Below are positions 1-56,857 of a DNA stretch of 56,857 nt, piece by piece. The position numbers were made by a program, and so were the translations under genes. The stretch's first letter is position 1; the number at the start of each line of letters is the position of its first letter. The stretch is from positions 62,001 through 118,857 of the forward strand of contig CAUYUJ010000061.1 of the NCBI GenBank assembly GCA_963575745.1, given 5' to 3'. Source of the stretch: Prorocentrum cordatum (lineage: Eukaryota). The notes beneath the pieces were generated by a model that was given only the letters and a program-made list of their open reading frames with translations, ran no database searches and had not been told where the DNA came from.

Positions 1-671
1 CTACAGTTCTGGTTCTCACATGAATCGATTCGAAGAGATCATGCGCGTCCGTCTGTCGAATCCAGAGCTCGAGACTTGGTCTGCTGCCCGAATTAGGTCT
101 GCGAAACTATTGTATTGTTCGAGTCATCCTGAGAGATGCTCTCGGTTTTCTGTACTTAACTCGGGCTGTAGGGGGGCTCCAGCGCTGGTAATGACAGGAG
201 TCGATTCGCAGACATGAGACGCGTCCGCCTGTCGCATTCAGAGGTCAAATAATATTCACTATAAGTCAGAATGTTGGTAGGTGCTGTCGGTTTTCTCAAC
301 TTAAGTCGAGCTAGGAAGCTCTACGAGTTCCCCGGCGGTAACCTGGTTGAGCAGAGCTTACCTCCTGCTCAGCCTGGCCTCACCGCTGGGGCCCCCCTCG
401 TCTCGAGCTGCATTGTGCAGTAGGGAGTCTTCGGTTCCACATACTGTACACGGTGCTTCAGAGTCTGTTTTGCCTGAGTACCGCGGGTGCACATTTCAGA
501 TTGCTTCTCAGTATTGCTCCAGTGGTGGGGAACTCTCAATACTTTGGGATTGATTCTTGCCAGAGCTTGTCAGTTTTGCTCCTTGTGCACTTTTCTGTGG
601 ACTCTGTTACACGAGTGTTCATTGAGGTTGGCCACAACATACAACTCCGTCGCACGAGTGTCCATTCGAGT

Positions 672-1793
672 ATGGCGCTTCCAATGTCGGGCAGCCGTCG
701 CAAGAGGGAAGACGAGGGGGCTGATGACATGGACGCTGAGAATCAACTAGATGCTGATATCCACGAATTGGCTTTCGACGAAAAGAATCCCATGCAACAA
801 TTCTTCAACATGGGGAAAGCGCAACTGCAGCAGCAAAGAATTACTGACCGCAAGGTGACAGGCATGGTTAATGATATGGCTACCATGCAACGGCGGCAGG
901 ACAGTGCTGAACGACGAATGGCTGAAGGCCAGGCTCAGATGGATCAACGAATGACAGATCTTGAGAAGCAGGTTTTGGAGCTCAAGTCTCATTCTGCTGC
1001 AGGTTCTGGGGTATCCACGGGTGCTACTTCTGGTGGCTTTGGGGGTGAGGCGACTTGGCCAAACGAGGCCAGGCGTCCATTCCGAGCCTTCAATCCAGAG
1101 TGGATCGATTTTCGTGGATGGGTGGTCGACTGGAAGAATCCGATTCGACGGTCAGAACAAATGATTTCAGATCGTGACGTTGGCATTCTCATTCACAACT
1201 TGAAGATGAGCCTCCCAGAGGATGACCGTGCAAAGATTGATGAGCTTGGCACGCTTCGTATGAATGGGAATCGTCCTAACTTCGCAGACTTCCGCATCAA
1301 GTTTACCACTGGTACTGAGTCAGACGTGCTCTGGAGGTGCAAAAAGTTTTGGGATGAAGCTCTGATCCCGCCTGAGGATCGAACTGAGGAGCAAAGGTCT
1401 CGAGCCCGTCCGACGCCACAGGACCTTTTCAAAGACATGGACAACAGACCGTGTGCGGCTGGAGGCTCCATTCGGATCAAGACACAGGCACCGCCATGGA
1501 AAGAAGACCACATCAATGCTGTTGGCAGATTCCATGGTGTTTGGCGCGATACGGTCATTGCGAAGAATCCTGAAACGACAATGAAGATTAAGGGAGTCCC
1601 TGGGAGTGGAAAGGGGGTCAGTGTGATGTGGACCATTCCCCCATGTCTCCGTACCAAAAGAAGCATGGAGCTGGCCAAGTGGAAACAGGATACGGGCACT
1701 TGGACTGTTGATCAGACGGTCTGGAACGAAGTTGTCATGACATACGGCATCGCCACGACCCATAAGGAAATGGAGGATGCACTCGGACAATGA
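672..1793 (+). CDS. LINE-A ORF1 (coiled-coil, putative nucleic-acid chaperone)
   Basis: The frame is open from 453 and the first plausible ATG is at 672. There is a heptad-like segment VTGMVNDMATMQRRQDSAERRMAEGQAQMDQRMTDLEKQVLELK followed by a mixed alpha/beta region. It lies directly 5' of the RT ORF. Function is inferred from position and by analogy to LINE ORF1p. Confidence 0.75.
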   Translation: MALPMSGSRRKREDEGADDMDAENQLDADIHELAFDEKNPMQQFFNMGKAQLQQQRITDRKVTGMVNDMATMQRRQDSAERRMAEGQAQMDQRMTDLEKQVLELKSHSAAGSGVSTGATSGGFGGEATWPNEARRPFRAFNPEWIDFRGWVVDWKNPIRRSEQMISDRDVGILIHNLKMSLPEDDRAKIDELGTLRMNGNRPNFADFRIKFTTGTESDVLWRCKKFWDEALIPPEDRTEEQRSRARPTPQDLFKDMDNRPCAAGGSIRIKTQAPPWKEDHINAVGRFHGVWRDTVIAKNPETTMKIKGVPGSGKGVSVMWTIPPCLRTKRSMELAKWKQDTGTWTVDQTVWNEVVMTYGIATTHKEMEDALGQ

Positions 1794-1817
1794 GGGTGCT
1801 GCGAGAGATCCAGAAGC

Positions 1818-4800
1818 ATGGCTCTCGCTACTCTCGCGGCAGGCACACTCAATGTTGCGAGAGCTGGGCGGCTCGAGTCTCGGGCATACGCTATTCTACG
1901 AGCACTACATGGGGTAGGCTTAAATGTTGTGGCTTTGCAAGAATGTCAAAACGTTGACTTCAATGACACCTTAATTCAGCGTCTGGGGTGGGATGCTGTT
2001 TCAAAAAGTACTTGCATGCGGGCAGTGGTGCTTCTCAAACGTCGCCACCTGCCCCACGTGATATGCTCTTATCAAGCAGATCGAGTTGCGATGATTGTTC
2101 ATCGATCGGGAGTTTGTTTCACTAGCGCTTATTTTGCTGATGCGTCTCATCCAGACGCTCCAGAGATATGCAGACGGATACTGCATGATGTACGCCGCCT
2201 GCATCGACAGGCTCAGGCCAACCATGGCCACCACTTTCGCTTGTTGCTTGCTTGTGATGCCAATGTGGAGCTCACGCCAGAGTTGGAGGTAGATGGGAGG
2301 AGGGTGACGGGACCAGGACTCAGAAGATCGAGGGAGAGGGGACTTGGTCGGAACGGGGCCATTGATTTGGAGGACAGGAGGGCCAAGGAGGTGTGCATGA
2401 GGGACCAGATTGAGGAGTTCTTGGAGGAGGAGGAGCTGGCTGCGATCAACACTTTTGAAGCACGGGTCCCGACCTACTGGCACTTTGGTGAGAGCGAGCC
2501 CACAAAGGTCTTAGATTACATCTTGGCGCCCAGGCAGTGGACAGTAAAAGATCTCTCGTACAGTTGGTTGCAGGACGGGCGCGTGGCACGTTTGAGCGAT
2601 CATGCAGTGATCAAAACCCTGTTGGCCCCAAGGGAACCCCAGGAGATGTACCGACACCAGGTTGTTCGGCCACACGTCACGGCACGCCGGGCATTCGAGT
2701 CCCACAGAGAGGAGTTCTGTTTCAGAGCGTTGGTGAACATTGGTATTGAGGCCACACGCCCTGAGGAGATCGCGAAGTCTTTACATCAGCATGCGTTGCC
2801 TTTGCTCAACCCGCCTTCCTCTGCGCATCGTGCACATGCTAAGTCCAAAGAGCTAGCAGATCTTCAGCATCAGTATCGTGCAGCCCGTGGGAATCGTGAT
2901 GAGAGAAAGCGCCTGAGGGAACTTATGAGGCCCCTGGTCAATGCAGATAGGCGTAGTGAGATCGAGTATACCTTCGCGAACCCTCGCAAAAGCAAGAAAG
3001 TGAATGCCAAGTCTCTGAAGATCGACGGGGAGATGACGGAGGATCGTAAGAGGTGGGTGGAGGAGGGGATGAAGCAGCACAGCTTGAACACGATGACGAG
3101 CGAAGAGGAGAGGATGAGGAACAGCGAGCTGGTATCAGACTTACGACGACGTGCACGAGCAGCTAGGGCACACAGCAGCAGCAGCACGATGCACGACATG
3201 CGCATGCAGCTCACGATGGGGGTGGTGAACGAAGCACGTGCACGATTGAGATCTGGCAAGAGCTGCGGTCCTGATGGGGTCAGCGTGGAGCTCTTGAAGG
3301 CTTTGGCGTGGCGAGCTGTTCGCCAGATCTTCCATGTGTTTCGGGATATCTTTGATGGTCATCGTCGGTCACCTGATTGCTGGAGAGAGGTACTCATCAC
3401 GCTGATGCCCAAGCTTGTGAATCTAGATTCGCTCACACAAACACGCAATATAGTTGTACAGAACACGTTAGGAAAGTGGTACCTCACCTGTGTTACTATC
3501 CTTATCGAGAGGCATGCTGAACAGTACATGGGGCGATTGGGCTTGTATGGATTCGCACAGGATCGGAGGACGTGGGAAGTAGCGGGACCCCTTAAGGCCA
3601 TCTCACAGCATGCGAGCGTATGGGGGAAAGATAGGAAAGCGTTCTTCTGTTCATGTGATATAGCACGAGCCTTCGACCATGTTAAGCTCACTACCTTGGC
3701 ACGCGCGATGCACATGCTTAACATACCAGTACAGCTACAATATGCTATGATCGAGCCCTTAACTGACACGACGGGCACGCTCACGTTCGAGGGCCTGGAG
3801 TTAGGTGGGGTACGATGGGATCGCTCTCTCAGAACGGGGGGTACCGAATCTCCGCTGTGCTTTAACTTGGTGGTGTTGGCCATGTGGGCGGAGGTCATAG
3901 AGCGGTGGGATAACGAACGTATAGGTGTGGAGATCCCGTACAGCAACATGCACGACATGACGCGCGCACATATTTACAATCATGCGATATGGGCAGATAA
4001 CATATATCTCGTGGCCAGTACATCGGCTCAGATGCAGCTGATGATCAACACACTTACTCACGCTTTACGTACATGGGAACTAGAGTGGAAGTCAGATTCA
4101 CTTGAATCGATGGTGGTGGGCGACCGCGATACCACTACTTTCTTTGCTGATATCCAGGGGGTGCAGGTCCCATTCAAGTCAGTCTCTCAGCTGAATGTGT
4201 TGGGAACGGTCGTCTCGCAGCAGTACGGGGGCACGCACGAAGACATACAATTTCGGGTTGAGTGTGCACGACGCGCGTTTTATGGGCAAGCTAAGTATTA
4301 TCGTTGTCGTGCTCTCCCTCTTCGTAAGCGGTATCGACGGTATCAGAGCCTGGTACAGAGTGTATTAGCATACGGTCTGGATACATGTACGCTGGACCCT
4401 GAAGGTGTTCGATTGCTTCATACCTTTGAGGGCAGATGCCTACTGGCCATGCATTGTCGACGGAAGCCTGCGGGACAAAGATGGGAGGTCTGGAAGCCCG
4501 ACATGCTTGACACAGCGAGGGCTTCTTTCTGCTCGCTGGGATTTCCTAGCATCGTCCAGATCGTGGCGTGGAAGAGTTGGAGTGTCGCGCATTCGGTCAG
4601 CACGGTTTATGGCAATTTTGACTTCACAAATCCTGGGCCTCCCCGGTGGAGAGGCCCAGGTTCAGGAGTAAATTGTGAGGATGGGGTCTCGAGCGGCTCC
4701 CAGCACAATGATGGCGTCGACGGCCGACGTGTTGCACGCAAGATTGAGCCACATCCTGATACCACGAGACGTGCATTCGTTGATTCTCGCACGGCACTGC

Positions 4801-5840
4801 TTTGTACACACAAGACTTGGGAAGCGCACCGCATGGCCCTCACAGAATGTCTCCGCTGTCATGGAGATCGTAGGCGCGCCTCTGAAGGAAAACGGCTGCG
4901 TGCTGGAGGGGATAGTGTTGGGCAGCGGACTTGGCAGTACCCGTACATACAGATTCATGGGGATGAATGGTGGGAGACCTTCCGACCAGGATATGCCACA
5001 TTTCTGCAGACATGGGAAGCACTTTTACGCACGTATGGTAGGCCTAAGATATTCGAGTACTTCTGCACGAATTGGAAACATGTACCAGGAGGAGTTGTTG
5101 GGAGAGAATGTAAGGAGGGAACAGGAAGGAACGAGGAGGCGACGGAGGAGGAGAACATGAAGCAAGCAAGACGTTTGGCGATCATCAATGAACGGGAAGC
5201 TGTGTTTGATATTATGTCGAACGGAGTTGGCATTGAGATCAAGGGAGACTCTTTGCTGGTTCAGAGCTGGCTTACGGGGCGTTGGCGTTGTCATAATCGT
5301 GCATATCGTGAGCGTGTACACAGGTGTGTCAACGACATGTACGCACTTAGCTTATCACACCGAGCACGGGCATCGAACGTTGGGCGAGACATATTTGTAC
5401 ATGAATTTCGTGAAGCAAACACCCGAGCAGACGAACTTACTCATTTGGCCAGAGATGGCCACACATTTCATCATAACTATTGCCATCGATATCCTTTCGA
5501 ACGAGACTCTTTAAAGGTAGTCGCCTGTCGTGGAGGGTACGACGGGGGAGTGTGCAGCAAGGGCAGTGCGTGCGGTTACTGGATGCAGATTGGCTATCTC
5601 AACATGTCTTCGCGGGCGTCTCGGCATGGAGTGTATTCTACACGATACTCCCCTTACCCGACCTCTTCTTCTCTACATTATCATGCTGACACACCGTTGA
5701 TTTGGAGAGACGCTGCTGCTGCTGCTTGGTTGGAGCCAGGCGCCACGATCACCGAATGTGAGTTGTCCGCTGCCGAAGCATTGACACGTGCCATACGCAT
5801 ACAGCTTCAGCAATTTGATGACAGCGATTTTGCTTCTTGA
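1818..5840 (+). CDS. LINE-A ORF2: APE endonuclease - reverse transcriptase - permuted RNase H (1340 aa, intact)
   Basis: APE motifs: GTLNV, ALQEC, CDANV, VLDYIL, LSDHA. RT motifs: KSCGPDGV, YGFAQDR, DIARAFDHV, RTGGTESPLCF, WADN (3990-4001), VLGT. RNase H motifs: GDS (5244), REANTRAD (5409-5432), YDGG (5538), TECEL (5751). Confidence 0.95.
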   Translation: MALATLAAGTLNVARAGRLESRAYAILRALHGVGLNVVALQECQNVDFNDTLIQRLGWDAVSKSTCMRAVVLLKRRHLPHVICSYQADRVAMIVHRSGVCFTSAYFADASHPDAPEICRRILHDVRRLHRQAQANHGHHFRLLLACDANVELTPELEVDGRRVTGPGLRRSRERGLGRNGAIDLEDRRAKEVCMRDQIEEFLEEEELAAINTFEARVPTYWHFGESEPTKVLDYILAPRQWTVKDLSYSWLQDGRVARLSDHAVIKTLLAPREPQEMYRHQVVRPHVTARRAFESHREEFCFRALVNIGIEATRPEEIAKSLHQHALPLLNPPSSAHRAHAKSKELADLQHQYRAARGNRDERKRLRELMRPLVNADRRSEIEYTFANPRKSKKVNAKSLKIDGEMTEDRKRWVEEGMKQHSLNTMTSEEERMRNSELVSDLRRRARAARAHSSSSTMHDMRMQLTMGVVNEARARLRSGKSCGPDGVSVELLKALAWRAVRQIFHVFRDIFDGHRRSPDCWREVLITLMPKLVNLDSLTQTRNIVVQNTLGKWYLTCVTILIERHAEQYMGRLGLYGFAQDRRTWEVAGPLKAISQHASVWGKDRKAFFCSCDIARAFDHVKLTTLARAMHMLNIPVQLQYAMIEPLTDTTGTLTFEGLELGGVRWDRSLRTGGTESPLCFNLVVLAMWAEVIERWDNERIGVEIPYSNMHDMTRAHIYNHAIWADNIYLVASTSAQMQLMINTLTHALRTWELEWKSDSLESMVVGDRDTTTFFADIQGVQVPFKSVSQLNVLGTVVSQQYGGTHEDIQFRVECARRAFYGQAKYYRCRALPLRKRYRRYQSLVQSVLAYGLDTCTLDPEGVRLLHTFEGRCLLAMHCRRKPAGQRWEVWKPDMLDTARASFCSLGFPSIVQIVAWKSWSVAHSVSTVYGNFDFTNPGPPRWRGPGSGVNCEDGVSSGSQHNDGVDGRRVARKIEPHPDTTRRAFVDSRTALLCTHKTWEAHRMALTECLRCHGDRRRASEGKRLRAGGDSVGQRTWQYPYIQIHGDEWWETFRPGYATFLQTWEALLRTYGRPKIFEYFCTNWKHVPGGVVGRECKEGTGRNEEATEEENMKQARRLAIINEREAVFDIMSNGVGIEIKGDSLLVQSWLTGRWRCHNRAYRERVHRCVNDMYALSLSHRARASNVGRDIFVHEFREANTRADELTHLARDGHTFHHNYCHRYPFERDSLKVVACRGGYDGGVCSKGSACGYWMQIGYLNMSSRASRHGVYSTRYSPYPTSSSLHYHADTPLIWRDAAAAAWLEPGATITECELSAAEALTRAIRIQLQQFDDSDFAS

Positions 5841-6663
5841 GGGTGTGTTATCCCTCCGCCCTCCTGGGCTCGGGAATCATTTTCAAGATTAGCCAAGTTA
5901 CATGACACCTCAGCCCGCCTCCGTGGGTAGGTGCTCGTTTCACTGCTGCTCAAATGCCTAGCTGCGTAGCTGACACGGGCTGCGCTGAAGACCAGCGCCT
6001 CGCCAGCCCGCGTAAACACAAAAACCAAGGTTGACGGTTTACCGCCGGCGCCCAGTAAGAGTAATTCGAAAACGCTGGCAGGCTAGTTGGCTCGAAAAAT
6101 CTCGACTGAACTTTTCACAACTTTGGCTCGGTTGAAAATTATGTTCTCGAAATTCAACAATTCGTTAGAGCTCTAGTATTTTTTCCCGTGATATTCGATC
6201 TTATTCCCGCTCGCCATCTTGATCTCAGCTCGATCGGGTGGGTATTACTATCGAAAAGCGTCATGGCGGGATCGGCCGTTCCGAGTCATTTTGTCACGCG
6301 CTGTCGGTTTTCTCAAGATAACTCGGGCTTCAGGACAGCTACAGAGCTAGTAAGCACATCTGATCGATCCAGAATGATCAGGCGCGTTCGCCTGTTGAAC
6401 CCAGAGGTCTGAACTCGGTCTGCTAGCCGAGCCAGGTCCGCAAACCTATTCGTATTATTCGAGTAATCTCGACAGACGCTCTCGGTTTTCTGTACTTAAC
6501 TCGAGCTACAGGACAGCTACAGAGCTGATGCGTACAGAATCTGATTCAGCATCATCAGTGGCCGTTCTCTGTTGAATCCAGACCTCTGAACTCGGTCTGC
6601 TGCCCGATCTAGAATCGCGAAACTATTCGTATTGTTCGAGTCATCTTGAGAGATGCTGTCAGT

Positions 6664-7724
6664 AACTCGTAGAGTTTCCCTTAGCAAGTCATTGCTGGAC
6701 GCTTAAGAGTAATTCCGGGGCGCTGGAGAGCTAGTTGGCAAGAAAAATCTCGACGGACCTTTTGGTGACTTTGGGTCGGTTGAAAATTTTGTTCTCGAAA
6801 TTCAACAATTCGTTTGAGCTCTAATTTTTTTCCCGTGATATTCGATCTTATCCCCGCTCGCCATCTTCATCTCAGCTCGATCGGGTGCCTTTTACTGCCA
6901 AAAAGCACTCCGGCGGGATCGGCCGTTTCGAGTCATCTTGATACGCGCTGTCGGTTTCTCAAGATCCCTCGAGCTTCAGGACAGCTCCAGAGCTGGTAAG
7001 CACAGCTAATCGATCCACAGTGATTAGGCGCGTTCGCCTGTTGAATCGAGAGGTCTGAACTCGGTCTGCTAGCCGAGCTAGATCTGCAAACCTATTCGTA
7101 TTATTCGAGTCATCGTAGCAGACGCTCTCAGTTTCCTGCACTTAACTCGAGCTGTAGGGCAGTTACAGAGCTCATGGTCACAGAAATCGATTGGGAATCA
7201 TCAGGCGCGTTCGTATGTTCTATCGCTAGCTCTGAACTCGGCCTCCTGCCCTAGCTAGGTCCGCGAAACTATTCGTATTGCTCGAGTCATCTTGAGAAGT
7301 GTAACTCGTGCTGGGGGAGGCTACAGTGCTGCTGGTCACAGATATCGATTTGGAGACATCAGGCGCGTCCGTCTGTCGAACCGAGAGCTCGGAACTCGGT
7401 CTGCTGCTCGAACTAGCTCCGCGAAACTATTGTATTCTTCAAGTCATCCTGAGAGCTGCTGTCGGTTTCTGCACTTAACTCGGGCTGTAGGGGGGCTGCA
7501 GGGCTGGTAATCACAGGAGTCGATTCACAGACATCAGACGCGTCCGCCTGTCGCATTCAGAGGTCTAAACTCGGTTTGACACTGTTCGTTTTTTTGCCAG
7601 AGTCATCTTGAGAGGTCTGGCGGGCTGAAATTATCTGGATTTTTTTCCACATTATATACTGTCAGGAAGCTCTACGAGTCCCCCGGCGGTAACAAAGGTT
7701 GACGGTTTACCGCCGGCGCCCAGT
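6664..7724 (+). mobile_element. Complete family-A Helentron-like copy nested in another copy
   Basis: The 5' subTIR is ACTCGTAGAGTTTCC (6665-6679) and the 3' subTIR is GGAAGCTCTACGAGT (7665-7679). The hairpin spans 7683-7716. Removing the copy restores the host repeat GATGCTGTC.GT|TTTCTGCACTTAAC. Confidence 0.8.
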
Positions 7725-9614
7725 TTTCTGCACTTAACTCGGGCTGTGTGGGGGGGGGCTGCATGGCTGGTAATCATTGGAATCGATTTGGAGACATCAG
7801 GGGCGTCCGCCTGTCGAATCGAGAGCTCTGAACTCCGTCTGCTGCCCGAACTAAGTCCGCAGAACTATTCGTATTGTTCGAGTCATCCTGAGGGCTGCTG
7901 TGGGTTTCCTGCACTTAGCTCGGGCTGTAGGGGGGCTGCAGGGCTGGTAATCACAGGAATCGATTCAGAGACATCAAACGTGTATGCAGGGGTCTGAACT
8001 GGGTCTGATACTCAAGCTAGGTTTGCCAAACTATTCGTATTGTTCGAGTCATCTTGAGAAGTGCTGTCGATTCACGCACGTAACTCGGGCTGTAGGAGAG
8101 CTACAGAGCCTGTACAGAACACAATCCAGAAGCATCGGGGGCGTTCGGCTGTTGCATCCGAGAGGTCTGCAATTGCTTGGGCTGAAAGTTTATTTTTTCT
8201 GTGTAATATTTTCCGACATTACATGTTGTCAGGAAGCTCTACGAGTCCCCCGGCGGTAACAAAGGTTGACGGTTTACCGCCGGCGCCCAGTTGGCCCAGC
8301 CGGCCGAGGCGGACGATGTGGCAACTTTTGGGTGGTTTTGCAATTTTTTTGAAAGATATTTGACAGTTCATTTTGAGAAAGCAGATTTTTACTCCGAGCA
8401 TTGAGATATAAACTTTGTTCCCTGAGCAGCTCAGCCCTCTAGAGTCATTTTCAGTACCAGTTCATTTGGAGGAACCGACTTCATGTTGACTCCGAAAAAT
8501 CTCAACTTGAAGTTTTTCTAGAAAAGCTCCCAGAAGCTCCCGCTTTGATGCTGAGCTTTCTCACGGATGCAAGGAGCTCTACGAGGTTCCCGGCGGTGAC
8601 CAGATTGACGGTTCACCGCCGGCGCCAGTTCCGGGGCGCTGGAGATCTAGTTGGCAAGAAAAATCTCGACGGACCTTTTGCTGACTTTTGGTCGGTTGAA
8701 AATTTTGTTCTCGAAATTCAACAATTCGTTTGAGCTCTAATATTTTTCCCGTGATATTCGATCCTATTCCCGATCGCCATCTTGATCTCAGCTCGATCGG
8801 GTACCTTTTACTGCCAAAAAGCACTCCGGCGGGATCGGCCGTTTCGAGTCATCTTGATACGCGCTGTCGGTTTTCTGAAGATAACTCGAGCTTCAGGACA
8901 GCTACAGAGCTGGTAAGCACAGCTAATCGATTTAGAATGATTAGGCGCGTTTGCCTGTTGAATCCAGAGGTCTCAACTCGGTCTGCTAGCCGAGCTAGGT
9001 CCGCAAACCTATTCGTATTATTCGAGTCATCGTAGCAGGCGCTCTCGGTTTGCTGTACTTAACTCGAGCTGTAGGGCAGTTACAGAGCTCATAGTCACAG
9101 AAATCGATCGGGAATTATCGGGCGCGTTCGGCTGTTCAATCGAAAGCTCTGAACTCGGCCTGCTGCCCGAGCTAGGTCCGCGAAGCTATTCGCATTGTTC
9201 GAGTTATCTTGAGAAGTGCTCGCGGTTTTCTGCACCTGGTCACAGAAATCGATTTGGAAACATCAGGCGCGTCCGTCTGTCGAACCGAGAGCTCGAAACT
9301 CGGTCTGCTGCTCGAACTAGCTCCGCGAAACTATTGTATTATTCAAGTCATCCTGAGAGCTGCTGTCGGTTTCTGCACTTAACTCGGGCTGTAGCGGGGC
9401 TGCAGGGCTGGTAATTCCAGGAGTCGATTCACAGACGTTAGACGCGTCCGCCTGTCGCATTCAGAGGTCTGAACTCGGTTTGACACTCGAGCTGGGTTCC
9501 AAACTGTTCGTTTTTTTGCCAGAGTCATCTTGAGAGGTCTGGCTTGGGCTGAAATTCTCTTGAATTTCTTTCCACATTATATACTGTCAGGAAGCTCTAC
9601 GAGTCCCCGGCGGT

Positions 9615-9642
9615 AACAAAGGTTGACGGTTTACCGCCGGCG
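9615..9642 (+). repeat. 28-bp target-site duplication of LINE-B (left copy; right copy 14239-14266)
   Basis: AACAAAGGTTGACGGTTTACCGCCGGCG is identical at both ends of LINE-B. The first A's overlap the A-rich tail, so the exact length is +/-2. Confidence 0.9.
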
Positions 9643-9659
9643 AGAGGTGAGATGGGTGA

Positions 9660-9845
9660 GATGGTCCTCCTGTCAGCTATGTGTGGGGCTACCCTTCGGC
9701 CACGACGCCGAAGACGGATGGAGTATGCATTGCCGTGTTTGATCCTAACTTGGGGTGGAAGGTTGACGCCGAGCTGCTGCGTAAGGTCGATGACAAGTTG
9801 GATTGCGAGGTCTTTCTGGCCAAGCTCAACTTTCGTACCTGGTGA
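9660..9845 (+). pseudogene. 3' remnant of LINE-B ORF1 (not in the ORF track)
   Basis: Translates as DGPPVSYVWGYPSATTPKTDGVCIAVFDPNLGWKVDAELLRK...RTW*. By eye this aligns with the LINE-A ORF1 C-terminus GKGVSVMWTIPPCLRTKRSMELAKWKQDTGTWTVD. It is in the same frame as ORF2. Confidence 0.6.
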
Positions 9846-9863
9846 AGGTGCCATGGCGCCATC

Positions 9864-12800
9864 GTGGGCACGTATAACGTGAGGCGCTGTGGCAGCATGA
9901 ACAGCCACGACATGCTTGCTCAGATCAAGACCTCGAATTCGGAAGTTCTCGCTTTGCAGGAGTGCCAGTTCCTTGGAATAGGTAGGTGCTCTGAGCATGG
10001 TTTCACCTTAACTCTTTCTAATGATGGGAAGGCCGGGGTTCTCTACAAGAGGGTGTGGAGAGCCTCCATACGTGAATGCATCAGGGGTAATCGTTATGTC
10101 ATTCTCGTGTTTCAATCGTTGATTGTTGCCAGCTTGTACTTACCACATGCGCCGAAAAAAGGGGATCACAATATCTTATTCACACAAACATTGCAGTCGT
10201 TTCGAAAGGATTTGGATACGCTCCGAGTTAGGTTTCCCAAGGAAGGGTGGGACTTGTTCATCGGGATGGATGCTAACGTTGAGCTTCTGCCTCACACGGT
10301 ATTTGGAGATGTTGCTTTGACTGGTTCTGCAGTGCAGGGTGAGAGATTTGAAGAAGGGGACAATGCAGGAGGAGGTGGACGTGGAGGTTTCCAGCAGGGT
10401 AGGAGGAGGATGCAACAATACATGTGTGACGAGCTCTGTGAATGTATGTGGCATTATGATTTGGTTTTCTCGAATTCTTTTGGGACCCGTCGTACGACCT
10501 GGAAGGCCAGGGAGGAGACGGAGGAGGAGGACAAGGTTCTTGATTACCTGTGTATTCCGAGCTCCTGGGAAAGGCCTCAGTGGGAGGTGTCGTGGTTAAG
10601 GCCAACACTCAGGGGCTCCGTGGACCCCAGAAAGACCCGCCTGTCGGACCATGCCCTGCTCACCTTGCTTGTCCCCGAATCGGCCGCTCCGACTCGACGT
10701 TGGAGAACGAAGCCACGACAAACGTTCACTCATTGGTGCTGCGACGAAGCCTCGGAATTGCAAGTTTCGGCTAACCTTGATCGTCGTTTGCATGCTGCAG
10801 CTCGTTACCCATCTGGTCTCTGCCCGGATGAATTGGCTCCTGTTATCTTGAATGCATGTACACAGGACAAGGAGTCATACACCAATGTCCCAAAGAAAAT
10901 GCAGATCCCCAAAAAGACAGATCGTCATAAGGAACTTGATGATGAATATCGCCGACTGCGTCGTGAAGGAGGGGAGGAGGAGGAGCTCATCAGGGTTAAG
11001 AAAGAGAGAAGGAAGGAGATGCGTGCACACACTCGTCGTCGACTCGAATACGATCATCGTGACGGGAAGCTCGCTCGGACGGTGGTGGACAAATTGAGTT
11101 ATGACGATGTGCTCACGGAGGATAGGGAGTTGTGGGAGAAGGCGCTCTATGCTCACGGGTTCGCCAAGTACCACTGTGCTGCGCAAGGGATACGTAACGT
11201 GGAGTGTATCGAGGAGAGGAGGAGGAGGAGGTTGCAGGACACGAACACAGTGGACGTCTCCCCCATTTCCATGTCCGTATTGTTACAGGCACGATCACGC
11301 TTAAAGTGTGGTAAGGCGGTGGGTAAGGACGGAGTTTCTCCTTCTATGTTGAAACGTATCACGTGGGTAGGTTTGCGTCATATTCTTCGGTTATTCCAAG
11401 ACCTGTATCTTCAACGGTATCCTACTCCTCGGATTTGGTCTGAGTTGCTTGTGGTGTTGATGCCGAAAGCTAAAGATATCACTAAGTTGTCTGATACTCG
11501 TGCTCTCGTCTTACTTAGCAGCCTAAGCAAATGGTATACTTCATGTTTGGTTGAGATTGCTGAAGGTTATCTGAAAAGGGTCCCACAATATCTACATAAC
11601 TACGGATTTTGCAAGGGAAGGCGCACGCACGAGATCACTGCCATGCTTAAGCATGCCACCACACACGCTCTGGAGTGGGGGAAAGATGAGACCCTGCACC
11701 TCGCGTCATTAGATGTGCAGACTGCCTTTGATAACGTCACGGTTGAGAAGGCCAGTCGGGCCTTGGATGCCATCCCTGGGTTCCCCAATGACCTTGCGTT
11801 GGCGCTACTCGCTCCCAGTATCCTGGACACAGCGGACTTTACCTTTCAGGACTCCACGGCGACGGGTATTCCCTGGGATGCATGTGTACGTACTGGTAGT
11901 GTGGAGGCCCCCTTCCTGTGGAAGTGTGTGACACTACTGATGTGGGATAGGATTGTACTGAATTGGGAGGAGGAGAAGTTGGGGTACGATTTGGGGGTGG
12001 AGGCTGGTGGGAGGTATCTTACTCATGCGCTCTGGGCCGATAACATTTTGCTTTTCTCGAAATCAAAGACTGAGCTCACACGTATGGTGGGGGACTTCTC
12101 GGCTCAGCTGTATACGCACGGTTTCAGATGGAAAGATTCCTCACTACACTATCTTGCCTTTGGGGAGGACTCTGAAGGCGCCTCGACGGGGAACCTCGTT
12201 GTCCAGGTGAACGATCTCGGTACCCTGTGTCTTCCGCGATGCTCTGAAATGGAGTGCCTGGGTTGCCTGGTCACGACCAAGACTGACAAACACCATGATG
12301 TGGCTTGGAAATTGGCTCGGGGTTGGAAGCGATTTAACCAGTTCCGCAAGTTTTATACGAATCGTGCTGTACCCTTCCAGAAGAAAATCAAGCATTATGA
12401 ATCTAGGTTGCGTAGTTTTGTACTTTTCGGTGTTGAAGGCATGCCAGCGGACCACCACACTTTGAAACAGTTGCACACGTGGGAAGGTAAAATATTGTGT
12501 TCTATGGTACGCCGCCCGAAACCTGCCGACATGGATTGGAGTATATACTTATGCAACTTGTACAAACGTGGGCGGCGTATGCTCCTGGAATTGGGACGGC
12601 CGTCTCTTGTGCAGCTATTCTTGTTTCGTCAGTGGCAGTGGGCTCAGGACTGTACGTTTACTGTGAAACGCCTGAACCCAACACCCGCACAGATTCCTCC
12701 AGGTACTTTTGATTCTTCAGGCAAGCCTGGCCCCAACGTCTTTGCTGCGTGTGAGCCACCGCCGGCCAAGAGACAACGTCAGGATGAACCCATGTATGTG

Positions 12801-14024
12801 CTACCAAGTATTGCGTGCTCGACATCAATGGGATGTCATCCTGACGTGTGTGAGACGATGCATGCTGTTGATTCCTTTGAGCTCCCTGGTTCTCAGACAC
12901 AATTACCCGCGCATCGGCGCAATCTGATTTCCCAGATGCATAAGCGTGCAAAGACATTCCATCCATCTCAGGATTCTCTGTCGCAAAAGCGTTCCTCTGT
13001 TGAGTTGCCGTCGCAGGAAATCGCTGCAAACAAGCGGCGACGGGTGGCTCCACCTCAGCATCGTAGTACAGGGGACTCGCATATGCAGGCTAGAGAATGT
13101 ATTTTTGCATGGTCGGGGGAGTGGACTGACCGACGGCAGGCCTTCATTGCATCGCTGCCTTGGAAAGAACGCCCATTAATGACGCGTCGGCATGAGGGGG
13201 GGAGACCACTGGCGTTGAGAAACTTCCATTACATTTTCGAGTTGGTATCAGGGAAGGATTGGTATCACACGTTATCCTTTTCACGTCAGGGATGGAAAGA
13301 ATTTCTGAAGCGGGCACTGGATGTTACTAACATGGAGGAGGCGTGGGGGTACTGTTACTTTAAACATGCACAACCTGCGGGATATGCTAGGGAGGAGGAG
13401 GAGAGGGAGAAGACGGAGGAGCAGCAAAGGAAGGAGGACGAGAAGATGGAGAAACGACTTGCGTACATTAATGAACATGCATCGGAGTGGAATGCGGAGC
13501 CTCGGGACTCGATACCGATGGAATTGATTGGGGACTCCGCCACAGGGGTGAATTGGATTAACGGTCTCTGGGCAACATCCAATATTATCTACAAGCACAT
13601 TCTTGGCGACATTCAAAATAGGCTGGAGCATATCTCTGTGTTGTATGGTATGAGGCCTCCGAGTTGGGGCCACAATATGTTCAAGTGGATCTATCGAGAA
13701 GGAAACGAAAGAGCTGACAGGCTGACATGGTTGGCCAGAACCAAAAATAGTTACGTTACGTTCCATACCTCACTTATTGAACATGCGAGTAAAACAAAAC
13801 TAGACGGCCTCCGTGGATTCTTCGACGGAGGTCGCTCTGTGGAGGGATGTGCTGCAGGATGGTGTATAGATTTGTGTGTACACGGGACGTGGCAGTTGGT
13901 GGCGGAGGAAGCTGTCTCGCTTGATGCCTCTGCTTCTGTCATGTTTTGTGAGATGATTGCAGCACAACGGCTCTGTATGGCCGTGGAGCACATTTTGGGT
14001 AGCATCTTTCATCCAAGCAGCTGA
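9864..14024 (+). CDS. LINE-B ORF2: APE - RT - permuted RNase H (intact frame, no in-frame ATG before the first APE motif)
   Basis: APE motifs: GTYNV, ALQEC, GMDANV, VLDYL, LSDHA. RT motifs: KAVGKDGV, YGFCKGR, DVQTAFDNV, RTGSVEAPFLW, WADN (12033-12044). RNase H motifs: IGDS, REGNERAD, FFDGG, MFCEM. The frame is open from 9846. Confidence 0.93.
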   Translation: MGTYNVRRCGSMNSHDMLAQIKTSNSEVLALQECQFLGIGRCSEHGFTLTLSNDGKAGVLYKRVWRASIRECIRGNRYVILVFQSLIVASLYLPHAPKKGDHNILFTQTLQSFRKDLDTLRVRFPKEGWDLFIGMDANVELLPHTVFGDVALTGSAVQGERFEEGDNAGGGGRGGFQQGRRRMQQYMCDELCECMWHYDLVFSNSFGTRRTTWKAREETEEEDKVLDYLCIPSSWERPQWEVSWLRPTLRGSVDPRKTRLSDHALLTLLVPESAAPTRRWRTKPRQTFTHWCCDEASELQVSANLDRRLHAAARYPSGLCPDELAPVILNACTQDKESYTNVPKKMQIPKKTDRHKELDDEYRRLRREGGEEEELIRVKKERRKEMRAHTRRRLEYDHRDGKLARTVVDKLSYDDVLTEDRELWEKALYAHGFAKYHCAAQGIRNVECIEERRRRRLQDTNTVDVSPISMSVLLQARSRLKCGKAVGKDGVSPSMLKRITWVGLRHILRLFQDLYLQRYPTPRIWSELLVVLMPKAKDITKLSDTRALVLLSSLSKWYTSCLVEIAEGYLKRVPQYLHNYGFCKGRRTHEITAMLKHATTHALEWGKDETLHLASLDVQTAFDNVTVEKASRALDAIPGFPNDLALALLAPSILDTADFTFQDSTATGIPWDACVRTGSVEAPFLWKCVTLLMWDRIVLNWEEEKLGYDLGVEAGGRYLTHALWADNILLFSKSKTELTRMVGDFSAQLYTHGFRWKDSSLHYLAFGEDSEGASTGNLVVQVNDLGTLCLPRCSEMECLGCLVTTKTDKHHDVAWKLARGWKRFNQFRKFYTNRAVPFQKKIKHYESRLRSFVLFGVEGMPADHHTLKQLHTWEGKILCSMVRRPKPADMDWSIYLCNLYKRGRRMLLELGRPSLVQLFLFRQWQWAQDCTFTVKRLNPTPAQIPPGTFDSSGKPGPNVFAACEPPPAKRQRQDEPMYVLPSIACSTSMGCHPDVCETMHAVDSFELPGSQTQLPAHRRNLISQMHKRAKTFHPSQDSLSQKRSSVELPSQEIAANKRRRVAPPQHRSTGDSHMQARECIFAWSGEWTDRRQAFIASLPWKERPLMTRRHEGGRPLALRNFHYIFELVSGKDWYHTLSFSRQGWKEFLKRALDVTNMEEAWGYCYFKHAQPAGYAREEEEREKTEEQQRKEDEKMEKRLAYINEHASEWNAEPRDSIPMELIGDSATGVNWINGLWATSNIIYKHILGDIQNRLEHISVLYGMRPPSWGHNMFKWIYREGNERADRLTWLARTKNSYVTFHTSLIEHASKTKLDGLRGFFDGGRSVEGCAAGWCIDLCVHGTWQLVAEEAVSLDASASVMFCEMIAAQRLCMAVEHILGSIFHPSS

Positions 14025-14283
14025 CTCATTTCATCTTGCTTGGAGCTCTCCAACACCTTTACATTTTCACATGTTGTATTGCATCCTTTTCCTTGTTCCT
14101 GCATCCTATTCCGTTGCCTATGCCTCAGTGGCTCGGCAGTGTGATGATAAGAGTTGCCCTCTCCAGCTACCCTGTGCTCCGTTTGGGAGTCTTAGGGCTC
14201 AGCTGTCACAGCTGTCCGCGCCCTGACTCAAACTCAAAAACAAAGGTTGACGGTTTACCGCCGGCGCCCAGTCGAGTGGGAAT

Positions 14284-15329
14284 AACTCGTAGAGCTTCCC
14301 TTAGCAAGTTATTACTGGAAGCTAAGAGTAATCCCGGCGCGCTGGAGAGCTAGTTGGCAAGAAAAATCTCGACGGAACTTTTGGTGATTTTTGCTCGGTT
14401 GAAAATTTGGTTCTCGAAATTTGAGAATTCGTTAGAGCTCTAGTATTTTTTCCCGTGATATTCGATCTTATTCCCGCTCGCCATCTTGATCTCAACTCGA
14501 TCGGGTGAATATTACTTTCGAAAAGCACTGTGGCGGGATCGGCCGTTTTGAGTCATCTTCATACGCGCTGACGGTTTTCTGAACATAACTCGAGCTTTAG
14601 GACAGCCACAGAGCTGGTAAGCACAGCTAATCGATGTAGAATGATTAGGCGCGTTCGCCTGTTGAATCCAGAGGTCTGAACTCGGTGTATTAGCCGAGCT
14701 AGGTCCGCAAACCTATTCGTATTATTCGAATCATATTGACAAGAACTCTCGGTTTTCTGTACTTAACTCGAGCTGTAGAACAGGTACAAAGCTCATATTT
14801 ACAGAAAATGATTCAGAATCATTAGTTGCGTTTGTCTGTCGAATCCAGAGCTCTGAACTCGGTGTGCTGCCCGATCTAGAATCGCGAAACTATTCGTATT
14901 GGTCGAGTCATCTTGAGAAGTGCTCTCGGTTTTCTTCACTCAACTCGCTGAGGGGGGCTACAGGGCTGGTAATCAGAGGAATCGATTTGAAGACACCAGG
15001 CGCGTCCGCCTGTCGAATCCAAAGCTCGGAACTCGGTCTGCTGCCCGAATTAGGTTTGCGAAACTATTGTATTGTTCGAGTCATTCTGAGAGGTGCTGTC
15101 GGTTTTCTGCACTTAAGTCGGGCTGTCGGGGGCTGCAGGCCTGGTAATGACAGGAGTCGATTCGCAGACATCAGACGCGTCCGTCTGTCGCATTCAGTGG
15201 TCAAATAATACTCACTATGAGTCGGAATGTTGGTAGGTGCTGTCGGTTTTCTCAACTGAAGTTGAGCTAGGAAGCTCTACGAGTCTCCCGGCGGTAACCA
15301 AGGTTGACGGTTTACCGCCGGCGCCCAGT
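14284..15329 (+). mobile_element. Complete family-A Helentron-like copy (~1.05 kb)
   Basis: Perfect 15-bp subTIRs lie at 14285-14299 and 15270-15284, followed by the hairpin and CCCAGT. Internal repeat anchors fall at 14678, 14855 and 15029. Removal restores the host TGGGAAT|CATCAGGCGCG. Confidence 0.82.
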
Positions 15330-15419
15330 CATCAGGCGCGTTCGTCTGTTCATCGGAGCTCTGAACTCGGCCTGCTGCCCAAGCTAGATCTGCAAAACTA
15401 TTTGTATTGTTTGAGTCAT

Positions 15420-16462
15420 GACTCGTAGAGCTTCCCTAAGCTAGTTGCTGGAAGCTTAAGAGTAATTCCGGCGCGCTAGAGAGCTAGTTGGCTCGAAAAA
15501 TCTCGACGGAACTTTTGGTGACTTTTGGTCAGTTGAAAATTTTGTTCTCGAAATTTGAACATTCGTTAGAGCTCTAGTATTTTTTCCCGTGATATTCGAT
15601 CTTATTCCCGCTCGCTATCTTGATCTCAGCTCGATCGAGTATTACTATCGAAAAGCACTGTGGCTGGATCGGCTGTTTTCAGTCATCTTGATACGCGTTG
15701 ACGGTTTTCTGATCATAAATCGAGCTTTAGCACGGCTACAGAGCTGGTAAGCACAGCTAATCGATCTAGAATAATTAGGCGCGTTCGCCTGTTTAATCCA
15801 GAAGTCTGAACTCGGTCTGTTAGCCGAGCTAGGTCCGCAAACCTATTCGGATTATTCAAGTCATCTTGACAGACACTCTCGGTTTTCTGCACTTAACTCG
15901 AGCTGTAGGACAGCTACAGAGCTGAAGTTAACAGAAACTGATTCAGAATCATTAGTTGCATTTGTCTGTCGAATCCAGAGCTCCGAACTCGGTCTGCTGC
16001 CCGATCTAGAATCGCGAAACTATTTGTACTAGTCGAGTCATCTTCAGAAGTGCTCTCGGTTTTCCTCACTCAACTCGCGCTGAGGGGGGCTACAGTGCTG
16101 ATGGTCACAGGAATCGATTTGGAGAATCAGGCGCATCCGGCTGTCGAATCGAGAGTTCCGAACTCGGTCTGCTGCCCGAATTAGGTCTGCGAAACTACTG
16201 TATTGTTCGAGTCATCCTGAGAGGTGCTGTCGGTTTTCTGCACTTATCTCGGGCTGTAGAGGGGGCTGTAGGGCTGGCAATGACAGAAGTCGATTCGCAG
16301 ACTTCAGACGCGTCCGCCTGTCGCATTCAGAGTTCACAAAATATTCACTATAAGTCGGAATGTTGGTAGGTTCTGTCGGTTTTCTTGACTTAAGTCGAGC
16401 TAGGAAGCTCTACGAGTTCCCCGGCGGTAATCAAGGTTGACGGTTTACCGCCGGCGCCCAGT
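15420..16462 (+). mobile_element. Complete family-A Helentron-like copy
   Basis: SubTIRs lie at 15421-15435 and 16403-16417, followed by the hairpin. Internal repeat anchors fall at 15808, 15985 and 16160. Removal restores the host GAGTCAT|CTTGAGAAGTG. Confidence 0.82.
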
Positions 16463-16957
16463 CTTGAGAAGTGCTCTCGGTTTTCTGCACTTAACTCGTG
16501 CTGGGAGAGGGCTACAGTGCTGCTGGTCACAGAAATCGATTTGGAGACATCAGGCGCGTCCGTCTGTCGAACCGAGAGCTCGGAACTCGGTCTGTTGCTC
16601 GAACTAGCTCCGCGAAACTATTGTATTATTCAAGTCATCCTCTGAGCTGCTGTCGGTTTCTGCACTTAACTCGGGCTGTAGGGGGGCTGCAGGGCTGGTC
16701 ATCACAGGAGTCGATTCACAGACATCAGACGCGTCCGCCTGTCGGATTCAGAGGTCTGAGCTCGGTTTGACACTCGAGCTGGGTTCCAAACTGTTCGTTT
16801 TTTGCCAGAGTCATCTTGAGAGGTCTGGCTCACATTATATACTGTCAGGAAGCTCTACGAGTCCCCCGGCGGTAACAAAGGTTGACGGTTTACCGCCGGC
16901 GCCCAGTAATTCCGGGGCGCTGAAGAGCTAGCTGGCAAGAAAAATCTCGACGGACAT

Positions 16958-17359
16958 ACCTCGTAGAGCTCTTCGACATCGATGAGCTAGAGGAATTCCG
17001 GCGCGGGGTGGAGCTAGTTGGCCCACCCGGCCGAGGTGGACAATGTGACAACTTTTGGGTGGTTTTGCAAAGATTTGAAAGACATTTGACAATTCATTTT
17101 GAGAAACCCGATTTTTCGCACCTGTAGTGGGTTTTGCCGCGTCTGCCAGTAAAATTTTCAGGTCTGTAGGTGTAGTATTACTATTAATACACTTGGCGGA
17201 ACCGACGTTCAGTAAAAGCAGGAAAAACGTGTTTTTTTTGAGTTTTTTCTTTCTCGCTCCAGAAGCTTTCTCTCCATGTTCTGACGATCGCCGTGCAAGA
17301 AAAGAGCTCTACGAGGTTCACGGCGGTAGCCAGGTTGACGGTTTACCGCCGGTTCCAGT
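16958..17359 (+). mobile_element. Complete family-B Helentron-like copy (~0.4 kb)
   Basis: Perfect 16-bp subTIRs: ACCTCGTAGAGCTCTT (16958-16973) and AAGAGCTCTACGAGGT (17302-17317), followed by the hairpin. It is inserted in the T-run of a family-A copy (CGGACAT|TTTGATGAC). Confidence 0.8.
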
Positions 17360-20052
17360 TTTGATGACTTTTGGTCGGTTGAAAATTTGGTTCTCGAAAT
17401 TTAACAATTCGTTAGAGCTCTCGTATTTTTTCCCGTGATTTTCGATCTTATTTCCGCTCGCCATCTTGATATCAGCTCGATCGGGTACCTTTCACTGCCA
17501 AAAAGCACTGCGGCAGGATCCCCCGTTCCGGGTCATCTTGTCACGCGGTGACGGTTTTCTCAAGATAACTCGAGCTTCAGGGCAGCTACAGAGCTGGTTA
17601 GCGCAGCTAATCGATTCAGAATGATCAGGCGCGTTCGCCTGTTGAACCCAGAGGTCTGAACTCGGTCTGCTAGCCGAGCTGGATCCGCAAACGTATTCGT
17701 ATTATTCGAGTCATCGGTTTTCTGTACTTAACTCGAGCTACAGGACGGCTACAGAGCTGATGCGTACAGAATCTGATTCAGAATCATCAGTGGCCGTTGT
17801 CTGTTGAATCCAGAGCTCTGAACTCGGTCTGCTGCCCGATCTAGAATCGCGAAACTATTCTTATTGTTTGAGTCATCTAAAGAGCTGCTGTCGTTCTCTG
17901 CACTTAACTCGGGCTGTCGGGGGGGGGGCTGCATGGCTGGTAACCAGCGGAATCGATTCGGAGACATCAGGCGCGTCCGCATTTCGAATCGAGAGCTCCG
18001 AACTCTGTCTGCTGCCCGAACCAGGTTCGCCAAACTATTCTTATTGTTCGAGTGATCCTGAGAGGTGCTGTCGGTTTCCTGCACTTGACTCGGGCTGTAG
18101 GGTGGCTGTAGGGCTGGTAATGGCAGGAATCGATTCAGAGACATCAGACGCGTGCGCCTGTCGCATGCAGAGGTCTGAACTCGGTCTGATACTCGAGCTA
18201 GGTTTGCCAAGCCATGCGAATTGTTCGAATCATCTTGAGAGGTGCTGTCGATTTACGAACGTAACTCAGGCTGTAGGAGAGTTGCAGAGCTCGTACAGAA
18301 GACAATCCAGAAGCATCGGGGGCGTTCGGCTGTTCCATCCGAGAGGTTTGAAATTGCTTTGGCCGAGGAACTTTTTTTTATGTGTATTTTTTTTCGACAT
18401 TATATGTTGTCAGGAAGCTCTACGAGTCCCCCGGCGCAACAAAGGTTGACCGTTTACCGCCGGCGCCCAGTGATGACTTTTGGTCGGTTGAGAATTTTGT
18501 TCTCGAAATTCAACCATTCGTTAGAGCTCTAGTATTTTTTCCCGTGATATTCGATCTCATTCCCGCTCGGCATCTTGATCTCAGCTCGATCGGGCACCTT
18601 TTATTGTCAAAAAGCACACGGGCGGGATCAGCCGTTTTGGGTCATCTTGATATGCGCCGGTTTTCTCAAGATAACTCGAGCTTCAGGACAGCTACAGAGC
18701 TGGTAAGCACAGCTAATCGATTCAGAATGATCAGGCGCGTTCGCCTGTTGAACCCAGAGGTCTGAACTCGGTGCTAGCTGAGCTAGGTCCGCAAACCTAT
18801 TCGTATCATTCGAGTCATCTTGACAGACGCTCTCGGTTTTCTGTACTTAACTCGAGCTACAAGACAGCCGCAGAGCTGATGCGTACAGAATTTGATTCTG
18901 AATGATCAGTGGCCGTTGTCTGTTGAATCCAGAGCTCAGACGTCGGTCTGCTGCCCGATCTAGGTTCGCCAAACTATTCGTATTGTTCGAGTCATCTTGA
19001 GAGATGCTGTCGGTTCTCTGCACTTAACTCGGGCTGTAGGGGGGCTGCATGGCTGGTAATCACTGGAATCGATTCGGAGACATCAGGCGCGTCTGCCTTT
19101 CGAATCCAGAGCTCCGAACTCTGTCTGCTGCCCGAACTAGGTCCGCGAAACTATTTGTATTGTTCGAGTCATTCTGAGAGGTGCTTTCGGCTTCCTGCAC
19201 TTAACTCGGGCTGTAGGGGGGCCGCAGGGCTCGTAATCACAGGAATCGATTCAGAGACATCAGACGCGTCCGCCTGTCGCATGCAGAGGTCTGAACTCGG
19301 TCTGATACTCGAGCTAGGTTTGCCAAACTATTCGTATTGTTCGAGTCATCTGGTGTTGGCGATTTACGCACGTAACTCGGGCGGTAGGAGAGCTACAGAG
19401 CTCGCACAGAAGACAATCCAGAAGCATCGGGGGCGTTCGGCTGTTGCATCCGAGAGGTCTGGAATTTTTTGGGCTGAGAAATTTTGTTTCTTTGTATTTT
19501 TTTCGACATTATATGTTCTCAGGAAGCTCTACGAGTCCCCCGGCGGTAACAAAGGTTGACGGTTTACCGCCGGCGCCCAGTTCCGGCGCGCTGGAGAGCT
19601 AGTTGGCAAGAAAAATCTCGACGGACCTTTTGCTGACTTTTGGTCGGTTGAAAATACCTCATAGAGCTCTTCGGCATCGATGAGCTAGAGGAATTCCGGC
19701 GCGGGGTGGAGCTAGTAACTCGTAGAGCTTCCCTTAGCAAGTTATTGCTGGAAGCTTAAGAGTAATTCCGGGGCGCTGGAGAGCTAGATGGCAAGAAAAA
19801 TCTCGACGGACATTTCGGTGACTTTTGGTCGGTTGAAAATTTTGTTCTCGGAATTCAACCATTCGTTAGAGCTCTAGTTTTTTTTTTTTCCCGTGATATT
19901 CGATCTTATTCCCGCTCGCCGTCTTGATCTCAGCTCGATCGGGTACCTTTTACTGCCAAAAAGCACTGCGGCGGGATCGCCCGTTTCGGGTGATCTTGTC
20001 ACGCGGTGACGGTTTTCTCGAGATAACTCGAGCTTCAGGGCAGCTACAGAGC

Positions 20053-22947
20053 GTTACGGTATCAAGCACCTCATTGTGCAGGGGCGGATATCTGAGGACA
20101 GGGAGGAGTGGGTGGAGGAGATCAGAGCACATACCAGACAGAGATATACTTCGGAGGAGGTCAGAGGACGGGATATGGAGATGTTGGAGGAGTTGAGGAG
20201 GGATGCGCAACATAACCTATGTGACGGGTACTGCACTGAGGGACTGACAATGGCGGTGGTATGCCAGGCACGGTCACGTCTCAAGTCCAGGCGTGCCACT
20301 GGTCCCGACAGGCTGCCTTGTGAAATACTCAAGGCATTGCCGTGGGCGACTTTGCGTGGCGTAGCTCGGATGTTTGATGAGATATTTCGCTTGACACGGC
20401 AGTATCCGCAGGACTGGAGGCAGATTTTGATCGCCTTCATGCCCAAGCTGCCGAGCTTGACATCACTGACAGATGCACGGTACCTCTGTCTGCAAAACAG
20501 TCTCAGCCGTTGGTATTCTGCTTGTGTGGTGATCCTGGTGGAACAATTTGTGTTTCGGGCTGGCCTCGTGGGACCCTTGGGAATCTATGGCTTCCAGGAG
20601 GGACGTAAGACGGTGGAAATTGTGGGGGCCCTCAAGGCTCTGGCTCAACATGGGGACATCTGGGGAAAGGATCAGACGGTCCATATCGCTAACGCCGACA
20701 TCAAACAAGCGTTCGACCATTGCAGCCTTCAAAACGCCAAGCGAGCTATGGGCCATGCCAATATTCCTGCCTATCTCCAGTATGCTTTGCTTGCACCGCT
20801 GGTTTGCACTACGGGGTCGTTAGTTGTCGAGGGTATGGCCATTCACGACATCAACTGGGACGTCTGTATACGGACGGGCGGCCCTGAGGGGCCTCTTCTC
20901 TTTAACCTTATCATATGTGCCATGTGGGGACCTATATTTCGGGATTGGGACAGTAGAGGAGTGGGGTATGTGCTGGAGGGCGTCTGTGGAGAGTATGAGC
21001 GACGGACAGTCGTGAACCACTTTGTGTGGGCGGAGAACTGCTACCTTGTCTCTGCCTTCTCAACTGTGCTGGCTCAGATGATGCACGATCTAACCCTACC
21101 ACTACATGACTGGGGGATGAGATGGAAGGATAGCAGCCTGTTGTATATGACATGTGGGGAAAATGCGAGAGTGGATGGTGACGGACATATTCTTGCCAGT
21201 GAGGATTTGTGTATACCTGCGTGCTCGAGATATCAGGACTTTAGACTTCGACGGGTGTGCAGAATGAAAGTATTGGGTCATGAGATTTTCTCCACCTACC
21301 TAGTGCCCGCTCATCCTGATGTGGAATATCGCATCAAGGAGGCTCGTGCTTGTTTCATTGGTCAGTCGGATTTCTTTCGTAACAGAGCGGTAGCTGTTCG
21401 TGATAAGTTTTGTCGTTATCAAGACAAGGTGCAGAGTATGGCGTTTTATTGTATAGAGACATGTGCTGCTGATACTTCCTCGCTACACATGCTCAATGCC
21501 TTCGAGGGATGGTGTTTGTGCCGTATGTTTCGGCGGCCGAGGAGGGAGGGGGAGACTATGGCGGACTGGAACCGACGACGGTACCACGAGGCCAGAGAGC
21601 AATTTCGATCTTATGGATTTGCGAGTTTGGTGCAGCGATTTCTCCGTATGGTGTGGAACTCCGCTAAGGATGCTGCAGATTTCATTTCTGTATTGTGTAC
21701 TGCTTCACATGAGGAAATATCTTCGGCGCAACGTACGTGGAGAGATCACCACATGACGACGGTTGCATGCGGTCCACTGTGGGACAGGCTCAGGACGGAT
21801 GCGTCGGAATGCCTGCGGAGTATGTTTCACTTCGAGGAGGCTTCGCAGCTAAAAAGGAGACATGCTAGCTCAGGTCGAGCTATTGGCCAGAGATGCTGGC
21901 TATTTTCTTTCTGTGAATTCTACGGACTCAAATGGTGGGAGTCCTTTGTGCCGACAGATGCTGCGTATGTTCAGTTCTGCGAACGCATGTGTACACGGAC
22001 GATGCCGAGTTATTTTCGGAAAAGAAAAGGGTGCGGTACAACAGGTGGGGCCCTGCAGGAGGTACATACTATCACACAAAACGACCTACGCACTTATGGG
22101 GCTCAAGAGGGCACTGCGGCTCTCAACGACAAACTGGCCAAACGTATCGCGTTACAAGATATGAAGGAGGTTGAGTACGACCTCGACTCTTTTGGGATCC
22201 CTTTGTACATTTCTGGGGACAGTCTTCTGGTGGTGTCTTGGCTTCAGGGTGTCTGGAGGGTGCTTAGTCGTACATATCAGGATAGGATCAACAGAATGAT
22301 TAACCAACTTGACAACATGTGTCAGAGGTTTGGAATTAGGCCTGCCTGTCATGGGAGGGAATTTGTCGACCACACATATAGGGAATGGAACACGCGTGCA
22401 GATGTACTCACTCATACGGCCCGTGTCGGGCCACCAGTGATTCGAGATAGGATAGGGCTTTACGCCCCTCAGTTACAACAGGTGTTTCGCGTTTGTGCCA
22501 TCAGAGCTGGATTCGATGGTGGCGTCTTGCGACGGCGTAGGAGTCGGGTGCTGGATAGATGTTGGACGGATATCGAGGCTCTCAAGGCAGCCACTCAGCC
22601 ATGGGATTATATGGACGGAGGTGTATAGTGTGGCGTTCTCGATTGATCCAACTTCAACAGTGACTGATGCCGAGATCTCGGCCGTTGAGCATACGATTAT
22701 AATCTTGCCGCGGGTTGTACAAGCGTATTTCGGACAGGATATGATGTGATATTGATTGTGCTCACTCACGCCATGCCTTTGTTTGTCGTGTGTGTGTGTG
22801 CTTGACCTCTCATCCTCCTAATAAGAGTTGGCTTTCGCCTCTGATCGTTTGGATCGGTGAGGCTTCCGCCTACTCCCGATGCGCCCGCTCCTTGCTTCCG
22901 ACTAGGCTGGAAAGCCTGCACAGTCGACCGCAAAGTCCGCAAAAAAG
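20053..22947 (+). mobile_element. LINE-C: 5'-truncated non-LTR retrotransposon; 3' end at the hairpin loop
   Basis: It starts abruptly after host CAGCTACAGAGC (20052). It ends CCGCAAAGTCCGCAAAAAAG, followed by AAAGGTTGACGGTTTACCGCCGGCGCCCAGT (to 22978). Confidence 0.88.
20055..22749 (+). pseudogene. LINE-C ORF2 fragment (RT + permuted RNase H; APE missing; frameshift near 22527)
   Basis: RT motifs: RATGPDRL, YGFQEGR, DIKQAFDH, RTGGPEGPLLF, WAEN (21027-21038). RNase H motifs: SGDS, REWNTRAD, GFDGG. Homology then continues in another frame (CDGVGVGCWID...TDAEISAV, ORF 22495-22749). Confidence 0.85.
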
Positions 22948-25900
22948 AAAGGTTGACGGTTTACCGCCGGCGCCCAGTAATTCCGGGGCGCTGGAGAGCT
23001 AGTTGGCAAGAAAAATCTCGACGGACCTTTTGGTGACTTTTGGTCGGTTGAAAATTTTGTTCTCGAAATTCAACCATTCGTTAGAGCTCTAGTATTTTTT
23101 CCCGTGATATTCGATCTTATTCCCGCTCGCCATCTTGATCTCAGCTCGATCGGGTACCTTTTACTGTCAAAAAGCACTGCGGCGGGATCGGCCGTTTCGA
23201 GTCATTTTGATACGCGCTGTCGGTATATTGGACTTAACTCGAGATATAGGACAGCTACAGAGCTGGTCAGCACACCTTATCGATCCAAAATGATCAGGCG
23301 CGTTCGTCTGTTGCATCGAGAGGTCTGAACTCGGTCTGCTAGCCGAGCTAGATCCGCAAACCTATTCGTATTATTCGAGTCATCTTGATAGGCGCTCTCG
23401 GTTTTCTGTACTTAACTCGAGCTATAGGACAGCTACAGAGCTCATACTTACAGAAACCGATTCAGAATCATCAGTGGTGATTTTCTGTTGAATCGAGAGC
23501 TCTGAACTCGTTCTGCTGCCCGATCTAGAATCGCGAAACTGCTTGTATTGTTCGAGTCATCTGGAGAGGTGCTGTCGGTTTTCTGGACTTAACTCGGGCT
23601 GTAGGGGGGGCTACAGTGCTGGTGGTGACAGCAATCGATTTGGAGATATCAGGCGCGTTCGCCTGTGGAATCCAGAGCTCGGAACTCGGTCTGCTGCCCA
23701 AACTAGGTCCGTTCGTATTGTTCGAGTCATCCTGAAAGATGCTGTCGGCTTTCTCCACTTAACTCGGGCTGTAGGGGGGCTGCAGGGCTGGTAATCACAG
23801 GAATCGATTCGGAGACATCAGACGCGTCCGCCTGTCGCATTCAGAGGTCTGAACTCGGTCTTATACTCGAGCTGGGTTTGCCAAACTATTCGTTTTGTTC
23901 GAGTCATCTTGGGAGGTGCTTTCGATTAACGCACGTACCTCGGGCTGTAGGAGAGCTACAGAGCTCGTGCAGAAGAGAATCCAGAAGCATGGGGGCGTTC
24001 GGCTGTTGCATCGAGAGGTTTGAAACCGCTTGGGCTGAAAAACCATTCGTTCTCTGCAATTTGTTTTTCGACATTATATGTTGTCAGGAAGCTCTACGAG
24101 TCCCCCGGCGGTAGGAAAGGTTGACGGTTTACCGCCGGCGCCCAGTTGGCCCACCCGGCTGGGGCGGACAAATTTATGACTTTTGGTCGGTTTTGCGGGA
24201 ATTTGAAAGATATTTAACCATTTATTTTGAGAAAACAGATTTTTGCGCGTCGCATTGGCATATAAATTCCTCTCTGACAGCAGCTCAGCTCTCCCGATGC
24301 ATTTTAGTATGAGTTGACTTCCGGGAACTGAGCGAATATGAACATCGAAAAAATCGTAAATGAAGTTTTTGGAAATTTTTTTTTTTATGATTCTACTTCG
24401 ATTCTCAGCACTCTTACCAGTCTAAGGAGCTCTACGAGATTCGCGGCGGTGACCAGGTTGACGTTTCACCGCCGGCGCCAGTTTCACTTTAGGCAAAATT
24501 TTGAAATTCGTTTTGAGAACCGGTATTTTGCTCACGTGTAGTACGTTATGCCGCGATTGCTAGTTAAATTCTCAGGTCCATAGCTGTAATATTACCATCA
24601 AAAGACTTGAGGGAACCGTCGCGGGTTTGAGACATCTCGACACCAAAAATATGGATTTTCGAACAATCTCAAAAAATTCACTCTACTTCGATTCACTCTA
24701 CCAGTGTGAGGAGCTCTACGAGGTTCCCGGCGGTCACTAGGTTGACGGTTCACCGCCGGCGCCAGTGGGAACTTTGCGTCGGTTTGGCAAAAATTCTGCG
24801 AGATTTGAAAATTCGTTTTGAGAACCGGTATTTTTCGCACCTGTAGTGGGTCATGCGGCGTCTGCCAGTGAAATTCCCAGGTTCGTAGCTGCATTATTAC
24901 TATCAAAACACTTGCAGGAACCGACTTTGGATGAAAACCGAAAATGTTGTTGTTTCGAGTTTTTCAGCTCTCGCCTGAGAAAGCTCCCTCCATGTGTTCT
25001 GAGCACCTCTGCGCGAGAGAATGAGCTCTACGAGGCTCCAGGCGGTAACCTGGTTGACGGTTTACCGCTGGCGCTATTGTTTTAGAGATGATGAGTCTTC
25101 TTTTAACTTCACTCGGGCTGCGGATGAGCTAGAGAGCTGTTCGGCACAGCAATGTGAAGGCAATATTCAGGCGCGCTATTTCAAAGTATGTAGAGGCTTG
25201 AAATCAGTCTACTATGGCCGAACAGCGATTCGTACTCTGTATTTTTTTTCGAGATGGTCCCGGCGGTGACGAGGTTGACGGTTCACCGCCGGCGCCAGTT
25301 GGCCGACCGTGAATGTCCGAAAATATTAATGATCACGCGCGATTGACGATAGTGGTAAGCAATCTGTGTTCCTGAACGTGTAAGAGGTTATAGCGCGTTG
25401 GCCTGTCGAATTCTGAGGTTTTAAGTGCGATATAAGTAAAATCGAAAGAATGATGTCGTATTACAAAACATTTTTTATATTTATGTCAAGCTAATATTTA
25501 CTTGAGATTCATCCTCAGCTCCGAGCACTATTTCGTGATTTCAGAGCTCTACGAGGGTCCTGGCGGTCACCTGGTTGACGGTTTACCGCCGGCTCCCAGT
25601 CGATGAGCTAGATGAATTCTGGCGCAGAGTGTCGACCCGGCCAGAACGGACAATGTGACATCTTTGGGTCGGTTTTGCTAAAATTTGAAAACTTCTGAGA
25701 AAGCAGAGGTCTTGCACCTGTAGTGGGTTATGCCGCGTCTGCCTGTGCAATTTTTAGGTCCGTAGCTGCAATATTATTATCAAAACACTTAGGCGGGACG
25801 GAGTTTTGACAACAAACAGAAAAACGTAATTTCTCGAGTCTATGAACTCATGTAGGAGAAAGCTTCTCCCATGTGTTCCGAGCAGCGCCGCGCGAAGAAA

Positions 25901-26237
25901 GAGCTCTACAAGGCTTCCGGCGGTGACCTGATTGACGGCTTACCGCCGGATCCCAGTGAGAAAGATATTTGTCAATTCATCTTCACAAAGCAGATTTTAC
26001 GCTGAGCATGTGCATATAAGCTTTGTTCTCAGAGCAGCTCAGCTCTTCCGAGGGATTTTACTATCGGTTGACTTCCAGGAACCGGCCTCATATTGACATC
26101 AAGAATGGAAAAGTGAAGATTTTAAGAACATCTTCTGCGCAGTTGTCTGCTTAGTTTCTGAGCAGTCTTATACGTGCCAAGAGCTCTACGAGTTTCCAGG
26201 CGGAGACCAGGTGGACGGTTCACCGCCGGCGCCAGTT

Positions 26238-29200
26238 GTCTGAGAGAGTTGACGTTCAGTGATCATAAGCTGTTGCAGTTGTGGCTACCAGATTGTTATT
26301 CGCAGTTCCCTCCTAGGAACATGGCGCGCTTGACGGCGTGGCGGATGAATCTAAGTACCGAGATCGTGCAGAGGGGGTGTTTCGAGCAGTCCGTGATGAC
26401 GTATAACCGCTATGCGGAACTCTCTGAGGACCTAGATGAGAACCCCTTCGAAATCTAAGCAAGGCCGCCATCGTCGACGGTGCCCATCAGACCTTGGACA
26501 GCCCCAGCGAGTCCCAGAAGATTTGCCCTGTCGGAGGAGCAGTTCAGGGTTAAGGATGAGCACTACCAGATCAGGAAGCTGTATAAGAGGGGGGAGGTGA
26601 AAAGGGATACCTACATGATCAGTATGAGGAAGTGGAAAAGAGTGCGTAGAGATATAGCCTGCGCGCGTCTGGAGTTCTAGAACCACGAGGGGGTCAAGAG
26701 GAAGCCCGACACCAGGCATATGCTTATCGAGGGTGAGATGACTCAGAATGTGAGTAGGTGGGAGAAGGCGCTTCGGAAACAGTCTGGATCGATATTCGAT
26801 TGTTCGCCATCGGGAGGAGACTGAAACATGCCTTGGAAAGTTGCGCAGTCTTTGCCGAGATCACAATCGACACTGCCCGATCGACATGGGCTCCTTCTCC
26901 AGGCGCGTGCACGGTTGAGGCAAGGACGGGCTGCAGGCTCGGACGGTCTACCGGCGTCTGTTCTCAAAGCTCTGCCGTGGGATGCCCTGCGGCAGATCTT
27001 ACATTCCTTGCAATGCTGGTTCAGGCGTGAGATCGTTACCCCACAGTCATGGCGACATAGTCTTGTGAGCATCATGCTTAAAAGGACGAAGGCGAGAAGT
27101 TTCGACGAAACGAAAGCTTTGTCAATGTTAGCTGTTTTGAGCAAGTGCTTCAGTTGTTGTTTAACGATCTTGACTGAAAGCCGCCTCAGAACGGTTGCAC
27201 CCGACGGGTGCCAACTATAGAACCAGACGTTGTATATGCACTCCTTCGAGGGTTACGCCAATAATGCTGCTACTATATCATTCCAACAGTGCGCAGTTGA
27301 AGGTATCCACTGGGACACCTGTATTCGGACGGGCAGCATGGAAGCTCCAGCTCTCTGGTTTGCAACATCTTTGTGCATGCTCAAACCTGCTGTGCAACGG
27401 TGGGAGGAGAGGAGATGCGGTATTGTTCTCAGTGAGGAAGGAGGGATACTTGTGAATAATATGCTGTGGTTGGACAATGTTGCGCGCGAAGCCGAGTCGC
27501 GGACGGAGTTGATTGATGTGTTGGAGACACTCACGGTAGATATCGCGAAGCACGGGCTTCGCTGGAAACTGAGTTCGATGGAGTACCTTGCGTGCGGAGA
27601 GAGAGATGACACGACGAAGCCGTTGGGGATGCCGTCGTTGACGTTTGAGGTACCACAGGTAACGAAATCAAATATCTGGGGAACGTGGCTTGACATCGGC
27701 TTTGCTGAAGATGATACCATTAAGTATCGATTGTGTGAGGCAAAGACAAGTTTGACAAGTTTGCTGTTTGACAGATCCTTCTATGTGAGCCCATTCATTC
27801 GATTAACGCAGAAGTTTCAAACATATGCTAGCACAGTGTTCAGTCGCGTTTTGTACGGCATCGTATGTGTAACGCGTGATGCACATACGCTGTTGATGAG
27901 TTATGTGGAGGAGGGGGTACTTCTATCGGCAATGCGTCGTCGACAGAAGAGGCCCGCTGAGGACTGGGCTGAACATTGGAGAGCCCAATTTCGACATGCA
28001 CGTTCGTTACTGGTTTGTCCCTGCCGCTCTTCGCTGGTGCAACTTACTTTATATAAGCAGTGGTGTTTCGAAACAAAAACATACTATATGCACGGTGTGC
28101 GATGTTGACGAGGTGACTGGGGTGGTGGGCAAGGGGACTTTGACGGACCCTGAGGTGAGGAACATGGATGTCTCATGCGGCACTCCGTTATCAGTGCACC
28201 CCCCTTCATCCTAACCGCCTTGAGACGAGTCGGTCAAACCGACGTCGTGCGATTACCAGAATGAGGAGACGTGCTGTGGGCCTACCTGACTCCCCTGAGT
28301 CCAGTGCTTCTTGCTCCGAAACGCGCGCGTTGTCAGCTTCTTCGGGGCAGGCCTTTTGCTTCTATGCAGAGCTGCCTGTGTATGTTGCATGCGTCTGGTC
28401 TTTGGACGGAGCGCTTGGGCGAATTCTGCAGATCCTTGGGTTCCCGCAAGGCCAGGGCCATTACAAGGGCCCGCTGTGGGGGAACTACAATGGGGTTAAC
28501 GCAGTGGAGGTCACTCTTCGAACTCACCAAGGGGCCCCTGCGGACTCAGGATATGATCTGGACTGCAATTGGTTGGAACGATTGCTTAGATAGTACCTCG
28601 AGAGAGCTCCAGTTAGGCCATGTCTTGGATCACTGTCTTATACGTGATCATTTTTCGGGAAGGTATCGCGGGGAGGTGGATGAGGAGGAGATGACGGAGG
28701 ACCAGCTGCAAAATAATCTGGATAGACAAACGAGAAGTCTGGCCGCTCTGAATGAAGACGAGACTCGCTGGCGACTCAACCCTGATGGCATCTGCTTGGA
28801 GATGAGACGTGACGACCAGATTGTGGTCAGATGGCTAAATGGAAAATATCGTTGCCACAATGAGATAGATGCGCACCACCAAGAGCATGCAAAGCTGCCT
28901 TCAGGATATGAGCAAACAGATTAATATTTTGAGTCCTGAATTGGGAAGGGATATTTGGAAGTGGGGGTATCGGGAGGGGGACGAGGAGGCAGACACTGAA
29001 ACACACATTGCCCGTGAAGGAGGTATGACTTCTGAGATACGGTGGGATCATAGTTTTCTTGACTCATCGAGCTCGATGTGTGCACGTGCTGTGAGAGGCT
29101 GTTTTGATGGCGGTAGGTGTGATGTAGGTGTCTCATGTGGCTGGGTGATTGATTTTGATTGTTTTCGCTACTCCTTCCTCCTTCTCCCCCCCCTAGACTC

Positions 29201-29403
29201 CAGGACTGTCGGTGGCAGAATGGCGTCGGCCGCCGCGCGTTTATGATCCCGTCTCATTGTGCAATCACGCAGGCTGGCTTAGCATCCGCTGAAAGTCTTC
29301 TTAGGGGTATCTCAGAGCTTGCTTCTCGGATTAGATTCGGAGTCGCTACTCTCAGTAGTTCTGCCTCCGTGGAGGCTCGAACCTACGCCGCAGAACCGCG
29401 GGG
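26238..29403 (+). pseudogene. LINE-D: decayed, 5'-truncated non-LTR retrotransposon of the same group, flanked by hairpin-motif copies
   Basis: Fragments occur in several frames: FSDHKLL (end of APE), RAAGSDGLP, RTGSMEAPALW, WLDN (27467-27478), VRWLNGKYRCHN, YREGDEEAD, CFDGG. The D..AFD block appears deleted near 27220. A degenerate motif is present on both sides (26207-26237, 29404-29436). Confidence 0.82.
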
Positions 29404-29436
29404 CCAAGGTTGACGGCGTACCGCCAGCTCCCAGTT

Positions 29437-32010
29437 ACCTACTACAGGTGCGAGGAATCTTCATCCTGAAACGGATGAGACATTCCTCATGATTTCCAGG
29501 AAACCTTTATTCTCTCAAAACAAGATATTGTGGAGGTCAGTTTCGCGAAGCGAGTCGATAGAAATTTGCAGCTCCAGCCCTGAGACTTTTTCCAGCGAGC
29601 GTAGCGTAATCCCATGCTCGGCTCAAAAATCTGGACATGTAAAATGACTTGACAAATCCCTCACAATGTTCGGAAAACCGAGCCCGCGTCATCACATTGT
29701 GCATTTTGGCCCGATCGGCAAACTAGCTCCACCCTGCTACGGAATTTCTCTAGCTCTGGCCGAACCGGAGCTCCACGATGTATAAAATATGTATACGAGG
29801 TTTTGTTTCTTAAAGACTGTGAGATTTTTGATTATTCATTCTGAGAATCAAGCGGCTTCGCATATGAAGTTGGTGTTTTCGCACTCGCTGGTGCAATCTT
29901 CAGGTCTTTAGCTGCCGCATGAATCTTTCTTGAAATATTGGGCCGGGCCAGAAGCGGTAATGTGGTAACTTGCGCTCGTTCCTTTGAGCATGCCTCGTAT
30001 AGCTCGTCGGCTAGATGAGCTCAGAGGAATCAGGCGGCGGGCTGGAGCTAGTTGGCCGGCTTGACCAGAACAGACAATGAGATTATTGTTGTTTTTCCCC
30101 CCTTTCTCTCTCCGAAGGTGGTAAGATATTCGACGACTTGTTCTAAAACCCCAGATATTTCTACTGAGCACTGGATTGCGTTGTGTTCGCTCGTGCAAGT
30201 GTCACGGCTCTAGCGTCAACATTTCCATCGAGTTACTCCCAGGATCCAACCGTGAGAACTCTTATTTTTCAGACCCCGAAGTTTTGGCCAGCCACGGAGA
30301 TTCAACGTGCACGGAGAGCCCCAGTAGCATCGGAAGCTACAGTCCAGTTGATCGCGACGTCTGGAATTTGGATGCTACTCGAGATATGGCCGAGCAAATA
30401 TTCACACTCTGGAACTCGTTCGTGTAAGTGTTCAGTCTTTCGACCTCATCTCGACATTCAGAGCAGCTACGGGGGCTTCATGTAGACGAACAGGTTCAGA
30501 AGCATCAGCAGTTTCTGTATGGATGGTCAAACAGCCTAAGAGTCGGCTTCGTTCTCGAGTTATATCAGGAAAAATAGCACACAATACAATGTTTGGGGCA
30601 AATGCTTGAAGCAGCTTCACAGCTTCAGTGTGCACTGATAGCTTTAGCAAAATCGGAAGCATCAGTCTAGAGAATCGGGGCGTCTGCGATCGGTTTGAGA
30701 CGACGGTCCAGCAGCGTCAAACGCGAGCGTTAACATAGTTGCGAAAGAATCAGAGCGGTGCGCTTCTCGAGGTATATTCGAAGAACTGTTCAGACTCTGC
30801 ATTTTTTCTGGGCACGTCCTTGGTTTCGCAACTTGCTCGAGGCTCGGAGCAGCTACATTCGTGTGTGTGTGTGCCAGCTCGCGCTCGCGCAATCCAACAG
30901 CATCGATTCCGATTCACAGCAGAGGTCTCATGTGAACAAATATATGCAGCAGTATCAGAAGTCCTTTCCCATATGCTCCGAAAGCCTATAACTTTTTCCC
31001 GTTCTTCTCGAGTTAGGTTCGGCTGCTGCGCGGCTGCGGCTGCGCGGCTGCGGCCGCGGCTGCGGAGCTCTACCGGCGCCCAGTTGAAGAGTCTGAACAG
31101 TTTTTTCGAAGATGCCTCGAGAAGCAAACCGTGCACAGTGTTTGTTACCATGTGAACGCTACCGTCCGATGCTGCTGAACCTCTCTGTCCACATTTCACC
31201 TCTCTAGATGCTCGAAAAATTGAGGTCGGCAAAAAGCCAAACACTTGCCAAACACTTACAGCTGCGAGTCGTTTTTCGACCATAGGTCGAGTAGCAAACC
31301 GATCCGCATGTGCCCCGATGATTTGAACTGATACTTCGATGTTGCTGAAGATCGGTGCACATGAAGCCTCTGTAGGTGCTCCAAAAAGTCACATTTGGTC
31401 CAACAAGTGTTATTGTGTAGACAGTTTTTTCTAGACATAGATCGATAATCAAGCCGATCTGAGGCTGTCAGACGATGCGAACAGAAGCGCTTGATGCTTA
31501 TTAACCCTTTTGTCTACAAACCTCTATAGCGAATGTCGATGTGAAGTCGAAAGGCTGAGCACTTGCACCAACGAGTTGCAGAGTGTGCATAGTTTTCTGG
31601 CCGTTGCTCGAGTAGCAGACTTATTCCTGGCGTTTCGATTCTTGAGACTGAAGCTTCGGATGCTGCTGGAGCTCTGTGTGCACATGTAGCTGGCCGAAAT
31701 CTCCAGTTAAGTTGACAGATTTAGATTTTCTGCATAATCGTATTTTCGTGAAGATTAGTTCTGGGATGGTAGAAATATTGCAGTTACAGCCCTGACGCAC
31801 TCAGAAATGACGCTCCAGCTTCAGACTTCTTCCAATTCCAGTCAGGACTAGCACTGCCGCTTGGAACCTCACGAGACTTCTTGATCGCCGCCGAACCGAT
31901 TTCTACGGTTACTCGGCGGCACCGGCCCCTAATACCTCGTAGAGCTCTTCGGCCAGATGAACTGAGAGGAATTCGATGGCAGGGTGGAGCTATTTGGCCG
32001 ATCGGGCCAG
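29437..32010. mobile_element. Older, degenerate remnants of the same Helentron-like families in mixed orientation
   Basis: 29437-29785 reads as the reverse complement of a family-B left portion (AACTAGCTCCACCCTGC..., GAGCTCCACGATGTA). A collapsed right end GAGCTCTAC-CGGCGCCCAGT lies at 31065-31084. A family-B left end ACCTCGTAGAGCTCTTCGG starts at 31934. Confidence 0.55.
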
Positions 32011-32571
32011 AACGAGCTTCGTGGTGAAGTTTTTTGTGTGTTTTTTCTTTTGTTTTTCATTTCTCCTTCCCCCCCGTCTTCTTTTTTTTATGGAACGTAT
32101 GTGTATGTATGTTCATGCAGTTATCTTAAACTGAATTTGAAGAAGAAAACAAGATGTGAACACTGAGCATTCTATCGCGCTGCGTTCGCCGTCGGAGGAA
32201 GTCTGAAGCGGGGGCCTTATATCTGAGTGGAATTGGAGGAAGTCTTGAGCGGGGGCCCGTGTGCTAAAAAGTTTCCGCAGTTCATGTCTGAGCTTCAAAG
32301 AATCATGCAATGCATAAGAGCTGTCGCAACTTGTGGGCCTCTCTGCCGTGAAATTGTAGAGGGTTTCAGGCGGTGGGCTCCTCTCTGAATGAGATTGGGG
32401 GGCGTTGCCAGCGGGGACGTCATTTCTTAGTGAAGTTGGAAGATTTCTAATTCCCATGCGGATCCTGATTCAGAGGAGTCCGTATTACAATTTCTGGCGA
32501 ACCCCAAGGAGCTCCACTGTCCAGGGTGAACCGTCTGACAAATTAATTTATCCGAACTGTTTTTCTGCCGA

Positions 32572-32601
32572 GCCCGCGTCCACGCCGGCGCCCGCGCCTG
32601 C

Positions 32602-32632
<31 letters not shown>

Positions 32633-33277
32633 CCCGCCCGCGCGCCCGCGCGCAGACCCACGCACTCACACACACACGCGTGCACGCACGCGCACCCGAG
32701 CTCGCGCCCGCGCCCACGCCTGCGCCCGCGCCCGCGCCAACGTCCACGCCCACGCCCGCGCCAGTTTGCGCGCGCGCCAATGCCGACGCACACGCCCGCG
32801 CCCACCCTCGCACTCATACCGGCGCCCGCGCCCGCGCCGACGCCCGCGCCTGCGCCCGCGCCCGCGCCCGCGCCCTTGCCGCGCCAGCGCCCGTGACCGC
32901 GCCCGCGCCCGTGCCCGCGCCCGCGCTGGCGCCCGCGCTCACGCCCCTGCAAACGCCCGCGCCCACGCCCACGCCCCGGCAGACGCCCATGCCCGCGCCA
33001 GCTCCCGCGCCCACGCCCACGCCCGCGCCCGCCCCGCACCCGCACCCACGCGCGTCGCGCCCACATCCACACCCCCGCCCCCGAACCTGCACCCACCACG
33101 CGCGCGGCCACGCCCGCGCCCGCGCGCGCCCCCTCTCCGACGCGCGCGCGCGCTCGCCCACGCGCGCCACCGCCCACGCCCGCGCTCGCGCCCCCGCGCC
33201 CCCGCGCCCATGAAGCTTCCCGTGTCCACGCTCGCGCTCACGCCCGCGCCCGCGCTTGCACCCGCGCCCGCAATCAA

Positions 33278-33312
<35 letters not shown>

Positions 33313-33480
33313 ACTCCAGCACGCGCGCCCGCGCCCTACGCGCGCGTCCATGCGTCCACGCCCGCGCCCGCGTCCACTTTCACGTTCGCGTGCGCGCCCC
33401 CCCCCCCGCGCCCCCTTCCCCCCGCGCCCCCCCCCCCCCGCGCCCGCCCCCGCGCCCGCGCCCGCGCCCGCGCCAAACCC
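32572..33480. repeat. Degenerate (GCCCGC)n GC-rich hexamer tract
   Basis: Direct reading of repeated CCCGCG units. The ORFs over it are low-complexity PA/RA/RP repeats. Confidence 0.9.
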
Positions 33481-34478
33481 CCGTACCATGCCCAGATCCA
33501 TGCCCACCCGTCGCCCGCACTTTTTTTTGGCGTCGCGGCCCCGAGCGCAGCAATAGGGTGGATCATGCCGAAGAGTAGCCCAACAACATAAGCACACACC
33601 CACACCTAGCTCCCGCGTGCGATGGTTGCACCAAAGTGCATGCCCTACCGAGCTTCTGGCTCTTCGTGTTGCCAGACTGCCATTATCGCGTAAGCGTCTG
33701 CACTCCACTGTACGCTTCTGACGCACAAGTGAACACCCTACCGCATGTCGTGCGTTTGGAATCCCAAGGAATGCACGTTTGTATTTGCATACCACCTGTT
33801 CTTCGACCCTCCTCCTCACCGTGGCTGCGATTAGGGTGCTTTGCTGAGGGAATTGTTTACTGGAGCTGGTGTGCGCCAGAGCTGGAGGGGGCAGGGGCAG
33901 GGAACGGTTTCCTTGCGTCCATCGCTTGAGATTGGTCTCGCAACACAAGTTATCGACACGTCGACGTCAGTCGAACGGTCAGATGTGCGCCGCCGGGCGG
34001 CCGTGGACGGCTTCCAGCCCCAAAGGCCTGTCTCGCCGTCCTCTTCGTTGTGCTTCTCAGCACTCCCCCAGCTTGCCTCTCGAACGCATCGTCATGCTTC
34101 CTCGTCAACCTCCCCAATGCGAGCCCCTTGTGTTGATTCCCCGTAGTCCATGCCATTTCTCTACATGCCCGTCGTCCTCCTTCATCGTGCTCTTCGTCTG
34201 CCCTCCTCGTACTCACTCTTCACGCTCCTCGTCTTCACTTATCGTACTTCTCGGCCTGACTATGAATGCTCCTCGCCTTCGCTCATAGTGCTTCTCGTCC
34301 TGACTCCTTGTGCTGTCCGTGCTCGTCGTCCTGCTCGCTGCCCGTCTCGTGTTCCGTCCTCGCTCTCCCCGTCCTCGCTTCCCGTGCGTGCTCGCCTTCC
34401 TTGTGGCTTGCACTCCCTGTGCCCCTCCGGGGTCCGAGCAGGACGTGGTCCCCAGGTATCGTCACATCAGCACCCAGG

Positions 34479-35066
34479 GGAGGAGGAGGAGGAGGAGGAG
34501 GAGGAGGAGGAGGATGAGGAGGAGGAGGAAGAGGAGGAGGAGGAGGAGGAGGAGGAGGAGGAGGAGGCGGAGGCGGAGGCGAGGGGAGGAGGAGGAGGGG
34601 AGGAGGAGGAGGAGGAGGAGGAGGAGGAGGAGGAGGCAGGCGGAGGCGGAGGCGGAGGAGGAGGAGGAGGAGGAGGAGGAGGAGGAGGAGGAGGAGGAGG
34701 AGGAGGAGGAGGAGGAGGAGGAGGAGGAACACGAGGAGGATGAGCAGAGGGGCGCACGGGTCGGCGAGGCCAGGAGGCCGAGGGACCGGCCTGTGCCGAG
34801 GCCGAGGGGGCCAGGACCGCGGAGACCGAGCTGCTCGGCTGCGGACGCGAACGCTGCTGCGCGCCAGTGGTTTCGGCTCTGCCTCCTCCTCCTCCTCCTC
34901 CTCCTCCTCCTCCTCCGCCCGCTCCTCCCTCCTCCTCCTCCTCCTCGCCTCTCCTCCCTCTCCTCCTCGTCCTCCTCCTCCTCCTCCTCCTCCTTCTCCT
35001 CCTCCTCCTCCTCCTCCTCCCCCTCCTCCTCCTCCCCCTCCTTCTCCCCCTCCTCCTCCTCCTCCT
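34479..35066. repeat. (GAG)n tract, ~150-bp spacer, then (CTC)n tract
   Basis: GAG runs 34479-34730 and CTC runs 34882-35066. Confidence 0.9.
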
Positions 35067-36236
35067 ACGCAACCTCCCCAAAAGTGCGGCGGATCCAGTC
35101 GGGGCCCTTGGCCCTGGGGCCGGAAAACGGGTCGCCAGGCGCTCTCCTCGGCACGTCGGCGCCTCCAGCGATTGGAGGCTCTGGGAAAACCAGCCACGGA
35201 ACAGATCGGCAGCCCCCCTTTGAATGTCCACCTCCTTTCGTCTGACCGGAGGCGTCTGCGTCACCGCCGCCGCCGCGCGGTCGGCCCTCCAGGCCCACAC
35301 ACTCAGGGGCCCTCGTGGGCCTTCATGGCGCCCTCGAGGTGGCCGAAGATGCCCCCGAGGGGCATCCCAAGAGGCAGAACGAAATCTCTCGTAGTCCTCG
35401 CGTCCGCATCCTGGACGATGCTCCCACCGAGGCTTCGGGGAACATCGAGATGATGTTCGGGGAAGTCTCTCCAGGAACAATTGCATCGATGTCCCTAGAA
35501 CTCTTTCCACGGCGCCGCAATATCATCGAGTGCCCCCAGAAGCATACATCATTGATGTTGCTCTGACGGTAATTGGCGTGGTCATCTTTTCCCTCCTGCC
35601 ATTGCTCGTTGCAGCCCACATTTGCTCACGACATCGCTGCGTGTCCATTTGGTACCGATCTTGTTCACCACAGACTCTTCTTTCAGCTTCGAAGTGCGAC
35701 CCCGAACATCAACCAAGCGAAAGCGGGAGTCGCATCGACGATATCACAGGCAGGTCTCATGCCCACCAAGACCGTCTCACGAATCGACTCAAACCCGAGC
35801 GCGCGCGCGTAGTGCCTGCGTTGTTGCATACGGCAAGTGATGTCAACATAGTTTGTACACAGTCTGTATATGTGCATACACATCCAGTCATGTATGCATA
35901 TTTGTGTATATGTGTATATACATATATATACATACATATATATACATATCTCTCTTTATCTCTCTGATCATCGTTATTATTCGTACTTGTCTTTGCTTCT
36001 GTCTTTCTCATGCTGCTGCCTTCCGTGCCGCCGCGTCCGGCAGTATGCCAGGTCCCCCTCTGGCCGTGGTCGTGGTCCGCGCGCCGTCCGCACCTCTGTT
36101 GCCATCGATGGTCTGTCGTCGTCGCCGGTGCGCGCGATCACCAGCTTTTTGTTTCGGTGCGCCTGCAATGACTCTGTGGAGAGTGGGGGGGCGGCTCGGG
36201 CGCAGCAGTCACAGAGGCTGTGGGCGGAGACGGCAC

Positions 36237-37190
36237 GAGGAGGAGGAGGAGGAGGAGGAGGAGGAGGAGGAGGAGGAGGAGGAGGAGGAGGAGGAGGAGG
36301 AGGAGGAGGAGGAGGAGGAGGAGGAGGAGGAGGAGGGGGGAGGAGGAGGAGGAGGAGGAGGAGGAGGAGGAGGAGGAGGAGGAGGAGGGAGGAGGAGGAG
36401 GAGGAGAGGAGGAGGAGGAGGGGGAGGGGGAGGAGGAGGAGGAGGAGGAGGAGGAGGAGGAGGAGGGGAGGAGGAGGAGGAGGAGGAGGAGGAGGAGGAG
36501 GAGGAGGAGGAGGAGGAGGAGGAGGAGGAGGAGGTGGAGGCAGAGGAGTGGCGGGCGCGGGCAGGGGCACGCGGCCCCACGCCGTGCCATGCGGCTTCGG
36601 CAGGGGGGCGACACACCTTTCAAGGAGTGCCCGCTGGCCGCTCGTCGTCGTCGTCGCCGCTCGTCGTCCTCGTCGTCGTCGTCGTCGTCGTCCTCGCCGT
36701 GTTCCTCGCGCTCCTCCTGCGCCTCCCGTTCCTCCTTTCCCTGCTGCTGCTCCCCCCTCCCTGCTCCTCGTTCCGCTCTCCCTCTCTCGCTGCTGCTGCC
36801 GCTCCTCCTCCTCCTCCTCCCGCTCCCCCTTTCCCTCCCTTCCCGCCCTTTTTCCTTCCCCCCTCCCCCCGGTCTTGTCCTCCTCCTCCTCCGTTTCCCT
36901 TTCGCCGCCTACTCCTCCTCCACATGTTCTTCTCTGGCGCCTTCTCCCTTTCCCTTTCCCCTTCCTTTGAGCTAGCCCTCAGAATGCTTTCAGAGCCCGT
37001 GCTCTCCAGATGTTGTCGGCCTCATCCCGAACACGGCCACTGCAGCGCCAACGGCGAGCAATGGGTGCACCCTCTCGGTGTTTTCTCATCCCTCCTTCCT
37101 TCTCCCTTTTCCCTTCTCCCTCCTCCCTCTCTCATCCTCCCTCCCTCCTCCCTGCTCCTCCCTTGCCCCCCCCCCTGCCGCCTCCCTCTT
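36237..37190. repeat. (GAG)n tract followed by a pyrimidine-rich tract
   Basis: GAG runs 36237-36535. A TCG/CT-rich tract runs 36640-37190. Confidence 0.85.
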
Positions 37191-37329
37191 CCATCAAGTC
37201 CCCACGTATAAGATACGGTGGTTGAGAAGGAAGCGTTGAGGGAGGAGAAGGAGGGCGATGTGAAAGAGGACGAGGAGGGATGGATGCATGGCGACGGTGA
37301 CAGTGGGATGACCTTGCTACTGATAAGGT

Positions 37330-43020
<5,691 letters not shown>

Positions 43021-43574
43021 GGATAGATGAGGCAGGAGGAGGATGAGACGGGAGTAGGGCGGGCTCTTGCCTCGCGTCGGGCGTTGTCGTCGTCGTTGCA
43101 GTTGCCCTCCTTCAATCTTGGGGCGTCCGGCTGGCCAGCGGCGTCACGGCGCTGGCGGCCCCGCGGTGGAGGACCATGCCCCGCTCGTCGCGAGGTTCAA
43201 GAGGCGCGGAGGGAGGGAGGAGGGAGGGGGGAGGGAGGGCGGGAAGGGGGGAGAGGAGGGAGGGAGGGAGGAGCGACGGAGGGAGGGTGGAGTGATGGAG
43301 GGAGGGAAAGGGAGGGGGGGACAGAGGGATGCAGGGAAGAGCAGGGAGGGAGTTAGGCGGGGCGGAGGGAGTGTCGAAGGGAGGAGTGAACGCCAGGGGG
43401 AGGGGGGAGGGAGTGGGGAGAGGCGAGGAGCAGGAATAGGAGGATGAGGGTGAGGAGGATGAGGATGAGGATGATGATGAGGACGGCATGAGCATTAACA
43501 CGATTATGAAGGATGTGTGATATAATGATGGAGATGGGAGTAATGAAGATATTGACCATGCTAGTAATGTCAAC

Positions 43575-43990
43575 TCTACTTCTACGACATGTCTAGTGGC
43601 TTTGGGCCCATGCTGCCACCGCGCCGAGGTTGTGGGTCAGAGGCCTCGTGGATGCCTGTTGGGATCTCCTAGGAGGCCTCTCGGAAGCCTCTTCGATACA
43701 GTTTTGGGGCGTCCTGGCGCCTCCTGGGGGTCTCTTCGGGCTCCTTGGGGGCCTCGTCGGGGCCTGCTGGGGGTCTCCTGGGGCTCCTTGGGGGCCTCGT
43801 CGAGGCCTGCTGGCCGTCACGGGGTCATCTTGGGGTGGACGGCTCGAAATCTCAGTTCGTGCTCCCCCTTGTCGGGCCCCTCGGGGGACCCTCGTGGGGC
43901 CTGCCAGGGCGGCGTCGGGGCGCGCGGGGCCCCTCGGGAGGGGTGGCCGGCACGCGCGGCCGACTGTTCCAGTCCAGAAGCCGAGACTCG
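43575..43990. repeat. Dispersed GC-rich low-complexity repeat; a similar tract lies at 50610-51300
   Basis: Both tracts contain recurring GGGCCTC / CTTGGGG / CTCCTGGGG words. Confidence 0.5.
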
Positions 43991-44226
43991 GTGACAATGT
44001 TGCCCCGCTGTGACGGAGGGGCTCTTTCTCTTGGAGAGGCGGAGGCCCTCAGTGACAGAAGGGGTGACCTTCCCGCTTCTCCTTCTCCTGCCCTCCCTCC
44101 TTCTCCTACGCTTCCTCATCCTCTTCATCCTCCTCCGGGGGGAGGGGGACTTGCTGAAACCCTACTGAGCAGCACTGGCCATCTGATCACGCCTCAGCGT
44201 GCCAGAGGGCACGGTGGCGCACTTTT

Positions 44227-44491
44227 ATGATGATGGTAGTGTTTGGTGATGACGACGACGATGCTGATGACGATGATGATGCTGATGATTATGCTGATGA
44301 TGATGCTGATGATGATGCTGATGATGATGATGATGATGAATGCTAATGGTGACGATGATGCAGATGATGCTGGTGCTGAGTTGATGATGAAGATGGTGGT
44401 GATGATGATGGTGGTGATGATGCTGATGATGCCGATGCTGATGCCGATGCTGATGCTGCTGATGATGAAGATGATGATGACTGCGGTGATT

Positions 44492-44528
<37 letters not shown>

Positions 44529-44555
44529 GGATAATGATGACGATACTGATGATGA

Positions 44556-44594
<39 letters not shown>

Positions 44595-44619
44595 CTGATG
44601 ATGATGATGATGATGATGC

Positions 44620-44651
<32 letters not shown>

Positions 44652-45012
44652 CTGATGATGATGCTGATGCTGATTATGGGGATGATGGTGATGATGAGGA
44701 GGATGAGGATGATGATGGGGGTGATGGTGGTGCTGATTGTGGAGGTATGATGATACCGACGAGAACGACTACGATGGCGACGGCGACGTTGACGATGCCG
44801 GCGACGATCACTGTCATGATGAATGAAGGATAGATTGGAAGGAGGAGGATTAGGAGGAGGGGGAGGAGTGTGAAACGATATGAGAAGGACGATGAGGAGA
44901 TGGAGGAGGAGTATGAGGAGGAGGAGGAGGGGGAGGAGTTTATGGGGAGGGTTACATGGAGGAGGAGGAGGAGGAAGAGGAGGAGGAGGAGGAGGAGGAT
45001 GAGGAGGAGGAT
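44227..45012. repeat. (GAT)n then (GAG)n microsatellite
   Basis: Direct reading. A (TTC)n/(TA)n run follows at ~45398-45505. Confidence 0.9.
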
Positions 45013-45614
45013 GAACACGCAGTGGGTTGGACAGGCACCGCGACATTGCGCAGAGCTTAGATCGATTGGGGTCCTTGCAGCTTGCGGATCGGGCAAGGTC
45101 CCGATCACACGTTTACCGGTATTGGGCGGACTGCGTGCCTTGCGCGAGTCACTGCGAGGAAAGGCGCGCTGCGTGTGGACTGGAAGCAGCTGGGTCGGAG
45201 TGAGGCGATGTGTCACCGAGCTGTATTCTGTTGTTCCACCTGGCCCTGCCGCTCGGGCGAGGGACCCCCGTCTTGCAAGGATTCGTTCTTCGTCCTCCTG
45301 GCTTTCAGTCGGGCGTGTCCCTGCACAGGAGGAATATTCAAACATAGCAAAACAATAGTCAGGGGAGTTTTTTTTTGCTGTTGTGTGTTCTCTTACTCCT
45401 TCTTCTTCTTCTTCTCCTCTTTCTTCTTCTTCTTCTTCTTCTTCTTTTTCTTCTTCTTCTTCTTTTTCTTCTTCTTCTTCTTCTTCTTCTATATATATAT
45501 ATATCTCCGTAAGAGCCTCGCCCCATGCCGCCAGCCCCCTGTCTCGGACAATGGGAGATGCAAAAGCTAAATCATGAGGTCTGGGCGCCGCCGTGAAGCA
45601 GTGTCCGGACCTGT

Positions 45615-46392
45615 TTGTTTTTGGACCCTGACCATGCGGATCTGCGTCACGGGTGCCACCAAATTTCAGAAATGTGGCAAATCCCCTGTGTTTTTCGACC
45701 CTGACCCCACGGATCCGCGTCAGGGGTGCCACCGAATTTCAGAACTGTGGCAAATCCCTTGTGTTTTTCGACCCTGACCCTACGGATCTGCGTCACGGGT
45801 GCCACCGAATTTCAGAAATAAGGCAAATCCCCTGTGTTTTTCGACCCTGACCCTACGGATCTGCGTCAGGGGTGCCGCCGAATTTTAGAAATGTGGCAAG
45901 TCTCTTGTGTTTGTGGACCCTGACCCTGCCGATCTGCGTGAGGGGTGCCACCGAATTTTTGAAATGTGACAAATCCCATATGCTTTTGGACCCTGACCCT
46001 GCCGATCTGCGTGAGGAGTGCGACCGAATTTTAGAAATGTGGCAAGTCCCTTGTGTTTTTGAACCCTGACCCTGCCGATCTGCGTGAGGGGTGCCACCGA
46101 ATGTTAGAAATGTGGCAAGTCCCTTTGTGTTTTTGGACACTGACTCCGCCGATCTGCGTGAGGGGTGCCATGTTGCAAATCCCGTGTGTTTTTGGACCCT
46201 GACCTTGCCGATCTGCGTGAGGGGTGCCACCGAATTTGAGAAATGTGAGAAATCCCATATGTTTTTGGACCCTGACCCCGCCGATCTGCCCCTGACCCCG
46301 CCGATCTGCGTGAGGGGTGCCACCGAATTTTAGAAATGTGGCAAATCCCCTGTGTTTTTGGATCCTGACCCCGCCGATCTGCGTGAGGGGTG
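45615..46392. repeat. 73-bp minisatellite, ~10 copies
   Basis: GACCCTGACC anchors at 45624, 45697, 45770, 45843 and 45916 give a period of 73. Later units carry indels. Confidence 0.92.
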
Positions 46393-47757
46393 TCAATTTT
46401 TACCCACCCAAGCAATTCAGACAACACGCTCAGGGTGTGGTAAAAATACCCGTTTTGGGCCTCCCCCCTCGCGCGGTCCATCAACAAGGAACAGTAAGCA
46501 GCAAGAAGTCAACAAGGAACAGTAAGCAGCAAGAAGCAGAACTGTAACAGTGGAAACTGGAAGCTGCAACTGGTACAGGAAATTGCGAAGCTTCGTCCTA
46601 CAGCCTGGTGGCCCCACCAGGGGGCCGGCGGAAATGTATGTATATATATTTCTATATAGAGATTAAAACATAAAATACAGCTGGGGGTGTTTCTTTGCGT
46701 ATGTGTTTTTTCACCCATCATCTGCGTGTAGAGGGGACCCGCCCGACCTAGTCCCAGCTACCGGTGTGGCACAGTGGCAGGACGAGAGAAAGTTCCAGGA
46801 AGTGTCCAGCGGTAGCCCCGCTTCGAGGAGGATCTCTTCCCTCCAACTGGAGATGTAAGTCACGACGACTGTACCAGTCTCAGAGGAGACGTCCTCCATC
46901 AGCCGCGCGCAGAGGGGGGGTGGGGGAGGGGGGAATCCTTCTTCGAAGCACCCCTGCTTCTCAGAAGGCGCGGGCCTCATCTGTAGATGCAAGGCCGGCG
47001 CCTTCTAAGAGGCAGCCTCCTCCTTAGAAGCCCTCCCCCTCCCTCCACCCCCTTCTGCGCGCCGCCAACCCCGTTCGCGAAAGTGTGGCAGAAATTAGAA
47101 CTGCATGTAAAGAGCTGGAAGAGCTATCAACCGAGACCAGCGTATTGAACGCGTTGTATGTTTTGAATGCGAATGTGCGCGGCGCTCAGGCGAGAGCATC
47201 GGCCCTCCATCCTTGCGATTGTCGGAAAAGCTTAACGTGGCGGCGTGCAGGCGAGGACCGCATTGCGGAGCCCACCTGCCCGCCATTCTTGTAATTTTTG
47301 GGAGTTTCGTAAAAAAAAAGTGCGCGGCGCGAAGGCGAAATCCGTATTTTGAAAAGCACTGGCCGTCCGTCTTTGTTACTTTAGGAGACTTTTCAGGGAA
47401 TATGCACGGCGAGACGGCGATGGTTGCATTTTGAAGACGGCCGGCCCTACATCTGCGAAAACGCTGGGTCTTCTCGTAAAGATAGTTCAGTCTTAGACGA
47501 AACACTCAGCCATGTCTACATTCCCTTCCTACAGACGTGCCTGGTGTTGCGACAGGGGGGGACTTGTTTTTATGTCAGGACGAGGGTCGGAGGATGATGA
47601 TGAGGAGGAGGAGGAGCAGGAGGACAACGTCGGTGGGCAGGCACGATGGCCTTGCGTCGGACATGCCAGCATCTCTCTCAAAGTAGGGTGCTTGATAGCG
47701 GGCTTGGCGTGTGTTGGTGACAGGCAGAAGCAACGTAGACTCTTGCGCGCCGGACAG

Positions 47758-47890
47758 GTTTGACGTGTATTCCAAGGTACACGATGATTACCGGGTCAAG
47801 ACGAAGAGCGGCGGCTTGATATCTGTGGTTGCGATTATAATCATGCTCATTCTGTTCACTTCGGAGTTGAACTCGTACCTCACCGTCGAG
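47758..47890 (+). CDS. ERGIC3/Erv46 (Erv41/46 family) ER-Golgi vesicle protein, exon with the N-terminal motif and first transmembrane helix
   Basis: FDVYSKVHDDYRVKTKSGGLISVVAIIIMLILFTSELNSYLTVE matches the family pattern FDAYPK..EDFRVKT.GG + TM + SEL..YL. AG acceptor at 47756-47757 and GT donor at 47891. The start-codon exon was not located. Confidence 0.85.
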
Positions 47891-49043
47891 GTGGTAGACG
47901 ACCCCACGCTTCCTCCTGTCCCGCTTGCCTGCTGTCCGCTTCCCTCCTCCCTCGTCATCCCTGCTCGCTTTTCCTCCTCCGTTCCCCCTCCGCTTCTCTC
48001 GTCCATCAGTATCCGGGCGGGTGACCAGCTCATGAACCTTGTGATCAGCTCGCAGGCTAGCGGACGGGAGTTTGGCGGGTACGGGATCCATATCTCGCGT
48101 CAAGGCCGGATGCAGTTTTGCCTCCTGCTTCGTGTGCCAGCCAGGGCTTCCATGCCGGAACGGGACGCGAGGAGGGCCGAACGTGACGGGATGCGGTGCC
48201 CCTTGTTCTGGGCTTCATGCGCTGCGGAGCAGGGCCGCGGCTTCGGCGTCAAGGACGGCCGCATGCCCTCGGACAGCAGCTCCTCTGGCCGGACCCTTCA
48301 TTGGTCTCACCTGTCGGCGGCGAGCGAGTGGGGGGCAGTGAGAAGGAGAAGGCCGTCTCAGAAGCCCTCGCACCTTCGGAGAAGTTCTTTGTGTCTTCGG
48401 GGAGCCTTCCTGCGCCCTGTCTCCCGAAGTAAAGCTGCGCGTAGCCCGCCTAGCTTTTAGCGGAAGAGGCTCGCTCTCGCCCCGCCGACCAAAGCTTGTG
48501 TCTTCGGGGAAGGCCTAGAAGACTTCTCGGAAGGCCGGGGAACTTCCGAGCCTTCTGGGACGGCCGGCCCCTTCTCACTTCCCCCCCGGGCTCGCCGCCA
48601 AGCCTGTGCGGAGTGCGGACCGCCGTTGGCTTTACACTTCTGTCCACTTCATCAGCGGGCCTGCCTGCGGCTCCCCCGCAGGAGCAAGGCATCGGCGCCG
48701 GCGTGACCGAGGCCCTCCCTGCGGCTCGTGCAGCCAAGTCAGCCGCAGGGAGGGAGCACGAGCGTGCTCCGCCTTACCACCCTCATTATGGTGGCTCTGG
48801 ATTGCCGCGCTTCCAGTGTTTCCCCCCTCCCGCCGAATCCCTTGTCCATCCTCCCTCCTCCTTCCTCTCTCCTCCCTACTCCCCCCTTTCTCTGCACTCC
48901 TTTCCCTCTTTCCTCCTGTCCTCGTCCCTCCCTCCTTCCTCCTCCGTCTTCCGCCCTCCCTCCTGTCTGCTCATTCCGACGTTCCCGCCTTCCTCATCCC
49001 TCTCCCCTCCTCGTCCGTTCCCGCCGCAGCCCTGTCGGCCCAG

Positions 49044-49133
49044 GTGGTGGACCACATCGTGGTGGACACCGCGCTGAACGAGAAGCTGCCGATCGGCCTG
49101 AACATCACGTTCCCGCACCTCCGCTGCGACGAG
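49044..49133 (+). CDS. ERGIC3/Erv46-family exon
   Basis: VVDHIVVDTALNEKLPIGLNITFPHLRCDE matches the family pattern VD....KL.IN.D..FPH.PC. AG acceptor at 49042-49043 and GC donor at 49134. The exon is 90 nt, phase 0. Confidence 0.88.
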
Positions 49134-49289
49134 GCCGTGACGGGCGGAGTGCGCGACGGAGGAAGGGGATCGACGTGTCGCACGGAACGGAACGGAGCGG
49201 GACAACATGGAAGAGAGAGTGCTCCGAGCCTGCAAACTTAGCCTTCCAACTCTCTCCAGACATTCACGGCCCTTCAATCTGGTTTCATA

Positions 49290-49378
<89 letters not shown>

Positions 49379-49385
49379 AATGATG
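49290..49385. repeat. Intronic (GAT)n microsatellite
   Basis: Direct reading; lies between two ERGIC exons. Confidence 0.9.
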
Positions 49386-49975
49386 GTGGATGGCCAGGAG
49401 GAGGAGGTGGAGGTGGAGGAGGACCAGGAGGAAGAATATGATGAGGTCGAGAAGCATATACGGGCTTCCCCAGCAGCTGTTGGGACACTGCCTATGTCGT
49501 GCGCCCGTAGTGAGGTATTCCCACCCCAGCAGCTGTCCTCCTGACCGTCCTTCATGCCTAGGGCTGCTGATGTAGCTCACGCCATGCGAAGGGCCACAAC
49601 CCAAGCGCGCCGAGCACCCACGTGGCTCCAGCAGCAGCTGTGCCTCCACACACCAAAACAGCAGTGCCTGGGCGCACCGCCGCCGTTGTCGTCCCCTCCC
49701 CCTCCGCTCCTCCGCTCCTCCGCTCCTCCTCCTCCCCTCCCCTCCCCTCCTCCCCTCTCCTCCTCCTCCTCCCCACCTCCTCCTCCTCATCCTCCTCCTC
49801 GTCATCCTCCTCCTCGTTCCTCCTCCTCGTCCTCCTCCTCCCCTCCTCTCCCTCCTTTATCCTTCTCCTTTTTCTCTCTCCATTCCTCCTCCTCTCTCCC
49901 CTCCCCTCCCCTCCCCTCCCCTCCTCTCCCCTCCCCTCCCTTCCTCCCCTCCTCCCCCTCCGCGTCCAGCCCGAG

Positions 49976-50056
49976 GTCTCTGTCGACACAGTGGACTCCA
50001 CGGGCGAAAACCAGGTGGACATTGCCGGGGATCTGACGAAGCTCAACCTGGACCGG
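49976..50056 (+). CDS. ERGIC3/Erv46-family exon (3' boundary approximate; remaining exons not found in the window)
   Basis: VSVDTVDSTGENQVDIAGDLTKLNLD matches the family pattern LSID.MD..GE.Q.D....L.K.RLD. AG acceptor at 49974-49975 follows a long pyrimidine tract. Confidence 0.8.
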
Positions 50057-51524
50057 GCGCGCGGTGTCTGAGCTGGCGGCCGATTCGTTTTTTTTCCTCG
50101 CATCGGTGCATCACTGCTCTTCGAAGATATTTTGGGCCGCGCGGGATCGGGTGACGGCTCCGCGGCAAGGTAGACGGCCGCTCGCTATGAGGTGTTTGAG
50201 AAGGGGGGAGGAGATGAGGAGGAGGAGGGAGGCCCAGGGAGGAGGGAGGAGAAAGTCCTGCACATGGGTTGTACGAAAAGAGAAGGGAGGATGAGGAGAA
50301 GGGGGAGGAGGAGGAGGGAGGACGGGGATGAGAGGAAGGAGGAGGGAGGAGGAGGAGGAGGAGGAGGAGGAGGAGGAGAAGGAGGATAATGATGATGATG
50401 AGGAGGAGGAAGGGAAGGGAAGGGAAGAGAAGGGAAAGGAAGTGACGGGAAGGGAAGGGAAGGGAAGGGAAGAGGAGGATGAGGAGCAGGGTGATGATGT
50501 AATTTGGCGCAGGAGGATGGCTGGGAGGAAAAGGGAGGAGGCGGTGGATGCAGGTCGAGAATTTTTATTTTCATGTCGAATGCTGCGTCCTCCTTCTCCT
50601 CCCCCTTCCTTCAGGCTCCTGGGGGCCCCTTGGGGCGGAAGCCTCGAATTGTCGGTTCGTCTTCCCCCTCTTTGGCCCTTCTGAGGGCCGTCCTGGGGCC
50701 CTCTTGCGCCGTCTTCGGCGCCCTCGGGGCTGTCTTGGAGCCCGCTTGGGTCGTCTTGTTACAGTCTTGGGGGCACTCATGGGCCGTCTTGGGGCACTCA
50801 TGGGGGCCTCTGCGGAAGCTCGAAAAGGCGAGAACCACAAAATATTTGAAGCACCTCAGGGAAATCATGTTTTTTTGCCTCTCGGGGCCTTCTTTGGGCC
50901 TCCTGGGGGTTTCTTGTGGCTTCTTAGGGGCCTCAGGTCGGAAGGTTCTAATTCTTGGTCCGTGTTCCCCCTCTTGGGCTACTCTCGGGGCCGTCTCGGG
51001 CCCTCTTTGGCGTCACTTGGGCTGTCTAGGAGCCCTTTTGGTCCGTCTTGGAGCTCTCTTGGGGGCATCTTGGGCCGTTTTCAGGCAGCCTTGGGGGCCG
51101 TTTGGGTCATTTTGGGGCTTCGGACGCTTGAAAAGGCGCGAACCCAACAAAACATTGAAACGCCTCAGGAGCATCATGGGTTTTTGCCTCCTCGGGGCCC
51201 TCCTGGGAAGGCTCCTGGGGCTCCCTTGGGACGCTCCTGGGCCGTCGTGGGGCCATCTTGGGCCGTCCTGAGGCCAGTTTTGGAGACATCTTGGCTTTGG
51301 AGCGCGAGCCGGTCGTACTCTGCAACGGGTTGTGGCCTAGAGAGAGAGAGAGAGAGGGCGATGCATGCAACCGAGTGCGACGAGTGGGGGGGGGCCGCTA
51401 GATCCCTACAGAAATCCAACCAGACAGCACTTGGCATGACGGGAAGCGCCCCCGGCGTGCCCGTTTTGTTGGTGGTAAGAATTTATTCATGGCTACGGAT
51501 TGCACCGGGCGCTCACGCTGGCGG

Positions 51525-51585
51525 ATGACGGGAAGCGTCTTCGAGGTACGAGAAGCAAGCGGGACGTTCTGGCTGAATCCTTGAG

Positions 51586-51620
<35 letters not shown>

Positions 51621-52340
51621 TTATATCTATGGGTTGCGGGGGTGCACGGGGTTTTTCGTTGGCGGATTCCCCAAAATGGCCATTTCGCTCGAGACATCCT
51701 CGAAAAATCGAGGTGTTGGAGGCTATCGTTTAAGACGTCTTATGTTAAAAATGACGGTTTCGCTCGAGACATCCTCAAAAAATCGGGATGTTGAAAAATA
51801 TCAAAAATGACGGGAAGCGTCTTCGAGGTACGAGAAGCAAGCGGGACGTTCTGGCTGAATCCTGAGTAATTATATAGTTAGCATTTGTTTAAAATTATAT
51901 ATATATTTTATTCATTAATTATATATATATATATATATCTTTATATCTATGGGTTGCGGGGGTGCACGGGATCATTCGTTGGCGGATTCCCCAAAATGGC
52001 CATTTCGCTCGAGACATCCTCGAAAAATCGAGGTGTTGGAGGCTATCGTTTAAGACGTTTTATGTTTAAAATGACGGTTTCGCTCGAGACATCCTCAAAA
52101 AATCGGGATGTTGAAAAATATCAAAAATTTTTGTTATGCATGAAAAATGAGCGTTTCGCTCGAGACATCCTCGACAAAATGAGATGCCGACAGAGGTGTT
52201 TTAGAACCTCTTATGTCAAACATGACGTTTTCGCTCGGGACGTCCTCAGAAAATGAGCAGGTGGTCTGCCGTGCTGACGTGTGGAGCACGGCAGACCACG
52301 GCCATTTCTTCGCTCGAGACATCCTCAAAACATCGAGGTG
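51525..52340. repeat. ~282-bp tandem duplication with ~75-bp TTTCGCTCGAGACATCCTC subrepeats; partly recopied from ~55750
   Basis: ATGACGGGAAGCGTCTTCGAGG occurs at 51525 and 51807. The block ~52097-52560 recurs at ~55750-56215. Confidence 0.85.
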
Positions 52341-52374
52341 TGGTCTGCCGTGCTCCTGTGTGGTCTGCCTTGCT

Positions 52375-52980
52375 CCTGGGGGGCAAACCAGCAACACGTC
52401 AAGAAGTTACCCAGGGGACCAATCAGCAACACGTCAAGAAGTTATCCTGGGGGGCAAACCAGCAACACGTCAAGAAGTTATCCCGAAGGGGCAAACCAGC
52501 AACACGTCAAGAGCGAGCTGAGGGGGGCAAACCAGCAACACGTCAAGAAGTTATCCTGGGGGGCAAACCAGCAACACGTCAAGAAGTTATCCTGGGGGGG
52601 GCAAACCAGCAACACGTCAAGAAGTTATCCTGAGGGGGCAAACCAGCCACAGGTCCAAAAGTTGCTGAGGGGGGCAAACCAGCAACACGTGAAGAAGTTA
52701 TCCTGACGGGGCAAACCAGCAACACGTCAAAGGTTATCCTGAGGGGGGCAAACGAGCAACACGCCAAGAAGGGGCTGAGGTGGTCGACCACCAACACTTC
52801 AATAAGTTACCCTGAGGCAAAACCAGCCACTCGCCAAGAAGTCATCCTGAGGGGGCAAACCAGCAACACGTCAAGAAGGTGCTGAGGGGACAAACCAGCA
52901 ACACGTCAAGAAGGTATCCTGGGGGGGGCAAACCAGCAACACGTCAATGCGGTATCCCGAGGGGACCAAACCAGCAACAC
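52375..52980. repeat. ~33-35-bp minisatellite GGGGCAAACCAGCAACACGTCAAGAAGTTATCCT
   Basis: Direct reading of tandem copies; recurs at 56025-56220. Confidence 0.9.
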
Positions 52981-52982
52981 CA

Positions 52983-55900
52983 CTGCCGTGCTTCTTTGGT
53001 GTCTGCCGTGCTCCTGTGGAGTTTGCCGTGCGAACGTGTGGTCTGCCGTGCTCCTGTGTGGTTTGGCGTGCTCCTGTGTGGTCTGCCGTGCTCGTGTGTG
53101 GTTTGCCGTGCTCCTGTGTGGTCTGGCGTGCTCCCGTGGAGTCTGCCGTGTCCTGTGTGGTCTGCCGTGCTCCTTTGGGGTCTGCCGTGCTCCTGTGGTC
53201 TGCCTTGCTCCTGTGGGGTCTGCCGTTGTTCGGCCGTCTTGAGGGCACTCTTCCTGCATAGTCTGCCGTGCTCCTCGTCTTGGTCTGCCGTGCTCCTCGT
53301 CTTGGTCATCCTTTCCGTCGTCTTGAGGGCGCTCTTGGTGCCTGGTCTGCCGTGCTCCTCGTCTTGGTCTGCCGTGCTCCTCTCGGTTCCTAAGCCTGGT
53401 CCGCCGTGCTCCTCGTCTTGGTCTGCCGTGCTCCTCACAAAGGAGCACGCCAGACCACACAGGAGCCCGGCAGACGCCACAGGAGCACGGCAGACGCCAC
53501 AGGAGCACGGCGGAACCCACAGGAGCACGGCAGACCGCGCGCGGGTACAACATAAACGCGCCTTTTTGTTGTACCCCGAACGCCGCTGGCGTTTCCCCAA
53601 CTGGAGCACGGCAGATCTCACAGGCGCGCGGCAGATATATATCTTTAACTATATGGGTTGCCGCGCCGCACGGGATTCACACAGGAGCACGGCAGACTCC
53701 ACAGGAGCACGGCAGACCACAAAGGAGCACGGCAGACCACACAGGAGCCCGGCAGACGCCACAGGAGCACGGCAGACGCCACAGGAGCACGGCGGAACCC
53801 ACAGGAGCACGGCAGACCGCGCGCGGGTACAACATAAACGCGCCTTTTTGTTGTACCCCGAACGCCGCTGGCGTTTCCCCAACAGGAGCACGGCAGATCT
53901 CACAGGCGCGCGGCAGACCCCAAATGAGCACGGCCGACCACAGGAGCACGGCAGACCCCAAATGAGTACGGCAGACCCCAAAAGAGCACCGTAGACGCTT
54001 CAGGAGCACGGCTGACCACACAGGAGCACGGCAGCCTGGGCCGGTTCCGGCGCCGGCCGGCGCCGGAAAATTGAATTCCGAGGCGGTGCCGAAAAAAGGC
54101 CACTCCAAGACATATTTTTCTTTCGAAAATATTGTTTTTCTGCTCCCGGCGCCCGGGAACCCCTTCCGGGCCGCTTCTGGCACCCGGGCCGGCGCTCGAG
54201 CCAAACGCCCGGGCCAGCACCCGGGCCAGCGCCCGGGCCGGTTCCGGCGCCGGCCGGCGCCGGAAAATTGAATTCCGAGGCGGTGCCGAAAAAAGGCCAC
54301 TCCAAGACATATTTTTCTTTCGAAAATATTGATTTTCTGCTCCCGGCGCCCGGGAACCCCTTCCGGGCCGCTTCCGGCACCCGGGCCGGCGCTCGAGCCG
54401 AACGCCTGGGCCAGCACCCGGGCCAGCGCCCGGGCCGGTTCCGGCGCCGGCCGGCGCCGGAAAATTGAATTCCGAGGCGGTGCGGAAAAAAGGCCATTCC
54501 AAGACATATTTTTCTTTCGAAAATATTGATTTTCTGCTCCCGGCGCCCTGGAACCCCTTCGGGGCCGATTCCGGCACCCAGGCCGGCGCTCGAACCGAAC
54601 GCCCGGGCCGGCACCTGGGCTGGCGGCTGACGCGAGAAGGACGGCAATGCGGCAGTTCCCGCAAGATCGTTCCAGAGTGGGAGGGGGGACGGCGAGCTGG
54701 GCGGGGTGAAGGAACCAGAGCACTGCTCAGCCTTCCTTCAGCCTGGGTCTGTGACCACACAGGAGCACGGCAGAACACACAGGAGCGCTGCAATCCACAA
54801 AGGAGCAAGGCAAGATCGAGACCCCAAAATGAGCACGGCAGACCACCACGTTCGCACGGCAGACCGCACCGGAGACGGCAGACGCACTATGTGCAGGCAG
54901 ACAAGAAGGAGGCACGGCAGACCACACTGGAGCCCGACGAACGTCCACAACAACAGGAGCAGTCCGTTAGGGCAGACCACACAGGACACGGCAGACCCCA
55001 CGGGAGCACTGCAGACCACACAGGAGCACGGCAAACCACACAAGAGCACGGCAGACCATACAGGAGCACGCCAGACCACACAGGAACACGGCAGACCACA
55101 CGTTCGCACGGCAAACTCCACAGGAGCACGGCAGACCCCAAAGGAGCACGGCAGACCACAGGAGCACGGAAGACCGCACAGGAGCACGGCAGACCACACA
55201 GGAGCACGACAAACCAAGAAGGAGCACGGCAGACCACAGGAGCACCGCAGACGCCACAGAAGCACGGCAGATCGTCGTCGTCGTCATCGTCGTCGTCTTC
55301 GTCAATAACGATCTCGAAAATTACGACAAAAAAGCGATGACAGAAAACGACCACAAACATAACACACAAACCAACCGAACACGGAATCCAACAACAAAAA
55401 AACAATCAGAAAAACGACCGCAATCATAAAATGATAACGACGGCGACAGCGAGAACGGCAACAGCGGACGATTATAATGAAAACGACGACACGACAAAGG
55501 AAAGGCACGCGACGACGACGACGGACAAACAAAAGACAAGACAGGCTGGAACAGAAAAAGTAGGCTGGGCGACAACGGGTGGGGGCCCGCGTGGCCGAGA
55601 GAAAAGCACGGTGTCGACACATGATGTGGCCAGGGCAGCAGACTACCTCGACAGACCAGCGCGGCAGGCCACCATTTAGTCTGTTCTGTTGCGTTTATGG
55701 GTTTCTCTGACGTTCTCGCCAATACGGTCTCTGACGCACGTGGTGGATAAAAATCGGGATGTTGAAAAATATCAAAAATTTTTGTTATGCATGAAAAATG
55801 AGCGTTTCGCTCGAGACATCCTCGAAAACATGAGATGCCGACAGAGGTGTTTTAGAACCTTTTATGTCAAAAAAGACGTTTTCGCTCGGGACGTCCTCAG

Positions 55901-56857
55901 AAAATGAACAGGTGGTCTGCCGTGCTCCCGTGTGGAGCACGGCAGACCACGGCCATTTCGCTCGAGACATCCTCAAAAAATCGCAAAGTGGTCTGCCGTG
56001 CTCCTGTGTGGTCTGCCTTGCTCCTGGGGTGCAAACCAGCAACACGTCAAGAAGTTACCCAGGGGACCAATCAGCAACACGTCAAGAAGTTATCCTGGGG
56101 GGCAAACCAGCAACACGTCAGCACGGTATCCCGAAGGGGCAAACCAGCAACACGTCAAGAAGGTGCTGATGGGGGGCAAACCAGCAACACGTCAAGAAGT
56201 TATCCTGGGGGGCAAACCATTTCGCTCGAGACATCCTCAAAAAATCGAGGTGTGGTCTGCCGTGCTCCTGTGTGGTCTGCCTTGCTCCTGTGGTCTGCCG
56301 TGCTCCTCACAGGAGCACGGCAGACCGCGCGTAGGAACCGAGAGGAGCACGGCAGACCACCTCGAGGAGCACGGCGGACCAGGGGCTTAGGAACCGAGAG
56401 GAGCACGGCAGACCAAGACGAGGAGCACGGCAGACCAGGCACCAAGAGCGCCCTCAAGACGACGGAAAGGATGACCAAGACGAGGAGCACGGCAGACCAA
56501 GACGAGGAGCACGGCAGACTATGCTTTAAGAGTGCCCTCAAGACGGCCGAACAACGGCAGACCCCATAGGATCACGGCAGACCACAGAAGAGCACGGCAG
56601 ACCAACAGGAGCACGGCAGACCACACAAGAGCACGGCAGGCCACACAGGAGCACGGCAGACCACACAGGAGCACGGCAGACCACACCTCGAGCACGGCAG
56701 ACCACACAGGAGCACGGCAGACGCCACAGGAGCACGGCGGAACCCACAGGAGCACGGCAGACCACAGAAGAGCACGGCAGACCAACAGGAGCACGGCAGA
56801 CCACACAAGAGCACGGCAGGCCACACGGGAACACGGCAGAGCACACAGGAGCACGGC
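52983..56857. repeat. ~20-22-bp minisatellite (CACAGGAGCACGGCAGACCA) in both orientations, with inverted blocks
   Basis: It reads GGTCTGCCGTGCTCCT from 52983-53435 and flips at ~53436. It flips again at ~56308. The block ~53215-53400 recurs inverted at ~56385-56565. Confidence 0.88.
54036..54615. repeat. 197-bp tandem repeat (3 copies) containing a perfect 24-bp palindrome
   Basis: TTGAATTCCGAGG anchors at 54071, 54268 and 54465. TTCCGGCGCCGGCCGGCGCCGGAA lies at 54045-54068 and in each unit. Confidence 0.9.

Follow-up and report, generated by a model that had tools for sequence, protein, structure and literature searches.

Four diverged LINEs with a common 3' junction in the terminal hairpin loop of a Helentron/HINE-like transposon of Prorocentrum cordatum

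Known target-specific LINEs and the present locus

The closest precedent for the locus described here is Tx1L from Xenopus laevis, an APE-type element of the Tx1 clade with a highly specific endonuclease and one target site inside an apparent DNA transposon, Tx1D (available excerpt of PMC1950540). The same excerpt gives TTTT/AA as consensus of the L1 endonuclease (PMC1950540). HINEs, as described in the available excerpt of PMC4067079, have subterminal inverted repeats (subTIRs) of 12-15 bp, at a distance of 2-4 nt to the 5' terminus and of 38-60 bp to the 3' terminus. They further contain central tandem repeats and, 8-35 bp short of the 3' terminus, a palindrome with a stem of 5-10 bp, and they insert at T/TT without target-site duplication. 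R1, TRAS and SART of the R1 clade as well as other target-specific LINEs are APE-type elements with a precise 3' junction and a repeated target, which they have in common with the elements described here. L1 inserts promiscuously (TTTT/AA) and is not known to carry an RNase H domain.

The window, i.e. the whole stretch of DNA analysed here, comprises 56,857 nt from P. cordatum (GCA_963575745.1, contig CAUYUJ010000061.1, positions 62,001-118,857, forward strand), and all insertion counts refer to this one window and its four LINE insertions, LINE-A to LINE-D. We regard it as probable that the four LINEs stem from a deeply diverged APE-type clade whose members use TPRT to integrate at the 5' side of the loop in the 3'-terminal hairpin of an abundant Helentron/HINE-like transposon. 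The data suggest that one parasite here exploits another and is aimed at a new kind of target, the loop of a transposon end-hairpin. The initial annotation knew of no description of such a system. As a concept this is too strong, since Tx1L is already known to target a DNA transposon, Tx1D, and both systems follow the strategy of parasitising a multicopy, harmless target (PMC1950540, as far as the excerpt goes). However, the target is here the terminal-hairpin loop of a Helentron-like element and is common to four lineages that are 23-34% identical, and ORF2 differs by a C-terminal RNase H-like domain and an ADN in RT motif C. The hairpin loop is also a different kind of target from those of R1, TRAS and SART.

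The host element and its terminal hairpin

The host repeat and the copies used for its definition are the following:

1..32000, + strand: nested array of a single non-coding HINE-like element, made up of 5' modules, internal tandem repeats of 177 bp and 3' hairpin blocks
6664..7724, + strand: E1, complete HINE-like element of 1061 bp; 5' AACTCGTAGAGT.., 3' ..hairpin-CGCCCAGT; inside a 177-bp repeat, no target-site duplication
14284..15329, + strand: E2, complete HINE-like element of 1046 bp; at GGGAAT/CATCAGG, no target-site duplication; 34/34 nt aligned with the empty site 7187-7220
15420..16462, + strand: E3, complete HINE-like element of 1043 bp; at GAGTCAT/CTTGAG, no target-site duplication; 60/60 nt, 91.7%
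16958..17359, + strand: E4, HINE-like element of 402 bp with a second 5'-module variant; inside the 5' module of another copy, no target-site duplication; 69/69 nt, 94.2%
7683..7716, + strand: intact (empty) target hairpin, given as an example; exact pattern; DNA fold -11.8 kcal/mol, z -1.6
8250, 9607, 15288, 16421, 16866 and 19540, + strand: further hairpin copies from the exact pattern search

The host is a discrete non-autonomous DNA transposon that makes no target-site duplication. Gap-free paralogous empty sites were found for each of the four nested insertions; for E1, the joined flanks matched 20 such sites, 13 of them gap-free, with 58/58 nt and 96.6% for the best one. The insertion point lies after a T in all four cases and between T and T in two of them. 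Of the 15-bp subTIRs, ACTCGTAGAGCTTCC is situated 1-2 nt from the 5' end and its complement GGAAGCTCTACGAGT stops 47 nt before the 3' end, the 3' palindrome has a 10-bp stem and ends 8 nt short of the terminus, and the centre is made up of the 177-bp repeats. SubTIRs, 3' palindrome, central repeats, insertion at T and the lack of a target-site duplication are all features of HINE/DINE-1-like elements as given in the excerpt of PMC4067079, although the host stem of 10-12 bp is longer than the 5-10 bp quoted there.

The 3' block of the host comprises approximately 58 nt, GCTCTACGAG-N5-CCGGCGGTAAC..GGTTGACGGTTTACCGCCGG-CGCCCAGT, and is present in 22 copies in the window, every one on the + strand. 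With up to four substitutions allowed, 22 right arms were found between 6029 and 29408, again only on this strand. Eighteen of them are accompanied by the left arm and represent empty sites, while the remaining four are preceded by a LINE 3' UTR and tail. The exact pattern CCGGCGGTAA-N10-18-TTACCGCCGG matches seven times in the window versus no match in 100 shuffles, and TTACCGCC occurs in 24 copies versus 0.65 expected. Folding is predicted for both strands of the hairpin (-11.8 and -13.6 kcal/mol); covariation within the stem is almost nil (1 pair, 3 cells). Outside the window, more than 100 marine metagenome contigs contain the conserved block, which is 85-97% identical across contigs of 34-63% GC, and none of approximately 125 genuine motif occurrences at 120 metagenome loci is filled by a LINE. 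One metagenome locus (L110) has no left arm, for which we offer no explanation.

The hairpin had initially been taken for the end of a rolling-circle-type transposon, and the discrete, HINE-like element with its subTIRs, 3' palindrome and absent duplication supports this assignment, with no Rep/helicase found. We infer that a rolling-circle Rep/helicase moves the host element. It is possible, though somewhat unlikely, that our reading of the LINEs is right and that the host nevertheless belongs to another kind of mobile DNA without target-site duplication, be it single-strand IS200/IS605-like, Crypton-like or of an unknown class. IS200/IS605 elements likewise have a subterminal hairpin a few nucleotides from the cleavage site. 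Moreover, an autonomous Rep/helicase-endonuclease partner (Helitron_like_N, PIF1, helicase) was found neither among the 69 tested of 82 ORFs (at least 180 aa) on the short metagenome contigs nor among 20 ORFs of the window, and the termini are unlike those of canonical Helitrons (5' TC, 3' CTRR, A/T insertion), as the host starts with (A/G)(A/C)CTCGTAGAGC (AACTCG), ends with ..CCAGT, or with ..ACAT in metagenome variants, and inserts after T. Against this stands the point-by-point fit to the published HINE definition in subTIR positions, palindrome, central repeats, insertion after T and missing duplication (excerpt of PMC4067079).

The LINE copies and their ORF2 proteins

The four LINEs and their flanks are arranged as follows:

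318..350, + strand: 5' flank of LINE-A, consisting of the sub-terminal inverted repeat GCTCTACGAG, the left arm CCGGCGGTAAC (332-342) and CTGGTTGA after it
351..6024 (start 343/351), + strand: LINE-A, apparently full length; 5' UTR, ORF1, ORF2, 3' UTR and tail
672 (likely start) to stop at 1791-1793, + strand: LINE-A ORF1, with a long helix
1818-5840, + strand: LINE-A ORF2, 1340 aa; APE, RT and RNase H-like domains; continues the ORF1 frame after one TGA
5841-6019, + strand: LINE-A 3' UTR with a two-tier stem-loop
6020-6024, + strand: A5 tail of LINE-A
6025..6056, + strand: 3' flank of LINE-A; remainder of the loop, right arm, host terminus (CCAAGGTTGACGGTTTACCGCCGGCGCCCAGT)
9617..9642, + strand: 5' copy of the LINE-B target-site duplication, (C)AAAGGTTGACGGTTTACCGCCGGCG, within the intact hairpin 9607-9640; identical to 14241-14266
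9643..14240, + strand: LINE-B; two-tier stem-loop in the 3' UTR, tail CAAAAA(C)
9864-14024, + strand: LINE-B ORF2, intact, 1386 aa
14241..14272, + strand: 3' flank of LINE-B; 3' copy of the target-site duplication, host terminus
20052..22947, + strand: LINE-C, 5'-truncated; begins at about aa 400 of the LINE-A ORF2; open frame 20010-22628, motif C WAEN, tail CAAAAAAG
22948..22978, + strand: 3' flank of LINE-C; AAAGG, right arm, terminus
26183..26236, + strand: intact variant block directly 5' of LINE-D
26237..29403, + strand: LINE-D, old, 5'-truncated, frameshifted; found by tblastn in pieces, about aa 257-1343 of LINE-B; A-tail gone
29404..29435, + strand: 3' flank of LINE-D; degenerate right arm, terminus (CCAAGGTTGACGGCGTACCGCCAGCTCCCAGT)

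In agreement with the initial annotation, which had recognised no LINE ORF elsewhere, tblastn with the ORF2s of LINE-A, B and C, the ORF1 of LINE-A and five database relatives detected LINE coding sequence at only these four places of the window. The ORF2s of LINE-A and LINE-B are both intact, as had been stated. However, only LINE-A looks complete, because LINE-B is 5'-truncated relative to copies in the public runs X2 and X5, whose sequence to the left of 9663 is a different one. Along both LINEs, read depth climbs from 5' to 3' in four public runs, which is what 5'-truncated copies would give.

Identity over the full-length ORF2 amounts to 25% (A/B), 34% (A/C) and 33% (B/C), and LINE-D matches the other three in pieces with 22-32%. 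Since the ORF2s are 23-34% identical over their whole length, the four LINEs belong to one old clade. They had been described as different families and not copies of each other; they are indeed not copies, but unrelated families they are not. Within this one window, the shared ORF2 domains and the degree of identity support the earlier view of an old APE-RT-RNase H lineage.

All 28 aligned sequences carry the APE residues D147, D233, D261 and H262, and at least 90% of them also have E42 and N149. Judged by its sequences, the clade has the catalytic E, D-N, D and D-H of a predicted N-terminal APE-type endonuclease. Profile matches, obtained with solved structures only, include human L1 ORF2p (3e-77, positions 3-697), R2 (1e-48), the L1 endonuclease (9e-19), ExoIII (2e-14) and RNase H1 (9e-10), whereas the endonuclease structures of R1Bm and TRAS1 are absent from the best 60 of 67 matches. 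Over APE and RT, no solved structure among the matches listed scores better than human L1 ORF2p, and a long helix is a further likeness between L1 and ORF1 of LINE-A. LINE-A by itself matches Pfam Exo_endo_phos weakly and human L1 ORF2p with very low identity (E 1e-5). Matches to RVT_1 were obtained with 1e-9, 2e-9 and 7e-5. The Asp of RT motif A (D614) is conserved in at least 90% of the 28 sequences and the first Asp of motif C (D727) in all of them. In 59 of the 86 homologues aligned, LINE-A and LINE-B among them, motif C is xADN, and LINE-C has AEN, so that the second Asp is missing. Because this motif is not the canonical DD, the catalytic competence of the RT is assumed from conservation only.

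The shared 3' junction and its explanation

Four independent elements share the 3' junction, vary in the 5' junction and belong to a clade that has kept its APE residues. All four LINE bodies end within approximately 4 nt of one loop position, GGTAA/C(A/C)AAGG, in the orientation of the motif. The junctions are ..ACACAAAAA/CCAAGG at 6024/6025 (A), ..CTCAAAAAC/AAAGG at 14241/14242 (B), ..CGCAAAAAAG/AAAGG at 22947/22948 (C) and ..CGCGGGG/CCAAGG at 29403/29404 (D), each of them ambiguous by about 3-5 nt because of the A-run; the 3' ends given initially (6022, 14238, 22947 and 29403) were right to within 0-3 nt. With 22 motifs of 3 nt each within 13,100 nt of host DNA as chance model, the probability of such a coincidence is p = 0.005 per insertion and approximately 6e-10 for four. 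According to read depth in four public runs, host repeats reach 2e4-2e5 versus single digits to hundreds in most LINE-A and LINE-B bins. Landing somewhere in an array of a roughly 1000-fold commoner repeat is to be expected, so that information comes from the exact position alone.

On their 5' side, LINE-A, B and D have hairpin sequence, as noted initially (left arm 332-342, hairpin 9607-9640 and block ending at 26236, respectively). At LINE-A, CTGGTTGA may be a target-site duplication of about 6-10 nt, with 6025-6034 as its counterpart, and LINE-B has an exact one of 25-26 nt with 22 extra nucleotides at the 5' junction. The 5' junction of LINE-C (approximately 20051/20052) lies within one of the host's 177-bp repeats and has no left arm, so that the host body and the left arm are missing by target deletion. 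The block next to LINE-D is either a diverged target-site duplication of about 31 nt or the end of a neighbouring element. A fixed 3' junction combined with a variable 5' junction is what TPRT predicts, and the claim that the LINEs integrate into the hairpin loop is thus borne out within this window.

According to the mechanism we propose, the LINE endonuclease would nick the bottom strand at 5'-CCGTCAACCTT(T/G)G^TTACCGCCGG-3', and the T-rich 3' end, once freed, would prime cDNA synthesis on the A-rich tail of the RNA. The structured 3' UTR probably recruits the RT to its own RNA, and the break of the second strand would be imprecise. The endonuclease itself might recognise the site by sequence and/or hairpin shape, and this specificity would be ancestral to the clade. 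Complementarity between LINE tail and right arm is not above background, as internal windows are as good in 276/564 (A) and 258/456 (B) cases.

A structural hot spot without a dedicated target is an unlikely explanation. In this case, a relaxed, L1-like preference for T-tracts and purines would act on the accessible, extruded or breathing loop of an abundant repeat, and insertions would be tolerated in junk DNA. The inferred bottom-strand nick, CTTT^G, indeed resembles the L1 consensus TTTT/AA (excerpt of PMC1950540), the L1 endonuclease is the closest solved structure to the endonuclease profile among the matches listed, and the abundance of the host and the imprecise second-strand break also fit. 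However, the array contains many other T-tracts on both strands, some of them longer (e.g. TTTTTTTCC and TTTTTTTTTTTCCCG), which are not used by the LINEs, and yet all four insertions occupy one position of 3-5 nt in a single orientation, a trait common to lineages of only 23-34% identity.

It is very unlikely that integration is independent of the endonuclease, i.e. that any LINE RT could use a 3'-OH from breaks at hairpin or cruciform loops or from transposition intermediates of the host. The hairpin predicted on both strands and the target deletion at LINE-C would agree with this, but the conservation of the APE catalytic residues throughout the clade and the clean target-site duplication at LINE-B argue against it, and a rolling-circle nick would be expected on the top strand at the terminus of the element, which lies 8 nt beyond the hairpin, rather than in the bottom-strand loop. 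That the motif is the 3' end of the LINEs themselves or a 3' transduction travelling with them, as the same approximately 30 nt after all four elements might suggest and as the initial annotation had considered, is practically excluded, because no LINE adjoins the motif in 18 cases within the window and in about 125 within metagenome contigs, the two hairpin halves bracket LINE-A, LINE-B duplicates exactly 25 nt of its target, and the right arm runs on into the host terminus and then into host array (A, B, C) or unrelated sequence (D).

The LINE-A junction is also contained in public reads. A contig from run X9 extends from the 3' UTR of LINE-A to exactly 6056, the end of the block, and a contig from run X2 crosses the junction by 12 nt (to 6036) and continues with 639 nt unlike the window.

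LINE bodies and their insertion junctions

The window starts with a repeat array of 30-32 kb that has approximately 51% G+C. A tblastn search of the window with the ORF2s of LINE-A, LINE-B and LINE-C, the ORF1 of LINE-A and five database relatives detected LINE coding sequence in four stretches and nowhere else, each of them on the plus strand. The four coding stretches, with the LINE junctions (3' end and flank separated by a slash) and the regions of their predicted 3' UTR stem-loops, are:

351-5837, plus strand: LINE-A, apparently complete, with 5' UTR, ORF1 (likely start 672, TGA stop 1791-1793), ORF2 (1818-5840, same frame as ORF1), 3' UTR and an A5 tail up to 6024; 5' junction after CCGGCGGTAAC-CTGGTTGA, the left arm followed by what may be a target-site duplication of 6-10 nt; 3' end ..ACACAAAAA / CCAAGGTTGACGG; stem-loop region 5955-6024
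9846-14021, plus strand: LINE-B, ORF2 intact (1386 aa); 5' junction after a complete hairpin, with an exact 25-26-nt target duplication and 22 extra nt; 3' end ..CTCAAAAAC / AAAGGTTGACGG; stem-loop region 14171-14240
20001-22725, plus strand: LINE-C, beginning at about residue 400 of ORF2; 5' junction in a 177-bp host repeat; 3' end ..CGCAAAAAAG / AAAGGTTGACGG; stem-loop region 22878-22947
26228-29320, plus strand: LINE-D, old and frameshifted (tblastn); 5' junction after a complete variant block; 3' end ..CGCGGGG / CCAAGGTTGACGG; stem-loop region 29334-29403

Over their full length, the ORF2s are 25% (A/B), 34% (A/C) and 33% (B/C) identical, so the four LINEs represent independent insertion events, each by a different, deeply diverged member of one clade. 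The initial annotation had regarded them as four different families and not copies; the independence of the insertions stands, but the elements belong to a single clade. LINE-B is 5'-truncated in the window, since contigs from two public sequencing runs that share window DNA (X2 and X5) have a different sequence left of 9663. In LINE-A, one TGA and 24 nt lie between the in-frame ORF1 and ORF2 (1791-1820), and with such an arrangement an expression of ORF2 by read-through or re-initiation would be possible. Neither a homologue nor a Pfam family was found for the ORF1 of LINE-A, and its single-sequence AlphaFold model (pLDDT 43) is unusable except for a helix at 40-108.

Comparison of the LINE 3' ends with the empty-site sequence GGTAAC(A/C)AAGGTTGACGG, an intact hairpin without a LINE, places all four junctions in a stretch of 3-5 nt on the loop's 5' side; an A-run leaves the exact junction base ambiguous. 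The tail of a further LINE copy at this target would be expected to precede (A)AGGTTGACGGTT(T/C)ACCGCCGG. With 22 motifs, each offering a 3-nt window, and 13,100 nt of host DNA in total, the target spot would be hit by a random insertion with p=0.005 and by all four with a p of about 6e-10.

Target-primed reverse transcription leads to a fixed 3' junction and a variable 5' junction, and this is what is seen in LINE-A to LINE-D. The 5' end of LINE-C abuts the 177-bp repeat and consequently about 1 kb of the target is missing there. In four public runs the sequencing depth climbs from 5' to 3' along LINE-A and LINE-B, which fits the existence of many 5'-truncated copies. The alternative that the shared motif is simply the LINE's own 3' end is excluded by the 18 empty sites, the hairpin split around LINE-A and the exact duplication at LINE-B, so that the initial view of the motif as the target holds. 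Modest support comes from two further contigs: one from run X9 continues from the LINE-A 3' UTR through to 6056, the exact end of the block, and one from X2 extends 12 nt past the LINE-A junction and then continues with 639 nt unlike the window, as would be expected if a further copy of LINE-A sat in a variant hairpin. The joints listed for the public runs include none of an empty LINE-A or LINE-B site, and no listed loose end falls at a junction.

The target hairpin and its host element

Exact matches to CCGGCGGTAA-N10-18-TTACCGCCGG occur seven times in the window compared to none in 100 shuffles. With up to four substitutions allowed, the right arm is present in 22 copies between 6029 and 29408, all on the plus strand, and 18 of these also possess the left arm and thus represent intact hairpins. 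The core is embedded in a block of about 58 nt, GAGCTCTACGAG-N5-CCGGCGGTAAC-AAA-GGTTGACGGTTTACCGCCGG-CGCCCAGT, with sharp edges, as the similarity between copies ends abruptly on either side. Neither Rfam, at gathering thresholds, nor a tRNA scan gave a match in any part of the window, so the motif does not correspond to a known RNA gene.

The stem is conserved as a sequence and covariation is almost nil (one pair, three cells, with the right arm having been fixed by the search pattern). The sole compensatory change seen, an A-T stem pair replaced by G-C, defines the variant GGTGAC..GTTCACC (8603, 24456, 24740, 25273 and 26210), whose copies cluster at 24.4-26.3 kb with a spacing of 220-360 bp. 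The copy at 25273 (window 25240-25300) carries an A- or T-rich run in place of the sub-terminal repeat just 5' of the left arm, and the same is seen in the metagenome loci L075 and L112.

The host element begins with (A/G)(A/C)CTCGTAGAGC (with AACTCGTAGAGC at this end), followed by a 5' module, the 177-bp tandem repeats and the hairpin block ending in CCAGT. CTCGTAGAGC is the reverse complement of GCTCTACGAG, the sequence preceding the hairpin, and the inverted repeat reaches 15 bp (ACTCGTAGAGCTTCC / GGAAGCTCTACGAGT). Four nested insertions of the host element could be compared with uninterrupted paralogues, and in each case the joined flanks match without a gap:

6664-7724: nested host insertion, 58/58 nt
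14284-15329: nested host insertion, 34/34 nt
15420-16462: nested host insertion, 60/60 nt
16958-17359: nested host insertion, 69/69 nt

All four insertions lack a target-site duplication and all four follow a T. An interpretation of the host units as 5'-truncated SINE-like retroelements fails, because what looks truncated is left over from an older copy into which a complete element, with a gap-free empty site, has inserted. The orientation of the 22 host blocks and of all nested host insertions (window 300-29440) is uniform, a strong bias in self-nesting.

Helentron-derived non-autonomous elements (HINEs) are not known to generate a target-site duplication. According to the published definition, they carry subterminal inverted repeats of 12-15 bp, at a distance of 2-4 nt from the 5' terminus and 38-60 bp from the 3' terminus, and a palindrome at 8-35 bp from the latter; central tandem repeats are frequent and the targets are T or TT. 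The absence of target-site duplications is stated there for Helitrons and the proto-Helentron (PMC4067079). The host element exhibits every one of the listed HINE sequence features. In contrast, it differs from canonical Helitrons, whose TC...CTRR ends and A^T target signature it lacks. These sequence features support the proposal of a rolling-circle-type host, but no Rep/helicase, the protein link that would define it, was found among 69 tested ORFs (of 82 ORFs of at least 180 aa) from the metagenome loci or among 20 ORFs of the window. In four public runs, the summed contig depth of the host repeats amounts to 2e4-2e5, which makes the host a major, satellite-like part of that genome; the depth of LINE-A and LINE-B ranges from single digits to hundreds in most bins.

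ORF2 domains and a possible insertion mechanism

A profile built from 28 members of the clade matches human L1 ORF2p over the APE and RT domains (3e-77), R2 proteins (1e-48), the L1 endonuclease domain (9e-19) and, at the C-terminal end of the profile, RNase H1 (9e-10). Four of the APE catalytic residues are invariant in the 28 sequences and two are kept in at least 90%. The matches to L1 ORF2p, L1 endonuclease and RNase H1 together with the conserved catalytic residues confirm the APE-RT-RNase H architecture assigned initially.

Of 86 aligned homologues, 59 have an unusual RT motif C, xADN, and 26 the canonical xxDD, so the second catalytic aspartate is absent from the (W)ADN motif. Motif C is located at 3990-4001 in LINE-A, at about 12020 in LINE-B and at about 21100 in LINE-C, where it reads WAEN. 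The ADN relatives in our set of database LINE relatives (P0001-P0151) constitute a large, apparently undescribed RT group, and our literature search retrieved no paper joining WADN with a reverse transcriptase. Pattern matches to LINE relatives in viral contigs (85) and in prokaryote genome contigs (nine) yielded no confirmed case.

In the mechanism that we propose, the APE domain would cut the loop-stem junction on its bottom strand (CCTT(T/G)G^TTACC), the T-rich 3' end at the nick would pair with the A-rich LINE tail, and the 3' UTR would recruit the RT. Single folds of all four 3' UTRs contain a two-tier stem-loop of similar design, 12-15 nt away from the end, in which an outer stem surrounds a 5-6-bp hairpin with an internal loop on the 3' side (fold z-values -2.2, -2.1, -2.3 and -0.4). 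The four ends share no sequence similarity, they could not be aligned by MAFFT and RNAalifold predicted no pairs for them. This modelled stem-loop may be the structure recognized by the RT. A pairing of the LINE tail with the right arm found no support: background windows are equally good for LINE-A (276/564) and LINE-B (258/456), the pairing is better for LINE-C (43/286) and LINE-D (6/313), and there is no consistent signal.

Since the site is a stem-loop junction, the APE-type endonuclease may recognize shape. In a broader reading, which we consider rather doubtful, an ancient clade of ADN-motif LINEs would possess an endonuclease that reads the extruded hairpin shape of a Helentron-type element and not the duplex sequence, and the LINEs would travel with this element. 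If this were true, LINEs inside a mobile element whose end is conserved across many marine eukaryotes could move within and between genomes, and a retrotransposon lineage would co-evolve with, and hitch-hike on, a DNA transposon superfamily.

Target-specific LINEs are a well-known group and serve as natural models for programmable RNA-templated DNA insertion, and to our knowledge only few APE-type specificities have been described. One target kept down to about 25% protein identity provides several natural endonuclease variants for one site, which can help to map what reads the target. The principle of a retrotransposon aimed into a DNA transposon is not new, since Tx1L, with its highly specific endonuclease, is described as inserting at a single position within Tx1D, an apparent DNA transposon (PMC1950540). 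The system presented here is a second example, in this case with a host of probable rolling-circle architecture. What is new is the target, namely the loop of the terminal hairpin in a Helentron-type element, the retention of one site by lineages that have diverged to 23-34% identity, and the LINE clade itself. Our literature search found no description of such a LINE-hairpin system or of the motif string. Two by-products deserve attention: the large ADN RT clade and the 58-nt transposon end, which is conserved in marine metagenome contigs that differ widely in base composition.

Distribution of the block and composition of the remaining window

Scanning metagenome contigs with the right arm alone gave at least 124 matching stretches, of which 120 loci were examined. 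These contain 133 occurrences, about 125 of them with left arm and sub-terminal repeat in unrelated flanks. More than 100 marine metagenome contigs share only the 50-60-nt block with the window (85-97% identity); in L003, L006, L115 and others more of the host element is shared (72-89%). The loci range from 34 to 63% G+C, and some carry cellular genes (pyruvate kinase, pantoate ligase, MOSC, PAPS reductase, short-chain dehydrogenase). Such conservation of the block sequence across contigs suggests that the host element is very widespread or moves horizontally. None of the 120 loci contains LINE sequence, and the LINE association is therefore so far seen only in the organism of the window and in the runs sharing its DNA, which clearly limits the claim.

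There are also some differences in the arrangement of the elements. Inverted pairs occur in L008 and a mini-element of about 90 nt in L070, and in L011, L017, L021 and L098 the 3' end of one element abuts the 5' subterminal inverted repeat of the next. L110 (1-324) possesses a right arm without any left arm and could be a filled site of another element. An 842-aa ORF adjoining the block in L045, outside the element, has no Pfam or PDB match. The block motif gave no match in viral contigs and seven in prokaryote genome contigs; two of the seven lie on contigs of one MAG, one being the L004 contig, and we infer that the other five are chance matches.

The only recognizable cellular gene fragment in the window is an ERGIC_N domain (2e-13) in an open frame at 47699-48460, and this eukaryotic exon at 47.7 kb identifies the window as nuclear DNA. 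Simple repeats of the GGA/GAG/CCT and CCGCGC type occupy 32.5-36.5 kb and are followed at 37335-42509 by a degenerate TGA-type trinucleotide repeat of about 5.2 kb (75% matches, GC skew up to 0.78). Other satellites are located at 45616-46392, 52374-53226, 53680-55271 and 56022-56857, with units of 73/146 bp, 36/73 bp, 20 bp (both orientations) and 197 bp (96% identity).

Follow-up and report, generated by a model that had tools for sequence, protein, structure and literature searches.

The locus described here raises a question about the C-terminus of LINE ORF2 proteins, namely what kind of domain is encoded where the motifs of RNase H type 1 follow one another in an order that differs from the canonical one. 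RNase H is among the best-studied nuclease folds and is a standard marker in the classification of retroelements. The analysis indicates that the last ~200 aa of ORF2 are, with high probability, a single archaeal-like (Pfam RVT_3) RNase H type 1 domain that is circularly permuted.

LINE Elements in the Window

Four diverged LINE-like elements, designated A, B, C and D, lie within the first 30 kb of the window (the whole analysed stretch of 56,857 nucleotides), all of them on the + strand. The protein identity among these copies is only 23–39%, and therefore they were considered to be old relatives and not recent duplicates. In LINE-A, ORF1 (positions 351–1793, + strand) is a stop-to-stop frame of 480 aa with the terminal TGA at 1791–1793, and no Pfam family was matched by its product. 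ORF2 of LINE-A lies in the same frame (positions 1794–5840, + strand; stop-to-stop, 1347 aa, first ATG at 1818, stop at 5838–5840). Its product consists of an endonuclease-like N-terminus, a reverse transcriptase, ~250 aa without an assigned domain and the putative permuted RNase H at the C-terminus.

ORF2 of LINE-B (9846–14024, + strand) encodes 1392 aa and, like that of LINE-A, is uninterrupted. LINE-C (20010–22628, + strand) is a 5'-truncated frame with one frameshift, and LINE-D (~26228–29330, + strand) is broken. The reverse transcriptase family RVT_1 was recognised by Pfam in A and B with 38.9 and 37.8 bits, respectively, both above the cut-off of 29.6. Among solved chains, the nearest to the reverse transcriptase region of LINE-A was human LINE-1 ORF2p (E 1.6e-5). 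The Exo_endo_phos family was found in A only; this match (18.8 bits) is below the cut-off of 24.5 and spans just the last 45 profile positions.

Motif Order in the Four Copies

The order GDS / RE.N..AD / FDGG / AE is common to all four + strand copies, as had been proposed in the first-pass annotation. In order to locate the two parts of the domain, HMMs of the GDS..AD half (H1) and of the FDGG..AE half (H2) were compared with the six-frame translation of the whole window at an i-E-value ≤ 1. The matches agreed with the motif order: they were confined to the four LINE sites, were always on the + strand and always had the GDS..AD half in the leading position. Across the four copies, the i-E-values of H1 ranged from 3e-30 to 3.5e-10 and those of H2 from 4.7e-25 to 3e-6. 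Judged from the sequence, such a motif pattern in four LINEs is far beyond chance.

The motifs of LINE-A are GDSLLV (5244–5261), REANTRAD (5409–5432), GYDGG (5535–5549), SACGYW (5565–5582) and TITECELSAA (5745–5774). The earlier positions were correct within 3–6 bases, GYDGG having been placed at 5538 instead of 5535 and TITECELSAA at 5751 instead of 5745. The first half of the domain, corresponding to the canonical C-terminal half, occupies positions 5223–5465 (+ strand; H1 i-E 3.8e-29) and includes strand 4, helices B/D, strand 5 and helix E, which in the structural model of LINE-A extend from the strand at residues 35–41 to the helix at residues 100–110. The Asp of GDS (5247–5249) is equivalent to D70 of the E. 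coli enzyme, and the Asp that closes RE.N..AD (5430–5432) is equivalent to D134. The segment that newly connects helix E with strand 1 (5466–5516, + strand) was modelled as a short strand (residues 115–118) and a short helix (residues 123–127). The second half, corresponding to the canonical N-terminal half with strands 1–3 and helix A, is located at positions 5517–5813 (+ strand; H2 i-E 1e-16). Here the Asp of YDGG (5541–5543) is equivalent to D10, and the Glu of CEL (5760–5762) to E48.

The domain is preceded in LINE-A by a conserved helix (..RLAIINE.., 5124–5216, + strand), which was detected by the UP HMM with an i-E of 2.8e-5. A helical linker ending in RLA.INE had been described before GDS, and the models bear this out with a long helix at residues 2–23 of model A and 16–48 of model B.

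The layout of LINE-B is more compact than that of A, with IGDS at 13527, REGNERAD at 13695, FFDGG at 13818 and FCEMIAA at 13944. Its first half, from GDS to NERAD (13509–13751, + strand), was matched by H1 with an i-E of 3e-30 and aligns with positions 64–119 of the 123 positions of the RVT_3 profile. The second half, from FDGG to CEM (13803–14003, + strand; H2 i-E 4.7e-25), corresponds to the strands at residues 157–197 and the helix at residues 203–226 of model B. In LINE-C, the motifs SGDS (22212), REWNTRAD (22380), GFDGG (22509–22523) and DAEISAV (22666) were found. A one-base frame change is located just past GFDGG (near 22524), and the domain resumes at 22525. The first half of this copy (22194–22424, + strand) gave an H1 i-E of 1.3e-26, and the second half (22509–22719, + strand), which is split by the frame change, gave an H2 i-E of 3.4e-9 for the part at 22525–22719. 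The motifs were thus located in each of the copies A, B and C, and all four acidic residues are present in them, as had been noted earlier.

The motifs of LINE-D are distributed over two frames (RRDDQIVV at 28805, YREGDEEAD at 28968 and CFDGG at 29100), with a weak helix-A piece at 29207–29329. The first half (28790–29024, + strand) is composed of the segments 28790–28867 and 28878–29024 (H1 i-E 5e-4 and 3.5e-10, respectively). The second half (29085–29329, + strand) is degenerate; its segments, 29085–29156 and 29207–29329, are likewise in two frames (H2 i-E 3.1e-6 and 6.4e-4).

Relatives and Conservation of the Catalytic Residues

Relatives were searched for among 1.84 billion cluster representatives using the last 230 aa of LINE-B (E ≤ 0.001), and 118 proteins were retrieved. 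The named sources of these proteins are Prorocentrum cordatum (two clusters) and a EukProt set labelled 'Pyramimonas sp.'. Both Prorocentrum cordatum clusters carry the UniRef label 'RNase H type-1 domain-containing protein', and therefore automatic annotation had already picked up the RNase H signal in some relatives. Word-indexed searches were less productive: with residues 1090–1347 of LINE-A no homologues were found, and with the first-half alignment family members were retrieved and canonical RNase H was absent. A tblastn search of plasmids with the first half of LINE-A gave no match. In addition, contigs from other public runs span the junction between the two halves (X11 record 16 covers 5222–5647 and X1 record 8 covers 5484–5840).

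In an alignment of 33 relatives, the GDS Asp, the Asp-Gly of FDGG and the AE Glu are invariant, and R-E-x-N-x-x-A-D is conserved at a level of at least 90%. In the larger set, counting residues other than gaps, the GDS Asp is present in 105 of 108 sequences, the AD Asp in 120 of 122, the DGG Asp in 101 of 101 and the AE Glu in 84 of 85. The linker between helix E and strand 1 varies from 9 to 33 aa in the relatives, with a median of 18.

The conservation bears on the reading that the domain is a permuted relic of RNase H, which has lost cleavage and is retained in ORF2 for the binding of nucleic acids or for a structural role. Such a relic would be in line with the low Pfam scores of A and B and with the description, in the available text of PMC5348765, of many LINEs that have no RNase H of their own and depend on the host enzyme. 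However, 97–100% of ~85–122 diverged sequences retain the catalytic residues as well as R-E-x-N in the last motif, and a non-catalytic module would have no need for such conservation, which makes a relic improbable. With these residues conserved and the ORFs of A and B intact, the permuted domain is probably functional.

Homology to RNase H and Swapping of the Halves

Standard domain models recognise the C-terminal region poorly. Pfam analysis of LINE-A, performed for the whole ORF2 and for C-terminal pieces, gave no RNase H match even at E ≤ 10, and no RNase H was found in any of the whole ORF2 proteins. The RVT_3 score of LINE-B was 14.6 bits at a Pfam cut-off of 21.6, and the proteins of the window stay below the gathering cut-off. 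In the 33-sequence alignment, an RVT_3 match at E ≤ 1 was obtained for 24 members. The clearest case is the relative P0110, in which residues 6–40 match positions 89–123 of the 123 positions of the RVT_3 profile with 26.1 bits, above the cut-off, and residues 63–128 match positions 2–59 of the 141 positions of the RNase_H profile (PF00075, E 1.5e-4). When fragments with the second half only were submitted to Pfam, nothing was found for 10 of the 12. The exceptions were P0062 and P0110, both with RVT_3 at the end corresponding to helix E, and the latter also with the start of the RNase_H profile. A single-sequence phmmer search of PDB with the LINE-B domain yielded only spurious MT-A70 matches at E 0.02 and no RNase H.

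The profile built from the 33 sequences was more informative. Comparison with PDB sequences revealed similarity to Halobacterium RNase H1 (4e19_A, E 4.4e-9) in two stretches that are in swapped order: profile positions 146–211 align with residues 66–127 of the chain, and positions 54–129 with residues 134–198. The same swapped pattern was found for 3u3g, 4h8k, 3aly and 2ehg, where the second-half stretch alone is non-significant (i-E 23 to 310). The chain 2lsn was matched by the second half only (E 0.049). The similarity of the second half taken alone to solved RNase H chains was marginal (best i-E 0.043; with hhalign, probability 73% and E 3e-5).

The profile was then aligned using hhalign with two canonical reference sets, both shallow in diversity. 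One included 81 E. coli-type sequences, and the other, of the RVT_3 type, was composed of five genome loci and every fifth of the 120 homologues listed. In the native order, the comparison with the RVT_3-type set gave two separate half matches of 67 columns each (E 1.6e-7 and 1.1e-4). After the halves were swapped, as the first-pass annotation had proposed in support of a natural permutation, a single match of 133 columns was obtained (probability 97.6%, E 4.5e-12), which favours that proposal. Similarly, with the E. coli-type set the native order gave 15 and 56 columns at a probability below 35%, and the swapped order gave 132 columns at a probability of 89.1% (E 2.2e-6). In the swapped alignment, the FDGG Asp, AE Glu, GDS Asp and N..AD Asp coincide with D10, E48, D70 and D134 of the E. 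coli enzyme, respectively.

All circular cut points were also scanned, every six columns. The minimum of the scan was the native order (score 51.1, 67 columns), and the maximum was a cut in the linker between helix E and strand 1, before FDGG (score 81.2, 139 columns, E 1.4e-12). This best-scoring cut point corresponds to the canonical N-terminus. Similarity of the whole-domain profile to RNase H type 1 is significant solely after the halves are swapped.

Predicted Structure

Models of the LINE-A and LINE-B domains were built using AlphaFold2 with the family alignment. The mean pLDDT was 92.3 for model B (pTM 0.85) and 87.7 for model A (pTM 0.84). Both are confident predictions of compact single domains, in which the modelled elements have the order predicted for a permutation. 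Model B starts with its long N-terminal helix, followed by a strand at residues 61–67 that ends at GDS, two helices and a short strand. The helix that carries N..AD (126–136) leads to a short strand and a helix, which form the new connection. The strands at residues 157–169 (starting from FDGG), 172–183 and 186–197 follow, and the model ends with the Glu-bearing helix. This list of elements is that of RNase H begun at strand 4. The elements of model A are like those of B, with strands at 130–144, 147–160 and 193–204 and a helix at 209–235. Between strands 2 and 3, model A has a low-confidence insertion of ~30 aa, with pLDDT below 50 at residues 167–176.

The models are also relevant to the possibility that the halves complement each other between two ORF2 molecules, forming a domain-swapped dimer in which two RNase H sites are rebuilt. 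This arrangement seems unlikely: the monomer models are confident and compact by their pTM values, and the linker, with its median length of 18 aa, was modelled as an ordered strand and helix.

In the fold searches with the models, no whole-domain RNase H match was found in any case. The aligners used are order-dependent, and for this reason the result was weighed neither for nor against a permutation. RNase H chains appeared in these searches as weak half matches only, with values within a range that can arise by chance; half matches of modelled structures fit a permutation without proving it. The Foldseek search of PDB produced matches to PelC and hibernation-factor-like proteins (TM 0.25–0.28), which were rejected.

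Permutation and Tandem Arrangement

The order of the halves was determined in all retrieved proteins in which both were detected at E ≤ 0.001, and the GDS half was the leading one in 99 of 99. Among the retrieved proteins, the permuted order thus behaves as the diagnostic character of the LINE group that it had been suggested to be. The tail that follows a complete second half (n = 78) is at most 61 aa long (median 14.5 aa), which is too short for another half, so no further half is located downstream.

The absence of an N-terminal half before GDS, also stated earlier, was examined as the observation on which a permutation could fail, and no such half was found. The second-half HMM run with filters off gave no credible copy before the first half in any of the proteins, five full-length ones included. 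A profile of the upstream 300 aa, based on 16 long relatives, had a probability of 0.1% when compared with canonical RNase H and with either half. When the conserved upstream helix was compared with helix A, the second half and canonical RNase H, it resembled none of them, and self-comparison gave no sign of an internal repeat. Three odd orders of halves in the filters-off HMM scan rest on overlapping matches at E 0.2–1 and were discarded.

Tandem RNase H domains, with a degenerate canonical N-terminal half hidden upstream of GDS, for which the ~250 aa between the reverse transcriptase and RNase H would offer room, or with a further half downstream, are therefore extremely improbable, given the filters-off scan of full-length proteins, the upstream profile, the unlike helix and the short distance between helix A and the protein end. 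Since no extra half was found on either side and the order was the same in 99 of 99 proteins, the domain was regarded as a true permutant and not as a fragment of a tandem pair.

Proposed Mechanism and Significance

In the proposed arrangement, the chain of the permuted domain would begin at canonical strand 4 (GDS) and continue through helices B/D and strand 5 to helix E (RE.N..AD). A new linker of ~18 aa would then lead to strands 1–3 (FDGG) and helix A (AE), after which the protein ends; the conserved long helix would stand before the domain. The two halves are expected to rebuild the usual DEDD two-metal site. Target-primed reverse transcription leaves an RNA:DNA hybrid, in which the domain would cut the RNA strand, and the removal of this strand would clear the template for second-strand synthesis. 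Based on the conservation described above, the most likely role of the domain is that of an active RNase H, by which the RNA template would be removed following target-primed reverse transcription.

A broader reading has, in our estimate, slightly better than even chances. It holds that a circularly permuted version of the RNase H type 1 fold has arisen naturally, is catalytically competent and is fixed across a dinoflagellate-associated LINE clade, with the termini moved to the junction of helix A and strand 4 and with a lineage-specific helix added. As for the origin of the permuted domain, its ancestor would be a canonical archaeal-like RNase H, and the simplest route would be a tandem duplication, after which the outer halves were lost. 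Intermediates of the H2-H1 or H2-H1-H2 type were not found among the retrieved proteins, and judging by these sequences an origin by duplication appears to be without support from any relic.

A full-text search of the freely accessible literature revealed no description of a retroelement with a permuted RNase H. In the main text of the survey of the RNase H-like superfamily by Majorek et al. 2014 (PMC3985635), the stem 'permut' occurs 0 times. Within the literature covered, we found no earlier report of a natural circular permutant of RNase H type 1.

Because the RNase H is permuted, domain scans leave the ends of these LINEs unannotated or half-annotated. The permuted order could be a clean character for recognising this LINE lineage and, if the reading is true, a sequence marker overlooked by standard domain models; a permuted profile could let annotation pipelines recover the domain. 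If true, it would also mean that the two halves of RNase H can be synthesised in reverse order and still form the active site, and these elements would provide a natural test of how important chain order is for folding and catalysis in the RNase H fold. The record of LINEs that acquired an archaeal-like RNase H would be extended beyond plants and oomycetes.

Comparison with Known RNases H

According to the available text of PMC5348765, an archaeal-like RNase H (aRNH) is present in some L1 elements of plants and some non-LTR retrotransposons of oomycetes. These aRNH domains are said to have been treated by Smyshlyaev et al. in 2013. As in the elements studied here, an archaeal-like RNase H is thus carried by a LINE with an endonuclease and a reverse transcriptase, presumably for removal of the RNA template. 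Compared by description only, the plant and oomycete domains are presented without a permutation, the stem 'permut' occurring 0 times in the available text of PMC5348765. The hosts also differ, being plants and oomycetes in that case and Prorocentrum cordatum and 'Pyramimonas sp.' (database names) in ours.

The best sequence matches of both LINE halves are archaeal-type RNases HI (RVT_3, PF13456). This set includes Halobacterium salinarum RNase H1 (4e19), LC11-RNase H1 (3u3g, 4h8k), Sulfolobus tokodaii RNase HI (2ehg, 3aly) and the N-terminal domain of Rv2228c (3hst). The motifs FDG / AE / GDS / RE.N..AD and the DEDD residues are common to these enzymes and the LINE domain, and the secondary-structure elements are equal in kind and length. 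The chain order is different, namely 4-B-D-5-E-1-2-3-A in the LINE domain and 1-2-3-A-4-B-D-5-E in the archaeal-type enzymes. Unlike the latter, the LINE domain has the ~18 aa linker between helix E and strand 1 and an extra conserved N-terminal helix, and it is joined to a LINE ORF2, of which it forms the end.

A comparison with E. coli RNase HI (rnhA, PF00075) is possible after un-permuting, over the 132 columns in which D10, E48, D70 and D134 are matched. The basic-protrusion region of the E. coli enzyme has no apparent counterpart in the aligned LINE domain, which is more distant from E. coli RNase HI than from the RVT_3-type enzymes.

Regions flanking the permuted RNase H domain

A long conserved helix (window positions 5124–5216 in the LINE-A copy and 13,404–13,502 in LINE-B) lies directly N-terminal of the permuted RNase H, the C-terminal ORF2 domain whose halves stand in swapped order. 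It carries the motif KRLA.INE, followed by a nearly invariant tryptophan, and the fold search matched it to coiled coils only. This helix may cap the new N-terminus of the domain or may serve for the pairing of two molecules.

Further upstream, about 250 aa separate the reverse transcriptase from the RNase H in the LINE-A ORF2 (about 4400–5120, residues about 870–1110). A Trp-rich stretch of this interval is kept in relatives (alignment columns about 60–100). A Pfam search assigned the interval to no family, and RNase H similarity was looked for in it and not found.

Within the permuted domain, an insertion of ~30 aa between strands 2 and 3 (about 5604–5699) was observed in LINE-A alone. It is rich in Ser, Tyr and Pro and was predicted with low confidence in the structural model. 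Among the proteins found in the cluster-representative search with the last 230 aa of the LINE-B ORF2, P0122 (866 aa) shows eight separate stretches of similarity to query residues 135–168, which cover the linker from helix E and the beginning of strand 1. The eightfold match may reflect a repeat protein or low-complexity noise.

ORF organization of LINE-A

ORF1 of LINE-A ends with a TGA codon at 1791–1793 (junction region 1788–1820). ORF2 follows in this frame and has its first ATG at 1818; a single in-frame stop thus lies between the two ORFs. Both readthrough and reinitiation are possible.

Tandem repeats

All four LINEs share one orientation, and each copy is flanked by arrays of a ~177 bp repeat (6299–6657, 8843–9208, 14,572–16,259, 17,552–19,351 and 23,196–23,966), the copies of which match one another at 73–82%. 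The LINEs may be located inside this satellite or may target it.

In the rest of the window, GC skew rises to as much as 0.78 where a 5.2 kb (TGA)n tract resembling a microsatellite is located (37,335–42,509); the tract comprises about 1717 copies with 75% matches. Tracts of (GGA)n, (GAG)n, (CCT)n and (CCGCGC)n are also present at 32.5–36.5 kb and 42.5–49.9 kb. The right end of the window is filled by additional tandem arrays at 45,616–46,392, 52,374–53,226, 53,680–55,271 and 56,022–56,857, with periods of 73/146, 36/73, 20 and 197 bp.
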